The translations under genes were made by a program, and so were the position numbers. Positions 1 through 64,000 of a stretch of 64,000 nt of DNA are shown here, in pieces. The stretch is from Mayamaea pseudoterrestris (taxonomy: Eukaryota), in the NCBI GenBank assembly GCA_027923505.1, contig BROI01000009.1, positions 992,001 to 1,056,000 on the forward strand, written 5' to 3'. The notes beneath the pieces are model-generated. The model was not told the origin of the DNA. It saw only the letters and a list, made by a program, of their open reading frames with translations, and searched no databases. The number at the start of each line of letters is the position of its first letter. Position 1 is the stretch's first letter.

Positions 1-1532
1 ACACCATTCACAGGTAAAGTAGCCTCTGGCTCTTCCAAGACCAAGTCCGAAGCTGCATCGAGACTCAAGGAGCGACCAATAGTTCCGTATTGCGAACCAT
101 TCGAGCCGGCCGACCTGTTATCGTCCGTATCATCAACGTCTGCGTCCTCCAATAGTGCTGCCGTTAGCGTTTCATTCGCTTGTTGTCTTTGCCGCTGCAT
201 CCTCCTCGCCAGGTATCGCTTCCAAACACCAATAACGGCAATGCGAGCAGGAAAGACATTCAGCGGAAAGGCCGTAATGACGGCGGCCGCCATGCTTGCT
301 GTTGCAAACTGCATCATGCCAGAATCATGCTTGTAGTTAACGAGAACGTTTGGTTCAATGCGATCACCAAAATCAGCGAGTGCAATGATTGAAATACTGG
401 CATATAGTAAAAAGCAAACTGACACTGACAAATATGCAACCTTGTGCATGAGCTGCTGATTGTTATCAAGTTCCAAGTAAATGGATGGGACGTTAATCTG
501 ACATGAAAAGGCAAACATGACGATAGGGCAAGCCTTGAGAACAGAAATAACTCCATCTGCAGGCCAAAGGTAGTCGGTCAACTTGACGATTGGAAAATCA
601 TCGGACGTGGAGTTTCCTCCCAGATCGGTCACGTATGGACCGTACGTAACGTCCGCCACCCAAGTATCGTTCGTGTCCCATCGATCGTGACTTGTGTGAC
701 CGTAATCGTCGTTGATCAAGTGCCACAAGGAGCAAAAGACGAGCGTCCCAATGGCAGCCACACCCGTGCCACTCGTCCATTGAAAGCTTTTCATGCGTCG
801 AAACATGCTCAACGGCATCATCAAGGTGAGCCACACAATGAGCATGCTGGAGAGGCGCTTCCATCCCAGGGTGATGTAAAGTATATCGCCAACGGCAATG
901 ACATAGCTCACAGAGCATCCGACGCAGAATACGACGATACATACTTCTGTCAGTTGTTTCATTCGATGCCCCAAAAAGTACGAAACCAAGCCTTCCATGG
1001 AAACGTTGGTAAAGGTCAAGCTATCAGCCGCCGTCGTTTGCGCAATCACCAATAAGCGAATCGAAACAATGGTAATGCCAGCGCTCGCTAGCAAGAGCAG
1101 CATTCCAACAATAATGCCAGCCTGCTGCATGGCAAAGGGCAAGGCCAAGACCCCAGCGCCCAAGGTGGCGCTGCAAAGATTGGCAGCCGCGCCAATGAGA
1201 ATGGACGCACGTGACGGCGTCGTCGTTAGTGGTGCGTGCGAAAATAACGTATCAGCAGCAGTGTTGAAATGAGTTGATTGTTCGCGTTCGCCATTGGCAT
1301 GACCATTTCCATTGACTAGAACGTCTAGATCTTTGTCTTGTTTCGCTCCCTCATCCTCCAATGTATACAGTGTCTCCTCCTCCATCGTGCCATTGCGATG
1401 CGTTAACTGTCCATTCATTGTCAAGGGATCCAGAGACGAAACATTTTGTGCAGGAGAGTCCAAAACTGCCCTCGCTTTTGTTATACCGTTTTTCGTGCGG
1501 TTCCTCTTGGATTTCTTCGAGTTGTTTGGCAT
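1..1532 (-). CDS. Amino acid/auxin permease (AAAP/SLC38-like) transporter; 3' end runs off the window
   Basis: Missing from the ORF track because it has no stop in the window. Manual translation from ATG 1532 gives MPNNSKK...NLCSATLGAGVLALPFAMQQAG...SYVIAVGD...CPIVMFAFSCQINVPSIY, typical Aa_trans motifs with many TM segments. Confidence 0.9.
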   Translation of the reverse strand, partial: MPNNSKKSKRNRTKNGITKARAVLDSPAQNVSSLDPLTMNGQLTHRNGTMEEETLYTLEDEGAKQDKDLDVLVNGNGHANGEREQSTHFNTAADTLFSHAPLTTTPSRASILIGAAANLCSATLGAGVLALPFAMQQAGIIVGMLLLLASAGITIVSIRLLVIAQTTAADSLTFTNVSMEGLVSYFLGHRMKQLTEVCIVVFCVGCSVSYVIAVGDILYITLGWKRLSSMLIVWLTLMMPLSMFRRMKSFQWTSGTGVAAIGTLVFCSLWHLINDDYGHTSHDRWDTNDTWVADVTYGPYVTDLGGNSTSDDFPIVKLTDYLWPADGVISVLKACPIVMFAFSCQINVPSIYLELDNNQQLMHKVAYLSVSVCFLLYASISIIALADFGDRIEPNVLVNYKHDSGMMQFATASMAAAVITAFPLNVFPARIAVIGVWKRYLARRMQRQRQQANETLTAALLEDADVDDTDDNRSAGSNGSQYGTIGRSLSLDAASDLVLEEPEATLPVNG

Positions 1533-2021
1533 GACGAAGAAGGGAGCCGAAGGGACGAAGGGACTACCTAGTAATCTGAAACTTGTTGTGGTTCTCCGAT
1601 CCTTCTGCAGTCTCTTCTTTCAGTCAGGCCTCTATCCGTTAATGCTGCCGTCAACAGCTTACTTGCGCCCAACAATAGTGTTATACATGGAGATGAGCAA
1701 GCCGCAGCAAGGACGGTTGTTGTGGCAGTCGTCGGCGCAAAAAGCAGACGGACCACAATTTATGTCGCACTGGTGAAGAATGAGCTCGTACCGGTACTTG
1801 CATGATCGTTGAAATTGGCGTCCGTGCTTTGCATGGGTCATTCTCGGTCATGGGTCATTCTCCAAGGATCTTCGTGTCTTGCTTGGGATCTTGCGAGACG
1901 CATCAGCCATCTTCATCTTGGTCGTCTTGCTTATTGTCAAACAAGTCTTTATCTTCATCATACTGCCGACGAAGGATATTCTAGTCAACTAGCGATAAAG
2001 TGAAAGAAGAGGACTGCAATC

Positions 2022-5000
2022 ATGTCTGACGGAAACAAAAAGACATTCGTCTACATCAAGGACCCCGAGTTTGCCTGGATTCCAGCGACTCTTCTAAAGA
2101 CGGAAGGTGACAAGGCTCACGTCAGTGTTCCGCAATACAAGGACGAGCAGTCCATCAGCTCGGATGGAGGCAGAGCTGCGACTAAAGAAGTACAAGATAT
2201 TGTCAACCTAAAGGACTATCCGCACAAAGTATTGCCACTGCAGAATGTTGATGCCAATGGAAATTTGTTGGTCTTTCCCGACATGGTCAAGCTCCCATAC
2301 CTTCATGAGGTAAGCATGCATGTGTATCATGAATGAATGAATGAATGAATTGATGCCATCGCAACGTTCTTAACTTCAACGTCATCGTCTGCATACCCAA
2401 TACCCACCCGTTTTCCATGTCACACGCAGGCCGGAATTTTGTACAACATGAAGGCTCGCCACAAGGAAGGTCATCCATACACTCGTACTGGAGACATTGT
2501 TATTGCAATCAATCCTTTCCAGTGGTTTACTGAGCTCTACACGGAAAAGAAGCGCATCTACTACTCCAACCGCTTGGTATGGCAGGAAGACAACGACAAG
2601 GATGCTCGCGACGGCATGGATCCGCACGTATACGAAGTCTCGGCCTTGTCCTACAAGGGACTTGCGTTTGGCGGCGAAGACCAATCGATTCTCGTTTCTG
2701 GCGAATCTGGTGCCGGCAAGACGGAGACGGTCAAGATTGCCATGAACCACATGGCCAGCGTTCAAAAGGGACCAGGCGCGTCAAGCTCGGATGCACTCGA
2801 TCCAGTCGTCAAGCGCGTCGTCGAGTCCAACCCCTTGCTCGAGGCCTTTGGAAATGCCAAGACGAGGCGCAATGACAACTCTAGTCGCTTTGGAAAGTAC
2901 TTGCAGTTGCAGTTTGACAACACGGAAGCTCACAAAATGGCATACGGCAATGTCAAGGAGAGCTTGTGCAAGCTTGCTGGATCCAAGTGCGACGTTTACT
3001 TGTTGGAAAAGAATCGTGTCGTTGGTCACGACAATGAAGGCGGCGAGCGCACCTACCACATTTTCTACCAGATCTTGGCCGCGCCAGAAGACAAGAAAAA
3101 GTGGATTTGGGACAAGCTTGCTGGGTCATCCAACAATAGCTTCAAGTACATTGGTCACTCGACAACGACTTCAATTGAAGGTATGACGGATGCTCAGCAC
3201 TTTGCTAATACTTGCGAAGTACTTGAGCTCATTGATGTCAAGGGTGAAAAGCTTCGCGCCATGATGCGCGCCATTGTAGCCGTCATGCAGCTTGGTAACA
3301 TAGAATTCGATTCGCTCAAGGGTGACAAGGACAAGTCGTCCATCAAGAACAAGGCGGCCGTCAAGGACTTGGCTGGATTGATGCATGTTGACGAGGAAGC
3401 CCTTTCCTTGTGCTTTACCGAGCGCACCATGAAGACCAAGACGGAGGAGTACAAGGTGCCACTCAACCCAGTTGCCGCGCAGGATTCAGCCGGTGCACTT
3501 GCCAAGGAGATTTACGGCAAGGTGTTCCTTTGGTTGGTTCGCGCCATTAACGCTGCCACGTGCGCGGAGGATAATTACAAGGATGGCACCATGTCCAAGT
3601 TTGGTATCATTGGACTATTGGACATTTTCGGATTCGAATCGTTTGTTGTCAACCGCTTTGAACAACTTTGCATCAACTACGCTAACGAAAAGCTTCAAGC
3701 CAAATTTACGGAAGACATATTCAGGTCCGTCCAGCAAGAGTATGAAGCCGAAGGAATCGAGTTGGCCGAGATTTGGTACGATGACAACACCGACGTGTTG
3801 GATCTCATTGAAGGCCGCACTGGACTCTTGGCTTTGTTGAACGAGGAATGCGTTCGCCCCAAGGGAAACGACGAGCAGTTCGTCCAAAAGGCGCTTCAGA
3901 TGAACCAAAAGTCTCCGTGCCTCATTGTCAACAAGATGGATCGCATGTCGTTTGGAATTCACCACTACGCCGGCAAGGTCATGTACGACGCCGACCAGTT
4001 TGTCAGTCGCAACCAAGATACTCTTCCGACTGATCTTGAGGACTTGTGCAAGCTATCCGATAATTTTATCATTTCGGCCAAGCTTGACACCATGGACGAA
4101 GGTCCTGCGCCATCAGGCCGCGGAGTCCGTCGCGCCAAGAGCAATCTTGTCGCGCCAACTGTGTGGGGCAAGTACAAGACGCAGTTGGCCTCGCTCATGG
4201 GCAATCTCCGCAAGACTAACTCGCGTTACATTCGCTGCATCAAGCCCAACATGGTCAAGAAGCCAGTCTTGATGGAGCACTTGCCGACAGTCGAGCAGCT
4301 TCGATGTGCCGGAGTGGTTGCGGCAGTGACTCTTTCGCGTTCTGCCTTCCCCAATCGCTTGGATAACCAGGTGACTCGCTTCCGTTACGCGACGCAGTGG
4401 GACGGTGCCAAGTTCCCTTCCAAGCGCAATAGTTCCATGACGCCGGAGGAAGCGCTTCGTGCTGACTGTGATGCCATTTTGACTTGCGCGCTCAAGGGCA
4501 AGGAGTTCAAGGATGACCGTGGCAAGGTGGTTAAAATGTTCGTCGTCGGCAAGACTCGCAGTTACTTTCGCGCCGGTGCCTTGGAGTATTTGGAGGCGAA
4601 TCGTCTCGAGAATGGTCTAGATGAGCCGGCCACGGTCATTCAAAAGTATGCTCGCCGCTTTTTGGTCAAGCTGCACTGGGACGACATGACGCAGGGCGCT
4701 CGCGAAGCTGAGCGTTTGGCGCGCGAGGAAGAGGAACGCAAGCGCATGGCCGAGCTCGAGTCACAGGCTCGCGAGTCGGAAGCGAAACGCAAGGAGCTGG
4801 AGCGTCGCAAGCGCGATGAAGCTGCCCGCAAGGCCAAGGAGGAACGCGAGCGCAAGGAAAAGCAGGAGCGTTTGGAACGCAAGCGTAAGGAGCGAGAGGA
4901 ACGCGAGCGCGTCGAGCGTGAACAGGCTGAGCAGGAAGACAAGATCAAGAGCCTCAAGAAGGAGATTCGTAAGCTCGAGAAGGAACTCGACGAAAAGAAG

Positions 5001-5603
5001 ATCAAGGCGGAGAAGAAGATTCGCGACGTTGAGTCGGAAGCCAAGGAACTGGAAGCTGAAGCAGCCGAGCTCCAGCAAAAGTACGACGAGCTCATGAAGC
5101 AGGCTGAAAGCATTGACAAGGGTGAGATTTCAACCAACAAGAAGCGACTCGATGAGTCGGAAAAGATTGTCGCCTACTTGCGCAAGGAGAACAAAAAGGT
5201 TCGCGACAAGACGGACAAGATGAAGGATGAGCTCGAAGACTTGAAGGAGCAAAACAACCGCCTCATTGAAGCCAATGCATCGGCCGGCGCTTCCTTGGAC
5301 TCGCTCGAGAAGCAGCGCAAAAACTTGGCGGACCACAACTCCAAGCTGGAGGATAGTTTGAAGAAATACAAGACACAAAACTCGCAATTGCAATCTGATC
5401 TTGACAACCGGGCAGCCTACCTAAAGGCGGAAACGAAGATTCGTGCCGAGTATGAGCGCGCCATGGAGTCAATTGTGGAAATGCTGGAGTCTCGCTGCAC
5501 CGACGGCAAGCTGGTGGAGGATGTGACTGCGGCGCAGCTCCAGTGCGAGGCGATTGCCCAGCACAAGACGAGCATGTTGAGTGCTCCCATTAGTCTCGAC
5601 TAG
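2022..5603 (+). CDS. Myosin heavy chain, join(2022..2309,2430..5603): motor, one IQ-like motif, ER/K-rich helix and coiled-coil tail
   Basis: P-loop GESGAGKT, LEAFGNAKT, NDNSSRFGK, DIFGFE, RCIKPN. The GTAAG...CAG intron 2310-2429 joins LPYLHE to AGILYNM in frame. Confidence 0.97.
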
Positions 5604-5951
5604 CGTTTGTCGCTGTCCTAATGGAGGAAGAAATGTCGCGGATGTGTGAGCGAGGCGAATAATCCTTGGTGGATTTTCACTTCGATAAATAAGAATATTA
5701 ATGTCAAGTCAAAGATTACTCGTAGGGAATCGCTCTTTCGTATAGAATCAAATCTTTATCAGCTTGATGAACATGCAGTTAGGAGGAACATACGCTTCAA
5801 TCAGCCAACGCACGAATAGCTAACATCTCAGCAGTGACGTCACAATCCGAAGCGTTTCGCCGAAAGCTGGCTTGCGTGCCACCATGAGGGTCGCATTTCG
5901 AACCTCTCCAACACCATCATTGCGAATATTGCAGTATATATCTATAGCATC

Positions 5952-8900
5952 ATGCGGCTAACAGCAAAGAATGTAAGACTCCTCTACGTAATCACTGCTG
6001 CATGGAGCAGGAGTCTTTGCACGACAGCCTCGGCTGGAGCAGTAAACGCAGCGGCATCAGTCGTCACCAACCAGCATGAAGCTTCCGTCTGTCAAGCATC
6101 GTCCGACGACGAAAACAATCCGCAATGCGTCGTTGCAGCACAAGAGCAAGTTACATCAAACGATACAATGCGAGTAAATCATGATTTGAATCAAAAAGAA
6201 GCTGACGCTTTGACTGCAAACGACGAAACCTGTCGACTCTACATGCTTGCTCCTTCCTCCGCGTCTTCCGAGTCAACGACTCGACTATTCACTGGCGTAT
6301 CACTGCAAAAGGGAGACTTGCTGCTACTACAAGAAGATACAATCAATAGTGACCTGCATGTCCGAATCACAGACGCGAATAAGAACGAGTGGAGCCCCTG
6401 GCATGACGTGCTTTGGTCGGCCACCAAAGATTTTATGACACCGGCCGCGAGTCGCAAGAGCACCAGCTATAATACTACTACGAGTACATCTGCACCACCC
6501 GCGACGTGGCTACTTCAAAACGATTTTCAGCTCGATTGGTTTGTTTCGGGATTGGCGAGTATGGCGCAGTGCGTTTTTGACGACTACGAGCTTGACGAAG
6601 ACGACCAAGACGAGGCAGCAAGTCCTAGCCGAGTCAACGTTGTTCCAGAGCTAGTTAACTCGCCAGTCACAACAACAATCAACAATCATATGAACGACCC
6701 GGCTTTTGATGGATCCTTTGCAAGCGCAGACAATCATGGCGCTCCCATTATCGTCTATCGCGCCATTCGAGACTTGAGAGTGGGCGACGAACTCTTTGTG
6801 GCATGTCACATTCATCATCATGATGCTGCTGATTTCCAATCAAAACAACGACAATCAGCAGCAGCAGCAGCAACTACTACTACTACTCCCGCGAATGATA
6901 GCCAAGCAGCCGCTACTGCTCGGGCTCAATTGAATCGCGACGGAGTCTGCATGGATGCCCTTAGCGTTCAGTCAACGACGCTGCCAAATACACGAGGGCA
7001 ACGAGGTGCCTTTACACGAAGAGCCATTCAGACTGGACAAGCCATTGCCAAGACTCCAGTCATTCCGCTCGACAAGTCGCAGCTGGAGATATCCAAGCAA
7101 GCGTACTACACTGACTTGGAGCAAGATATTGTTGACACGACCACGAGTATGAGCAATGCCAGCAACAATTTTCCAAGCCTTCTTTCGACGCGGCGCAAGC
7201 ATGGAATTTTGTATCAGGCAGACATTCCGGCAATCACGCAGTCACGGCAGCAATTGCTGTTAAATTACGTTTTTGGCAGTGAAAACAGTCATGTGCTACT
7301 GCTTCCAGTGGCTCCGGGTGCGAGTTTTATCAATCATGCAACATCGTCGACGAAGCAACGAGAACGACAGCGACGAGCGGCTGGAGATGGAGCGGCAACC
7401 AATGCAAGTGCAACAGCAGTTCCAGTCGCCAATGCGTATCTGCGATGGTGGTCGCCACTGTCGTCCGGCAGCGACTCCGAGCTGCAGCAGCATGGACTCA
7501 ACAACAATGCATACTACCACTCGCTTTCGGCGCACGACTTGCTTGACGAGTATGCGGAGAATGGCTTGTGGATGGAGATTGTTGCGTTGCGCGATTTGCA
7601 GCCGGGCGAGGAAGTGCTCATTGACTATGGATCTGATTGGGAAGTAGCGTGGCAAATGCATGCGGAGAAACTTGTTCATGAGCCGCAAGCGGAACGTGTC
7701 ACTGCAAGTCAATATGCTGCAACGATACTGGCGAGTATTGAGAACGCAACAATTAGCAGCAACCCTACTACAACTTTGATTCGAACGCTGGAGCAGCAGG
7801 AGTCTCAACCATACCCCAGCAATTTGGCAACGGCGTGTACATTTAGTTACACGCAAAAGGTTGAACACAAGGTTCAGTCGAGACTTCCAATTGTCTGGGA
7901 ACCGCAGGCAACCAAGGGATGCATGCGATTCTGCGATGTCCTGTCATATGCTGCCGATTCAAACACTTTTACGGTGCGAATATATCCTCGACTCGGTGAG
8001 CGATCCGAACAGCGCGTTCAGGCTGGTTGCGGCGGCAAGTCCAAACATTCCATGCCCAAGGAAGGTTTTGTCGTCGAACACTTTCCTGAGTTTGCCATTG
8101 CACTGGCCGACAAGCCATATTCGCTCGACTTTCAGCAGCCGCATGCCTTTCGCCACTTTATTGGCGTATCCGATCCAAACTTTTATCCACCGACGTGGAA
8201 TAAGAAGGATGCTCGTCCGAATGGTGACTTTATTCCAACTCCGCTCGGTCCAGGTCAGCTTGAAGTGATTCGATGGGCCGATACGGGCAAAGTGGTGACG
8301 TCAAACGCCTATCGAATTGGCATGCCAGAGAGCGTCCGCGAAACACTGCTGGAGTATTGTAGGCGCATGGGCGTGGTTGACATTTTCAAGCACATTACCA
8401 TGCAAGGCAACTCTCTTGACATTGGGACGGACACGTACTTGAATTTGGACGGCGAAGAGTGGTATTTACAACGACCCGACAAGAAGTGGAACTCGAATCT
8501 GCAGTGGCTCAGCCCAGGCGACAATGCGGCGCACAACCACTACTTGGAGGCGCTGAGTGTGGCTGGCTTTGACAGCGTATTGCAGAGTATTGGTGAGCGC
8601 TTTCAAATGGAGGGACTAGTAGCCTTTCACTTGACATTCATGGCCGTCTCACAGTCAACGCGCGGTTATCTCCACTACGACGTGACAAGAACTCAAGCCA
8701 AGGCGTTCAACGTTATCATTCCACTCATACTGGCAAACGAGACGGGTCCAGAGCTCGATTTACAAAACTATGACGAAGACGAGGAGGACGAGAGCAAGCA
8801 GGACGATCGCATTGGTCGTTATCGATACGAATATCATGTGGCATCCATGATGGGCGACGACGCGTTGCACGCGAGTAGTGCGGTCGACTACCGCGTCCAA

Positions 8901-9222
8901 AAGGAGATGCGACTGGCTGCAACAATTTATGTTGCCGGTAAGTGCTTTGTTGATCGCGGTCACTGCTGCATATCGGATTGTTGCGAATGTTTGTTCGGTA
9001 TACTAATCTCCGCTGTTTCAACCTCGCCAAGATGTGAACGAAGCCAATGTAAACGAGATCATGTCGCAATATACCCAAGCATACCCTCCAAATGATCGTG
9101 ACCTGCTTCTCAGTTGGGCTGGGACACACTGGAAGAAGGATGATCCATCCGCTCACCTACCCACGCCTCGCAAGGGCCATGTGCTGACAGAGCCGAAAGT
9201 GGATGCAACAGCTTCCATGTAA
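5952..9222 (+). CDS. Secretory diatom-type SET-domain protein (BacSET-like) with a C-terminal putative 2OG-Fe(II) dioxygenase domain, join(5952..8937,9032..9222)
   Basis: Hydrophobic N-terminus. Degenerate SET1 (RAIRDLRVGDELFV) and SET2 with FINH and ALRDLQPGEEVLIDYG. Intron 8938-9031 has GTAAG, branch site TACTAAT and AAG. The C-terminal domain has HYD...H...R. Confidence 0.85.
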
Positions 9223-9363
9223 TTAATCTTTGAATACCTTTTCGTATGGTCAATTTGAAATGCGGATGAATAAGCAATATCATATAAATTTACAGAAAGA
9301 TTTATAATAAATTAACTTGCTTATATACCCTACGCTTGGAAGTGACTCTCCACAACCACTTGT

Positions 9364-10965
9364 CTATTCATGCCACGAGAAGCGAAACCGATTAAGCATG
9401 TCCCTGCGGATAGGTTTCAGTTGTCCACTCTGGTAGAGGCTGCGTTGCTCATTGGCCCATGCAACCAGCGAGGGGTCTGCATTGTCAAGTGTAATTTCAG
9501 CGTGCCCATGTTTATGGTAAAAGTCAACTAGTTTCAGATAGCCATCGAGCCAGGGCGACTCCTCAACGACTGGTGGCGGCACGTAGAAGGGCGACTCTTC
9601 AACGACTGGTGGCGGCACGTAGAAACCTCGAAAAGGGATAGTTTCGGTATCATCAGACTCAGACTCGCTGTTCGCTGGGGAGGAAAAGCCCATGAGTTCA
9701 GCGAGTTCAGCAGCAGTAACCCTATGAGTTTTTGAATCTACCTCGGACTCGGCAGCATCAGCATTTTCCGTACTCTGCAACAAGCTTTGCCCTATTGGCT
9801 CGTCAGCATGCTCTGGACGGACTTGTCCAGTGCTTCTCTTATTGATCGCAGCATTGCTCATCCAGGTACTTGTGTTAGCTATCAACGGCATTCTTGGCAC
9901 CTCGGTCGTATCTACCGGTATGCTTTGCGCAAACCCCGGCTTGGCCAACTCAACGACATACTCTTGCTCGGGTTGTTCACTGTCATGTATATTTTTCGCA
10001 TCAATGCTCGACTGAATGCTAGTGTGATTCAAATTTGATGTATCTTCAGTCTCGACGACATCCGCAGTTGCACTCCAACAAAAGCCCAGCTCGTTCAACT
10101 TGTCAACACGATCCGGCCGAAGCTTTCCCTTGCTATACTCGACACGTTGTCGATGCACCCAGTTAACAAAGGGAGCATCGTACGTGGTCGTCTTGAGGGT
10201 AACGCGCGTATCACCCTCGTGAGCCTTGGCGTACTTTTCGAGCTTGTGAAACATGGTCATCCAATTGGCGTCTTGTTTCGTCCAGTCGAAGCCAAGCGCC
10301 TCCAAAGCTTCTCGCTTGTCGTTGGATAGCTTGTGCTGTTTGGTTCGCTGAATGGAAACCCAGTGTGCCAGCTCCAAGTCTTTTTCGTAATTCGCAGGCA
10401 CGTTGGTAGTGTTGTGTTTTCGCCAGTACGCTTCCAGTTTCTCATACATTTCGTCCCATGGTGACTGCTGCTTCCAGTCAAAGCCAATCTCGTCAAGCAT
10501 TTGCATGTGTTTTTGCGAAAGAGTCTCGTGTCGCTGCCGCTGCAATTTTACCCACTGCGCCAAGGCTGGATCATGCTGGTAGTTATGAGGCACTCTAGTA
10601 TGTCCGTAAATGACTTTGTACTTTTCAAGTTGCTCAAAAGAGTCTTTCCAGCTTCGTCGTGTCTTCGTCTGCGTTTTGTTCTGCGTCACTTGCTGCTGGT
10701 GTTGCGGATCTCGATCTTGAGTCCGGTTAAGATGTTCTAAATGGCCATGAGATGCCTTCTGTTGGTAATTCATCAATAACTGGCCCTGTATCTTGCTGCT
10801 CGGAAAATTATCCAGGTATGTTGGAGCTTTGATGGGCCCATGCACGAGGGCGTATCGACGCTGACTTGTTGCTGGCAGCTGGAAAGCAACGACTGGAATC
10901 CAAGCATCGACCACGCTACTCACAAGGATACTTAGTGTCAAGTAGTGTAGCCGGAAAGCCCTCAT
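9364..10965 (-). CDS. Helicase-associated (HA) repeat protein, 4 repeats, predicted signal peptide
   Basis: Four repeats of W..(F/Y)..L..Y...HG...VP...L..WV..QR...L...GF.W type. Start uncertain (ATG 10965 or 11013). Confidence 0.88.
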   Translation of the reverse strand: MRAFRLHYLTLSILVSSVVDAWIPVVAFQLPATSQRRYALVHGPIKAPTYLDNFPSSKIQGQLLMNYQQKASHGHLEHLNRTQDRDPQHQQQVTQNKTQTKTRRSWKDSFEQLEKYKVIYGHTRVPHNYQHDPALAQWVKLQRQRHETLSQKHMQMLDEIGFDWKQQSPWDEMYEKLEAYWRKHNTTNVPANYEKDLELAHWVSIQRTKQHKLSNDKREALEALGFDWTKQDANWMTMFHKLEKYAKAHEGDTRVTLKTTTYDAPFVNWVHRQRVEYSKGKLRPDRVDKLNELGFCWSATADVVETEDTSNLNHTSIQSSIDAKNIHDSEQPEQEYVVELAKPGFAQSIPVDTTEVPRMPLIANTSTWMSNAAINKRSTGQVRPEHADEPIGQSLLQSTENADAAESEVDSKTHRVTAAELAELMGFSSPANSESESDDTETIPFRGFYVPPPVVEESPFYVPPPVVEESPWLDGYLKLVDFYHKHGHAEITLDNADPSLVAWANEQRSLYQSGQLKPIRRDMLNRFRFSWHE

Positions 10966-11208
10966 GGTGTGTAGTTGCAGGTTCGATTGAGTGGGTAAGG
11001 AACGAGTGCTCATCGTCAAAGTCGCAACCGAAGGGTGACAAGGTTCTCAAAAATGAATGTCGCAAAGGTTCTCTCTATAACCGCTCCGACGAGATGACGT
11101 TTGAAAGCCTTTCGAAGCGCGACGACGACATCATTCATCCATCACGAAAGCTCCGCCTGGAGGCTTCCCTTGTTCCACTTTACTGCTGCCTTTTTGCTTG
11201 CTACCATT

Positions 11209-12445
11209 ATGATGGACGACATGAATGTCGTAAGCAGTCAGATATTAGGAAAACCTATCAAAATGGCTACTCGTCCATGCAGGAAACAGCGAAGTAGGCG
11301 CTCATTTAACGTCATGATGACGATGGCAGCATTCTTCCTTGTTTTGCTTATCGTGCCTGGAAGCTGCAGCGCTACAACGACGAGCAGTCAAACGACTCGA
11401 TTGAAGCCGTTTCCAAAATCATCTTTATTGCATGACATACGAGGCGGCTCGACGAGACCGGCTTATGCTCTTGCCAAGAAACTTTATTCGCAGTCCACGT
11501 CACAACCACTGCACCAACATCACGACGACCGATTAGCGACCAAGGAAGCCATGGATGCCTTTTTGACGAGAGATTCGAGACAATCATTTATTGGTACGCT
11601 TTAGAATGCACGTGGCTGATACCGTCATGGTGATGATCGAGTCGCTGCTTTTACTCTCGTGACTCCTTCTTTTCTCACCCCATCGTAACGTCCTTCTCAT
11701 TATTTGCACAGCCCGCGTCTACGCTATTCTATCGGCGCAACTACTATTTACAGCTGGTGCCATTGGTCTCTTTGCCAAGTACCCGCAGATCGCCATGAGC
11801 ATGGTTTCGTCCAGGAGCAATCCAATCACCACGGCTGTTCCCATGATCTCACTGGCAGTTTCAACAATTTGCTGGATCACCATTTGCATGAGTCCAAACG
11901 CGCGACGATCCAGTCCAATGAAGTGGCAATTGCTTTCGCTCTTTACATTGGGTGAAGCCATTGGTGTTGGATTCATTAGTTCCTTTTACAAGCCAGCGTC
12001 TGTTTGTTTGGCCATGCTGGCAACGGCAACGGCGGTTGGAGGTATTTCGGCGTATACGATTCGAAACAAAGATTCCAAGTATGATTTGAGTACATGGGGT
12101 GCCAGCCTATCGAGTGCAGGATTGCTCTTTTGCGTCTATGGAATGCTGACATTGCTGCAGTCGATCGGATGGTTGCCGGCTGGGTTTCTTCCCTATCATG
12201 AAACGTTGTACAGCTTTCTTGGCGCTACCCTCTTTAGCGGCTACTTGGCGTATCATACACGACTCATTGTCAGCGGCAAGCATACCAAGTATCAAATGAA
12301 TGAAAAGGACTATGTATTTGGCGCTATGAGTTTGTACAATGACATTATCAGCATGTTTATTTACATTCTGCGACTGATTGGAGAGGATCGCGATGGTGGC
12401 GGCAATGTTGGAGGAGCGTCGGGTGGAAGTAGACGGAGGCGATAA
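11209..12445 (+). CDS. Bax inhibitor-1 / TMBIM (LFG/GAAP-like) membrane protein, intron 11594..11711
   Basis: Splicing restores RQSFIARVYAILSAQLL. C-terminus has YLAYHTRLIV...DYVFGAMSLYNDIISMFIYILRL. Start uncertain (11209 or 11314). Confidence 0.9.
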
Positions 12446-12581
12446 CATTTACAGTAATCTACTTCTGTCTTTTTTATAGTCTTTGGATCAGATGAAATTT
12501 GTTGCCATGCAAGAATGGCACGCCGTTTGAACTCACTTCGATCGCCTCGTCCATCGCCACCATCATGCATATATACCGTAT

Positions 12582-13316
12582 TTACCAATTGTATGACCAG
12601 GCGCTTGTCTGCTGTTGCGGCGAATCGGAAAAACTTCCTCCTGATCCTCCTCCTCCTGTTCCACTTCCGGCATCCCGATATGAGGTGGTTAATGCATTCG
12701 TTGAAATTAATCCTCCTCCCAATTGCTGCGCCACCTTGGCCGTATTGCGACTGCTACTAGCTCCATCAGCTGCACCTCCACTTAGCAACGGTGGAACCAA
12801 GCTTTCGGAATGCTTGGCATCTTGATCCTTGGTGGCCTGCAGCACGGCATGAATGTTTGTTTCCAGCACCATGCCGCCCATGACAATTTCATCCAAAATG
12901 TAATGAACGCGGTCCGAGTGAAAGATCAAATCCAATTCGCAGACATTTCCGAATGCCTTGTCAAGTGCTTCGACAAAGACTTGAATCAAATCTAGAATTC
13001 CCAAGTCGGATTCCTGACGATCGACGCAGACGCAAAAGTAGAGTGTCGCGTAGTGACGATAGATGAGCTTGGAGGAGTCGTCGTAGGAATTCGAGGAATC
13101 ATTATCATTGTCGTCATCATTAGGATTCCCTCCTCCTCCCCATTCCGGACAAACCATGGTTTCACAGTAGTTGCAAAAGGCGTCGGGTCGACTGGTAACT
13201 TGATTGAAGATGCGCCGAATCACCGACTGCTGCACGGCTTCCGACTCGACGGGACGATAAAATTTCACCAAGCGAGGCTTGCCATGATTATTCACTATAA
13301 TGATTCCTTTAATCAT
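12582..13316 (-). CDS. AP3S: AP-3 adaptor complex sigma subunit
   Basis: MIKGIIIVNNHGKPRLVKFY, LIYRHYATLYF, ESDLGILDLIQVFVEALDKAFGNVCELDLIFH, EIVMGGMVLETN. Confidence 0.93.
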   Translation of the reverse strand: MIKGIIIVNNHGKPRLVKFYRPVESEAVQQSVIRRIFNQVTSRPDAFCNYCETMVCPEWGGGGNPNDDDNDNDSSNSYDDSSKLIYRHYATLYFCVCVDRQESDLGILDLIQVFVEALDKAFGNVCELDLIFHSDRVHYILDEIVMGGMVLETNIHAVLQATKDQDAKHSESLVPPLLSGGAADGASSSRNTAKVAQQLGGGLISTNALTTSYRDAGSGTGGGGSGGSFSDSPQQQTSAWSYNW

Positions 13317-13398
13317 GCTATCAGTAAGAGACAAAAGAGTGTGAAGGGATGAGACGGGAGGCGAGGAATGTCCTCATGGTGAACGGGCAGCCTCATTC

Positions 13399-13639
13399 TG
13401 ATAGAAACTAGGTTTCCGGAGAGTGTGACCCGCTGCAACTGACGCAACGGTACTGGCCGAGTACACTGAAGGCGATACTAACTAGTCGACGGAGACGAGT
13501 TTAGTATAGCGGTAACTCAACTAGAAATACGGGACGGAGGACCACTTGTTGTTCGAAAGGACTCAAATTGTTGCTATCTTCTGTCCTGGGCGCTAACGGG
13601 CCATTACAGTCTATAGGATAGAGTAGCAGCTATTTATCA
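13399..13639 (+). repeat. 5' LTR of Copia element 1
   Basis: 241 bp, identical by eye to 19227..19467. Confidence 0.96.
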
Positions 13640-13652
13640 GCTTATGAGACGT
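13640..13652 (+). promoter_or_regulatory. Putative primer-binding site complementary to a tRNA-Met anticodon arm
   Basis: GCTTATGAGACG directly follows the LTR. Its reverse complement CGT-CTCATAA-GC is an anticodon loop with CAT. Confidence 0.65.
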
Positions 13653-13692
13653 AGTCTGTATCACTGTCACAAACGAAACCAGAAAGATAAAC

Positions 13693-16600
13693 ATGGAGGC
13701 AATCGTCATCGCTTTGGCTGGTCTGACGGACGAGTACGTTGCTGCTTTGGCAGCAGGTGGAATCATCTCTAAAGACGATCTTGGCATTGTATCTCGCCTC
13801 GACATTACGGAGGCTTTACCCCAAGCTCCTGTGATGGTTCGGCGCAAGCTTGAGCTCATTGGCGATTACGTTTTCAGGGGACAAGAGCTAACGGTGGAGA
13901 CGACGATTCCTTCCATTCGCGAATACCTGTCGAATCAAGGCAATCCTCAGCAACCAGCTGGAGCGCCTGCGGCTGCTGCAGTTGCTGCTGCACCGAAGAA
14001 CAATCTTAGGATTACGGTGAATCCTTTGGATCCGTTTTCGGGAGCCATTATGGATTGGGAGCGCTGGGAGATCAAAGCGAGGGACACGATCAATCAATCG
14101 CTGTACTCGACGCTGTTGACGACAGAGCCGTCTGGCAATGCGAACGCACAGACGGCAAGCAGAGAGTTTTACTCGATGTTATCGCGAGCCGTCGCCGATG
14201 GTGATGCGTATCACATTGTCGAGGGTGTTGAAAATCAAGACGGTTTCATCGCTTGGAAAAAGTTAGTCGACTGGTACACGTCGCCAGTAACGGGACGTTC
14301 ACTCGTTCAGTTTCATCGCAAGAAATTGCAGGATGCTCGATTGGACGAGGACTGTACGGCTAGCAGCTACATTAATACCTTCATGACAAGTTCTCGCAAG
14401 CTCGACTCGCTCAACGCTGGTTTGACGGACTCGATCAAGTTGCAAGACTTTTTAGAAGGCATTGTGGACGAAGACTACGACGTCGTCGTTCAAGGAATGA
14501 AGCGCCAAGTTGGTTTAACCTTTGATGATGCTGTTAAAGCTATCAGAGGGCGCGAGCAAGATCTTGTAGACAAAGCGAACGCTACAGGAACACACACTCC
14601 TTCGACCAAGGCTCGCCGCGCTCCTGGGGGCGCGAATAACAATGGATCGAGGAACACTATTCCATTCATTCCGAATTTCCTATTGAACACCATTAAACAA
14701 GATCATATTCGCAAGAATCTGTTGAAGTGGCGCGCTATTCGAAATGACGAAGGAAGAGAAATTCGTCCTGACAAGTTGATCCCTGATCCAGATGCCGGCG
14801 GCCATCAAGGCGGCGACAACAATGATAGGGCTACTCAAGGATCCAACAAGAGCCACACCGCTACCCCAAAGAGTGCTCGCAAGAGCGGAAAGCGTGGTTT
14901 AAAGAGTCGTCGAGTGGCGACGGTCAGTGCGCCGTCCGTCAAGGCGCGACAAACCAAAACGAAGCTTACCGGCCTTGGAGACTCTGCTTTGAAGGTGTTC
15001 CTCAAGGATGAGGACGAACACGCCGAAGACTCGTGTAGCGATGATGAAGATGATGGTGTTAATGAACAGGCCGATCAGAATGAGTCTTCCGTTAGCAAGT
15101 CCTTGCGTAGGAGGAAGAAGGCAACGAAGAAGCTTGCGACGAAGACTCGCCGCAACCCAAGGAGTCGTCGAGGACGCTCGGCGGACAGACCCCGGGCAAT
15201 CATCGATCCAGGGTCGGAAATTAACATCATTGGTGGCGTTGGATGGGAGGTTATTGCTGCGGTTAACATGTCTGCCAGAGTCGATGGCGCATTGACAGGA
15301 ATGGAAGGCAAGCGGCTGCCAATCGTGTGTGCGGTGACCGTTTATGAGCACCCCAGCAAAGGACCTATTCTTCTTGGTGTTGGAAGCGCCGTGTGGGACG
15401 AGTCGCCTGCTCAAACTGAGTCTCTATTCAACTCGCACATGCTACGCGAGGCAGGTGTTACGGTTGAAGACAAGGCTGAGCGCGACGGCGGAGCGTCACT
15501 CATTGAGGTAGAAGGAACGACTATTAAACTCGATTTCGTCGACGAAAAGACTCTTTCCTTCTACATACGCAGGCCAACACAGAAGGAGCTAACAGAGTTA
15601 AACGTACTGTGGCTCATACCGCGAAAGTTCGGGTTGGAATCCGGACACAAGTTTACACCATCGAGGCGAGCGCCTGCAGAATCAATCCCAGAGAAGGCCG
15701 ACTGGCGAATCAGATTAGGAAACTGTCCTGAGTTCGTTGCTGCCAAGACTTTGGAGGCGACTACGCAGTTGTGCGAAGCTCCCGTCGAGATGGAGAATAG
15801 AGAGAGTCCCCGACAGCATCGTAAACAACGCTTGCTTGCTTTGCATCCAAGGCGTGTTGAAGGACGCACGGATTCGGATACTTTCTTCTCTACAGTAAAA
15901 TCCATTCGAGGTTACATGTGTGTCCAAATCTTTGTCGCTGTGACAAGCAAGTTTCTGTTTGCGCGTTGCATGCGCAAGGAATCTGAATCGCATGGCGCCT
16001 ATCAGGATTTTATAAGGTACATTGGCGCTCCTAACGTTCTTATCACTGATAATGCTCAAACGCAGATTGGAAAGAAGTGGACAGCGACCAGTCGCAACCT
16101 TGCGGTTCGACAAAAGAATACGGTACCTCACAACCAGCAGCAGAATCAAGCTGAAGGAGCAGTCCATCTTGTCAAGAAGCGAGTCATACTTGTACTGCGC
16201 GCGGCACAAGCTCCTCTTGTATTCTGGTGCTACTGTTTGCTCTTTGTTATCGACTGCCTCAATTTCACGGCGCGCAAAGAACTCGAATGGCGCACGCCAC
16301 ACGAAAGGATGTATGGGATGACTCCCGATATATCAGTCTTTCGCTTCAGTTTCTGGCAACCAGTCTGGTACTATGAACCGACTGCAAGCTTTCCTCACAA
16401 GAACTTTCTTCCAGGACGTTTTGTAGGGATTGCTTGGGATCACGGCGACGCGTTTACGTATCGCATCTGGACGACCCCGGAAGGCGTCTGGGAGAAGGGG
16501 CGCGAGCTCATTCGAAACGTGGTCCAACCACGCCGCGACAATGAGGAAGTTTGTAGTTTAATTGATATAAAAGAAACTGATCTTTTACTCGAACGACAGC

Positions 16601-19137
16601 TTGATGGAGGAGGGTCTGCTAGGAGCAGAAAACGTCGACGCCAAAACCGTCGCAAACGGTCGCGGACCGACACCAACGCTCAGCGTGATCGCTCCGGTTC
16701 TGACAGTGACTCGAGCGTGGAATCAATTGACGACGACCATGGAGATAATGAAGACTGCGTTGCAAGTGCTCCTCAGTTTCGACGGGGCGTCGTTCCAGAG
16801 GAGCAGGGGGCAGCGGACGCAGCTACTACAGGCAATCAGAACAAGCGAGTAAGGTTCGAGTCAGCGGAAGACCATTTGGATTCAACAGAAGCCTCGGATA
16901 GACTCGGCAGCCACCGCAACGTGGAGGTCGAGACGGTCAACGAGTCGGACGAAGAGGAAGACGAGGAGAACCGAACGCCAAGCACTGCTAACAATGGGAG
17001 CCGGTCTCGAGAGGAGCTTTTGCCAGGCTTCAATCCATTGGAGAACGATGGAATCGAGATGGCGGAGGAAGTTAACAACGCGTATTCCTCCACGCTCGAG
17101 AACGAACCATCCATTGGCGGCGCACAGGTTCGAGCGATCCTTGGTCATGAATGGACTGAAGGGCGACTGCGACTGCAAGTCGTTTGGAATACAGAGCAGA
17201 AATCCTGGGAAGAGCTTCGTGACATGAAGGAAGATTATCCAAGGATGACGGCTCAGTACATCCTCGACAAGAACGTAACTCGAGCCAGAGCAACCGATCG
17301 AACGCTTTCATGGGCTACAAAGGTTATTAGAGACTTGAATCGAGCCGTGAGGCGAGTGACGAGACTATATGACTTTCATCTGGACGACAACGACGAAGTT
17401 TACGCTGTTCGACGGACTCAGAATCGAAAGAAGAAGAAGACGTACACGGCTAAACCAGAGTTTAAGTACGGCGTTCAAGTACCCAAGAACGTTCGAGAGG
17501 CTATTCGATTGGATGAAGCTAACGGCGATACGCATTGGCAAGACGCTATCAAGGCCGAGGTTGGATCGTTGACGGAGCTTGAGTGCTTCGATTTCAAGGG
17601 CGCCGGTTTCGTACCCGACTCTTGCTATCAGAAGACTACGCTCATGATGATCTTTACTGTCAAACAAGATATGCGGCGCAAGGCAAGGCTTGTTGCTGGA
17701 GGCCATTTGATTGATGCTTTGGATCATAACGTATACTCGTCGACGGTAAAAGGCATCAGCGTGAAGCTTCTCCACGTCATCGCTCACAAAGCGAATCTTC
17801 GACAAGTTTGCGGCGACGTTGCTAATGCTTACGTGAACGCTTTCACTAACGAAAAGGTATACGCTATCGCAGGACCAGAGTTTGGACCAGAGCTTGAAGG
17901 CAAGGTGGTCATTATCGTTAAGGCTCTTTACGGGCTATCGTCTTCGGGCGAACGATGGCACGCGCACTTTGCCGATACGCTCAGAGGCCTTGGCTTTGTT
18001 CCTACTGGATATGATAAGGATGTTTGGATCCGTCTTGCGGAAGACGGCAGCCATTATGAATACGTTTGCACTCACGTCGACGATTTCATGTTGGTCGGCA
18101 AGAATCCAGAGGCAATTATGGAGGCCATTCAACTCGTCTATTCAGTCAAATCCATCGGTCCTCCCGATTACTACTTGGGTAATGATTATAAGAAGGATCG
18201 GAAGGGACAATGGTGCATCGGTTGCAAGAAGTACTTGACGGAAGCAATCAAACGGGTCGAGCGCATGTTTGGAATGCTCAAGAAGTATACAAATCCAACT
18301 GAAACAGGCGACCACCCCGAAATTGATACGAGTACAATGCTTAATGATGATGAGCATCGAAAGTATCAAATGTTGATTGGAATGCTCGTTTGGATCGTTA
18401 CGATTGGACGAATTGATGTCGCTCACGCCACGTCCTCCCTCTCGAGATTTACTGCAGCTCCAAGGGACGGTCATCTCAAGCGAGTGCTGCGAGTATTTGG
18501 GTATCTAAAGAAGCGAGCGAATCGTAGGATCGTCGTTGATTCAAGAGACCCAGTTTATTCAGGCGCTGAAGACTCGCGAGCGATGGATCTTACCAAGGAG
18601 CTATCCGAGCAATACGCTAACGCGTTCGAGGAGATTGACGCGAGCCTTCCGCCAGCTCTTATAGACGAGATGCTCATTACAGTCTTTGTTGATTCTGATC
18701 ATGCACACGATCAGTTAACAAGACGGTCCATAACGGGGATGCTGATTGTCGTCGGGCGGACGCCAGTCATGTATATGAGCAAGCGTCAAGGGGCAATAGA
18801 GACGTCCACATACGGAGCTGAATTCTGTGCGATGAAGACAGCTGTAGAGGAGCTCATTGCTGTACGTTATATGCTTCGATGCCTCGGCGTCAAGGTGTCG
18901 ACGGCCAGTTTCATTTGTGGTGACAATATGGGCGTTATTCAGAACGCGACCTTGAGCAGCAGCGTCTTGAAGAAGAAGCATGTTGCTATTGCTTACCATA
19001 AAACGCGAGAAGCGTCAGCGGCAGGGATCTGCCACCCTATCAAGATTGATGGATTGGACAACTTTGCAGACTGCCTCACGAAGGGGCAAACGCAGAAGGC
19101 GTTCAGTAAGTGTGTCGGCGGATTCATGCATGGCTAA
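13693..19137 (+). CDS. Copia gag-pol polyprotein, 1814 aa
   Basis: Protease AIIDPGS, integrase DTFFS...TDNA...QNQAE, chromo-like segment, RT KARLVAGG/KALYGL/HVDD, RNase H FVDSDHA/STYGAEF/NFADCLTK. Confidence 0.97.
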   Translation: MEAIVIALAGLTDEYVAALAAGGIISKDDLGIVSRLDITEALPQAPVMVRRKLELIGDYVFRGQELTVETTIPSIREYLSNQGNPQQPAGAPAAAAVAAAPKNNLRITVNPLDPFSGAIMDWERWEIKARDTINQSLYSTLLTTEPSGNANAQTASREFYSMLSRAVADGDAYHIVEGVENQDGFIAWKKLVDWYTSPVTGRSLVQFHRKKLQDARLDEDCTASSYINTFMTSSRKLDSLNAGLTDSIKLQDFLEGIVDEDYDVVVQGMKRQVGLTFDDAVKAIRGREQDLVDKANATGTHTPSTKARRAPGGANNNGSRNTIPFIPNFLLNTIKQDHIRKNLLKWRAIRNDEGREIRPDKLIPDPDAGGHQGGDNNDRATQGSNKSHTATPKSARKSGKRGLKSRRVATVSAPSVKARQTKTKLTGLGDSALKVFLKDEDEHAEDSCSDDEDDGVNEQADQNESSVSKSLRRRKKATKKLATKTRRNPRSRRGRSADRPRAIIDPGSEINIIGGVGWEVIAAVNMSARVDGALTGMEGKRLPIVCAVTVYEHPSKGPILLGVGSAVWDESPAQTESLFNSHMLREAGVTVEDKAERDGGASLIEVEGTTIKLDFVDEKTLSFYIRRPTQKELTELNVLWLIPRKFGLESGHKFTPSRRAPAESIPEKADWRIRLGNCPEFVAAKTLEATTQLCEAPVEMENRESPRQHRKQRLLALHPRRVEGRTDSDTFFSTVKSIRGYMCVQIFVAVTSKFLFARCMRKESESHGAYQDFIRYIGAPNVLITDNAQTQIGKKWTATSRNLAVRQKNTVPHNQQQNQAEGAVHLVKKRVILVLRAAQAPLVFWCYCLLFVIDCLNFTARKELEWRTPHERMYGMTPDISVFRFSFWQPVWYYEPTASFPHKNFLPGRFVGIAWDHGDAFTYRIWTTPEGVWEKGRELIRNVVQPRRDNEEVCSLIDIKETDLLLERQLDGGGSARSRKRRRQNRRKRSRTDTNAQRDRSGSDSDSSVESIDDDHGDNEDCVASAPQFRRGVVPEEQGAADAATTGNQNKRVRFESAEDHLDSTEASDRLGSHRNVEVETVNESDEEEDEENRTPSTANNGSRSREELLPGFNPLENDGIEMAEEVNNAYSSTLENEPSIGGAQVRAILGHEWTEGRLRLQVVWNTEQKSWEELRDMKEDYPRMTAQYILDKNVTRARATDRTLSWATKVIRDLNRAVRRVTRLYDFHLDDNDEVYAVRRTQNRKKKKTYTAKPEFKYGVQVPKNVREAIRLDEANGDTHWQDAIKAEVGSLTELECFDFKGAGFVPDSCYQKTTLMMIFTVKQDMRRKARLVAGGHLIDALDHNVYSSTVKGISVKLLHVIAHKANLRQVCGDVANAYVNAFTNEKVYAIAGPEFGPELEGKVVIIVKALYGLSSSGERWHAHFADTLRGLGFVPTGYDKDVWIRLAEDGSHYEYVCTHVDDFMLVGKNPEAIMEAIQLVYSVKSIGPPDYYLGNDYKKDRKGQWCIGCKKYLTEAIKRVERMFGMLKKYTNPTETGDHPEIDTSTMLNDDEHRKYQMLIGMLVWIVTIGRIDVAHATSSLSRFTAAPRDGHLKRVLRVFGYLKKRANRRIVVDSRDPVYSGAEDSRAMDLTKELSEQYANAFEEIDASLPPALIDEMLITVFVDSDHAHDQLTRRSITGMLIVVGRTPVMYMSKRQGAIETSTYGAEFCAMKTAVEELIAVRYMLRCLGVKVSTASFICGDNMGVIQNATLSSSVLKKKHVAIAYHKTREASAAGICHPIKIDGLDNFADCLTKGQTQKAFSKCVGGFMHG

Positions 19138-19226
19138 GGCGAGTTTGCAGAGGAGCGCTGCTTTAGTAATCTATTAGTATATTGGTCTGTTGAAGAGAGC
19201 AGGGTTCTCCAGCGTCTCAAGAGGAG

Positions 19227-19467
19227 TGATAGAAACTAGGTTTCCGGAGAGTGTGACCCGCTGCAACTGACGCAACGGTACTGGCCGAGTACACTGAAGG
19301 CGATACTAACTAGTCGACGGAGACGAGTTTAGTATAGCGGTAACTCAACTAGAAATACGGGACGGAGGACCACTTGTTGTTCGAAAGGACTCAAATTGTT
19401 GCTATCTTCTGTCCTGGGCGCTAACGGGCCATTACAGTCTATAGGATAGAGTAGCAGCTATTTATCA
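19227..19467 (+). repeat. 3' LTR of Copia element 1
   Basis: Identical to 13399..13639. Confidence 0.96.
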
Positions 19468-19584
19468 ATTCTTCGCATCGCACTGGTTACGAGAATCTTC
19501 CAATCCGCTGCGATTGGCTAAGAATACGTCGCACCGCTTACCTTTTACGTCTTAGCGGTAATGGCGAGCGTCGTCATTTCGGTC

Positions 19585-19686
19585 GATTCCTTTGATCATG
19601 CTGTCTCTAAGAGACAAAGGGTGACGGAAGGAGACTGGAGGCGAGGTATTTTCTCATGGTGATGGCAGTTGTATTGCACTGGTTAT
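19585..19686. repeat. Diverged duplicate of the AP-3 sigma start codon and upstream region
   Basis: gattcctttgatcatgct...taagagacaaa...ggaggcgagg...ctcatggtga...gcactggtta aligns with 13302-13398 plus 19472-19489, i.e. across the TE insertion site. Confidence 0.8.
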
Positions 19687-19700
19687 CTAGATTCGGGAAT

Positions 19701-20030
19701 GGGAGACAAACTGGGAGCCACAGAGGGCACAAGCTTGGTGCTGTACTGGGAAGAGACTGGGCCCTGCACTAGGTGACGCACTGGGATTGGCGCTTGGGTC
19801 ACTTGATGGCACACTTGATTGTGAGCTGCCAGTATGTTGAGTGCTGGGAGACAAACGGGGGGCCACCAAGTGGGACAAGCATGGTGCTACAATGGAAAGG
19901 AGACTGGGTCCTGCGCTAGGTGACACACTGGGATTGCCACTTGGGTCATGTGATGGCGTACTTAATTGCAAAATGTTTGGTAGAGTGCTGGATACAGACT
20001 GGAAGCCACACAGGATGACAAGCTTGGTGA
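19701..20030 (-). pseudogene. Degenerate PSxxPS-repeat coding relic, about 2.3 copies of ~144 bp
   Basis: Minus strand reads PSHDPSGNPSVSPSAGPS and PSSDPSANPSASPSAGPS. Copies start at 19701 and 19846. CpG-poor and frame-disrupted. Confidence 0.55.
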
Positions 20031-20242
20031 CACCTCACCATACTTCATGCCTTTTAAAGTAGGCTCAAAGTACCCCTTGAGCTGCCTAATTCACAGTGAG
20101 TTTTTTCATACTTACAAGCTTGCTTGTAGGCAAATATGCAAAAATGCTTAAGCATGTCTGCATGTCCATGACCAGTGAGTGTGTAGCACCAGTCATTCTA
20201 CACCTGGATGCTCATCATGTGTGTCTCATTTATGTGTAAGTA

Positions 20243-22130
20243 ACACTAAAACCTGTTCAAATGCTCCTGGCACCATGGCTGGACCACTGGAGAGGGGTGG
20301 ATGAGATGCTCCATCTTGCTCCAATGCTTGGAGCTATGACATTCCTGCACCAATGAATGCAGCAAATTGTTCAAAATTGCTCATATTGCTCCAAATTGCT
20401 CAACCTCACTAAACCTTGTTCAAATGCTATGGGTGGACCACTGGAGAGGCCACCAGAGGGGCGGATGAGAGTCTCCATCTGGCTCCAATGCTTGGAGCTA
20501 TGACATTGCTGGACCCATGGAGGTGCAGCAAATTGCTCAAAATTGCTCATATTGCTCCAAATTGCTCAACCTCACTTCAACATGCTCAAAAGATCATGGC
20601 ACCATGGCTGGACCACTGGATGGCCGCTGGAGAGCCAGATGAGATGCTCCATCTGGCTCCAATGCTTGGAGCTATGACATTCCTGCACCAATGGAGGTGC
20701 AGCAAATTGCTCAAAATTGCTCATATTGCTCCAAATTGCTCAACCTCACCAAAACTGGTTCAAATGCTCCTGGAACCATGGCTGGACCACTGGAGAGGCC
20801 ACGGTTGAGATGCTCCATCTTGCTCCAATGCTTGGGGCTATGACATTGCTGGACTTATGGAGGTGCAGCAAATTGCTCAAAATTGCTCATATTGCTCCAA
20901 ATTGCTCAACGTCACTTCAACATGCTCAAAAGATCCTGGCACCATGGCTGGACCACTGGTGGGGCCGCTGGAGGGGCGGATGAGATGCTCCATCTTGCTC
21001 CAATGCTTGGAGCTATGACATTCCTGCACCAATGGAGGTGCAGCAAATTGCTCAAAATTGCTCATATTGCTCCAAATTGCTCAACCTCACTAAACCTTGT
21101 TCAAAAGATCCTGGCACCATGGCTGGACCACTGGAGGACAGCTGGAGGGCCAGATGAGATGCGCAATCTTGCTCAAATGCTTGGAGCTATGACATTGCTG
21201 GACCCATGCAGGTGCAGCAAATTGCTCAAAATTGCTCATATTGCTCCAAATTGCTCAACCTCACTAAAACTTGTTTAAAAGCTCCTGGAACCATGGCTGG
21301 ACCACTGGATGGCTGCTGAAAGGGGCGGATGAGATGCTCCATCTTGCTCCAATGCTTGGAGCTATGACATAGCTGGACCCATGGAGGTGCAGCAAATTGC
21401 TCAAAATTGCTCATATTGCTCAACATGCTCAAATGCTCCTGGCACCCTGGCTGGACCACTGGAGAGGCCGCTGGAGGGGCGGATAAGTTGCTCCATCTTG
21501 CTCCAAGGTTTGGGGCTATGACATTGCTGGACCCATGCAGGTGCAGCAAATGCTCAAAATTGCTCATATTGCACCAAATTGCTCGACCTCACTAAAACAG
21601 GTTAAAATGCTCCTGGCACCATGGGTGGACTGAACCACTGGAGAGGCCACCAGAGGAGCGGATGAGATGCTCCATCTTGCTCCAATGCTTGGAGGTATGA
21701 CATTCCCCCACCAATGGAGGTGCAGCAAATTGCTCAAAATTGCTCATATTGCTCCAAATTGCTCAACCTCACTAAAACAGGTTCAAGTGCTCCTGGCACC
21801 ATGGGTGGACCACTGGAGAGGCCACCAGAGGGGCGGATGAGATGCTCCATCTTGCTCCAATGCTTGGAGCTATGACATTCCTGCACCAATGGAGGTGCAG
21901 CAAATTGCTCAAAATTGCTCATATTGCTCCAAATTGCTCAACCTCACTTCAAAATGCTCAAATGCTCCTGGCACCATGGCTGGACCACTGGAGAACAACT
22001 GGAGGGGCAGATGAGATGCTCTTTCTTTCTCAAATGCTTGGGTTATGACATAGCTGGATCAATGGAGTGCAAAAAATTGCTCCGAACTGCTCAACCTCAC
22101 TTAAACTAGTTCAAATTCTCCTGGCACATG
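20243..22130. repeat. Satellite array 1, ~11 units of ~174-175 bp
   Basis: gagatgctccatc-like anchors at about 20303, 20467, 20641, 20807, 20982, 21156, 21331, 21485, 21664, 21839 and 22013. Confidence 0.95.
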
Positions 22131-22355
22131 GCCAGTCTCAACATACTCAAATGCACTGAAAATGTGTTCCGCGCGCCGACAGATAAAACATGTCGCACCA
22201 TCTTTCTTTCACGTCTTAGCGGTAATGGCGAGCGTCATCCATTTCCGACGATTGGCATCTTCTGCAAGTTTTGATGTGATCTTGCTCCTCCAATTCATTC
22301 ACAATTCACAAGCCATCATTCCATACTCATTGCATTCTAGCAGAAGCAGCGGACG

Positions 22356-25300
22356 ATGCAGTCTTCATGCTGCTTGCCAAAAAGTAGTCGTGCATTCTAC
22401 ACGAGCATGGCGGTACTCTGGCTGCTTTCCATGACGCGCCGACGAACCAACGCTTGGACGCTTGCCACTCAGTTCTCCAGCAGCCATTATCAGCAGTTAC
22501 ATCGCAGGAATTCTCGCAGTAGCAGCAGCCAAACGCTCTTGAGAAGCAGCAAGAGCAGCAGCAGTCCAGTCCTGTCCGCAGATGAAGCTACTACTAAAAC
22601 CGATATTACTACGCAGCAATCAGCAGCCGCAGCGACGCGCATCATTGTCGACGACGACTCCTTTGTCAAACCGGATCGAGACTTGCGCAAATATCGCATC
22701 ATTCAGCTACACAATCATCTAAAAGTCTTGCTGGTTTCGACGCAACTTTCGCCTGGAAGCGTTGGAACGGAAGCAGCGTCGGTTCACGTGCAAGCTGGAC
22801 ATTTCGACGACACGATTCCTGGTCTCGCGCACTTTCACGAACATTTGCTCTTTCTCGGCACGCACAAATATCCAAGCGAAGACGAGTATGAAGGTTTTCT
22901 GCAGACATTTGGAGGTTTCTCGAACGCATTCACCGACATGGAGGATACCAACTACTACTTTAGCGTCACGACGGAAGCTAACGGAAATCAAACATCGCCA
23001 GGATTACAAGGCGGCTTGGATCGACTGGCGCAATTCTTTATAGCACCGACCTTTGATCCGCAAATGGTGGATCGAGAAATCAGTGCCATTGACTCCGAAT
23101 ATCGAAACGCACTATCGAGTGACGCGTGGCGCAACTTTCAGTTGACAAAGAGTACATGTGATCCGTCGCATCCCTTTGCCAAGTTTGGTTGCGGCAATCG
23201 AGAAACACTCACCGCCAAGGGATTGGACTACTTGCTCCAAGAGCTGCATACATTTTGGAAAACGTACTATCAAACCTTCAATTTGAGACTGTCAGTAGTG
23301 GGACATGGATCGCTCGACGCTCTGCAAGCGACCGTCGAGGAAACCTTTGGAGCGTTGGCACCTTCCAGCGAAACGTCGCGACGCAACGGAGCATCACTAC
23401 CCAACCAACTGTTTCAGCGCGAGAATGCAGTCTACCAAACACCAGCCTATACACCAGCTCAACTTGGAACCATGCGAAGGATACTGCCACTCACGGAAAT
23501 GCGATCCATTAAACTGCTCTTTCCGACTCCACCACTGGATGATCCCGCATTGGATGCCAGCAAACCATACCGAACGTTGTCTCATGTACTTGGCCACGAA
23601 GCTCCCGGATCGCTGCATGCACTGTTGAATTCGCTTGGCTACATTCAGGGTCTATCGTCGGGCGTTGCCATTGACACGAGCGACTTTTCACTCTTTAGCT
23701 TGTCGCTCTCACTGACACCAAAGGGCATGCGCGAACAAGGAACTGTATTGGACTTGACGTTTCAGTGGATTGCCCTGCTGCGCAACATTGATGCAAGTAC
23801 TTTGAGTGACTATCACGACGAGTTAAGACAAATTTCAGAAATGAGTTTCAAGTTTCGCGAGAATGGCGATCCGACAGACTTTTGCTCGTCGGCGAGTGAA
23901 TTACTCTTTGACGACTTGGATGATCCGGGTCGATTGTTGGTGTCGCAGTCGGAAACAAGTGAGCTAAACATGGACGTTGTGACTGCCTTTATGGATCGGC
24001 TGCGACCAAGCAACTGCGTGATTCATGTGCATGACTCGGATCTGAACGAAACAATGAGCAGTGACGGCGACGGCGGTGAATGGATGCAGGAACCGTGGTA
24101 TGGTGCCAAGTATCGGGTCGAACGATTGGCTGCCGAACAAATGAAGGAGTGGGAATATCCAGAGCAATACGACTCGCGGCTGCAGCTTCCGAAACTGAAC
24201 GAATACATTCCTACTGATTTTTCGTTGCGGTGCGATGACAATGCTGACGAATCAAAATCACAGCAATCAACAGCGACAACAGAAACAACAGCGTCGGAGA
24301 AAGACTTGCAAACACCTCCAGTGCTACTGGTTAACACTCCTCAACTCCGACTATGGCACAAGATGGATCGATACTGGCGGGTGCCAAGAGCCTTTATCAG
24401 ACTGGCCCTACTATCGCCCAAAATTTACTCGACGCCACGAACCATGACGTACAGCCGCATTTTTCAGCGAGTCTTGAACGACGACTTGAACTCGTTTGTA
24501 TACGATGCATCCGTGGCCGGTTGCAACTACAAGGTGTCCAGCTCGCCGTTTGGCTACCGCATTTCCGTTCGAGGCTACTCGGAAAAGTTGCCATTTTTGC
24601 TTGATACGCTGACAACGAGGATACTCAGTTTGATTGAAGAAATGAAGCAAGGAGACCATGTACTTTGCAGCAAATTTGACAAGGCCAAGGAGAGTCTCTT
24701 ACGCGAGACCAAGAATTATCGATTGGATCCTCCGCACGAGGTGGCCGGATATAACTCGCGGTTGCTGCTGGAAGAAAATGTCTTTTACCTTGACAACTAC
24801 ATTGCAGAAATGGAAGGCAGTGATGCGGAGAAGGACCCTTTGAACGTGGCTGAATGTGCGACGGTTGTCGAGGAGTGCTTCAAGGGACGAGTGCAGTGCG
24901 AGGGATTGTGCATGGGTAATATCGACGAGAATGGCGCTCGCGTAGTCGCTAATGTATTGGACCGGCACTTTTTGACGATGACGCGCGGACTGAGCGAGGC
25001 AGAAATGCCGCGATTTCGCTCCATGAAGCTTCCAACTCGAGATGAAGCGGTACAAATATTTGACAAGTCTGTCACTGAGCGACCCTTTCCTGTCGTTTAC
25101 CAGGACGTCGCCGTTAGCGAGTCGGAGGAGAATAATGCAGTGGAGGTTGTGCTGCAGGCGGGGTGTGAGTTGGATTTGGGCTATCCGGGGATTGCAATTC
25201 TTGATCTTATCACCCACATGGCGTACAACAGTGCATACAGCGCGTTACGGACGAAAGAACAACTGGGTTACATTGTCAGCGCAGCAGCTCGAAAAACTGC

Positions 25301-25925
25301 CGGGGGAGCTTGGGGCATGTCGGTCATTGTACAAGGCTCGGTGGCATTGCCAGAGGTTCTTGAGCAACGCGTTGAAGCTTGGCTTGTTTCATTTCGTAAC
25401 GAACTGGAGGAGATGTCGGCCGAAGATATTGCTGATGAAGCATCTGGTGTCGTATCACAGCTCATGGAAAAAGAGCAGAAACTTTCCCAGGAGGTTGGTC
25501 GAATGTTTGGAGAAATATTGAGTACGGAGGGATTATCGAACCGCTTGCGTGAGCCTACCTTTGATCGACTCGAGCGGTTAGCTGCCGAATTGACTGTCGT
25601 CGTTGATGATGTTGAGGAAGACGTAGGGGTTACCGGTGGCGAACCGGGTGTCGTTAACAAACATGCAGCATCAAGTGGCCGCCGATTGACAGCAGCCCGA
25701 TTAAAGGAGCGCGTTTTGGATTTTTTTGACGAACATTTTATGCCGACTTCACCCAGCTTACGTGCAATGTCCGCACGTGTGTACAACAAGAATGCTCGCA
25801 ACGAATACGAAGCGCATTTGGGCAGATCTGGTGTACTATCCAGCTACTCGGACATGCGGCATTTCAAGCAATACATTAGTACTTGGCCAAATGTTCCTTA
25901 TGCGAAGGCCGATGTGAAGTTTTGA
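22356..25925 (+). CDS. M16A metallopeptidase (insulysin/pitrilysin-like) with an N-terminal targeting-like extension
   Basis: Inverted zinc motif GLAHFHEHLLFLGT, GGFSNAFT, LRTKEQLGYIV. Confidence 0.95.
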   Translation: MQSSCCLPKSSRAFYTSMAVLWLLSMTRRRTNAWTLATQFSSSHYQQLHRRNSRSSSSQTLLRSSKSSSSPVLSADEATTKTDITTQQSAAAATRIIVDDDSFVKPDRDLRKYRIIQLHNHLKVLLVSTQLSPGSVGTEAASVHVQAGHFDDTIPGLAHFHEHLLFLGTHKYPSEDEYEGFLQTFGGFSNAFTDMEDTNYYFSVTTEANGNQTSPGLQGGLDRLAQFFIAPTFDPQMVDREISAIDSEYRNALSSDAWRNFQLTKSTCDPSHPFAKFGCGNRETLTAKGLDYLLQELHTFWKTYYQTFNLRLSVVGHGSLDALQATVEETFGALAPSSETSRRNGASLPNQLFQRENAVYQTPAYTPAQLGTMRRILPLTEMRSIKLLFPTPPLDDPALDASKPYRTLSHVLGHEAPGSLHALLNSLGYIQGLSSGVAIDTSDFSLFSLSLSLTPKGMREQGTVLDLTFQWIALLRNIDASTLSDYHDELRQISEMSFKFRENGDPTDFCSSASELLFDDLDDPGRLLVSQSETSELNMDVVTAFMDRLRPSNCVIHVHDSDLNETMSSDGDGGEWMQEPWYGAKYRVERLAAEQMKEWEYPEQYDSRLQLPKLNEYIPTDFSLRCDDNADESKSQQSTATTETTASEKDLQTPPVLLVNTPQLRLWHKMDRYWRVPRAFIRLALLSPKIYSTPRTMTYSRIFQRVLNDDLNSFVYDASVAGCNYKVSSSPFGYRISVRGYSEKLPFLLDTLTTRILSLIEEMKQGDHVLCSKFDKAKESLLRETKNYRLDPPHEVAGYNSRLLLEENVFYLDNYIAEMEGSDAEKDPLNVAECATVVEECFKGRVQCEGLCMGNIDENGARVVANVLDRHFLTMTRGLSEAEMPRFRSMKLPTRDEAVQIFDKSVTERPFPVVYQDVAVSESEENNAVEVVLQAGCELDLGYPGIAILDLITHMAYNSAYSALRTKEQLGYIVSAAARKTAGGAWGMSVIVQGSVALPEVLEQRVEAWLVSFRNELEEMSAEDIADEASGVVSQLMEKEQKLSQEVGRMFGEILSTEGLSNRLREPTFDRLERLAAELTVVVDDVEEDVGVTGGEPGVVNKHAASSGRRLTAARLKERVLDFFDEHFMPTSPSLRAMSARVYNKNARNEYEAHLGRSGVLSSYSDMRHFKQYISTWPNVPYAKADVKF

Positions 25926-26103
25926 TGTCGCTGATACCGGACGTCGGCCAACGAAACCTTGTACAGCCAGCAAATGCTTTTAATAGAGAGATAAAGATAT
26001 ATTTAGCGTATAAGCCTACTAAGAAAGACCCCGATTTGTTTCATCGAAAAGTCACGGCGCATAGTTCGGCGTACCTCCAAAAATTCGTCGGCACACACCT
26101 TCA

Positions 26104-27837
26104 CTACCTGTGCCATGGCAACATACCGGTAACACTTTCGTCGCTATCTTCATCACTATAATTATCGCTATTCGATTCGCCGAACGTCTCAGAAACTCCA
26201 TGTACACGTCGTACTGACTCTAGCAGCGCAACCATTCGGCTCTCCTGTCGTCGTTCGTATCGCCGACGCTCACGTCGCTCCTCTTCCAACGCATGCAACC
26301 GCCGACGAAGAATTGCCAGCTCGTCACCTTCCATTGCATGTCGCTGCTGCATGGCATTATTTAAATGTACGAGCATGTCGATGGTTACCTGATGATCAAT
26401 CAGCAATGCTCGATGTTCAATCATGGAAGAATCAATGTCATGACTGCGTGCTTGGCTTGTTTGAGGCACCAGCAAGGTTGGAATGCATGCGTTCGAAACA
26501 TGCAGTTGCTGACTTGGATCATTGGAAGACCGATGGAGTGCCTCAAGCAATATGGACTGGCGAACCTCGAGCGGTGAATTATCCTGATAGAGAGGATTGT
26601 CTTGTGGTCGAAAGTACTGTGTGACTTGGTCGGGCAGCGATGACGGAATCCGTCGGGCATGTAAAAAACTAGAACCCTCAATAAATTCTGCACGCTCCCA
26701 TGCAATCGCCCAAAGATTGCTCGGTATTGCAGCAAGATGCACTGACATGAAATAATCTGGGCCAATACGGGCCTTGCGAATCTTGATTGACCTGCAAGTA
26801 TTGTTGCGGATTAAGATGGACGAGCACCAAAAATGCTTCCATGACTCCGTGCTGAAAGTGGCATGGGTGATTTCTAGACCGCTGGAAAGCGTCGACCACT
26901 TGTCCAAAAAATCGTCCACTGCTTGAATGTCTGATAAGAAATCACTGCAGTCGCGCATGACAATCGTAGCACTGCCAACCGTAAATGGTACAGCTGACCC
27001 AACGAGATTGGCTTCCGTCATAATTACAGAGTTTGATTTTGTCTTTTGCAAAAACTTGCGAGGAATTTCATTACTGAAACACCAAACATCACCGAATGGA
27101 AACTCCTCGAGATGATCCCACAAGTCGTCCGATGGTTGAAAGCGATATAGAGTTAGCATGGCGCCATGCTTCCAACTACAATGATAAAACATTGTTTGCA
27201 AATCTTGACGCGAAAGCAAAACATCTTTGGACTCAAGTGCATTATCGACTTTTGCATTGTACGTGAGAGATATTTGCCGCTCATATTCTCCAGGCTTGAA
27301 TATTGGAAGACTGGTTTGAAATCGCAAAACGTCTCGAATGGTTCCTTGAACTTGCAATCGATCCGTTTCTTGCAGAGGCATGCAGCTCTTTGGAACAAAG
27401 ATGCGACACAGAGCGCAGACATCTCGAGGCTCTGATTCGTCCGTGTACTGCGCGGCTCCACGACACTCAGGTCCAGCCTGCACGAACGCTTCACCAGTTT
27501 GACTGCTGCTGACTTGAATGGTTTGCATGAATTCAACGTCGGCAAAGACTGCATAAACATGAGGCGAAAAGCGAACAATGAAACCAGGACTTTGTATAAA
27601 ATCATACAAGACTTCTGATGGAATGCCATTGAGCTGCCAGAGATGCGTTCCAGTGACAAGTTGGTATATAGAAATGTCAAGCAAACGAGGTTCATAGGCA
27701 TTTGGTTCCTCGTCATGCTCCTCGTCAGCGTCGTCGTCATCATCCAAACGATGCGTGACGATCAATTCTTCGCCCGGAAGTCGTTTCAAGACGAGAAAGG
27801 GGCGAATCGCATCCTTGAGGGTCGTCGTCGTGGTCAT
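26104..27837 (-). CDS. Hypothetical protein, 577 aa, with a C-terminal charged/coiled-coil segment
   Basis: Long ATG-initiated ORF filling the gap between neighbours. No family recognised. Confidence 0.7.
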   Translation of the reverse strand: MTTTTTLKDAIRPFLVLKRLPGEELIVTHRLDDDDDADEEHDEEPNAYEPRLLDISIYQLVTGTHLWQLNGIPSEVLYDFIQSPGFIVRFSPHVYAVFADVEFMQTIQVSSSQTGEAFVQAGPECRGAAQYTDESEPRDVCALCRIFVPKSCMPLQETDRLQVQGTIRDVLRFQTSLPIFKPGEYERQISLTYNAKVDNALESKDVLLSRQDLQTMFYHCSWKHGAMLTLYRFQPSDDLWDHLEEFPFGDVWCFSNEIPRKFLQKTKSNSVIMTEANLVGSAVPFTVGSATIVMRDCSDFLSDIQAVDDFLDKWSTLSSGLEITHATFSTESWKHFWCSSILIRNNTCRSIKIRKARIGPDYFMSVHLAAIPSNLWAIAWERAEFIEGSSFLHARRIPSSLPDQVTQYFRPQDNPLYQDNSPLEVRQSILLEALHRSSNDPSQQLHVSNACIPTLLVPQTSQARSHDIDSSMIEHRALLIDHQVTIDMLVHLNNAMQQRHAMEGDELAILRRRLHALEEERRERRRYERRQESRMVALLESVRRVHGVSETFGESNSDNYSDEDSDESVTGMLPWHR

Positions 27838-28078
27838 GCTAGAGCTGGTTTACCATTGATTGAGTGATGGAGAAATGAATAGGAACGAGAGGATGCATCG
27901 AAGCAGTTGTGTAACGGTACGACGTTTTTTTTGTTTTACAGCTTGTCGGTCCGGCACTCAGCGCTCACCCCACCATTCGACCATGACGAATGAGCCTCTC
28001 CGTTTCGATGAAGCATCGACGAGGCTACATGTCATAGCTCTGGAAACGTATACATATTGAATAACCCTAAAAATCATC

Positions 28079-29068
28079 ATGTCATTTTACAAATCATCAC
28101 TGATACGCAAGCAATCGCCGTTGCGAATCTCGAAATGGAATTTGATTCTGCTTTGCGTTGCATCGCTTGGAGTCGGCATGCTTTGGGCCTACCAAATCTT
28201 TTATACAAGTTACTACAAGGCATGTCAAGAATCACTACTCGAGCAGGAGGTTTCATTGATGAGTAGCTGCAAGTCAAAGTACGAAAGCAATAATAGTATT
28301 GAAGGTAGTGGAAAGCAGAAGCAGCAAGTCGCAGCAGATTGCTCGGCTGCATCCGCTTCCATTTCCAAGGCTCTACAGGAATCCGAGCAGGCTCTCTTTC
28401 AGTTACAAGGCGCCGTACAACGACGATCACTATCGGAATGCATGCATAAATATGGACAGCCTCCCTACATTGTGGAAGTGTGGTTCAGCGTCGACGGAGA
28501 CGAGCATGTGCTGCCATTGGAGATTTCGCAATTGGAATCCATGCCCTTTACTACCGAAACGTTCTTGGAGCTGGTCGAGTATGGACTATACACGGAGACG
28601 TTTATTGGTCCGCAGCAGCAGCAGAGCGGAGCAAGTAATGATCGAAACATTATTGGCGGCAATCCGTCCGACGCTTCCACTCGCATTCGCACCCGCCTGT
28701 TGCGAAGCTACGCGGAACTGGGGTTTGGAACATCGGCCACGCCCTTTATATTGGACGAAACGACGACTGGAAACAGTCGATCGTCCTCGCGCAAGCCATG
28801 TAGTGAGCAATATAGCTTTGGGTTTGCGTCCAGTAACGCCGAGTTTACCATTTTTGCCAATGCCGACGAATCCAGCAATCATCATGCAGCAAGGCCAGTG
28901 CAATGCATTGGACGCGTGCTACTTCCTCAAGGACAGCGAGCCATGAATGTACTGCAGACGCTGCGTGGACCAGACGCGGCAAGGATTATTGAGGTGCGAA
29001 TACGTGGACTGGAGAATGAAGATGAGCAGCAGGAACAGCAAGAGCAACGAGAAGGAGGCGAGCTATAG
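28079..29068 (+). CDS. Type II membrane protein with coiled stem and degenerate cyclophilin-like domain
   Basis: N-terminal TM helix, then YGQPPYIVEV...LESMPFTTETFLELVEYGLY...CIGRVL, resembling diatom cyclophilin-like proteins. Catalytic motifs are not evident. Confidence 0.65.
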   Translation: MSFYKSSLIRKQSPLRISKWNLILLCVASLGVGMLWAYQIFYTSYYKACQESLLEQEVSLMSSCKSKYESNNSIEGSGKQKQQVAADCSAASASISKALQESEQALFQLQGAVQRRSLSECMHKYGQPPYIVEVWFSVDGDEHVLPLEISQLESMPFTTETFLELVEYGLYTETFIGPQQQQSGASNDRNIIGGNPSDASTRIRTRLLRSYAELGFGTSATPFILDETTTGNSRSSSRKPCSEQYSFGFASSNAEFTIFANADESSNHHAARPVQCIGRVLLPQGQRAMNVLQTLRGPDAARIIEVRIRGLENEDEQQEQQEQREGGEL

Positions 29069-29489
29069 ACAGTATGTAGTTGATTGTGGAGTATACCGTA
29101 GGGAGACGCGCGATTGATGGTCATAGGCTTGACAAGGACGACAGTGCGCATGAAGAGCGCGCGTGACGAAAAAAGCGAAACAACGTCAGCTCGTCGTTAC
29201 TGTACTTCCCGAATAGTATCTAATGATAGCTACAACGAGATTTTCAACTAAATGTTACATTTGCGCTCATTGCATTACGGTAGGTCAAGCCCCCCAATAA
29301 CTGGCAGTCGAACAATAGCATTGTCCCACACGGAGTATCGTTCCGGTACTCCAAAGTGCGCGATCTTGTGGTCAACGTCGTCAACCACCATCAAGTGCTT
29401 CTGTTCGCTTCGACCTTCTGCGAGTCAAAACATCAAGCATTTACATGCCTGCTCTCATTTCGTCTCTGCCTTTTTACTTTTATTCCCTC

Positions 29490-30908
29490 ATGAGTGCCTC
29501 TTCACTAGTACGTAGTAGCAGTAGCAGCTGCAGCAGCAATAGATTGGATAACAAGGAATACTATCTGCTGACGGGAGACGTCGGAGGGACGAACTCTCGC
29601 ATGAGCTTATACGACGCCAATCAGCCGCTCGGAGCGAAACCATTGGTGACGTTCAACTTTCGCAATCAACTGTTTGTTCCAGTCACTCCAGAGAACTGCG
29701 ACGATCCTTGTCTCTTTGCGAATTCCATCATTCTGCCCTTTCTCAAGTACTGCTGGGACGACGGAGACAATGAACGAATCGTTTCCGCCGTTGCAAACTC
29801 GTCACAAGCTTCCGTCAAGAAACCTTCGCTTCCTCCTCTATCGAACGAAACAGTCATCATCAGCTGCCTCGCCATGGCGGGAGTCGTCATGAACAATCGC
29901 GTTAAAATGACAAACCTTGGAAACCTATTGGTGGATGGAAACTACATTCAGCACGACGAAGAGTCAAACGAATACATTAAGCAAATCAAGGTCTGCACGT
30001 TGATCAATGACTTTGTCGCGCAAGGTTACGGCTGCCTGACTCTAGAGGATCATGAGGTCAGGCAGCTATATGGACCGACCGATGCCAACGTTCGACTCGT
30101 TGGACCAAAGGTTTGCGTCGGCGCCGGCACGGGCCTGGGCGAATGCTACTTGACGCCGTACTACTCGAACAGCTTGATGCATCCCATGCATTCGACAGTC
30201 GCCTACTCATGCTTTGCGTCGGAGGGTGGGCACGTGGAATATGCGCCGCGCAATCAGCTGGAAAGCAAAATGTGGGAGTACCTGCAAAACAAATTTGCGG
30301 GCAGCGGCAGAATATCCGTCGAGCGCATTGTTTCCGGAGTTGGACTGGCCAACATTTACGAGTTTTTGGCTCAAGAGTTTCCGGAAAAGCGTGATTCGGA
30401 CATTCACGCCGAGTTTGAAGCGGCTGGCGATGAGAAAGGTCGCGTCGTTGGCGTCAACGCCACCAATCGGCCTGGATCGCTTTGCTATGAAGCCATGCAA
30501 ATCATGATGACAGCCTACGGGTCGGAGGTTGGTTCCTGCGCACTCAAGTTCATTCCAACGGGTGGTATTTACGTAACGGGTGGATTGACGCCAAAGAATA
30601 TTCACTTTATTGAAGGTCATGACTCGGAATTCATCAAGGCATATCTTCACAAGGGACGAGTTTCGCCCATTTTGGAGCAGATTCCACTCTTTGCCGTCAT
30701 GGTGGAAGACCTTGGTGTTCGCGGCGCACATAAAAAGGCGCAGGACTGCTACTTGGAGCACACTGGGCGAGCACCAACGACGGCGACTGGAAAGTGGCTA
30801 GCGGAGAATGCGCTCACGCTGGGTTTAGCCACGGGAATTGGCTTTGCGGCTGGACTACTGGTTTCAAGAGGTGGAGCGAGCGCTGGTGGAGGAGGAGGGC
30901 GCTTGTAA
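29490..30908 (+). CDS. glk: Glucokinase (bacterial Glk-type) with a C-terminal hydrophobic tail
   Basis: GDVGGTNSR, LINDFVAQGYG, GAGTGLGE, SEGGH, SVERIVSGVGL, GGIYVTGG. Confidence 0.95.
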   Translation: MSASSLVRSSSSSCSSNRLDNKEYYLLTGDVGGTNSRMSLYDANQPLGAKPLVTFNFRNQLFVPVTPENCDDPCLFANSIILPFLKYCWDDGDNERIVSAVANSSQASVKKPSLPPLSNETVIISCLAMAGVVMNNRVKMTNLGNLLVDGNYIQHDEESNEYIKQIKVCTLINDFVAQGYGCLTLEDHEVRQLYGPTDANVRLVGPKVCVGAGTGLGECYLTPYYSNSLMHPMHSTVAYSCFASEGGHVEYAPRNQLESKMWEYLQNKFAGSGRISVERIVSGVGLANIYEFLAQEFPEKRDSDIHAEFEAAGDEKGRVVGVNATNRPGSLCYEAMQIMMTAYGSEVGSCALKFIPTGGIYVTGGLTPKNIHFIEGHDSEFIKAYLHKGRVSPILEQIPLFAVMVEDLGVRGAHKKAQDCYLEHTGRAPTTATGKWLAENALTLGLATGIGFAAGLLVSRGGASAGGGGGRL

Positions 30909-31378
30909 AAGCGCACCATGAGGAGGTGTACGTGACGTGTTGACAAACTTGCGTTGAATTACTATTTACGTGCGTGTTGAATGTTAAATGGATGCATATA
31001 AGCTACTATTTCGTTTTTGTTACGTTGAGTTGGTAGTTTATAGTTCAATGCGATACACATTGTACTTGTACAACCAAGTAGGCACCTTCATCCTCTTTTG
31101 ACGAGCTTTATACTGGGTGACAGCTGGACTTTTTCTTACTAGGCCAATCGGACGGATGGAGGTTCTTGCAGCTTCTTGGATAGCTGCAGACTACTCGCAT
31201 ATCTAAAGAGTAATCAATGTACTCGTGACACCAAATTAGTTAGCAGTTTTTACGCCGTCTAGCACTGAGTCAATGGTCATTGTCGGAGGCCGACGGACTC
31301 CCTCACAGATTGGTCTGTAAACAGGAAACAGAGGTAGTCACCTCGGAGACAAAGCCAGGAAAAACGGCGTACATGTCA

Positions 31379-33050
31379 TTATTCTGCCGGCCACAGCGCG
31401 TCTATGTTCGACGCCAATGCCAGATAAATGAGAAAGGGTTGTTTCTTAAATTTTAAGAGAGCGAAACCAAGAGTAGCAATACCTGAAGCACTTCCTAAAC
31501 CCTCTAGGCGCGGTCGAAATGTATTTCGGCTCATTATGCGCTTCAAGTTCATCGAAAGATGTTCACTCCAGCCGCACTCTGGCTTCAACTCAATGTTTAA
31601 ATCTTTTGAAGCATTCGAAAGGCGGCGATGAGTTCCGGTGCAGGCCATCACTTGATGCGTGGGCTTGCGAGTCGAGGTCGATGCGGACTCTGACGAGTTC
31701 AGGGCATGCGTTCAAACACTGAATAAGCGCTTTCTCCTGTGCAATCTGTCAAGCGCTTGACTGACGTAAGGAGCTCCGGCTTCTTAAAAAAAGGTGCAAT
31801 TGCAACAGCCTACAAGGATTGCCTCCAACGGCGCCTCCGCCAGGTGCTTGCAACGTAGAACCTGCAACGCCGAGCAGTTACCCAGGGCCAAACCGATCCC
31901 AGTAAAAACAGTGCCACTCACCAAGCCTATATTGAGTTGAGGTCTGCTAGATCGACAGATTGCCGCGCCCAGCTCAAGAGCAGCGTGCGCGCTAATACTC
32001 AGATCATGTAATTTGAGATTTTCCACCGGCGAGGCAGCCAACGACCGGCGAAACGCATGAGGGCAGTAGAAGTTTTCATTCTCCTCGTTTTCAACATCAC
32101 CATGCAAATCGCAAAAACATTGAAGGACGCACGTGACTTCCAGCTTGCGCAAGTTGGTGCTGTGCAGGACTGCACCAACATCCAGGGCAAAAACGTATTC
32201 GCTAGTACCCAGATCTTAAGGTTGCGCATTTTCTTGAGCGACGACAATCTCCACATGGGAAGCATTTGCAATTGCTTGGCCCATTAGCGTTCCGGCTTTC
32301 TTAGTGCTAAACCAAGGAAACCTCCAGTCCAGCGACTGAGCAAATTTGATCATCGTGGCTACGGACGCCGCATGGACTTCGACTATTCCACTGCGTCCAG
32401 CCATACACTCTCCATTGTTTATCAACTGCAAATGCTTAAGTTGTGGCAAACCTGAGAGGCCATGGCATATAGGATCAATCCAGTCCATCGAGTAACAGTT
32501 GTAGACGATGTCCACCGAGTCAATCATGTGCTTATCTGCAAGAGCAACACGCAATCGTTTACGCTTCTCGTTATTTTCAACGTATGAAACGCTTTCACAA
32601 TCGTCGACGGAGATGCAAACCTTTTTAATTTGCAGGAGAGGCTCCAGGAGCAAAGATATCGTTGGAAAAGCGCCGAGTTTCTCCAACCCGACTGTAAAAC
32701 AATTCAAGTTGGGAGCTGAGCAAAATGCACGACACAAGTTGCTGTAAACCTTCATGGTCTGCGCATTAAAATTTGCAAACGCCGGCTCCACGCGCGCACT
32801 TTTGATATAGGTGCAGCCCGTCAAAGTATTCAATAAAATGGTGGCGACGTTGTTCTCCGTGCCGCCAAGTCTTGGCCAGTGATGTACACAACTCACTGTC
32901 CACGTCTGCTATCGGTAGTTGTTCTTTCGAGCCACCTAGCAGCCAACTAGTCCGAATCTGGTCAGTCCTTGACCAAGGAAGATGAGTCGACCTCGCCCAG
33001 TCGGGATCAAACTCTCCATTGTTAATTGACGCCCAAGCTACAGCGTCCAT
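31379..33050 (-). pseudogene. Frameshifted RNI/LRR-like gene
   Basis: Colinear overlapping minus-strand ORF pieces in changing frames (32766-33050, 32216-32896, 31784-32152, 31379-31651) with LxxLxL motifs (LPQLKHLQL, VENLKL, LQVLRC). Confidence 0.6.
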
Positions 33051-33513
33051 GGCCAACGCCGATGCGGCTTAGCGCTCTAGCTTGAGATCGATAATGTTCT
33101 CATAGAAATTCATGTACGAGACAGCATGGGCGGCATTGTAATATTCACTTTGAGGCCATCCAGATTTGTGGAAATATTTGTATGAATTCAAGACAGGCAA
33201 GACAAGCGGGTGAAACTCGACAGGAATGCAAAGCTCAATCTTATCGATATCCTCGCGCCACGCTTTTCCGTGCAGCTATTGCTGTTGCTGCAATGTGGAA
33301 CAGCGCAGCCAGATATCGATTGCCGCTTAAAAGTATATTGTACTCTGCACGCGGGACCTGGCTGCTCGAGGACGTTACTTTATGTTATGTGCGGTGGGCC
33401 GCCGGCTCAGGCGATGTAGTCATTGTGGTGGGCCCGATCAAAAATGGTTGGCTCGCTGTACCCACTATGGTAGTATACTATGAAACGTCGAGCAATGTTA
33501 ATTGTAAGATCTG

Positions 33514-36168
33514 CTATGTGCTTTTATCTGCATCAGCAGATTGAGATTGCTCAAGCTTGTACGCCAGTGCTCGCGGGCGTCCTCCTTCCCATACAACTTG
33601 CATTAAGAAGCCACCGTCGTTGGCCTCATACAGTGATTGACTACCAGCATATCCAACATTTTTAATGCCGCGTCCACTCTTTCGACGAGCTCTGCCAGCA
33701 AAACTGACGGTATCGTTTCCGTCATGCCCATCCTCGCCAGTGTGGACGGACGTTTGCATTAGCAAATGAAATTCATTATTGGTCTGTAAATAAGTGCTGC
33801 CGGGACTGGTCTCGCTTGAGCTGGTATCCGAAAGAGAGAGCAGCGACTCCTGCGAGGCGGGCAGTTGCAAATTCTTGGACGAGTCTTTTGCAAGGTCTTG
33901 TCCACTAGATGCAGCAGTCAATACACTCGATCGTGCTGCATGCTGCAGGCAACCAACCGTTGCCGACAAGACACTGCGCATTGCACACGGCAAAATAGAT
34001 CCATGGATCTCCAGTCGATTGTGACTGGTGCCATCCTTGTCTTGCGGCTGCGACATTGTCATCGCAGCCCTTGTCAACGTTCCGACAGCATCTTTCTGCT
34101 GCGTCAAACGCAAAGATTGCAGAGAAGCATGCGCGAACGGTCCAAGATCACGACATGTCAGTTTTGGTAAATGCGACGCAGCGAGGCCAGAATCGTAATA
34201 GTTCGAGTCATCTGTATTCAGCTCGGCCGTTGACTCTGGCTCGAAATGCACTTGCCCGTACATGTTGACGTAACACTCCAAAAAGGCGGCACAGTCGTCT
34301 ATTCCGCTCATCACGAGCGGCGGAACGAGTTTGGCTTGTCGCTCAAGCGTCTCCTTTTCTTCGTTAGCTTGCCGGTAGTTATGCCGATCCATGGTGACCT
34401 TGACGTGTGGGCCGACCGTTGCGCCACGAACTTGGGATTGGCGAAGGGCCACAAGCTCCGCTTTGGTGCCTGGCGATGCTTCCGACTTGTTCCGACTCGA
34501 AGATGCCTTGTCCTGAGTACCAGTAGCATTAGCAATTGAAGTCGATTTAGGATGTGACTGCGCCATTGCCGTTGACATGGCGGCTTCGTCAAACGCAGAT
34601 GAACCTTTGTAAGGCCGAAGAAAGAAAAGCTTGACACCCCGCTGTTGCAAATTGTCGCGAAAGAATCGACTGGAGGATGACATGATAACTTGTGGCAAAA
34701 GCTTGCTGATGCTGGTATGGTTGCTATTGCTGCTAAAATCAGGTGCCGCACGGAAGAGGACAGTATGGCCAGCACCAACGGCGTAGAAATAGCACTTGCT
34801 CGGACAAGAGGCTTCGTTCACATCATGTTCATCCATCGACATGCACTCCATCTGTTGGAGCCATGACTGATACAGTGATATCAGTGCCTCTCGCCATTCA
34901 CATTTTCGCGCAGCGTCCCTTGCCTTGTCGTCCATTTCTCCGCATGGCTTGTTTCTTGACGCTGCAGCAGAGAATGGCGGAGGCATGGCTTTTGAGTCTT
35001 GCTGACTTTGATCAAAAATGTGCATGGCGCCCTGCGAAGTCTGCAACTGCAATTTCCCCTTTTGCTTGGCGTCCTTTTTCGTAACCTTGTCGGTTCCGTT
35101 GCTGCTGGCCGACTTTAACGACTGCAATGTGTTCACTTTCCCCTGCCTGCCGCTGCTGCCATTCACTCCATCAGCATGTCTCGTCACATAGGGCGCTGCC
35201 GCATACTCCCAATACAAGAGAGCTTGCTGCAACTGGATAGACGCTTCTTCCGCACAAGCTGTAGATCTAATTCGACCTTTTACAAATTGCTGCCTGGCGA
35301 GCCATTCGATCCGAGCATTCGTCGCAAACAGTCCTCCTTGTTGGTGCGGCAATGTTTTTAAGTACGTGTACACTACAGAAACCGACTTTTTGATGGTCCA
35401 GTCGTCTATCAATGGTAGCAGATTGTCGTCTTGGTCTTGCAAAACCAGCTCCCGCCATTCATTTGCCAATTCGGGCTGCCGCAACGGCGAATCCATCCAT
35501 CCATCTTCGTTGTCATTTCCGTCATGCTCATTCAAGTCAAGCTGCATTCGCCTTCTTTTCCCGACTGGACTCTTGAATTGAAATGGCGAGAGTGCATTGA
35601 CAATATCCAGTAGATTGCGCGCTGGTTCTTGTCGCTTGGCTGCTGCTGTCGCCGTCGGAGGAGGCGAATGAACGCTTGCTGCAAAGGTAGACGGAAGACT
35701 CGATGCAGCATTTTGCTGCTGTATCTGTGATTGCGACTGCTGGACATGAACCGATTTCATGACTGCGCCAAAGAGACTTGATGATTTATTGCTGCTCCTA
35801 CTTGTTGTAGAATTAATCCCTAGTTGAGACAGCTTTGATTCAGGCGCCAACAGAGACGGCTGCGAGTCGGAAGGCGATGAAGCAGCTGTTCCAAGCTGAT
35901 TGCTTTGACTACCTTGAACACTACAACTAGCGCCATTGCTACCATTACCATTTGCTTCCTCTGCTGATGACTGCGAAAATGAGGTGGCTGTTGATGTTCC
36001 AAAGAGTGACTGTGGGCGACGTTTCCGTTTGCCCTGATGCAGTGATCGTCGATGATTGCTGTCATCCTTGTCCTCCCTCTGCACTCGTTCGCTTCGACTG
36101 CTACTATTGCGACTCGCCAAGGAGTCCTTTGATGAGGTTGGAGTCCTTGTAGAATCGTTCTTGTCCAT
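33514..36168 (-). CDS. DONSON: DONSON (downstream neighbor of SON) replication factor homolog
   Basis: DWTIKK, LQQALLYW, EWREALISLY, CYFYAVGAGHTVLFRAA, PFAHASLQSL and LEIHGSILP match DONSON conserved blocks in order. First ATG at 36168. Confidence 0.85.
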   Translation of the reverse strand: MDKNDSTRTPTSSKDSLASRNSSSRSERVQREDKDDSNHRRSLHQGKRKRRPQSLFGTSTATSFSQSSAEEANGNGSNGASCSVQGSQSNQLGTAASSPSDSQPSLLAPESKLSQLGINSTTSRSSNKSSSLFGAVMKSVHVQQSQSQIQQQNAASSLPSTFAASVHSPPPTATAAAKRQEPARNLLDIVNALSPFQFKSPVGKRRRMQLDLNEHDGNDNEDGWMDSPLRQPELANEWRELVLQDQDDNLLPLIDDWTIKKSVSVVYTYLKTLPHQQGGLFATNARIEWLARQQFVKGRIRSTACAEEASIQLQQALLYWEYAAAPYVTRHADGVNGSSGRQGKVNTLQSLKSASSNGTDKVTKKDAKQKGKLQLQTSQGAMHIFDQSQQDSKAMPPPFSAAASRNKPCGEMDDKARDAARKCEWREALISLYQSWLQQMECMSMDEHDVNEASCPSKCYFYAVGAGHTVLFRAAPDFSSNSNHTSISKLLPQVIMSSSSRFFRDNLQQRGVKLFFLRPYKGSSAFDEAAMSTAMAQSHPKSTSIANATGTQDKASSSRNKSEASPGTKAELVALRQSQVRGATVGPHVKVTMDRHNYRQANEEKETLERQAKLVPPLVMSGIDDCAAFLECYVNMYGQVHFEPESTAELNTDDSNYYDSGLAASHLPKLTCRDLGPFAHASLQSLRLTQQKDAVGTLTRAAMTMSQPQDKDGTSHNRLEIHGSILPCAMRSVLSATVGCLQHAARSSVLTAASSGQDLAKDSSKNLQLPASQESLLSLSDTSSSETSPGSTYLQTNNEFHLLMQTSVHTGEDGHDGNDTVSFAGRARRKSGRGIKNVGYAGSQSLYEANDGGFLMQVVWEGGRPRALAYKLEQSQSADADKST

Positions 36169-36257
36169 GGTGAAGGGGGACAGTGGGACGTGAGTGACAA
36201 ATGGAGGGTGTGACAAGCGATGCCATCATAGTTGCGTCGTTGTTGGTGACTTACTAT

Positions 36258-36590
36258 CAGTTTTCATTGGCACTCGTTTCATACTTATGCCTTTATGACG
36301 TAGTTTTCACTGGCACTCGTTTCGTACTTATGCCTTAATGACGCAGTTTTCACTGGCAGTCGTTTCATAATATTGCCTAATGACGCAGTTCTCACTGGCA
36401 CCCGTTTCACAGTATTGCCTTGTGAGTTAGTTTTCACTGGCACTTGTTTCATTGATTTACTTGCTGACGCAGTTTTCACTGGCACTCGTTTCGTACTATA
36501 GCCTCGTGACGCAGTTTTCACTGGCACCCGTTTCATACTATTGCCTAATGACGCAGTTTTCACTGGCACTCGTTTCCTACTATTGCCTGC
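36258..36590. repeat. Minisatellite, 8 units of 42-43 bp
   Basis: Core gttttcactggcactcgtttc at about 36260, 36303, 36346, 36388, 36430, 36472, 36514 and 36556. Confidence 0.95.
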
Positions 36591-37033
36591 GTTCGCGAGA
36601 ATGATGCACTGGGAATCAAACAGTACCCCGTTGACTTTCCTCAGGTTGACGACAAACGTCCATGTGGATCCCGCAGTTGCGACGTTGGACTCGTTGTAAA
36701 ACCTTTCTTGTCCATGGTGAAGGGGGATAGTGCTTTCTTTCTTTCGCGGCGGATGCATGGTGGATGTGACAAGCGGGGCTGGCGGGGCAACATCCAATGC
36801 AATGGCATTGATGGTCCGTTGTGAGTACCGAGACATACAGTTTGTCTTTTCCAATGCGCTGAAGCCCTCGCGAATCGTCCGTCGGCGGCCACTATGATTG
36901 CAGTCGATCCTTGCCGCTCATCTTTCCTCTTCTATAGCGTAATATACGGCTGCGGCAAGCAATATTTACTACAGACGGGCAGTCAAGGAACAAGTGATAC
37001 TCTATTTAGCAAAGCAAAGACTATCAAGATACC

Positions 37034-38986
37034 ATGTCAGCGTCTAATTTACTCAGCACTGGATCAGTCTTGCGCATGTCCGACCCTGCCATGGGGAGAG
37101 CTCCGCCTGACTTTGTCCCTACGGTTCAAGTCTTGAGCGTCAAGCCGATTCCTTCTCCCAACGGCGATCGATTCCGATTGGTCATATCTGATGGCGTTTA
37201 CTTTATCAACGGCATGCTTGCGACGCAGCTGAATGAACTCGTCGGAGGACCATCAGGTTTGCAGGAAAATTGCATTGTTCGTTTGGAAGAATTCATGAAT
37301 AACAAGGTCGGAGGCAAGATTGTCGTTGTCGTATTGCGTCTTTCAGTCATTCAGCAGATGCATGAGCGAATTGGAAGCGCTACCGACGTAGGAAAGGTCG
37401 TTGACGCTCACGGTGGCGGCGGAAATGCTGCGACGTCAATGCCTGCAGCTGCAGCTCGCGTCACGCCTGCCTCCAACAGCGGCAGTAGCAGCCACAATCC
37501 ATACGGAGGCGGCAACAACCCGATCGGACACAGCGCTGTTCCCATGCACAATGCGTACGCTCGTCCGACTTCCAGTCACTCGTCCAGCGCGCCTATTCAA
37601 GTTGTTTCCCCTCAAGCCAATCAAGGAGGAGGAATGCACTTGACGCCCATTGCTGGTTTGAACATGTACAATAATCGCTGGACGATTCGGGCTCGCGTCA
37701 CGACCAAATCGGATATTCGTACCTGGCGCAACGCCAAGGGGGAAGGATCGCTGTTTAGTTTGGAACTCTTGGACGACTCCAACGTTGACATTCGAGCGAC
37801 GCTATTCAAGGAGGCGGTCGACAAGTTTTATCCACTCATTCAAGTTGGAAAGGTTTATCGCATTAGTGGAGGCCGACTCAAGATTGCGGATACCAAGTGG
37901 AACACTTGCAAGTCTCCCTACGAAATGACATTGGATCAAAATAGCGAAATTCACTTGGACAATGACGTTGGAAACATTCCAACTATGCACTACGAGTTTA
38001 CTCACAAGATTGCAGACTTGGAGCAAGTCACGGATACGACCAAGCACATTGATGTATTGGCAGTCGTCAAGTCGGTTCAGGAACCAGTCAATTTGATTAG
38101 CAAAAAGTCGGGACAGGAGTTGACCAAGTGCGATTTGGTATTGGTGGACGACTCCAACACGGAGATTATGCTCACGCTCTGGGGCGACAAGGCGCGCAAC
38201 GCTCCGCATGAATATGCGAATCAGCCAGTCGTTGCCATTCGTCGGGCACGCGTCAGCGACTACAGCGGCAAGAGTCTTTCGGCCGATGTCATTATTGTCA
38301 ATCCGGAGATTCCGCAAGCGTCGCAGTTGGCCGACTGGTGGAACCGCGCAGGTCGCTCCAATAGTTCAAGCGTTCGCAGCCTGACGGCGGCTGGTGGTAG
38401 CGGCGGAAAGGTGGAAACCTTTGAGAATCGCAAATGCATTGCCAGCATCAAGGAGGAGAATCTTGGACATGGCAATCCTGACAAGCCCGACTGGATCACT
38501 TTCAAGGGGACGATAACCTTTATCAAGAGAGACAAGGAAGGCGGCGCTTGGTATCCGGCCTGTCCAAACGCAGGCGAGCCATGCAAGAATCGTTACAAGG
38601 TTTCCACCACGACGGATGGACAGTGGTATTGTGACAAGTGCCAAGGCTCGTTCCCAAACTGCGTTCGCCGCTGGATCTTTTCCGCCACGGTGCAGGACGA
38701 TACGTCGTCAACGTGGGTTTCCTTCTTCAACGAGCAGGCGGAGCAGTTGTTGGGAGTGACGGCTGACGAGGTTTACGCAAAGAGCAACACGTCGGGCGGT
38801 TTTGAGCAAGACACGTACGACTCCTTCTTCGCCAAGGCCTTGTACACCGAGTGGATCTTTAAATGCAAGATCAAGAATGAAATGGTCAATGAAGAATCGC
38901 GCGTCAAGGCGAGCGTTGTTACGCTCGTGCCGGTGGACTATGCCAGGGAGTCGCTCGATATGTTGGCGGCGATTGAAAAGTTTTAA
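37034..38986 (+). CDS. RPA1: Replication protein A 70 kDa subunit
   Basis: RFRLVISDG, WTIRARVTTKSDIRTW, LTLWG, and the C4 zinc motif YPACP..C...CDKC in the OB-C domain. Confidence 0.97.
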   Translation: MSASNLLSTGSVLRMSDPAMGRAPPDFVPTVQVLSVKPIPSPNGDRFRLVISDGVYFINGMLATQLNELVGGPSGLQENCIVRLEEFMNNKVGGKIVVVVLRLSVIQQMHERIGSATDVGKVVDAHGGGGNAATSMPAAAARVTPASNSGSSSHNPYGGGNNPIGHSAVPMHNAYARPTSSHSSSAPIQVVSPQANQGGGMHLTPIAGLNMYNNRWTIRARVTTKSDIRTWRNAKGEGSLFSLELLDDSNVDIRATLFKEAVDKFYPLIQVGKVYRISGGRLKIADTKWNTCKSPYEMTLDQNSEIHLDNDVGNIPTMHYEFTHKIADLEQVTDTTKHIDVLAVVKSVQEPVNLISKKSGQELTKCDLVLVDDSNTEIMLTLWGDKARNAPHEYANQPVVAIRRARVSDYSGKSLSADVIIVNPEIPQASQLADWWNRAGRSNSSSVRSLTAAGGSGGKVETFENRKCIASIKEENLGHGNPDKPDWITFKGTITFIKRDKEGGAWYPACPNAGEPCKNRYKVSTTTDGQWYCDKCQGSFPNCVRRWIFSATVQDDTSSTWVSFFNEQAEQLLGVTADEVYAKSNTSGGFEQDTYDSFFAKALYTEWIFKCKIKNEMVNEESRVKASVVTLVPVDYARESLDMLAAIEKF

Positions 38987-39188
38987 ATGGATGGTGCTAT
39001 TGAAAGTTGACAAATAAGATGAGTAGCTGACGATTGTCGTGGTCGAGCGCAATTTGTAGTATTGTATGCATTGCTCTACGTACTTTAAAGTAAGAACCTA
39101 TAAGCAGACGTCGTATGATATTATAGCCAAATAATACTACTAGATTAATCACGATTACCCTCAAACTCTACATGTAGGAACAAGTCAA

Positions 39189-41831
39189 TCACTTGCTGAA
39201 TAGGTACAGGTTCAACGCCGAAACAAAGACAAACCCTGCAAACTTGATACTCTCCCGACGTACCACATTCGCTCGAAGATTTGGGATCCGACCGCATTGC
39301 CACTCGTATCTGGTGCAAGCGTTACGAAGCACGTCACCTCGACTCCAGTTGCCAACGAGGCGACCAATCTCGAATCCAATCACGTATAAATTCGAAATTG
39401 CTTGCGCCAAAATGTAGTACCACCAAGGAAACTTGTGCTGAATCAACGTCTGACGCTGCTCACACTCGGCCCTATCACTTAAGTCAACGCTCAAGTCAAC
39501 CATGAAGAGTCCCAGTAGCTGGAACAATAGCGAAAGCGGCGACAGATGCCGAACAATCAGAAACGGTAGCCAGAGGGAAAGAAAGACGGTTGCGAATTCA
39601 ACACAATTAGGCCAGGACTTGTATGTATTGTGCGGATGACGGCTGAAGAGTACGCCATCGCCGAGTGCCCACTTGTAAAAGTGGTGGATGATGGCAAAAA
39701 AGCCGCCTGGCCAATAGTCGTGCATGACCTTTGCTGACGGAGCCGACATGAACTTGCCTCCTGTTTCCTTGGCGATACGTAGACATAGATCAACATCCTC
39801 CCCGGCAGTGTAGGCCAGGTCGAAGCGAGTCTTGGTTCGCTTGATCAACAAATTAGCCGTGATGCCCCAAGCTGGATACTCGAACGAGCTATGCGACGCA
39901 ATTTCGAACATGCCAGTCAATGGGCAAGTCAACGCGGCCGCATGTATCATGGGTAGATCTGGGCGCCGAGGAAACTGAACCATGCCGACGAGGCCGACAA
40001 CGGAGTCGTCGCAAGTGCGAAGAACCTTTTCGTACTCGAACAACAAGTCGTCTTCGGGAATCACGTCATCGTCGAGGAGGAGAATGTAGTCAGCTGCGCT
40101 TTCGTCGAGCCCACGATTCCGTGTTGCCGGCGCACCCGAGTTGACAGGATTGCATCGGACACAGATGTTGTTGCCCGACACTTCCTTCAAATGCTGCTCC
40201 ATGACGTGAGCCGCCTCTTGGCTGTCAGCCGCCTTGAACATTTTCTGCAGCTTGTTGGGATTGTCAACGACAATGATGAACGTTGTGCGCAAGCCAGCAG
40301 GAACCTTGAGCTTGCACATGCGCTCCAAGTAGCACATGTCGACGCGATAGGTTGGAATAACAACGTCCAAGAGCAATAATTCGGCATTCGAAAAGGCCGA
40401 CAAGAATTTTCGTACAGGCTGCACGTCTTCAATGAGCCAGTCACGCCAATCCAACCATCCATTGACGCTCCTTGAGCTTGGTTCAACCTCCACAATGGGA
40501 ATGTCGTCGCTGATTTCCTGGGCAGTCTTCAATACTGCCTCTTGAACCAAGATTGATGCTTCGAAACGAAGGTACATCTTGTGCAAGTACAAGAGAAAGT
40601 CCTTGTTGTTGCAAGCGCCCCATCGATTGACGGCAATAAGTCCACTGAATATTTCGTAGTGCGATCGCCCAATGACTGGAGCTGCTCGCTTACCTTTCTT
40701 GTCGCTCCACCAAACACAGCCAAAACCCAATGGACACTGCAGACGCTCGGACACGTCGAGGAAGGCTCGGTAAAATGCGCGGTAGTGGAAGGAGCAGTCG
40801 ATCTTGTCACCAAGCTCCAGCGGTGTCACCCAGTCGGCACCATTGTCAAAGGCAACGACCGCCATGCTGTCCCACAATCGACAAACGGACGAGGATGAAT
40901 CTTCGTCTGTCGTCTTGGTGTTTGCAGTTGCCAGAAAGACTGGTACACTTTCTTGAATATGCTCCACCAAACTGTCAATCGTTGGTTTGCCCACACTGTC
41001 ACCGTCAACGCCCAGAACAATAATCATGTTGCACAAACCATCCTGCTTCAAGCTTTGCAGCAACTCGTCTACCTGCTGAAAGACTTGCTCGGTCGACGAC
41101 TCACTGTCTTGATGCTGCAGCGCCAATAGCACTCCCTGCAGCGGCAGCTTGGGCGACTCGTTCTGCTTGCCCGCCTGCAAGAGCGCATCCGCCCATGCCG
41201 TCTCCTTAACGTCCGCTGATGCTGCAAAGAGCTTGGCCAGCTTTTTTGGCCAGTGATCCATTTCCTCCAGCAGCAGCGACTCGGCCGTGTACATTTCGAC
41301 TGCCGCCGCATGCATGAGCGCTCGCGTCGAAAGCAAGTCGACCAAATTGGATCGTTCCGTAACATCCAAGCCTGCCTTGCGCTCCAAGTCGTGAATGACC
41401 CACTGGTGAAGCTCCGACTTGAGAAAGGTTGACAAATGGCGACGAGTCGCAACCAGTTGAATGGATACTCCATGCTTGTCCTTCATGTCGTTGCAAAATG
41501 TGTCAAAGGCCTTGTCTGGAAGCATGACAAGCCAGGGAACGAATCCTCCATAGACGAAATCACTCTCTTGGACGAGTCGCTCCATTTCTTGCTTGCCGTT
41601 GTCTTGGTTCCACCACTTGGTGACTGCTTGAAGAGGATCCAGGAGGAGCGTCTTTAGCGATTCGGTTCCAGTGACATTTTCGTCCTTGTCGTCGTCATCC
41701 ATCAAGTGGTTGCTGCAGGAGTGCACCTTGAGCCCGACAAGCTCGGCCGCCTTGGCGAGCGTCGCGGAGCCAGTGCGGTAGTAGCCGACGTTGAGGATGC
41801 AAGCGTTACGGTTTGTCTGCTGCTTCATCAT
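39189..41831 (-). CDS. Fusion: sulfotransferase-like P-loop domain, degenerate GT-like domain, GT2 glycosyltransferase, TM helices
   Basis: N-terminal ILNVGYYRTGSATLAKA. GT2 motifs DVVIPTYR, NSGAPATRNRGL, LLLDDDV, GEDVDL. C-terminal hydrophobic helices. Confidence 0.85.
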   Translation of the reverse strand: MMKQQTNRNACILNVGYYRTGSATLAKAAELVGLKVHSCSNHLMDDDDKDENVTGTESLKTLLLDPLQAVTKWWNQDNGKQEMERLVQESDFVYGGFVPWLVMLPDKAFDTFCNDMKDKHGVSIQLVATRRHLSTFLKSELHQWVIHDLERKAGLDVTERSNLVDLLSTRALMHAAAVEMYTAESLLLEEMDHWPKKLAKLFAASADVKETAWADALLQAGKQNESPKLPLQGVLLALQHQDSESSTEQVFQQVDELLQSLKQDGLCNMIIVLGVDGDSVGKPTIDSLVEHIQESVPVFLATANTKTTDEDSSSSVCRLWDSMAVVAFDNGADWVTPLELGDKIDCSFHYRAFYRAFLDVSERLQCPLGFGCVWWSDKKGKRAAPVIGRSHYEIFSGLIAVNRWGACNNKDFLLYLHKMYLRFEASILVQEAVLKTAQEISDDIPIVEVEPSSRSVNGWLDWRDWLIEDVQPVRKFLSAFSNAELLLLDVVIPTYRVDMCYLERMCKLKVPAGLRTTFIIVVDNPNKLQKMFKAADSQEAAHVMEQHLKEVSGNNICVRCNPVNSGAPATRNRGLDESAADYILLLDDDVIPEDDLLFEYEKVLRTCDDSVVGLVGMVQFPRRPDLPMIHAAALTCPLTGMFEIASHSSFEYPAWGITANLLIKRTKTRFDLAYTAGEDVDLCLRIAKETGGKFMSAPSAKVMHDYWPGGFFAIIHHFYKWALGDGVLFSRHPHNTYKSWPNCVEFATVFLSLWLPFLIVRHLSPLSLLFQLLGLFMVDLSVDLSDRAECEQRQTLIQHKFPWWYYILAQAISNLYVIGFEIGRLVGNWSRGDVLRNACTRYEWQCGRIPNLRANVVRRESIKFAGFVFVSALNLYLFSK

Positions 41832-42092
41832 GATTGATGCAGCTGCTGCGTCTTGTTATAATTGCGTATAAAGATTCAAAGAATGAGCAAGAGAGCCATT
41901 TTAGATATGGATGCGGATGGACTGTCATGCTTGCCATGGATCTCCAAGTCTTTCTAGAGAACCGATTCGAGGAAGAAAAAAATCGCAAGAAGGAAAAGGA
42001 ACGACGATGGCCTTCGCGTCAATCGTTTGTAATTGCCGAGGCAATGTTGCAAAGCGTGACCTCGATAAGCGAGAAGCACATGAAAGACATTC

Positions 42093-42995
42093 GTGACGCA
42101 TGAAGTCGTTCTGCACGAAGAAGATCCAGCACAGAATCTAGTATTTGTACTCAGCCGAGGAAACTATTTGCCGGGACTCCATGATACGATTTTAGGTATG
42201 AAAATTGGCGAGCAAATCAACGATGTTATGCTCGACGCTGGATGGGGCGAAGTGAATCCGAATTTGATCGCGACGACTTCGTTTGCAGACTCTGGAGTTA
42301 GCAAGGATCAAATTAAGGTAGGTTCGCAGTTGCAGCTTGCCAATGGCATGACTTGCGTCGTGACGGCCGTGACGGACAAGGATTTCACCATTGACGCGAA
42401 TCCGCCCATGGCCGGCGCCGTCTACAAGGCATCAATCAAGCTGCTTGGAGTTGAAGATGGACCAGACGTAAGCAAGTATTCCGAAAAACCAAAGTCTACT
42501 GGTAGTCGCTATCAGGCATTCACTTGCGCGCTCGGCTGCTTTTGGGGAGGTGAGCTCTTTTTCATGCGTCAACCTGGTGTCGTGGGAACGTCCGTCGGAT
42601 ACACGCAAGGAAGCATCAATGACCCGACCTATCAGCAAGTCTGCAGCGGATCAACTGGCCACACGGAGGCCCTTGTTGTTACTTATGATCCTGACATTAT
42701 TTCTTACGACAAGCTCTGTCACCTTGCCATGGATCGGCTCGGCGAAAATAAGTACTTGCTCAACCAGGTCGGCAACGACCGAGGCACCCAATACCGACAC
42801 GGAATATACTATCATACTCCAGAGCAAAAGGAAGTTGCGAAGGCTGTCGTTGCGTCTTTTGGCGAGGATTGCAAGACGGAATGTTTGCCGGCTGACGAGT
42901 TTTACTACGCAGAGGATTATCACCAACAGTACTTGCTCAAGGGCGGACAGAGCGCTCGGAAAAAAGACTCGACAGTCATTCGCTGCTATGGTTAA
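42093..42995 (+). CDS. msrA: FKBP/SlyD-type PPIase domain fused to methionine sulfoxide reductase A; 5' end unclear
   Basis: FVLSRGNYLPGL...IDANPPMAG (SlyD-like); GCFWG, GHTEA, GNDRGTQYR, AEDYHQQYL (MsrA). First in-frame ATG is at 42198. Confidence 0.9.
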   Translation: MTHEVVLHEEDPAQNLVFVLSRGNYLPGLHDTILGMKIGEQINDVMLDAGWGEVNPNLIATTSFADSGVSKDQIKVGSQLQLANGMTCVVTAVTDKDFTIDANPPMAGAVYKASIKLLGVEDGPDVSKYSEKPKSTGSRYQAFTCALGCFWGGELFFMRQPGVVGTSVGYTQGSINDPTYQQVCSGSTGHTEALVVTYDPDIISYDKLCHLAMDRLGENKYLLNQVGNDRGTQYRHGIYYHTPEQKEVAKAVVASFGEDCKTECLPADEFYYAEDYHQQYLLKGGQSARKKDSTVIRCYG

Positions 42996-43426
42996 AGTCT
43001 GTAATCTACTTTACTAGGCTTGCAGGGTATGTAAATTGAGCGTTAGCGCTGTGCTGTGATAGGACCTATTCAAGCGAGTTTTAAGCATTGCCAGGTAGCT
43101 AGGCGTCTCACTGGTTTTAAGAAGACGTTTTGACCGTTGGGGCTTCCATTCCGAGCGCGCCAGAGGCGCTGCCGATCACCATGATGGCAGGCCTACCGAT
43201 ACATTTGCTGCCGTCTAAATTTTCAAGAAGAGGCTTCTACATCATAATTGGCTCCAAATTTTTGACGCAAATCTATCAGCTGAAGCAGAAGACGATAAGA
43301 GTTTCATGGGACAGATACTTGATAAAGCAGCCGACACCATCACAGTTTTGACGCGACGCGACGACACTACACACTACACTACACAGCAATTAACGCCATC
43401 ATCCTAGCAGCCTGCACTGAATCGTC

Positions 43427-46126
43427 ATGGGAATCCAGGGGCTTCTGCAGGGTCTCAAGTTTGTTACGACTCCAGGAAATATTACTGACTATAAGGGACA
43501 AGCCGTCTGCGTCGATGGAAGCTCCTGGCTGCACAAATCGGTCTACAGCATTGCCGAACACTACGTCGAATGTATCGAACAAAAAGGCCTCGACCGACGC
43601 TGCATCAACGTTGCATCTTCCTATATCAAAGCTAGATGCGACGAGCTACTCAATTTTGCGCAGGTCCGTCGGATATACTTTGTCATGGACGGAAAGCGAT
43701 GTCCTCTCAAAGCTGGAACGAATGCCGATCGAGACAATCGTCGCGAGGACAATTTAAAGGAGGCTCGTCGACTGAAGCAGCGTGGAGACAATGACGGAGC
43801 CTATGAAAAGTACAAGGCTTGCATAAAAATTACCGACCGACTCACTAAGGAAGTTGCTGCAAGCTTGGCAAGGGCGTTTCCGGATGGTCGGGTCGAGTTG
43901 GTGCATTCGCCGTACGAGGCGGATCCGCAGCTTGTCAAGCTTTGCATCGATGGACACTGCAGCGCCATCATAACCGAAGACTCGGATGTTCTCGTCTACT
44001 GCGCAGCTGCTCGTCAGATGACTCCCGTATTGTTCAAGCTTGATCGAAAGAATGGACAATGCCAAGTCGTTTCCATGGCTTGGCTGCTCTGCCCAAACAA
44101 CAACCTCTCTCTTCGAGCGCAACCTACTGACCCAAACAAAAAGAAAAGGACCAACGGAATCGAAGCAACACTGGAAGCTTTTGCAGCGCGAGAAGCTCGT
44201 GAACCTGGACTCGGTGTTCGTCTCTTTGTGCAAGCCTGCATACTTTCCGGCTGCGACTATGCCGTAAATGAGCTCGAGGGCGTTGGCCTCGTAAATGCAT
44301 TCAAAGCAATTCGCAGCGCCATTCATCGAAGCGATGATGACCGTTTTCGTCACGCCATGACTCTTTTGCCTTCAAAGGCATGTAAAAGCATTGACAAGAT
44401 TGAGTACGAGGAGCTCTTGGCCAAGAGTGAAGCAGTATTTTATCATCATCCAGTCATGGAATCCACGGGACGAGTCGTCTATCTGGTAGATTCTGCTGAG
44501 CATGGATCTCATTTTCCGGTTTTGGAGCGCTTTGGCGGGGATATTTTATTCATTGGGGATGTACTGCCTTCAAACGAGTTGCTGCAGGATAGCACTAACC
44601 TGCCGCCAGTTTCTGAAATTGTAGTCAAGCACAAGTCAAAGAGCGGCCGCGAGACACGTCGCGCTGCCAAAGTTTCATACGATGAGGGCTTGCGACGCAC
44701 CAAGGAGGTCGCTCCGATGCTGAATCCGTACCTTAACGCGAAGAAGCGAGGACAGGATGGCAGTCAAAAGCAAACTGATGCTGCCGCGCAACTTGCTGGA
44801 AAGCGCAACCCCTTCGCTTCGTTCGTGGTTAAAGGCAAGGAAAACGAGAAATGGGATAACGAGGTAGCGCGGCGTAGTAATCACAAGCTCAAGTTTGTTG
44901 AGTCGGCTGCTAAGGGAATCGGGGTCAAAGCGTTTCTAGACAAATTGCTCCCTCCTCCGCATCAAGAGCAAAAACCATTGCCTCGAGAAAGAGCTACAAT
45001 TCATGAATCACAAAGTGAACGCTCCACCAGGCATCATCAACATGATTACGATCATGAACTGCCGAATAGCGACAAGTATTCGGAAGTGGGAACAAAGCGG
45101 CAACGTTTGTCTGAACCTGCTTGCCAACAGCTCCACGATTACGGGTCACGCCAGCAGCCCATAGATTTGGACAACATGCTCGAGCAAGATGCGCATTCCC
45201 ACCAAGCAGGTTTGTATGAACAAATTAATGCGTTCGAAAAATCATCGTGTGACTCGGAATACATTTCGCAGGAGCCGGCTCATCCATCATTCAGGCGATA
45301 CAACGATGAGCGTCACGGCCAATCCTATCCTGCACACAAGGCTCCTTCTACTTTTTACGATCTATGCGGATCGGAGACTGTCACAGATCAATCGTCGCGG
45401 ACTATGAATCGTCCCTTAAGTCATGCCGATACAACACTCAGCTATCGCTCGTCCGTGCATTCGTCTGTCAGACGTGATGACCTTGACGATGTTTCTGTGG
45501 TGCGACGCCAGGGCATACTGCCACTGCAGCCTAGCGAAGGATTGCTTGACCCTCATGCGCAACATACACAATCGTCGTCGAGCAACGTGCCGCCAATAAA
45601 CGCCGCCGACAACCAAGATCCATTTGATGTCCAGGATCGCTCGTTTTCTTTAAGTCAAGACGTTCCGCTATTCAATCGTCACATCCATGATATGGCGGGG
45701 ACATGCCTTGCGGACACAAATGAGTGCCCTCGTCGGATAACAAACGAGTTTGCAAAGTCCCTGTATCCTCCTCCTCCTCTGGCCATGCCAGCAGCATCAC
45801 CTCGAAAGCAGCGTCCCTCTTTCGCGTATGATGAGTGGTTGGAATCTCCTCAAACCAAGGACCAGATCATGAATGCACGAGAACTCCAAGCCGACGATAT
45901 TCTCAGCTCGCCCGAATCATTCAGTATGCGTCCCAGCAATAGTACGAATCCTGACAGGCCTTTAATCATGGCGACGAATACGATCGGCCCAGCCAAGACT
46001 TTTCGAAATCGCTTTCAGAGCACGAATCCGCAAGGCGCAAGGAAAGGCTTGATTCCCGTCCGAGCCAAGCAACGCAATGGACCGCTGCAAGGGTCGCTGT
46101 CGAGGTATTTCTCTCGACGAAATTGA
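43427..46126 (+). CDS. EXO1: Exonuclease 1 (XPG/Rad2 family)
   Basis: MGIQGLL, VDGSSWLHK, VMDG, SPYEADPQL, IITEDSD, ILSGCDY, then a long disordered C-terminus. Confidence 0.95.
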   Translation: MGIQGLLQGLKFVTTPGNITDYKGQAVCVDGSSWLHKSVYSIAEHYVECIEQKGLDRRCINVASSYIKARCDELLNFAQVRRIYFVMDGKRCPLKAGTNADRDNRREDNLKEARRLKQRGDNDGAYEKYKACIKITDRLTKEVAASLARAFPDGRVELVHSPYEADPQLVKLCIDGHCSAIITEDSDVLVYCAAARQMTPVLFKLDRKNGQCQVVSMAWLLCPNNNLSLRAQPTDPNKKKRTNGIEATLEAFAAREAREPGLGVRLFVQACILSGCDYAVNELEGVGLVNAFKAIRSAIHRSDDDRFRHAMTLLPSKACKSIDKIEYEELLAKSEAVFYHHPVMESTGRVVYLVDSAEHGSHFPVLERFGGDILFIGDVLPSNELLQDSTNLPPVSEIVVKHKSKSGRETRRAAKVSYDEGLRRTKEVAPMLNPYLNAKKRGQDGSQKQTDAAAQLAGKRNPFASFVVKGKENEKWDNEVARRSNHKLKFVESAAKGIGVKAFLDKLLPPPHQEQKPLPRERATIHESQSERSTRHHQHDYDHELPNSDKYSEVGTKRQRLSEPACQQLHDYGSRQQPIDLDNMLEQDAHSHQAGLYEQINAFEKSSCDSEYISQEPAHPSFRRYNDERHGQSYPAHKAPSTFYDLCGSETVTDQSSRTMNRPLSHADTTLSYRSSVHSSVRRDDLDDVSVVRRQGILPLQPSEGLLDPHAQHTQSSSSNVPPINAADNQDPFDVQDRSFSLSQDVPLFNRHIHDMAGTCLADTNECPRRITNEFAKSLYPPPPLAMPAASPRKQRPSFAYDEWLESPQTKDQIMNARELQADDILSSPESFSMRPSNSTNPDRPLIMATNTIGPAKTFRNRFQSTNPQGARKGLIPVRAKQRNGPLQGSLSRYFSRRN

Positions 46127-46285
46127 TCTATTGTGCATACGAGTACAGAAGCGTCATTACATATAGCCATTCGTTAAAGTTAAAAATCTACTGCTGTAGT
46201 TAAAAATTCTACCGTAGAGAAGCGATGTGCCAATGCACCAACTCGGCGAAGACCCCTAATAATCCGGTGCGTTCACGTCAATTAT

Positions 46286-47780
46286 TTACATGGCCGACCG
46301 CCGGCGATTCATTCGTCGACGAGGCGGCCCATTGCGATGCGCCTCATCAATCTTCTTTTGATTCTCGAGAAACTCATGGGCCTCCTCTCCCGACAAAACC
46401 ATCTGATCGACAACCGTGTTAAACGATTGGCAATTGTTGCACTGCACTCCTAAAAAGTGCCAGGCGCGATTCCTCTCCTGTTGCTCACAGTCATTGCAGG
46501 TAATGTTCACTACGCGACAAAGCTCCGGCGGCACTGGCTGTAGCGCAACACCTGCCGCCATGGCACTCCAGGTTGGCAGCATTCTTTCCCGAGTTTCGGC
46601 CGTCTTTTTGCACACGGGGCATCGACTATCATGCGCCGCAAGTTGTCGAAAGCAGTCCCAGTGAATGGCGTGTCCACAGGGCATTTCGTGCGAGGCGCTC
46701 CGAGAACTAAAGAGATACTCCTGACAAACCGGGCAATTGCTTCGATATTTGCCAGCCTTACAGTTATGGTTATCATACAGAGTCTTGTCAATGCACATTC
46801 CGCACTCGTGGCAATGCTGAAAGTTGTGAGCGCCGCCAACCCGGCAGAATCCACAGTCGGCGCAATGATAAGGAGCTTCCTCGTCGGACATCCAAAGGTT
46901 GCAGACATTGCAGTGATAAGCACCGAATGGAGTCCCGCAGCCGACGCATTGGTTGCTGTAGTTTAGTGACAAAGAGAACGACTTACGTGAGGAATGGCTG
47001 TAAAAGTGCATATATTCTCTACGAAACACAAGATACTTACGTCTTACTGGACTGTCTCGTAAAACATTCTCGACAAATGACTTCGCGAATGGCGAATCGG
47101 TCAATCTCATGGTGCGTATCCTCCTGTTGCTGCACTTGATGCATGGTTGTAAAGCTCGACGGCAGCGAGGCTGATCGATGAAAGCGACGTCCTCCATTGT
47201 TGATTTTCGGCGGCAAGTTGGGACAGTCGTCGTGACATATGCGACAGCCAAAGGCCATGCCACAGCATGGACTGATAATAGTGCATTGGCGCTCGTAGTG
47301 CGAGCAGTAGGGCCGCGTTATCTCGGTGCGACGAGTTTGCTCGTTGCAAATGGTGAAGCCGTCGTCCGTCATGTGGTTGTCTCCGTCAAACTGCTCCAAT
47401 CCGTCATCTTCGCCATATCCATAGACATTCGTTGGCGGTGACTCATCTCCGTATCCATATGGATTGCTTCCGTAGCTTCTCGTACTTTCGCCTCCGCTGA
47501 CACTCGACTGTGCGCTCGTGACTCCACTTTGGTAGCTGTGTACACTCGCACCTCCGTTACTCAGCGACGCCCTTCGACCATCCATCAAGTGCTGAATGGA
47601 TAAACGCTTCTCCATGGGTGTCAATTGAACATCGCTCATGATTGCCTTGATACTTGCGCGTCGCTCCCTTTGCTCCGTCTGTGACATTGATCCTCGTCGC
47701 GAAATGGATCCTCTTCGCGTAGGAGGAGCCATCTCCTCGTAGCCCATGTCCATTTCTTCCAAGGCAGCGTCGTCCGGCAT
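46286..47780 (-). CDS. CHY zinc finger / RING-H2 protein (Pirh2/RCHY1-like), join(47041..47780,46286..46955)
   Basis: CSHYERQC..ISPCCG...CRICHD; YHCADCGFCRVGG; RING CPVCQEYLF...CGHAIHWDC...CPVC. The 85-bp GTAAGT...TACAG intron keeps the frame (470 codons). Confidence 0.93.
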
Positions 47781-47992
47781 GATTGCTATCAGGGTGCTGT
47801 ACAAAGGAAAGTTATGTTGTTGAATTGTGTGAAGGTTCTTCCAATCTTCACTCCTATGGCCATAACTTGCCGAAACTCCGAGCGTGATTGTCACGCAGTG
47901 CATAGAGTCATTCTCGGTCATTTTTTCAGTCGCCTTTTAAAACCCGCTTTACCCTGGGCAACGACATCCAGGCTGCCCTACCGGTTTCGCAG

Positions 47993-50900
47993 TCGCAGAA
48001 CTAGGAGACTAGGTACTCGTAAAGATGAATGCATTACACATTCAACATCTGGAAGCAATGCCTGTCAACTGCCAGCTATCAATCGATACCTCTCCAGCTG
48101 TTGGAGTCGGTCATGGCAGCCAGCTACTGGGGACAAGCCTAGGGACTAGGAATTCTGGCAGTCCCTGTCTCAGAACACGGAGACTAGATGGGCTGATAAT
48201 GACTGCATTGCGCTTTCTATATCATGACACAACACCTGTCAACTGCCAGTTATCAATTGATATTACTCTGGCGTTTGCAGTGGGTCGTGGCAGCCAGCTA
48301 CTGGGGACAAGCCTAGGGACAAGAAACTTGGGCAGTCCCTGTTGCAGAACTTGGAAACTAAATGGGCAATTGATGACTGCATTGCACTTTCTATTTCATG
48401 AAACAATGTCTTTCAACTGCCAGCTATCAATTGATACCTCTGTGGCTGTGGGAGTGGATCATAGCAGCCTGCTACTGTGGACAAGCCTAGGTGCATGAAA
48501 TTTGGGCAGGCCCTGTCGCAGAACTTGGAGAGTAGATGGGCCATCAATCACTGCATGGCACTTTCTACATCATGAAACAATGCCTATCAACTGCCATCTA
48601 TTGGTTTACATCTCTCTGGATGTTGGGGTGGGTCATGGCAGCCAGCTACTATGGGCCAGCCTGGGGGCACGAAATTTGGGCAGTCCCTGTCGCAGAACTT
48701 GGAGACTAGATGGGTAATTGATGACTGCATTGCACTTTCTACATCATGAAACAATACCAGCCAACCGCCAGCTACAGTATCAGTTTACATCTCTCTGGCT
48801 GTGGGAATGGGTTTTGTCAGCCTACTATTGTGGACAAGCCAAGGGGCACAAAATTATGGCAGTCCCTGTCACAGAACTTGGCAATTATATGGGCTATCAA
48901 TGACTGCATTGCACTTTCTACATCATGAAACATTGCCTATCAGCTGCCAGCTATCAATTGATCCCTCTCTGGCGTTTGGAGTGGGTCATGGCAGCCAGCT
49001 ACTGGGGACAAGCGTAGGGACAAGAAATTTAAACAGTCCCTGTCGCAGAACTTGGAGACTAGATGAGTAATTGATGACTGCATTGCACATACTATTTCAT
49101 GAAACAATGCCTGTCAACTGCAGGTATCTATTGATACCTCTCTGGCTGTTGGAGTGGGTAATGGCAGCCAGCTACTGGGGACAAGCCTAGGGTCGCGAAA
49201 TTCTGGCAGTCCCTGTCACAGAACATGGAGACTAGATGGGCCATTGATGACTGCACTGCACATTCAACATCTGGAAGCAATGCCTGTCAACTGCCATCTA
49301 TGAGTTTACACCCCTCTGGCTGTGTGAGTGGGTTTTGTCAGCCTGCTACTGTGGACAAGCCAAGGGGCACAAAATTTTGGTAGACCCTGTCACAGAACTT
49401 GGAGCCTAGATCAGCTAGCAATGACTGCATTGCACTTTCTACATCATAAAACAATGCCTGCCAACTGCCAGCTATCAATTGATACCTCTCTGGCTGTGGG
49501 AGTGGGGTATGGCAGCCAGCTACCGGTACTGGGGATAAGCCAGGAACACAAATTCTGGCAGTCCCTGTCACAGAACTTGGAGAGTAGATGGGCCATCAAT
49601 CACTGCATTACACTTTCTACATCATGAAACAATTCCTATCAACTGCCATTTATTGGTTTACATCTCTCTGGATGTTGGAGTGGGTCATAGCAGGCAACTA
49701 CTATTAGCAAGCCTGGGGGCACGAAATTGGGGAAGTCCCTGTCGCAGAACTTGGAGACTGGATGGGCAATTGATGACTGCATTGCACTTTCTACATCATG
49801 AAACAATGCCTGTCAACTGCCAGCTATCAACTGATACCTCTCTGGCTGTTAAAATGGGTTATGGCAGCCAGCTACTGTGGACAAGCCTGGGGGCACAAAA
49901 TTTGGGCAGTCCCTGTCGCAGAACATGGAGACGAGATGGGTAATTGATGACTGCATTGCGCTTTCTATATCATGACACAACACCTGTCAACTGCCAGCTA
50001 TCAATTGATATTACTCTGGCGTTTGCAGTGGGTCATGGCAGCCAGCTACGGGGACAAGCCTAGGGCCAAGAAATTTGGGCAATCCCTGTCGCAGAACTTG
50101 GAAACTGAATGGGCAATTTATGACTGCATTGCACTTTCTATTTCATGAAACAATGTCTATCAACTGCCAGCTATCAATTGTTACCTCTCTGGCTGTGGGA
50201 GTGGATCATGACAGCCTGCTACTGTGGACATGCCTAGGTGCACGAAATTTCGTAGAACATGGAGACTAGATGGGTAATTGATGACTGCATTGCGCTTTCT
50301 ATATCATGACACAACACCTATCAACTGCCAGCTATCAATTGATATTACTCTGGCGTTTGCAGTGGGTCGTGGCAGCCAGCTACGGGGGACAAGCCTAGGG
50401 ACAAGAAATTTGGGCAGTCCCTGTCACAGAACTTGGAGACTGGATGGGCAATTTATGACTGCATTGCACTTTCTACATCATGAAACAATGCCTGTCAACT
50501 GCCAGCTATCAACTGATACCTCTCTGGCTGTTAAAATGGGTTATGGCAGCCAGCTACTGTGGACAAGCCTGGGGGCACAAAATTTGGGCAGTCCCTGTTG
50601 CAGAACATGGAGACGAGATGGGTAATTGATGACTGCATTGCGCTTTCTTTATCATGACACAACACCTGTCAACTGCCAGCTATCAATTGATATTACTCTG
50701 GCGTTTGCAGTGGGTCATGGCAGCCAGCTACGGGGACAAGCCTAGGGCCAAGAAATTTGGGCAGTCCCTGTCGCAGAACTTGGAAACTGAATGGGCAATT
50801 TATGACTGCATTGCACTTTCTATTTCATGAAACAATGTCTATCAACTGCCAGCTATCAATTGATACCTCTCTGGCTGTGGGAATGGATCATGACAGCCTG

Positions 50901-53830
50901 CTACTGTGGACAAGCCTAGGTGCACGAAATCTCGCAGAACATGGAGACTAGATGGGTAATTGATGGCTGCATTGCGCTTTCTATATCATGACACAACACC
51001 TGTCAACTGCCAGCTATCAATTGATATTACTCTGGCATTTGCAGTGGGTCGTGGCAGCCAGCTACGGGGGACAAGCCTAGGGACAAGAAATTTGGGCAGT
51101 CCCTGTCACAGAACTTGGAGACTGGATGGGCAATTGATGACTGCATTGCACTTTCTACATCATGAAACAATTCCTATCAACTGCAATTTATTGGTTTACA
51201 TCTCTCTGGATGTTGGAGTGGGTCATAGCAGGCAGCTACTATGAGCAAGCCTGGGGGCACGAAATTTGGGCAGTCCCTGTCGCAGAACTTGGAGACTGGA
51301 TGGGCAATTGATGACTGCATTGCACTTTCTACACCAAGAAACAATGCCTGTCAACTGCCAGCTATCAACTGATACCTCTCTGGCTGTTAAAATGGGTTAT
51401 GGCAGCCAGCTACTGTGGACAAGCCTGGGGGCACAAAATTTGGGCAGTCCCTGTCGCAGAACATGGAGACGAGATGGGTAATTGATGACTGCATTGCGCT
51501 TTCTATATCATGACACAACACCTGTGAACTGCCAGCTATCAATTGATATTACTCTGGCGTTTGCAGTGGGTCATGGCAGCCAGCTACTGGGGACAAGCCT
51601 AGGGACAAGAAATTCTGGCAGTCCCTGTCGCAGAACATGGAGACTAGATGGGCTAGCAATGACTGCATGGCACTTTCTACATCATGAAACAATGCCTATC
51701 AACTGCCATCTATTGGTTTACATCTCTCTGGATTTTGGAGTGGGTCATGGCAGCCAGCTACTATGGGCCAGCCTTGGGGCACGAAATTCTGGCAGTCCCT
51801 GTCACAGAACTTGGAGGCTAGATGGGCAATTGATGACTGCATTGCACATTCAACATCTGAAAGCAATGCCTGTCAACTGCCAGCTATCAATTGATATCTC
51901 TCTGACGTTTGGAGTGGGTACCGGCAGCCAGCTACTGGGGAAAAGCCTAGGGACACGAAATTCTGGCAGTCCCTGTCGCAGAACTTGGAGACTAGATGGG
52001 CAATTGATGACTGCATGGCACTTTCTACATCATGAAACAATGCCTATCAACTGCCAGCTATCAATTGATCCCTCTCTGGCATTTGGAGTGTGTCATGGCA
52101 GCCAGCTACTGGGGACAAGCCTAGGGGCACAAAATTCTGGCAGTCCCTGTCGCAGAACTTGGAAACTGAATGGGCAATTTATGACGATACCTCTCTGGCA
52201 TTTGGAGTGGGCCGTGGCAGCCAGCTACTGGGGACAAGCCTAAGGGCAAGAAATTTGGGCAGTCCCTGTCGCAGAACATGGAGACTAGATGGCCTAGCAA
52301 TGACTGCATTGCACTTTCTATTTCATGAAACAATGCCTGTCAACTGCCAGCTATCAACTGGTACCTCTCTGGCTGTTACAATGGGTTATGGAAGCCAGCT
52401 ACAGTGGACAAGCCTGGGGGCACAAAATTCTGGCAGTCCCTGTCGCAGAACTTGGAGACTAGATGGGTAATTGATGATTGCATTGCACTCTCTGCATAAT
52501 GAGACAGTGCCTATCAACTGCCATCTATCGGTTTACATCTCTCTGGATGTTGGAGTGGGTCATGGCAGCCAGCTACTATGGGCAAGCCTAGGGGCAAGAA
52601 ATTCTGGCAGTCCCTGTCGCAGAACTTGGAGACTAGATGGGTAATTGATGACTGCATTGCACTTTCTACATCATGAAACAATACCAGCCGCCTGTCAGCT
52701 ATCATTTTACTTCTCTGGCTGTTGGAGTGGGTTATGGCAGCCAGCTACTGGGGACAAGCCTAGGGACCAGGAATTCTGGCAGTTCCTGTCGCAGAACATG
52801 GAGCAATGACTGCATTGCGCTTTCTACATCATGAAACAATGCCTGTCAACTGCCAGCTATCAATTGATACCACTCTGGCGTTTGGAGTGGGTTGTTGCAG
52901 CCAGCTACTGGGGACAAGCTTTGGGAAACAAAATTCTGGCAGTCCCTGTCACAGAACATGGAGAGTAGATGGGCTATCAATGACTGCATTGCACTTTCTA
53001 CATCATGAGACAGTGCCTATCAACTGCCATTTATCAGTTTACATCACTCTGGATGTTGGAGTGGGTCATGGCAGCCAGCTACTATTGCAAGCCTAGGGGC
53101 AAGAAATTTGGGCAGTCCCTGTTGTAGAATATGGAGACTAGATGGGCAATCGATGACTGCATTGCACTTTCTACATCATGAAACAATGCTTATCAACTGC
53201 CATTTATTGGTTTACATCTCTCTGGCGTTTGGAGTGGTTCATGGCAGCCAGCTACTGAGGACAAGCCTAGGGGCAAGAAATTTGGGCAGTCCGTGTCGCA
53301 GAGCATGGAGACTAGACGGGCTAGCAATGACTGCATTGCACTTTCTTTTTCATTAAACAATGCCTGTCAACTGCCAGCTATCATTTGATATCACTCTGGC
53401 ATTTGGAGTGGGTCGTGGCAGCCAGCTACTGGGGACAAGCCTAGGGACACATAATTCTGATAGTCCCTGTCACAGAACATGGAGACTAGATAGGCTATCA
53501 ATGACTGCATTGCACTTTCTACATCATGAAACAACACCTATCAACTGCCAGCTTTCAATTGATCCCTCTCTGGCTGTGGGAGTGGATCATAGCAGGCAGC
53601 TACTGTGGACAAGCTTAGGGACACAAAATTCTGACAGTCCCTGTCACAGAACATAGAGACTAGATGGGCTATCAATGACTGCATTGCACTATCTACATCA
53701 TGAAACAATGCTTGTCGACTGCCAGCTATCAATAATTGATCCCTCTCTGGCATTTGGAGTGGGCCGTGGCAGCCAGCTACTGGGGACAAGCCTAGGGGCA
53801 CGAAATTCTGGCGGTCCCCGTCGCAGAACA
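47993..53830. repeat. Satellite array 2, ~34 units of mostly 174 bp (~5.8 kb), with higher-order structure
   Basis: cagtccctgt anchors at 48159, 48333, 48507, 48681 ... 51271, 51445, 51619, 51793, 51967, 52141 ... 53461, 53635 and about 53812. Confidence 0.97.
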
Positions 53831-53988
53831 GAGATATTGGTGCACTGCTTGCACTTTGATGAGCCAATGCAGCTGCGAAGTCCGTGCATCTGTTTCCAAG
53901 GATTCTGTAGGCAATGTCACAATTTCCTATTTGCAGAGCCTACCAGTACTCGTTGTGCCACACTTTAGTAACTAAAAATGACCCGGCT

Positions 53989-55210
53989 TTATTCAAAGGC
54001 AAGATGCCTCAACGGATCGCGCCGCCAAGCAAGGCGAGTGATGGCTTCGAATTGGCTATCATTTCCATCAGCTACCGCCTCTGGGTTGTTAATTCTAAGT
54101 TGTTGCAAGAGCGTGTCCCGCAAGTTGCCAACTTGCTCGCTCGATAGCTGGCCTGCTTTCAAAGCATTGGCATTCTCCATCATGCGTTCCTCTGATATTG
54201 TCTTGGGAATGACTGGACAGTTTTGGTCCAAAGCCCAGCGCAGTAAAACTTGGGCAGGTGTCACTTGGAGCCTGTGTGCAAGGTCCAATACTGGTGAGGC
54301 ATGCAGCAAGTCAAACTTTGCCTTTGGTTGCTTATTGACCTTTTTTGTTGATAACGTAGTTTTTTCATCACTGCCTCTTTCAAACTGAACGCCACTCCCT
54401 AGCAGCTCCTTCCACTTTGCTTGACCAGTATCTTGCCCGCCAAGACTGCTGTAGGCTTGCAACACAATACCTTCCTTGGCGCAATACTCGAAAAGGCCCG
54501 TCTGTGGATAGAGTGGATGCAACTCCACTTGGTTGACAGCTGGCGGCCATAACTCTGCCGTCTCTTTGAGTTTCATCAGATGCTGCACCGTCATGTTGGA
54601 AACGCCAATGGCTCGCACTTGTCCGGCGCGGACGGAATCCTCCATGGCCCGCCACGTTTCGCTCCGCAGTTTTGCCATTTCATTGGCACTGGTTGTTGCA
54701 TAGTGCCACGGATCTTCTGCAACGACATCGTTGCGTCGATTCATTGTCGACCAAGCTGGTCCTGGCCAGTGCATGAGCCAAAGGTCAATGTAGTCAACCT
54801 TCAAACGCTGGAGCGAAAGGCGCAGACACTCCAAAGTTGGTTCGTAGCCGTGATACTTGCGCCAGTGCTTGGTCGTTATAAACAATTCGCGCGTCTTAAT
54901 GATTCCATCATGGCTGCTTACTTCGCCGACAGTTCTGTTCGCCTCCGTATATAAAGGCCGTGTCAATCGCCCTATATCCGCATTCCAAGGCTTGGAGTGT
55001 TGCCTTGGATGCTTGTTCTTTTCCAAGGCGATAAGTTCCGTATCCAATCCATGGCAAGATTACATTCTCGTGCACAGAATGTAGTCGAACGCCATCGGTG
55101 AGTGTGCATGCGTCGGCCGAAGTTGTTTCGCGAAAGGAGGACGAGATCATGGTAGCTGATGGTTGCTTGACTATTGAGCTCATTGTTGCGGTGTGTTTCC
55201 GCTTCACCAT
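53989..55210 (-). pseudogene. Aldo-keto reductase split by a frameshift near 54935 (pseudogene or assembly error)
   Basis: IGYGTY...GYRAIDTAFIY is in one frame. ELFITTK...YIDLWLMHWP...AIGVSN...NQVELHP...VIPKT is in another. There is no room for an intron. Confidence 0.8.
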
Positions 55211-55569
55211 TCTCACTTGACAGAATGCGATGACTCTTTTGCTGTGAAGGCAGAGTAAAACAAAGTACAGTGGGCATCGACCCATTCATGCGGGCAGCAA
55301 TTCTGCAGTGACGCCGTTCATGGTTGATGGCTCTCATGGATGGATCGTGCCAAATTAAAAAGCGAACATCGTGGACGCAAAAGATTCGGTAAATGACTGT
55401 CATGACTCATTGCTTGAAGCGGCTCGATCACTATAGGCCAAAGTGTACTATATCGTTCGTCGTTCGATCGAGATGGATCAAGCGACGACCGTCGCAAGTC
55501 GCAAGTTGCGAGGTGTGCAAGCGTCCAAACGAGCACGACTACGAGGCAGTGATTCTGTTGTTGCGTATT

Positions 55570-56217
55570 ATGGACCATCTTCCGTCTCCCAACATGCAGG
55601 ATGGTCCGATGGTTGGAACGCCGCTCATTCTCCAATCGAGATTTGTCACCGAAGCCCCAGAGCGCGTCAACCGACCCGTTCCAGTTCCCTCCTTCTACAG
55701 CGACGACCGAGGAGAGATCCACAATGTTTGTGTCGGACAGACTAAAAACACAGACTCGCAAAGTAAAAGCCAACGAATCAATCTGCTGTATACCAAGGCC
55801 GGCGTCATGCGATCAGGCGATTTGCATCCCAATACACAGCATGATTTTGTGTTCTCTGGCAGCGTCAAGGTTTGGACGCTGCAAAAGGACGGTCATACCA
55901 ATGTGCATGTGTACAACAGAAACGATGTCATTGAGATTCCGCCGTTTACGCCTCATTTATTCGAGTTTGAGCAAGATTCTGTGCTGGCAGAATGGTGGGA
56001 TGGCGACTTCAAGGCCTGGTTCTACGAACCGTATCGGAGCATCGTTGATGCCTCCTTTGTATCCACTACGCCAGGCCATTTCACGACCTATGTTGTCCAG
56101 ATCAAAGCTGATAGTGGTCGTCGTACTTTGAGAGCGCATGACTTGCTGCAGGACCGATCGTTTTGGATCGGCATTCTTGTCGGATTGGGTATCGGACTTG
56201 CTGTACATCTGCAATGA
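55570..56217 (+). CDS. RmlC-like cupin protein with a C-terminal TM helix
   Basis: DDRGEI, RSGDLHPNTQHDFVFSG, IPPFTPHLFEF, and tail FWIGILVGLGIGLAV. Start uncertain (55393 or 55570). Confidence 0.8.
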   Translation: MDHLPSPNMQDGPMVGTPLILQSRFVTEAPERVNRPVPVPSFYSDDRGEIHNVCVGQTKNTDSQSKSQRINLLYTKAGVMRSGDLHPNTQHDFVFSGSVKVWTLQKDGHTNVHVYNRNDVIEIPPFTPHLFEFEQDSVLAEWWDGDFKAWFYEPYRSIVDASFVSTTPGHFTTYVVQIKADSGRRTLRAHDLLQDRSFWIGILVGLGIGLAVHLQ

Positions 56218-56489
56218 GCAACGAAGAAGAACAATCCGAGTGCAACCTCTTGTAGAAAACTCTATGCAGCGTCTTTAACCTGGTTGGTGGACAATAAATG
56301 CGGAGAACTCATCGAAACTAAAGTTGTGAAGCGTCATGCTCGCCTCTTACGCGGAAAACTCAAACTCTATGTATTCAATGAGGTAACTTGCATACCGGTA
56401 GGCAGTTTGGATGTACGCATGCGTTTGCGTTGCTATGATCAAGTTGATTGGAATATGCTGCGCACTTGCTAGCTATCATGCGCCCGGTT

Positions 56490-56811
56490 TGATAAGATGT
56501 AATTCAATAGCACCAGTCCAATAGAAGGCGAGCAGCTAGTATAAAGGCGATCAACCCTCTACAACAAGCAACAAGCAAACAACAAACCAATTTCTAGTAG
56601 ACTGACTTAAAAAGCAAACCACTCGAGGCAAATCCTTGATCGTGGACTGTCTTGTTTGCCCGTTGACACCGTAGTCATTTAGTCATAGGCTTAAATAATC
56701 ATGTACACTGGTCACACACTTCAACTTCAATCATTCCCGTTTCGAACATGGTATTCAATAACGATCCATGTCGCATAAGACGCAGGCTCTCCATTCGCCT
56801 ACATCGCGTCA
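56490..56811 (-). repeat. 3' LTR of Copia element 2
   Basis: 322 bp, identical by eye to 62361..62682. Confidence 0.96.
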
Positions 56812-59800
56812 TCCCCCAGAGTCCAGCCTTGTGCGACTCCATCTTCCAACACCGTCTCGCCCCTCCAGAAAAGCACTGGCCGAATCAATGGCCCAAACAC
56901 CGCATGAGGAAGGAACTTGGTAAGCACGTCACTTGGATTCTGCTTGCCCGAGATGTGCTTGAAATGCAGCACTCCAGAGGCAATGGCTTCACGAACTCTG
57001 TGATAAGCAAGTGCATTGTGTCGCTTGGTAAGCGACGAGTGAGGAATAGTTGACGAAGTGACAACACTCTCATTGTCTCCAAACATCCACGCAGGTCCAT
57101 CCAATGGAACACCCATCATGCGCAGGGTGTACCGGAAATCCATGATCTGCTCCGTCGCGGTCTTGGCGGAAACAAACTCGGATCCGTACGTGGCAGTCTC
57201 AACCGTGTTCTGCCTCTTGGAAAACCACTCAACCGGAGTCTGGTTCAAGAAATGCAGGACACCCATGGCGGCGCGACCCGTAGTGTAGTCATGGTACAGG
57301 TTGGCGTCTTCGAAAGTCGTCAGACGGACGAATTTGCCCCTTGGCACGGGCATGTTCCACGGCTCCTCATCAGCGCTGTCTCCATAGACAGTCTGGATCC
57401 ACTCCACTGGCTCAGGCGCATCATGATGAGGAATGCCGAAGCGGAACCGAATAGCAGCATCTGGGTACCGAGCAAGGTAGCCCACAATCCGCTTCAAACG
57501 CTCAAGATGGCCATACCGCGGCGCAACTCGAAACCGGCCCATCGTCATCACGGCGCAGTGAATGTCGTAGCGACACAAGCTAACCGCCCACTGAAGAGCC
57601 CCAATCACCGACTGGTACATCCGAATACCCTTTGCATCCAACTCGTCGGTCATGTCAAGCTCAGGATGGTCAGAATCGTCCATGGGCGACATCCTCGGTT
57701 CCCACATCTTTCATAGTTCTCACAGCGTCATAGTTTTGAAGCACGCCGTGGCCCAGCAGCCAGCGACGTAGGAAATCGGACCAACACCTTTCAACTTGTA
57801 GTTGTACTTGGACTTGAGCTCCTCCGTGAAGGCCTTGGGATCCTTCATAGCCATGGCCAAGTCGTCCACAAAAACGCAGACATACTCGTAATGCGTCAAG
57901 CAGTCCTTCATCCAAACGTCAGCATCTGCAAAGCATTGGGTAAAACCCATTTTACGCAAAGTGTCAGCAAAGTGCTCATGCCAACGCGCTCCAGACGTAC
58001 GCAATCCATACAGAGCCTTGTAGATGACCAGGGTGTGGCCCTCGAGCTCTCCAAACTCAGGTCCAGCGACAATGTAGACCTTCTCCTTGGTGACTGCCTC
58101 CAAATAGGCATTACCGACATCGGCGGCCCAGAAATCCAAGCCATTCAACTCAGCGAGCATTGCAACCGTGCGAATACTGCGCAGCGAGACCACTCCAGAA
58201 TAAGCCGAATCCTTGGGCGGATCCGTCATGTGGCCTCCAGCGACTAGCCGAGCCTTGCGCCTCAAATCATGCTTGCAGTCGAAAATCAGATGCACATTGA
58301 TGCGCTTCCAACTTGAATCCATTCGCGCCCCGCGACCTTTGTCTTGGAACGTGTTATACTCGTTCAATTGATCCATCTCGGTCTTGATGGCCTCCGCCCA
58401 GAGCGTGTTGCCATTGGCGGAGTCGAGACGCTGGGCATCTCTCCAATTCTTGGGGATCTGAACACCGAACTTGAATCGGTCTCCATGGTTGGTCGATGCC
58501 TTGCGAGCAGCCTTGAGCATCCGGTCGAACTTGTTCTTGCGGCGCGTATACTTCTCCAAACGCTTCCAACCAGGCTTGGAGAGCAATCCCTTGGCTTGGC
58601 CGTAAGCAGCGAGCGTCACCGGATCATACTTAATCATCATGGCGAGAGGCTCCCATGTGCGCTGGCCGCTCGTCCATTGCACTAAGACATTGTAGCTAGA
58701 ACCCTTGTAGTCGGCATCTCGGTGCGTCAACGGTCCAGCATGCCCTTCAATCGATTCATACGGATAGTACATGTCCGTGTCTCCACGCAATTCGGCATCC
58801 ACTTGCCGTTCCACCAAGTCAGAGAGCTCATTGTAGGTGATGATCTCGTCGACAGTGCTATCTGGAATAGACAGTAGGAACTTGATGTGTTTGTGAGCAG
58901 CAGCATCGCGATCTTTGATTTGCCGCACAATGGTATAGCGCATCACACTGCCATCTTCCTCATCCAACAGTACCGTGCGTCCAAGTAGCTCATCCGGCGA
59001 GAAGAACGGGACACGGTCGGTACCTGAACCCAAATCGAGTCCAGCAAGCTCAGCACCAGACTCCAGTTTAAATGAGGATCCCCCATTGCTTGGCGCTCCA
59101 CTTGGCGCTTCGATTGGATCCTCCTCGTCGACAGTCTCAACGACCACCGCTGGACGCGACTCCTCCCCCTCAGGGACTGACTGTGCTTCCGCGCGCAGGT
59201 TGCGCTCCCCAGGCGTGAATGGGCGCACATTGGAACGTGCCACAGCCTTACCAGTCTTGTCGCTCAATATCCAGTAGGTCAAGGCGTCACCCTTGTTCTC
59301 GGCGATACCAACCCATCGGCCAGTACCTTCATTGGACTCAGGAAAGCTAGCCGACTCGCTAGCATCCAGTTCATAGTACACTCGTTCCCACCAATGAAAT
59401 TGCAAGTAGGCGGAAATATCAGGCTTGACATTGAAGGCAGCCTGCAAAGGCGTGCGCCAACCGAGGGACTCCGTCGCCAAATGGTTGAACAAACCGACAA
59501 TGAACAAGGCACACAAGAGCCAAGAGCCAGGCGGCGATCCAGTGCGGTTCATAGCACCTTCAACGGCAACTTTGACCTCCTGGATGCGGCGCTCGGCAGG
59601 ATTCTGATTCTGATAACCAGGCTCACTCTGTTGATCCTTGATGTTGTACATGCGAAGAATCGTTTCAACTTGCTTGCCCAACTAGCGAGGTATGCCATCA
59701 GAACATTGGGGCGACCTCACGGATGAAGTCCTCCAAGGTTTCGAGCATCTCAAACTCGTGACGCATCGGGTAGGCCTTGGTGAGCAGGGTGGACTTGCCC

Positions 59801-61952
59801 ACATAGAGCTGGATCAGTGATCCCCCATGACCGGTAATGCCATCATCAAAAGCGGCATGCTCGGAGAAGAACGGGTCGTAGCAAAGGTGTCATCGACACG
59901 ACAATTCGCTCCAGGGAAGCGAGTCTTCTTGTGGTGGCGGAACGAGCCGGCTGCGCCGGTGAATGAATCGACTCAGCGCCTCGCCCAAGGACATACTGAT
60001 GGAAGAAGCCGACAATGGCCGAGTCGTGATGTAGCGCTCCGTTGATCTGTAAACCATCCACAGACATGTCATTGAGGCCAGTGACATTGCAAAGCGCGTC
60101 AGTCGTCGACATTATGCGCATATCACTGCCGGCGAGGCCACCATTGGCTCCGCCATCAACCAGCGCTCCATTGCTGGCGGTGTGTCCACGGGCGTGTTGG
60201 ACACGGTACTGAATGGCACGGCAAGCACGGTAAGTGCGGCCATCACTGCCAAGGAAAGACTGAACTGAGGCACCCGAGCTTGGGTTGCGCTGCTGAGCAG
60301 TCTGTGCCAGGAATTCTCGCATAAAAGTGCCAGGCTGGGGGAGGAGTGGCGCCAGGGCGACAGAGCCTCCGTCATTGGGGAAACAACACAACTCCAGGGA
60401 CTTGACTGCTAGCTGGAGCAGGAGCAGGAGCAGGAGTAGACGCCGGAGGAGCGGCTTGACCACCGACACCTTGAGCGCTGCATTGGCTTGGCGTTGCGGC
60501 GCGGGCGCGGGATCCGACTGCGTTCCTCCATCACTTGGTGAGCTCCCAGATCTCGCAACGCGCTGTACCGGTCCTGAGACAAGAAGGACCAGGGTTGCTG
60601 CAACAGTTGAGCCAGAGTCATACTGTCGCCAGGATTGGGACGGTTGGCGTCGCCACCGCGTCCCCCATTGCCGCGGCCTCCATTGCCACGGCCTCCACCA
60701 CCACCGCGACCAGCTCCACCGTCACGGCCTCCACCTCGCCCTCCACTGGATTGCTTGGCGGAATTGGCACTTCTTTTAGCATTAGACTTGGTCTTCTTGA
60801 CTTGATCCATTTCAAGGCTTGGCGACACAATGATTGTACAAATGGTCATAGTCCGAACTCGTCGTCAGGGCTTGGCTCACCGCCGGCGAGAGACGCACGT
60901 AGGCGGCTTAAGAATCAAACTGATTAACGGACTTCTTCATCCCGACATTGGCTTGCACCGCAGAGCGAAGCCATTGATAGCGCTTGGACTTGGTTACACT
61001 TGCCGGACGGAACTCCTCGAGCTTCTGAGTCAATTCATATTGATAGACAATGAACTTGTAGGCTCCTTTAGACCAGCTTCGCATCAAGAAGCGTATTCAA
61101 CTTGAGCTCCAGTTCAGCCGTGCGTAGGTTGCCGGCAGTGCCACTGCCGAACTGCAATGCAAGATCCTGAAGACTGCCTGAGCGTCGAGGGTCTTGCATG
61201 TTTTGTCAATATACTGTTGGCGCCAGGAACCTTGAGAATGTGACGGAAGGCGGTGTACATGAAGATGTTCATATCCGTCGAACTCGGCCTTGTGCGGTCC
61301 GTTGGCCGGCTTGGAAGCATCCAACACTTTGCTGCAGCCATGGAGGCGAAGCGAGTGTGGACTCCTTGGCTCCAATTGTACCAATGAGCGGGGTTGCTAA
61401 ACTCTTTGTAATCCTTGTGGTCCGTTTCGACTTGCCAATGTTGAATCGAGTCGACTGGGCTTCAGGTGTCATTGGCGGCGACACTAGCAGCCGCTGTATT
61501 GCCGAGGCGACGGCCTCAGCGAACTTTGCAGCGGCCTCCGCGGAACTCTTGGCGGATTCCACCAGCAGCCAAATTGGCGGCGGCGACTTGCTCCTTCTCG
61601 GCAATCACGGCCGCACTGGCAAGGAACAGACTCTCTTGGAACTGCGCAAACATGTCGGGTGACAACTCCAGCCAAGTCTCGAACGTCGGGTTGGCTCGAC
61701 TGGCGTACCAGGCCTTACAAATCTTCGGCAGTTCGTCCGCTCAGACTCGACAAGAAACATTGCTTCATCATCGTCGGGCACTCGATACTCCGATGACAGG
61801 ACTTCCTTGGACATTCGAAGCATGAGGACGGGCGTTGTAATTCGCCAGCTTGCAAATGCTGCAGCATAACAAGGCGCTGCAAGCACTGTGGCGAACAAAT
61901 GGTCCATGACTTGCTTATCCTTGGCGGCGCGAGTCGTCATGGTCGTCGACAT
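56799..61952 (-). pseudogene. Fragmented gag-pol of Copia element 2
   Basis: Pieces in different frames: gag-like start 61952, protease LVDGGANGG (59846-60469), IN/chromo/RT (57720-59681, KARLVAGG, FVDD), RT end/RNase H (56799-57707, TATYGSEF, NPSDVLTK). Confidence 0.9.
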
Positions 61953-62347
61953 TCTTGTCAATCAATCAATCAATCAATCACTTGGATGAATACCTCGCTT
62001 GCGGCGCGAGTCGTTCCAGGAACAATGGCAATGGCAGACGAGACGCGGCAAGCAGTCGGTCGGCAGGAGACTCCTTTTGAAGAACTGTTTATAACTTGAC
62101 ACCGAGTATTCGAACGGCGGCAGGCGACAGCAGGATGGTCTCTCGAGTGCTAAAGGCCAGTAAATCGAATGAGATAGACTGGTTGAGTAGCACCGTTCAA
62201 TTAATCAAACAAAGATTCAATTGAACAAAGGCAAAGGCAATGGCAAAGGCACAAACGAGGAGGATTCGTCAATCCGTTTCGTCGTCCAAAAAAGCAATCA
62301 AAACAAGCCAAACAAACCACCACGCTCGAGGTTTAAGGCAAGATCAC

Positions 62348-62360
62348 AAGACTGTTAATC
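62348..62360 (-). promoter_or_regulatory. Putative primer-binding site complementary to a tRNA-Asn anticodon arm
   Basis: Minus-strand GATTAACAGTCTT directly follows the 5' LTR. Its reverse complement GA-CTGTTAA-TC is an anticodon loop with GTT. Confidence 0.6.
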
Positions 62361-62682
62361 TGATAAGATGTAATTCAATAGCACCAGTCCAATAGAAGGC
62401 GAGCAGCTAGTATAAAGGCGATCAACCCTCTACAACAAGCAACAAGCAAACAACAAACCAATTTCTAGTAGACTGACTTAAAAAGCAAACCACTCGAGGC
62501 AAATCCTTGATCGTGGACTGTCTTGTTTGCCCGTTGACACCGTAGTCATTTAGTCATAGGCTTAAATAATCATGTACACTGGTCACACACTTCAACTTCA
62601 ATCATTCCCGTTTCGAACATGGTATTCAATAACGATCCATGTCGCATAAGACGCAGGCTCTCCATTCGCCTACATCGCGTCA
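62361..62682 (-). repeat. 5' LTR of Copia element 2
   Basis: Identical to 56490..56811. Confidence 0.96.
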
Positions 62683-64000
62683 CGGTTGAAGGTGCCGGTT
62701 AGCTGCTACTTTCCCGTAGCTTTTTCATTGAGTGGCTCTACTTGTCACGATAGCTTACTTAATGGAAAGTTTTGCTATTTTTAGTGTTAGCACTGATTAA
62801 CTCGGCTGGCAATGCTTGCATAAGTCTGGGCCATTCTTTATTTTTCATACATCTACAGGTAGTAATCTATTAGCCAACGAGACTGATTCCTTCCGCATAT
62901 GATCGACAGATGCTGCATTTTTAACAAGTACGGGTACGAGTATAAACGAGTGGCAAGCATTGATTCCTCTATGAAGTCTTGCTAGCAAGCTCAAGCTAGC
63001 GCCAATTGGTTGCGATGCGCTTCAAATATCGCGTCGATCCAATGCAACGAAGACTTTAGCTGGCGGTTCCTCCGCCGCGCAGCGAGCCAGCGAGGTCCCG
63101 GTCTTGCGAGTAGCTGTTTCGAGAGCAGCTGGGCGGTTCCATTGGAGGAGCGTCGGAGGGAGCTAAGAAACCCGGATGAAATCGGAACGTACACGCCCAG
63201 ATGCGCATCATTTCTTTCGTGTACAACACACACAAATTGACAAGGTCGGCAGCTGCAAAAAGGACCTGCATAACATACATAGACTTGATCACACAATAAC
63301 ATAGCGTCACGCTCGACAAAGGAACTGAGAAAGGATCATGGCTTCGACTGGATACGTTTCGAATGATGGAGAGGACTTCTTCAAGCCCATCCAGGTATGT
63401 CGAATGCATGTGCAATTTGATTCCAGCTTTGGAGGAAAATTGCGTTCGTCTCCTCAAAGCTGATGGTTTTGTGAACCACTAGTTTCTTCCTTTCGATCTT
63501 GTTTGCTGGCCATGCGCGGAAGAGGCTTTTAGAAGATCTATTCTTGTCTCGTGGAGGTCCCTCATTCATTGTCGTCGGATATCAACGGAGGTCCAAATTT
63601 TTGGCTAACCTCGCCGCTTTGTCTTGACCCATTGCAGCAATTTCCACAGCGCATGACGACTTTTAACCAAGTATCGATTGAAGGAATGGAAGAGGAGGTG
63701 ATGAAGGCGCAGCCATATGGATTGGAGGTCAGTGCGCGCTGTCCACGGTGGCTGCAAAATTTTGTTGCTACCTGTCGCAAGCATTGTCTCACCGTTTCCC
63801 TTTTAATTCTCTTGACTTGCTCGCCGTATTAATCGTATATTCTTTGCTTATCGTTGCGCAGGAGGAGATTGACTACGTTCTGAATGTTTGCACTTCTGAT
63901 CTCTATCGCGACATGAAGGAAAGACAGGTTGACTTTGTTTCGCCACAAACCTACAATCCCTATTCTTCCTACATGCCCTACCGACGCTACTTGGTCGACT

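Follow-up and report, generated by a model that had tools for sequence, protein, structure and literature searches.

Collagen lysyl hydroxylases (PLOD/LH) are multi-domain, Fe/2OG-dependent enzymes of the ER lumen that form 5-(delta-)hydroxylysine on proteins, and halogenases and hydroxylases of the BesD/HalB type act on the side chains of lysine and ornithine. According to the accessible parts of two reports (PMC4557024, PMC5501833), the silica-shaping proteins of diatoms carry methylated lysines, trimethyl-delta-hydroxylysine and dihydroxyproline, and diatom walls and silaffins contain both trimethyl-delta-hydroxylysine and 3,4-dihydroxyproline. In the searchable literature we found no enzyme assigned to the hydroxylations of diatom wall proteins, and none responsible for trimethyl-delta-hydroxylysine. 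Diatom-specific SET methyltransferases (BacSET) are already in print (Nemoto et al. 2020, Mar Biotechnol, pmid 32488507) and are defined, in the part of that literature available to us, as SET proteins that are restricted to diatoms and targeted to the ER. In partial texts of later accounts, wall proteins or polyamines were put forward as substrates of the diatom-specific SET methyltransferases (PMC11554505), whose peak in Seminavis was seen to coincide with that of cell-wall genes (bioRxiv 10.1101/2020.11.23.393678).

The gene described here occupies positions 5952..9222 of the forward strand of the window, by which we mean the whole 64-kb stretch of Mayamaea pseudoterrestris DNA that was analysed. 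From the list of open reading frames and a reading of the splice sites we obtained a two-exon gene with a product of 1058 aa. Coding exon 1 (5952..8937, +) encodes residues 1-995 and the first base of codon 996 and ends at the donor G/GTAAGT. It is followed by a GT..AG intron of 94 nt (8938..9031, +) and by coding exon 2 (9032..9222, +), which encodes residues 996-1058 and has its stop codon at 9220-9222. The intron is recognised from the genomic sequence, from spliced contigs and from homologues that align over the junction. One contig each of the public runs X3 and X4 (two of the four runs, library kind unrecorded) skips exactly the 94 intron bases and ends at about 9276-9293, and the contigs of the other two runs, X1 and X2, read straight through the intron. 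The spliced translation is identical, letter for letter, to the NCBI entry 'hypothetical protein MPSEU_000544900 [Mayamaea pseudoterrestris]'. This gene structure, splicing included, is established, and the multi-domain gene that an earlier, sequence-only reading had placed at 5952..9222 is confirmed, its spliced product being the NCBI protein.

The protein contains one true SET domain. Residues 351-560 (7002..7631, +) match PF00856 in Pfam with 39 bits (cut-off 22.4), and the fold extends over residues 336-565. SET domains are known by their NH motif and by the catalytic Tyr in ELxxDY. In an alignment of 52 sequences, H462 of the motif FINH is invariant, and in EEVLIDYG the residue Y559 is conserved in at least 90 % of the sequences and G560 in all of them. 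The predicted fold matches 4rz0_B with Z 8.3 (110 of 110 residues aligned, rmsd 2.7), and SET8 and MLL1 are found among the further neighbours at Z 6.2-6.7. Searching PDB sequences by phmmer with the SET region gave no match. With its catalytic motifs intact, the domain is predicted from sequence to be a SET lysine methyltransferase.

Regarding the N-terminal half, the situation was less simple. A degenerate SET/PR-like unit covers approximately residues 90-297 (6219..6842, +) and is conserved in 76 of the 272 proteins that we collected. Its match to Pfam SET (E 0.075, 13.9 bits) stays under the cut-off of 22.4, and hhalign aligned it to the true SET domain over 30 columns with a probability of 88 %. 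The fold matches of the PR/SET-like kind span Z 5.2-5.9 and include the PR domain of PRDM5 (Z 5.9, 112 aligned, rmsd 3.2) and PRDM2 (Z 5.6). At the position of the catalytic Tyr this unit has Cys285, and a Cys is found there in 49 of the 52 aligned homologues. The Pfam score below the cut-off, the Cys in place of Tyr and the PR/SET-like fold together point to a SET-like, non-catalytic member. Of the two SET-like units proposed from the sequence alone, the second is therefore a true SET domain with the INH and EEVLIDYG motifs intact, and the first is SET-like only.

All 52 aligned homologues match SET in Pfam, and the SET domain and the named sources, all of them diatoms, are what the protein has in common with BacSET. 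The SET half probably belongs to the published diatom-specific SET family, as that family is described in the accessible texts. The difference lies at the C-terminus, where the present protein has an oxygenase domain that goes unmentioned in the available portions of the accounts citing BacSET.

Between the SET domain and the C-terminal domain lies a small beta-barrel of five modelled strands (approximately residues 608-724; 7773..8123, +), which is present in 115 of the 272 collected proteins. It has four invariant cysteines (629, 657, 661 and 693) and conserved aromatic residues at Y621, F631, W649, F/Y673 and Y723. Tudor-type barrels were its best fold matches, at Z 4.4-4.8, which is the background level of the tool; the SMN Tudor domain aligned over 55 of 56 residues with rmsd 2.1, also at a background-level Z. 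None of the 52 members had a Tudor match in Pfam. As the Z scores are at background level, we treat the Tudor relationship as a lead only, and the cysteines suggest a small, disulfide-stabilised domain.

The C-terminal domain comprises residues 751-1045 (8202..9180, +; about 295 aa), with the intron inside it. An extra domain of about 300 aa had been noticed at approximately 8230-9222; the domain is real, but its limits had to be corrected, as it starts nearer 8202 (residue 751) and ends at about 9180, across the intron. The AlphaFold2 model (pLDDT 94.2, pTM 0.91) is a double-stranded beta-helix. All 30 matches listed by Foldseek are Fe/2OG enzymes (best E 2.5e-7, probability 1.00), and VIA-align gave Z 12.3 for CurA Hal, 12.1 for SnoK, 12.0 for AsqJ and 10.9 for PHYH. 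In the second fold comparison all 50 matches listed are Fe/2OG enzymes (Z 10.8-12.3, 186-227 residues aligned), and when 48,161 chains were searched independently, 47 of the 50 matches listed were named as Fe/2OG-type, with SnoK at the top (Z 12.1, 218 aligned). The fold predicted by the sequence-only reading, a beta-helix of the 2OG-Fe(II) kind, is thus recovered in the model, and the nearest structures, at Z of about 12, are PhyH-like oxygenases. We consider it almost certain, on the strength of the model, that the domain has the Fe(II)/2OG oxygenase fold of the PhyH-like type.

The likeness to the PhyH-like enzymes (PHYH, AsqJ, SnoK/SnoN, EasH, PrhA/AusE and the halogenase domain of CurA) concerns this fold, over the same 186-227 residues, and an identical HxD...H...R order on the barrel. 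In contrast, the structural alignments show only 5-15 % identity and the C-terminal domain has no Pfam or profile match; the present protein also differs in coming from a eukaryote, in its probable location in the lumen and in being fused to domains that modify proteins. Searches of Pfam with the whole protein and with fragments assigned the domain to no family, and none of 65 family members matched the 2OG models (PF13640, PF05721, PF03171, PF23169 and others) at E values up to 10. No oxygenase was found among PDB sequences by phmmer and a profile search with the C-terminal domain, and hhalign did not match it to the diatom prolyl 4-hydroxylase (P4H) domain. Cyanophage-like dioxygenases have been noted in diatoms, in the accessible part of one report (PMC2938197); tblastn against phage records gave no match. 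Within the 64-kb window there is no second copy of the domain (tblastn), the single match at 16974-17126 being at chance level (E 0.045). By these sequence comparisons the domain is a new sequence family without a Pfam model, and we found no description of it in the searchable literature.

The residues proposed for the active site are H908-Y-D910 (8673..8681, +; H908 at 8673-8675, D910 at 8679-8681) as the first two metal ligands, H973 (8868..8870, +) as the distal ligand and R987 (8910..8912, +) as the binder of the C5-carboxylate of 2-oxoglutarate. The motifs stand where the sequence-only reading had put them. In the canonical 2OG order, HxD follows barrel strand II, the distal His is on strand VII and the Arg is at the start of strand VIII. 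The order of residues in our model fits this topology, with H908 and D910 just after the first long barrel strand, H973 on strand 233-235 and R987 opening the final barrel strand, 247-255 (both strands in model numbering). From the strand order, H908, D910 and H973 would be clustered round one metal site. The His-to-Arg spacing is 14 residues, above the 9-12 of PHD2, PHYH and AsqJ. Among the copies that cover each position, H908 is conserved in 282 of 308, D910 in 286 of 306, H973 in 251 of 272 and R987 in 246 of 272. The complete quartet, H908-x-D910...H973...R987, is intact in 228 of the 256 fully covered copies, so the conservation expected of the triad is found across the family. In the domain alignment, no run of 7-10 columns is conserved.

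We also considered a halogenase. Fe/2OG halogenases have Ala or Gly at the position of the carboxylate ligand, and we dropped this reading on account of Asp910, which is retained (D in 286 of 306) and indicates a site of the hydroxylase type. HalB (7u6i_A) is a fold neighbour (Z 10.2, 191 aligned), and the HalD/BesD clusters score 0.91 by language-model features, by which bacterial 2OG oxygenases and the HalD/BesD free-amino-acid halogenases are among the nearest (0.91-0.93, a lead only). However, Asp910 is retained here, PF23169 is matched by 0 of 65 members, and BesD/HalB enzymes are bacterial and use free amino acids.

The family of the C-terminal domain comprises at least 504 representative sequence clusters. 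Most matches are unnamed; wherever a source is given, it is a diatom (Mayamaea, Skeletonema, Cylindrotheca, Stephanocyclus, Seminavis, Amphora, Fistulifera, Stauroneis and Conticribra). Databases label the homologues only as 'hypothetical' or 'SET domain-containing'. The domain is found by itself, as tandem copies, behind a SET domain, or together with ShK and P4H, and the fusion partners across the family are SET, P4H, ShK and ankyrin. Of the 272 collected proteins, 122 combine SET with the C-terminal domain, and in 121 of these SET comes first; the other 150 have the domain with P4H or alone. In the proteins of the Skeletonema type, two or three copies are followed by ShK and then by a true P4H (PF13640). 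These diatom ShK and P4H proteins (e.g. P0041 of Skeletonema menzelii) resemble the present one in having one to three copies of the domain, 39-41 % identical to ours, but their partner enzyme is P4H and not SET, and their copies fall in a separate clade. We built a tree with FastTree, rooted at the midpoint, from those 209 of 338 copies whose profile coverage was 80 % or more, and read from it a broad two-group picture only. One clade of 141 tips (support 0.88) holds 84 of the 90 SET-adjacent copies, and all five P4H-linked copies are in a separate clade of 56 tips.

The first 28 residues (5952..6035, +) form a signal-like N-terminus, with a basic start, the hydrophobic stretch VRLLYVITAA and small residues ending in ...ASA. 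The feature noticed from the sequence alone is present, though moderate, its best 10-residue Kyte-Doolittle window reaching 1.76 in this heuristic scan, in which no other TM-like window appeared in the 1058-aa protein. Among the family members that start with M, 125 of 217 have a strongly hydrophobic N-terminal window, compared with 120 of 1085 internal control windows. A Phe after a site of the ...ASA type is the rule for plastid targeting, and the present site is not followed by Phe. Further features of the family that fit secretion are the invariant cysteines and the fusions to ShK and P4H domains. On these sequence features the protein is likely to be secretory, and its site of action would be the lumen of the ER or Golgi.

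None of the computable outcomes that would have counted against the sequence-only reading was obtained. The best explanation of these observations is a diatom-specific, multi-domain enzyme of the secretory pathway that modifies proteins, and we lean towards the view that it is a secretory bifunctional methyltransferase/oxygenase with protein substrates. The SET domain would methylate the epsilon-amines of lysines in client proteins, and the oxygenase domain would hydroxylate a side-chain carbon of the same clients. The most attractive product would be epsilon-N,N,N-trimethyl-delta-hydroxylysine, and we suggest only tentatively that the domain is a lysine delta-hydroxylase of wall proteins. The likeness to PLOD/LH lies in this proposed chemistry; no PLOD/LH chain is named among the matches listed in the three fold comparisons, there is no sequence similarity, and the proposed substrate here is methylated lysine in non-collagen wall proteins. 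A more speculative version is a luminal writer, reader and oxidiser of lysine. Lysines in silaffin-like proteins of the wall would be trimethylated by the SET domain and held, once methylated, by the Tudor-like barrel, and the oxygenase domain would then hydroxylate C-delta, giving epsilon-N,N,N-trimethyl-delta-hydroxylysine. Likewise, the P4H-fused sister subfamily would add the second hydroxyl in 3,4-dihydroxyproline.

The fusion to P4H in place of SET shows that the family is not confined to lysine, and it also supports the alternative that the oxygenase is active on another residue or position. It could hydroxylate proline at C3 (yielding 3,4-dihydroxyproline together with P4H) or unmethylated lysine, and the fusion to SET would then mean shared clients and not a shared residue. 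The Skeletonema-type copies that precede ShK and a true P4H are in line with this, as are the proline hydroxylases among the fold neighbours (7dt0_E, Z 10.9; 7dzz_A, Z 10.4; 4iw3_A, Z 10.2) and the general occurrence of dihydroxyproline in diatom walls, as given in the accessible part of the source (PMC5501833). With 150 of the 272 proteins having the domain alone or with P4H, substrates besides lysine are plausible. Nevertheless, all five P4H-linked copies lie outside the clade of the SET-adjacent ones, and these separate clades suggest that the SET-linked subfamily may have its own specificity. For the present gene we consider the alternative rather doubtful.

The domain might also be a non-catalytic beta-helix that binds a substrate or a partner. 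The quartet is partly lost in 28 of the 256 fully covered copies, the 65 members lack any match to a 2OG sequence family, and the fold list contains solved non-catalytic look-alikes (e.g. the N-terminal domain of vaccinia C16, Z 9.6). However, the copy in the Mayamaea gene keeps all four residues, and 219 of 225 proteins retain at least one intact quartet. Of the 28 incomplete quartets, 24 belong to proteins with several copies, where 22 of them stand beside an intact copy. Such a concentration of losses in extra tandem copies is what a functioning active site would lead one to expect. A pseudo-enzyme is therefore unlikely, and the oxygenase domain is probably active.

For such an active oxygenase, a substrate outside proteins, either a small molecule or long-chain polyamines, would agree with the nearest structures, which are mostly tailoring enzymes (SnoK, AsqJ, EasH and CurA Hal), with the language-model features, again as a lead only, and with the polyamines also proposed as substrates of the SET family in the accessible text of one account (PMC11554505). 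Yet the structural rank mirrors what was crystallised and not the substrate class, and the partners of the domain (SET, P4H, ShK and ankyrin) are protein-modifying or protein-binding modules, which makes this quite improbable. The JMJD2/KDM4 proteins resemble the present one in having SET and a 2OG-type dioxygenase on one polypeptide, as tabulated in the available part of one report (PMC2938197), but they are chromatin proteins of the nucleus whose barrel is of the JmjC type, and our protein is in a predicted secretory setting. A demethylase of N-methyl-lysine, acting by hydroxylation of the methyl group and making the protein both writer and eraser, could be argued from those tabulated SET and JmjC-type fusions and from AlkB-type neighbours (NMAD-1, Z 10.0; AlkB, Z 9.4), but it is very improbable, as neither fold comparison names a JmjC chain in its 50 listed matches, the nearest structures are PhyH-like hydroxylases, and the wall proteins, in the accessible part of their description, keep their methyl groups and carry a carbon-bound hydroxyl as well (PMC4557024).

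Returning to the bifunctional methyltransferase/oxygenase, we note that the SET methyltransferases suspected of modifying wall proteins usually carry an unannotated domain with an Fe/2OG fold and conserved active-site residues. The present gene is a candidate for the enzymes that make the methylated and hydroxylated lysines of silica-wall proteins, and the family offers clonable candidates for both wall hydroxylations, of lysine and of proline, with a defined four-residue site. If active, the domain would be useful for preparing native-like modified silaffin peptides for biomimetic silica. Should the reading as a luminal writer, reader and oxidiser be true, the domain family would represent the missing hydroxylase toolkit of diatom biosilica.

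The gene at 5952..9222 on the forward strand consists of two exons. In the ORF listing of the window, an ORF of 1047 codons begins at 5952, and the sequence contains a splice donor G/GTAAGT around 8937 and an acceptor AG at 9030-9031. Joining 5952..8937 with 9032..9222 keeps the frame and gives a product of 1058 residues, 100 % identical to 'hypothetical protein MPSEU_000544900 [Mayamaea pseudoterrestris]' from NCBI (here P0001), an entry from the diatom itself; the exon junction is bridged without a gap in the alignment of homologues. We compared contigs from four public sequencing runs (X1-X4) with window 5600..9500. X3 and X4 each provided one contig without exactly the 94 intron bases (GT..AG), ending at ~9276-9293, and the contigs of X1 and X2 retained the intron and continued past it. 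As the library kind of the runs is unrecorded, these contigs show that the joined form exists and that the gene is probably transcribed, and no more. The contigs also differ from window 5935-7660 by substitutions in clusters and by small indels, in-frame or compensating (e.g. 5961-6022, 6980-7016, 7168-7329); among 40 of the 84 differences, few fall in the region of the C-terminal domain. Allelic variation, concentrated towards the N-terminal half, is the probable cause. Upstream lies an ORF of 1051 aa (2448-5603, +) that looks like a myosin-type motor head, given its GESGAGKTE P-loop signature, with a long charged coiled coil after it. In the convergent downstream ORF (9364-11013, -, 549 aa), the N-terminus includes a hydrophobic stretch, and a 'W..L..Y....G...VP'-type unit is repeated several times.

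The methyltransferase half of P0001 contains a true SET domain at residues 351-560 (PF00856 at 39 bits, above the cut-off of 22.4). Its motifs are intact: H462 of the NH motif is invariant in 52 sequences, Y559 is retained in at least 90 % of these, and the fold matches 4rz0_B with Z 8.3. The unit preceding it (residues ~90-297) is conserved across 76 of the 272 homologous proteins collected. It matches Pfam SET at E 0.075 only, shares 30 columns with the true SET domain in hhalign (probability 88 %), and in the structure model of residues 85-760 (pLDDT 79.3, pTM 0.84) its fold matches are PR/SET domains (PRDM5, Z 5.9 with 112 aligned; PRDM2, Z 5.6). Cys285 occupies the position of the catalytic Tyr, as in 49 of 52 sequences. 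We interpret the unit as SET/PR-like and degenerate.

The domain in question is the C-terminal one, residues 751-1045. Pfam assigned no family to it in P0001 or its fragments, none of 65 family members matched the 2OG Pfam families at E up to 10, phmmer and profile searches recovered no match among PDB sequences, and hhalign recovered none to the prolyl 4-hydroxylase (P4H) domains of related diatom proteins. The sequence-only reading had proposed a 2OG-Fe(II) oxygenase fold here, and this is supported by the AlphaFold2 model built from a 65-sequence alignment (pLDDT 94.2, pTM 0.91) and by its structural neighbours. All 30 matches listed by Foldseek against the PDB were Fe(II)/2OG enzymes or halogenases, with the CurA halogenase domain on top (E 2.5e-7, probability 1.00). 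VIA-align on the 1000 best Foldseek chains listed Fe/2OG enzymes in 50 of 50 matches, among them CurA Hal (Z 12.3, 200 aligned, rmsd 3.6), SnoK (Z 12.1, 218 aligned), AsqJ (Z 12.0, 219 aligned) and human PHYH (Z 10.9). An independent structure search of 48,161 representative chains had the same outcome, with 85 chains at Z of at least 8; named Fe/2OG-type enzymes made up 47 of the 50 matches listed, and the remaining three were a trypanosome RESC subunit, the vaccinia C16 N-terminal domain and one uncharacterised protein. Among the matches listed, the nearest structural group of the model is PhyH-like. By predicted fold and residue pattern the domain belongs to the Fe/2OG oxygenase superfamily; since it matched no curated sequence model tried, we treat it as a family new at the sequence level within a known superfamily, with a PhyH-like structure.

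The proposed active site is a quartet of H908, D910, H973 and R987. D910, H973 and R987, together with G968, are invariant in a 37-sequence alignment, in which at least 90 % of the sequences keep H908. An HMM from this alignment, searched against all 272 collected proteins, gave 340 aligned domain copies; 256 span all four positions and 228 of these read H-D-H-R, which supports the H-x-D...H triad noticed earlier. Of the 28 exceptions, 24 are in multi-copy proteins (two to four copies; 22 adjoin an intact copy) and only four in single-copy proteins. At least one intact quartet is retained in 219 of 225 proteins. Such a distribution is typical of a catalytic site that works while some of its duplicates have decayed. 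Several proteins (P0076, P0077, P0078, P0084, P0104 and others) have two to four tandem copies, one intact and the extras lacking H-D-H-R; the latter look like pseudo-enzymes beside an active one. In the superfamily, HxD canonically follows strand II, the distal His is on strand VII and an Arg or Lys on strand VIII. The strand positions of the model match this order: H908 and D910 come directly after the first long barrel strand, H973 is within strand 233-235 and R987 starts the last strand, 247-255, so the metal-site side chains are probably clustered. The presence of Asp910 favours a site of the hydroxylase type over one of the halogenase type.

An exhaustive HMMER search with residues 601-995 against 1.84 billion representatives recovered 504 proteins at E ≤0.001, 328 at ≤1e-10 and 161 at ≤1e-30. 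In a Pfam scan of 55 matches, 37 had no family, 14 had SET (one with ankyrin and MBD-like matches too), two had ShK with 2OG-FeII_Oxy_3 of the P4H type, one ShK alone and one MBD-like alone. Across the 272 collected proteins, 122 combine SET with the C-terminal domain (SET first in 121), five join a P4H to one to three copies, and in 145 the domain stands alone (as tandem copies in 33). All named sources are centric and pennate diatoms (Mayamaea, Skeletonema, Cylindrotheca, Stephanocyclus, Seminavis, Amphora, Fistulifera, Stauroneis, Conticribra); as most matches carry no source name, the family is likely, though not certain, to be confined to diatoms. In a midpoint-rooted FastTree phylogeny of 209 near-complete copies, 84 of 90 SET-adjacent copies grouped in a 141-tip clade (support 0.88), and all five P4H-linked copies grouped with most of the tandem ones in a different, 56-tip clade (support 0.75); this separation points to two broad subfamilies. 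The P4H-linked proteins of other diatoms (P0041, P0068, P0073, P0120, P0166) have one to three copies, then ShK, then a C-terminal P4H (PF13640), and could possibly be a dihydroxyproline-forming enzyme set. P0128 and P0163 showed weak to moderate Pfam matches to MBD (methyl-CpG-binding domain), and P0163 has ankyrin repeats next to SET and the C-terminal domain. A weak tblastn match to the domain at window 16974-17126 (33 % over 55 residues, E 0.045) is most likely chance.

Regarding localisation, residues 1-28 are signal-like, with a basic start followed by the hydrophobic run VRLLYVITAA and by small residues. Kyte-Doolittle hydropathy over 10-residue windows peaks at a moderate 1.76, and the scan found no second membrane-like window in P0001. 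By this hydropathy heuristic, 125 of 217 family members with an M start and more than 250 residues have a window of at least 2.0 within the first 40 residues, against 120 of 1085 random internal 40-residue windows. Invariant cysteines occur throughout the N-terminal unit and the middle domain, and ShK and P4H domains are luminal or extracellular modules.

P0001 thus unites, in one polypeptide, a motif-intact SET methyltransferase and an oxygenase-fold domain with conserved metal/2OG-type residues, in an order conserved across diatoms, which confirms what had been observed on the gene. The family of the SET half has been published before. SET-dioxygenase fusions are known among nuclear JmjC proteins (PMC2938197); the combination in P0001, a probably luminal SET with a PhyH-like oxygenase, is different. 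Our full-text literature search, which covered few subscription journals and may have missed an earlier mention, found no description of the C-terminal domain and no enzyme assigned to diatom lysine or proline hydroxylation.

We slightly favour a secretory bifunctional methyltransferase/oxygenase with proteins as substrate, whose two domains would both act in the ER/Golgi lumen on common client proteins. Of the earlier interpretation, the fold and triad are supported; the lysine substrate and wall link may hold, but a lysine delta-hydroxylase of wall proteins is less likely than not. That the oxygenase hydroxylates another residue or position is unlikely; the P4H fusions caution that lysine may not be the sole candidate. 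A non-catalytic binding module, against which the quartet pattern speaks, is improbable. A small molecule or polyamine as oxygenase substrate is more doubtful still. Least probable is a methyl-lysine demethylase, and no JmjC chain was named among the structural matches listed.

For the bifunctional enzyme acting on proteins, the best-fitting chemistry would be that first suggested, methylation and hydroxylation of wall-protein lysines. In silaffins, lysines are described as di- or trimethylated, the trimethylated ones C-delta-hydroxylated and phosphorylated, and epsilon-N,N,N-trimethyl-delta-hydroxylysine and 3,4-dihydroxyproline as long known in diatom walls (PMC4557024; PMC5501833). The diatom SET family has been proposed, as related in citing papers, to modify wall proteins and polyamines (PMC11151724, PMC11554505). 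In Seminavis, 24 such SET genes are reported to reach their peak at cytokinesis, together with cell-wall genes (bioRxiv 10.1101/2020.11.23.393678). The sister subfamily fused to P4H may add a second hydroxyl to proline. Between the two halves of P0001, residues ~608-724 (window 7773-8123) are modelled as a small barrel of five strands, in which the four cysteines 629, 657, 661 and 693 are invariant. Its best fold matches are Tudor domains at the tool's background level (Z 4.4-4.8; 55 of 56 residues aligned to SMN Tudor, rmsd 2.1), and Tudor Pfam models matched none of 52 members, so that we treat a Tudor identity as a lead, not a finding. If real, it would place a methyl-lysine reader between methyltransferase and oxygenase.

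Follow-up and report, generated by a model that had tools for sequence, protein, structure and literature searches.

The window analysed here is a stretch of 64,000 nucleotides of the diatom Mayamaea pseudoterrestris (contig BROI01000009.1, positions 992,001 to 1,056,000 of the forward strand). Named organisms among the RPA1 matches are likewise diatoms, with Fistulifera solaris as the best match. Two satellite arrays lie in it among ordinary genes and Copia-type retrotransposons, as follows:

13399..19467, + strand: LTR retrotransposon of Copia type (LTRs identical, 241 bp each; target duplication of 5 bp) with an 1829-aa ORF
19528..19662, + strand: old local duplication of intergenic spacer, recognised by sequence resemblance
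19700..20027, − strand: Sat144 central repeats of a HINE-like element (units of 144-147 bp), directly beside array 1
20028..20242, − strand: inner left module of the HINE-like element, ~70% identical to intact copies
20244..22132, + strand: array 1 (Sat175), ~11 units of 154-179 bp with ~89% pairwise identity
22155..22181, − strand: outer fragment of the left module of the HINE-like element (25/27 identical, E 2.9e-5)
22341..25925, + strand: M16 (insulinase-type) peptidase ORF flanking array 1 (ORF and Pfam)
46286..47936, − strand: CHY/RING zinc-finger gene, with array 2 ~210 bp upstream of its likely start
47992..53829, + strand: array 2 (Sat174), ~33.5 units with ~83% pairwise identity
53989..55059, − strand: aldo/keto reductase ORF, its 3′ end ~160 bp from array 2
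56490..62682, − strand: another Copia-type element (LTRs identical, 322 bp each), which the duplicate of the region on contig C22 lacks

Both arrays had been described in an earlier note made from the sequence, and TRF and consensus alignment agree with the positions given there. For array 1, TRF reports 20244-22093 (period 175, 10.9 copies), which consensus alignment widens to 20244-22132; for array 2 it reports 48024-53830 (period 174, 24.0 + 9.5 copies), and consensus alignment gives 47992-53829. The modal unit of about 174 bp ascribed to both arrays is confirmed, since 22 of 32 intervals in array 2 are exactly 174 bp long and 6 of 10 units in array 1 measure 173-175 bp (mode 175, three units; the others are 154, 164, 166 and 179 bp). 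The unit of array 1 contains a 10-bp subrepeat, whereas array 2 contains a recent duplication of four units (682 bp, 97-99% identity) and has the same 10-base word of its unit at both its start and its end. As the note had also said, the arrays stand close to ordinary genes, ~160-230 bp from ones recognised by Pfam, and both are strongly depleted in CpG: the observed/expected ratio (o/e) is 0.12 in array 1 and 0.22 in array 2 versus 0.98-1.11 elsewhere in the window, the lowest value among flanking 1850-bp windows being 0.87.

Contigs of the public run X1 contain both junctions of array 1, and the right junction recurs in run X2 from a separate study, at about flank depth; the assembly may derive from one of these runs. 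Contigs of two runs skip the Copia element at 13399..19467. Sat144 has a high summed contig depth and array 1 a modest one, sums that are not copy numbers. A contig joint from 19726 to 22155 was left out of the evidence because its short side comprises 24 letters and other copies of the element may be its origin.

Homology between the two arrays was rejected by blastn, shuffling and profile searches, in agreement with the claim that they share no alignment on either strand. The best blastn hit on both strands has E = 4.6, the local score between the arrays is reached by 289 of 1000 dinucleotide shuffles and the rotated global score by 24 of 60, and the nhmmer profile of each array finds no match in the other at E <= 10. 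Across all pairs of families compared, clear relatedness is confined to Sat176 and its 146-bp derivative and to the two halves of each of two dimers; a resemblance between Sat174 and Sat183 (equalled in 1 of 150 shuffles) and the few pairs at 0-3 of 150 do not exceed what so many comparisons would yield. A decayed gene for a 58-residue repeat protein as the source of each array, which the note had named as a possible refutation, is largely refuted and hardly credible, the units carrying no coding signal. One frame of the Sat174 consensus is indeed fully open, and a stop-free stretch of 253 codons lies at 51482-52243. However, 526 of 2000 shuffled 174-mers have an open frame as well, 14 of 31 units contain a stop in the Sat174 frame, substitutions fall evenly over codon positions (210/184/188), and codon changes number 108 synonymous versus 393 non-synonymous. 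Pfam has no match in the arrays, and the modal unit of array 1 (175 bp) is not divisible by three. Rfam has no match within the window. In both arrays a stable non-coding monomer is repeated head to tail, as in satellite DNA; Sat174 is moreover a multi-locus family homogenised at the level of the array, whereas Sat175 occupies two loci only.

Beside array 1 lies Sat144 (19700-20027), a family missed in the earlier note. It forms the centre of an element represented by 14 left ends, 18 right ends and 13 complete copies of 1.1-2.6 kb, and a genome-wide count of exact right ends gives 16. The element has sub-terminal inverted repeats (subTIRs), a left hairpin and a right stem-loop. More precisely, a 5′ subTIR is accompanied by an adjacent inverted repeat, a 3′ subTIR is followed by the stem-loop, and the central repeats that separate the modules share one orientation and phase, running from unit phase ~92-95 to ~129-134 across copies and from 92 to 131 in the window copy. 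A target duplication is visible in none of 13 flank pairs; the ends are compatible with a T|T target, in which the target Ts are inseparable from those of the element because no empty site was seen. The copy in the window lacks the right module and the terminal ~55 bases of the left end, both termini being lost, but the outer fragment of its left module at 22155-22181 places array 1 inside it. Array 1 is thus nested in a truncated non-autonomous element of the Helitron2/Helentron type (HINE-like), these terms being used as defined in the accessible part of PMC13085455. The genome contains four Helitron Rep loci, and the end motifs of the Sat144 element were not found in the 20-26 kb fetched around each of these RepHel loci, which leaves the element without a link to its mobilising enzyme. 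Next to the window copy, 19528-19588 resembles 22192-22253 and 19585-19662 resembles 13302-13382, which reveals the spacer duplication; one copy of the spacer holds the satellite island and the other the Copia element. Sat175 itself is a low-copy family, found in a genome search at array 1 and at G000:C6:681.5-682.8 kb (16 motif matches, every one on C6 or C9). At the latter locus its units measure 138-166 bp and adjoin Sat169, with no HINE around them, and no carrier of its own is shown for Sat175.

Sat174 is more widespread, with 235 matches and, among the matches listed, at least 25 loci on 18 contigs. The window units are closest to those on C22 (0.92 versus 0.79-0.84 elsewhere), which carries a 90-95% identical duplicate of the array 2 region with the array kept at a different length; Sat174 has been copied together with its flanks in such duplications. 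No flanking modules are shared among Sat174 loci, 39 flanks giving pairs or triples only, mostly duplications or LTRs, and for this reason no carrier can be assigned to array 2. An inverted pair of 10 bp that brackets array 2 (47916, 53983) was considered as fixed carrier ends and rejected, as it is not repeated as termini elsewhere. That arrays are borne by transposable elements, as the note proposed among other options, is shown for Sat144, which hosts array 1, but not for Sat174. Array ends fall 0-13 bases from a whole number of units in 7 of 21 Sat174 arrays (p 0.0009; 3 of 24 arrays were dropped as duplicates or LTR-cut) and in 6 of 20 without the window array (p 0.004), the band having been picked after seeing the window array and BLAST ends being a possible bias. 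This end phase is suggestive of integration from circles. Sat169 has no such excess (2 of 12 arrays, p 0.26), and no match to Sat174 was found in metagenome contigs or plasmids.

The 735 kb sampled from the genome, built around matches to three families and hence not an unbiased genome histogram, contain 21 tandem-repeat clusters, of which 7 occur at two or more loci. The modal periods of these seven families are 144, 169, 174, 175 (153-175), 176, 181 and 342-354 bp, and CpG o/e is 0.16-0.28 or lower in all of them; among the 14 single-locus clusters, 8 lie outside the length band. Satellite families overall span 144-185 bp, and units of 348 and 371 bp are old dimers. All four multi-locus families that were found by adjacency, regardless of period, fall within the band; under a log-uniform null a family does so with p = 0.265 and four jointly with ~0.005, for a band chosen after the data were seen. 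The dominant satellite is Sat169, with 2758 exact motif matches versus 238 for Sat174, corresponding to ~0.84-1.0 Mb versus ~80-100 kb, or about ten times as much, when motif counts are scaled by the share of units with the motif. At least seven Sat169 clusters and three Sat174 loci are spread over the 3-Mb contig C1, and at least five islands lie along the 1.24-Mb contig C6. The islands are composites of several unrelated families juxtaposed in one block, have ~48-57% GC and strong CpG depletion, and contain Copia insertions inside arrays. No flanking modules are shared by Sat348 or Sat181 loci, and Sat169 flanks form small clusters only. A subtelomeric position was rejected as a general rule, several arrays being mid-contig; one telomere tract was found.

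The sampled families support the earlier suggestion of dispersed, CpG-depleted islands in which unrelated families cluster at nucleosome-like lengths. A fixed 174-bp period does not stand: Sat175 units are 138-166 bp at C6, the commonest family has 169-bp units and lengths vary among families from 144 to 185 bp, so that the match of 174 and 175 bp in the window would be one draw from that range. That unrelated satellites converge on 140-180 bp is already known, as described in the accessible parts of PMC7492417 and 10.64898/2026.09.17.752431. Our literature search, limited to openly accessible text, returned no description of a diatom satellite library or satellitome; a genome paper or its supplement could already describe these repeats.

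The term "nucleosome-phased" used in the note finds no support in the sequence, as the 10-bp WW/SS dinucleotide periodicity is nominal in one of 12 consensus units and did not recur in a second consensus of the same array. No nucleosome repeat length for a diatom was found in the literature, and PMC13344279, in its accessible part, merely assumes 190 bp. For methylation, the indications are indirect. In array 2, the C-to-T fraction is 0.19 at residual consensus CpG (two consensus CpG sites only) versus 0.04-0.08 at other C, and in complete Sat144 elements the repeats are CpG-poor whereas the opening 200 bp retain an o/e of 0.84-1.54, which suggests a mark borne by the repeats. The genome encodes, on C2, a DNA-methylase domain upstream of an SNF2 domain, which is the DNMT5 layout. 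The same domain order characterises the Phaeodactylum system, in which loss of DNMT5a strips CG methylation from transposons, a sequence context that the CpG decay fits (PMC9998398, accessible text); the targets reported there are transposons, whereas the words "satellite" and "tandem" are absent from its main text. CpG loss in the arrays may well reflect long-term 5mC deamination, with methylation written by the DNMT5-like enzyme of this genome.

Several other accounts of the arrays have to be weighed. One would derive all families, Sat174 and Sat175 included, from former central repeats of HINEs whose ends were later lost. The HINE-like carrier of Sat144, with array 1 inside it, speaks for this view, as does the oyster, where 13 of 13 clusters of 138-181 bp are HINE-borne according to the accessible text of PMC7492417. 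An ~85-bp stretch of the Sat174 unit is also weakly similar to the right module, with a score reached by 1 of 300 mononucleotide shuffles; however, this likeness was picked post hoc and is not significant in profile searches (E 0.9-6.6). Furthermore, the flanks of Sat174, Sat348 and Sat181 share no modules and those of Sat169 form only small clusters, Sat175 at C6 sits beside Sat169 and not in a HINE, and the contrast between CpG-poor repeats and a normal element start suggests that the mark belongs to the repeats. We regard this origin as very improbable, and grant equally little to its corollary that unit length records a rolling-circle or template-slippage step rather than chromatin. It is also unlikely that the chromosomes are holocentric or polycentric, with the scattered arrays serving as Tyba-like CENH3 units of a length selected for CENH3 nucleosome phasing; such a role would concern Sat169 above all, leaving Sat174 and Sat175, just as doubtfully, as minor or relic families. 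The many arrays along C1 and C6 would suit such chromosomes. The genome also has a divergent H3 gene with a longer loop 1 (G000:C2:130.3 kb), which we take to be a CENH3-like candidate, and the stretches read, ~2.4% of the genome chosen around satellites, show no low-GC peak (never more than 3 low-GC windows in 3 kb). Rhynchospora Tyba offers a parallel, being a 172-bp unit in arrays interspersed in euchromatin and carried by a Helitron; yet it is one family of stable array size with proven CENH3 binding, while the diatom has many families of variable size (10.64898/2026.01.17.700053, accessible part). Against the holocentric view, arrays range from 0.4 to >10 kb at irregular spacing, Sat175 has only two loci, and the same dispersal in oyster and Tribolium is given no centromere role in the accessible texts of PMC7492417 and PMC11610590. 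No holocentric diatom was found in the literature, and the word "diatom" is absent from the accessible part of the centromere atlas 10.64898/2026.09.17.752431.

Alternatively, array 2, or the C9/C22 locus, might be a single regional centromere or pericentromere, with array 1 as a pericentromeric satellite, which we think quite unlikely. Single Sat174 arrays of 5-10 kb do occur on several contigs (C2, C3, C9, C13, C17, C20, C22), Copia elements cluster in and around arrays, and array 2 persisted in the C22 duplicate. However, C6 and C1 carry several arrays each, C4, C5, C7, C8, C10 and C11 have none among the matches listed (the first 100, up to C13), and far larger Sat169 blocks exist elsewhere. 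In addition, intact genes within ~200 bp of array 2 and surrounding DNA of normal CpG content are at odds with such a role. The centromeres of Phaeodactylum and those predicted in Fistulifera come from the same lineage and are likewise few-kb gene-free stretches in gene-dense DNA, but they are low in GC and devoid of satellites or highly repeated elements, whereas both arrays consist wholly of tandem repeats at genome-average GC (10.1101/096016 and 10.1101/2021.11.10.468027, accessible parts). Many 100-bp windows at <=32% GC and no repeats mark the Phaeodactylum type; array 1 has 0 of 48 such windows and array 2 has 0 of 115, with GC of 0.49 and 0.48 (48-49% in array 2).

The explanation we consider probable is that the arrays are unrelated non-coding satellites from a dispersed library of at least seven families (144-181 bp, or twice ~174 bp), which likely form CG-methylated heterochromatin islands and were likely spread by rolling-circle (Helitron-type) elements and segmental duplication, possibly also by circular DNA. 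Unit length would probably be biased towards the span of one nucleosome, and a centromere role is not predicted at either locus. Existing islands may tolerate or attract new arrays and retroelements, giving rise to composite blocks; units of nucleosome size might be favoured by amplification or excision in nucleosome steps or by stable packing; and Sat174 and Sat175 presumably move without fixed ends of their own.

Among the closest counterparts, as far as the accessible texts describe them, are two animal systems. The Cg_HINE arrays of Crassostrea gigas comprise many unrelated families of 138-181 bp, with 51% of monomers at 160-180 bp, in short arrays scattered among genes and sometimes in succession; Cg_HINE, a non-autonomous Helentron, shares with the Sat144 element a 5′ subTIR with inverted repeat, and a 3′ subTIR with stem-loop, and it has no target duplication, none being visible around the Sat144 copies (PMC7492417). 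In the diatom, though, only Sat144 has modules, Sat174 and Sat175 being without ends of their own, and the islands are composite, of ~48-57% GC, strongly CpG-depleted and housed in a 30-Mb genome. The Cast satellites of Tribolium castaneum resemble the diatom arrays in gene-rich location and irregular ends, and their spread is attributed to transposons and circular-DNA insertion (PMC11610590); circular forms are proven there by experiment, whereas Sat174 has only the suggestive end phase in 7 of 21 arrays.

In Phaeodactylum and Fistulifera the centromeres are low in GC and poor in repeats, and the literature searched yielded no account of a diatom satellite library. Here, a 30-Mb diatom devotes ~3% of its assembly to Sat169 and carries at least six more nucleosome-sized families, which makes it a small and convenient genome in which to study the preference of satellite units for nucleosome length, and a HINE-like element with central repeats is now seen in a stramenopile. 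There is a slim chance that this diatom swapped a Phaeodactylum-type low-GC centromere for scattered, Helitron-seeded satellites whose CENH3-nucleosome-length units were repeatedly selected; if true, its holo- or polycentromeres would be a stramenopile convergence with Rhynchospora. Whether the islands are inert heterochromatin or a centromere type new to the group bears on the design of diatom episomes.

TRF delimits two satellite arrays in the window:

20244-22093, array 1 (family Sat175), period 175
48024-53830, array 2 (family Sat174), period 174

The arrays are unrelated, as the earlier note had proposed: blastn between their consensuses returned a best E-value of 4.6 and no homology, the real score was reached in 289/1000 and 24/60 shuffles, and nhmmer profiles of each array searched against the other detected no relationship. 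Unit intervals are 174 bp in 22 of 32 cases in array 2 and 173-175 bp in 6 of 10 in array 1, the remainder ranging over 154-179 bp. The strong CpG depletion reported for both arrays was recovered (observed/expected 0.12 in array 1 and 0.22 in array 2 vs ~1.0-1.1 in the rest of the window), with TpG and CpA elevated and GC unchanged at 48-49%, as was their proximity to ordinary genes (~160-230 bp). Junctions of array 1 are crossed by contigs of public sequencing runs at about flank depth. Decay of 58-aa repeat genes, named by the earlier note as a finding that would overturn its reading, is ruled out: an open frame is present in a quarter of shuffled 174-mers, 14/31 array-2 units have a stop in the open frame, and substitutions among units are indifferent to codon position.

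The family of array 2 is dispersed, and the window holds one of its loci. In the genome assembly (30.6 Mb, 41 contigs) of the host, which its RPA1 relatives mark as a diatom, a two-unit Sat174 query gave at least 235 matches and the Sat174 motif was counted 238 times; the matches listed (150 rows, 37 of 46 candidates scored) together with the motif count place the family at 25 or more loci on 18 contigs. Window 42100-64000 has a 90-96% identical duplicate on contig C22 (G000:C22:48464-about 77400), either a diverged allele or a segmental duplication, which lacks the LTR element of 56490-62682. The C22 counterpart of array 2 has identical ends, spans ~9 kb, is interrupted by a Copia insertion flanked by a 5-bp target duplication, and provides the closest match of the window units (0.92 vs 0.79-0.84 elsewhere). 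Within array 2, a 4-unit block was recently duplicated. Comparison of the flanks of Sat174 loci revealed no terminal modules in common, and thus no evidence that array 2 rides in an element. Ends near a whole number of units, found in 7 of 21 Sat174 arrays by a test framed after the fact, would fit insertion of circular multimers; Sat169 displays no such pattern. The Sat174 array of stretch L062 (G000:C29:10.07-10.32 kb) has its right flank in common with array 2 (273 bp, 80%, window 53835-54107), including the 3' end of an aldo/keto reductase ORF, suggesting that the array was taken along in an old duplication. Inside the aldo/keto reductase ORF adjoining array 2, CpG is low (1-4 per 100 bp, window 54200-54550), possibly reflecting spreading of methylation.

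Sat175 has a single further locus in the genome (C6:681.5-682.8 kb), with eight intervals of 138-166 bp and Sat169 as neighbour. In the window, array 1 adjoins a 144-147 bp repeat, Sat144 (19700-20027; 197 genome matches), and aligning Sat144 flanks across other loci revealed a HINE-like element, that is, a non-autonomous element of Helitron2/Helentron type. Its left end carries a sub-terminal repeat next to an inverted copy of it, followed by a left module of ~350-400 bp, central 144-bp repeats in fixed phase, and a right module closed by the complementary sub-terminal repeat together with a small stem-loop. The ends are sharp, and no target duplication is visible at the insertion sites. The same layout defines oyster Cg_HINE elements (PMC7492417) and Helitron2/Helentron (PMC13085455). 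Across the fetched stretches, part of them picked for bearing the right end, the element shows 14 left ends and 18 right ends, and 13 copies, 1.1-2.6 kb long, are complete; genome-wide, the right end has 16 exact matches. No element ends were found near the four Helitron Rep loci of the genome. The window copy has lost both termini, and left-module sequence lies on either side of array 1 (20039-20242 at ~70%, 22155-22181 at 25/27), which places the array inside the element. Array 1 is a rare family nested in a mobile element. The option of TE-borne arrays raised earlier is borne out for Sat144, whose element holds array 1; no carrier was found for array 2.

The array 1 island occupies one copy of an old intergenic-spacer duplication and a young Copia the other. 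The young Copia at window 13399-19467 has identical LTRs, and contigs of public runs X1 and X2 skip it with a depth close to that of its flanks. Just past the window (G000:C9:1058.9-1070.4 kb; L146, L147), two more ORFs of ~1830 aa, with a tandem pair of 241-bp repeats between them, look like head-to-tail copies of this element.

TRF on 735 kb, comprising the window and stretches fetched around Sat174, Sat144, Sat169 and RepHel (Helitron replicase-helicase) matches, defined 21 tandem-repeat clusters. Seven occur at two or more loci, with modal units of 144, 169, 174, 175 (153-175), 176, 181 and 342-354 bp and CpG observed/expected ≤0.28 throughout; the 348-bp unit arose long ago as a dimer of ~174 bp. 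Since multi-locus units are 144-181 bp or a dimer, unrelated families cluster at nucleosome-like lengths, four of them close to 174-176 bp. Among the 14 clusters with just one locus, six lie within this size band and eight outside it (69-111, 381-467 bp); a 371-bp unit at one locus is a dimer of ~185 bp. Accordingly, the convergence on ~174 bp put forward earlier stands in this sample as a clustering near nucleosome-like lengths, but 174 bp itself is not fixed: the most abundant family is Sat169 (2758 motif matches, which scale to ~0.84-1.0 Mb, tenfold the amount of Sat174), and Sat175 units at C6 are shifted to ~153 bp. No reproducible 10-bp periodicity was detected in the repeat units, and a literature search returned no nucleosome repeat length for any diatom. 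Length clustering of unrelated satellites is a known pattern: in oyster, 51% of monomers measure 160-180 bp (PMC7492417), and a centromere atlas puts 128 of its 263 centromeric families at 100-200 bp (10.64898/2026.09.17.752431).

Several further repeats were observed. The 342-354 bp arrays (L059:1519-3919 and others) carry a near-perfect 27-29 bp palindrome in each dimer half; the Sat169 palindrome is 19 bp. A repeated ~400-600 bp unit abuts Sat169 arrays at unrelated loci (L074:3815-4442, L046:7783-8170, L049:5470-5761). A partly CpG-depleted 1823-aa RepHel ORF and a composite satellite block (346/146/174 bp) are ~1.3 kb apart (G000:C12:207.9-220.3 kb; L112, L113, L061), and an MBD-domain ORF is immediately upstream of another RepHel ORF (L107:3452-4420, G000:C5:433.5-434.4 kb). 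A mucin-like exon-intron repeat with CpG observed/expected of 0.07 (L086:572-2166, G000:C14:98.6-100.2 kb) adjoins a long Sat144 array (~102-111 kb). At window 36258-36588, a 42-bp (14-codon) repeat of 7.8 copies with normal CpG content overlaps an unannotated ORF on the minus strand.

Because unrelated families directly abut in varying phase, and Copia LTRs are found repeatedly within and next to the arrays, the islands may represent landing sites that are tolerated and enlarge by accretion. The loss of CpG is limited to the repeats, sparing the first 200 bp of HINE copies, and the genome encodes a DNA-methylase domain upstream of a SNF2 domain, the layout of DNMT5; in Phaeodactylum, DNMT5a keeps CG methylation on transposons (PMC9998398). 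Together, these observations suggest that the repeats probably carry long-term 5mC and heterochromatin. Sat144 was spread by its element, as the element ends show, and some Sat174 copies by duplication together with their flanks. For the remaining spread, circular DNA, to which satellite spread is attributed in Tribolium (PMC11610590), would be a candidate route.

A centromeric role of the arrays, as Tyba-like holocentromere units, appears improbable. The genome contains a candidate CENH3-like gene, so named from its sequence features. Spacing, unit length and the Helitron-type carrier all resemble what is described for Tyba holocentromeres (10.64898/2026.01.17.700053). Mapped diatom centromeres are low-GC (10.1101/096016; 10.1101/2021.11.10.468027), and arrays 1 and 2 are not. 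A single contig carries many islands, so that most of them cannot be single centromeres.

The arrays belong to a dispersed, partly HINE-borne satellite library, which is of a kind already known elsewhere; our search of mainly open-access literature found none described in a diatom. To this kind the window contributes an element that carries Sat144, shows array 1 nested inside that element, and reveals a unit length of array 1 that is not fixed at 174 bp.
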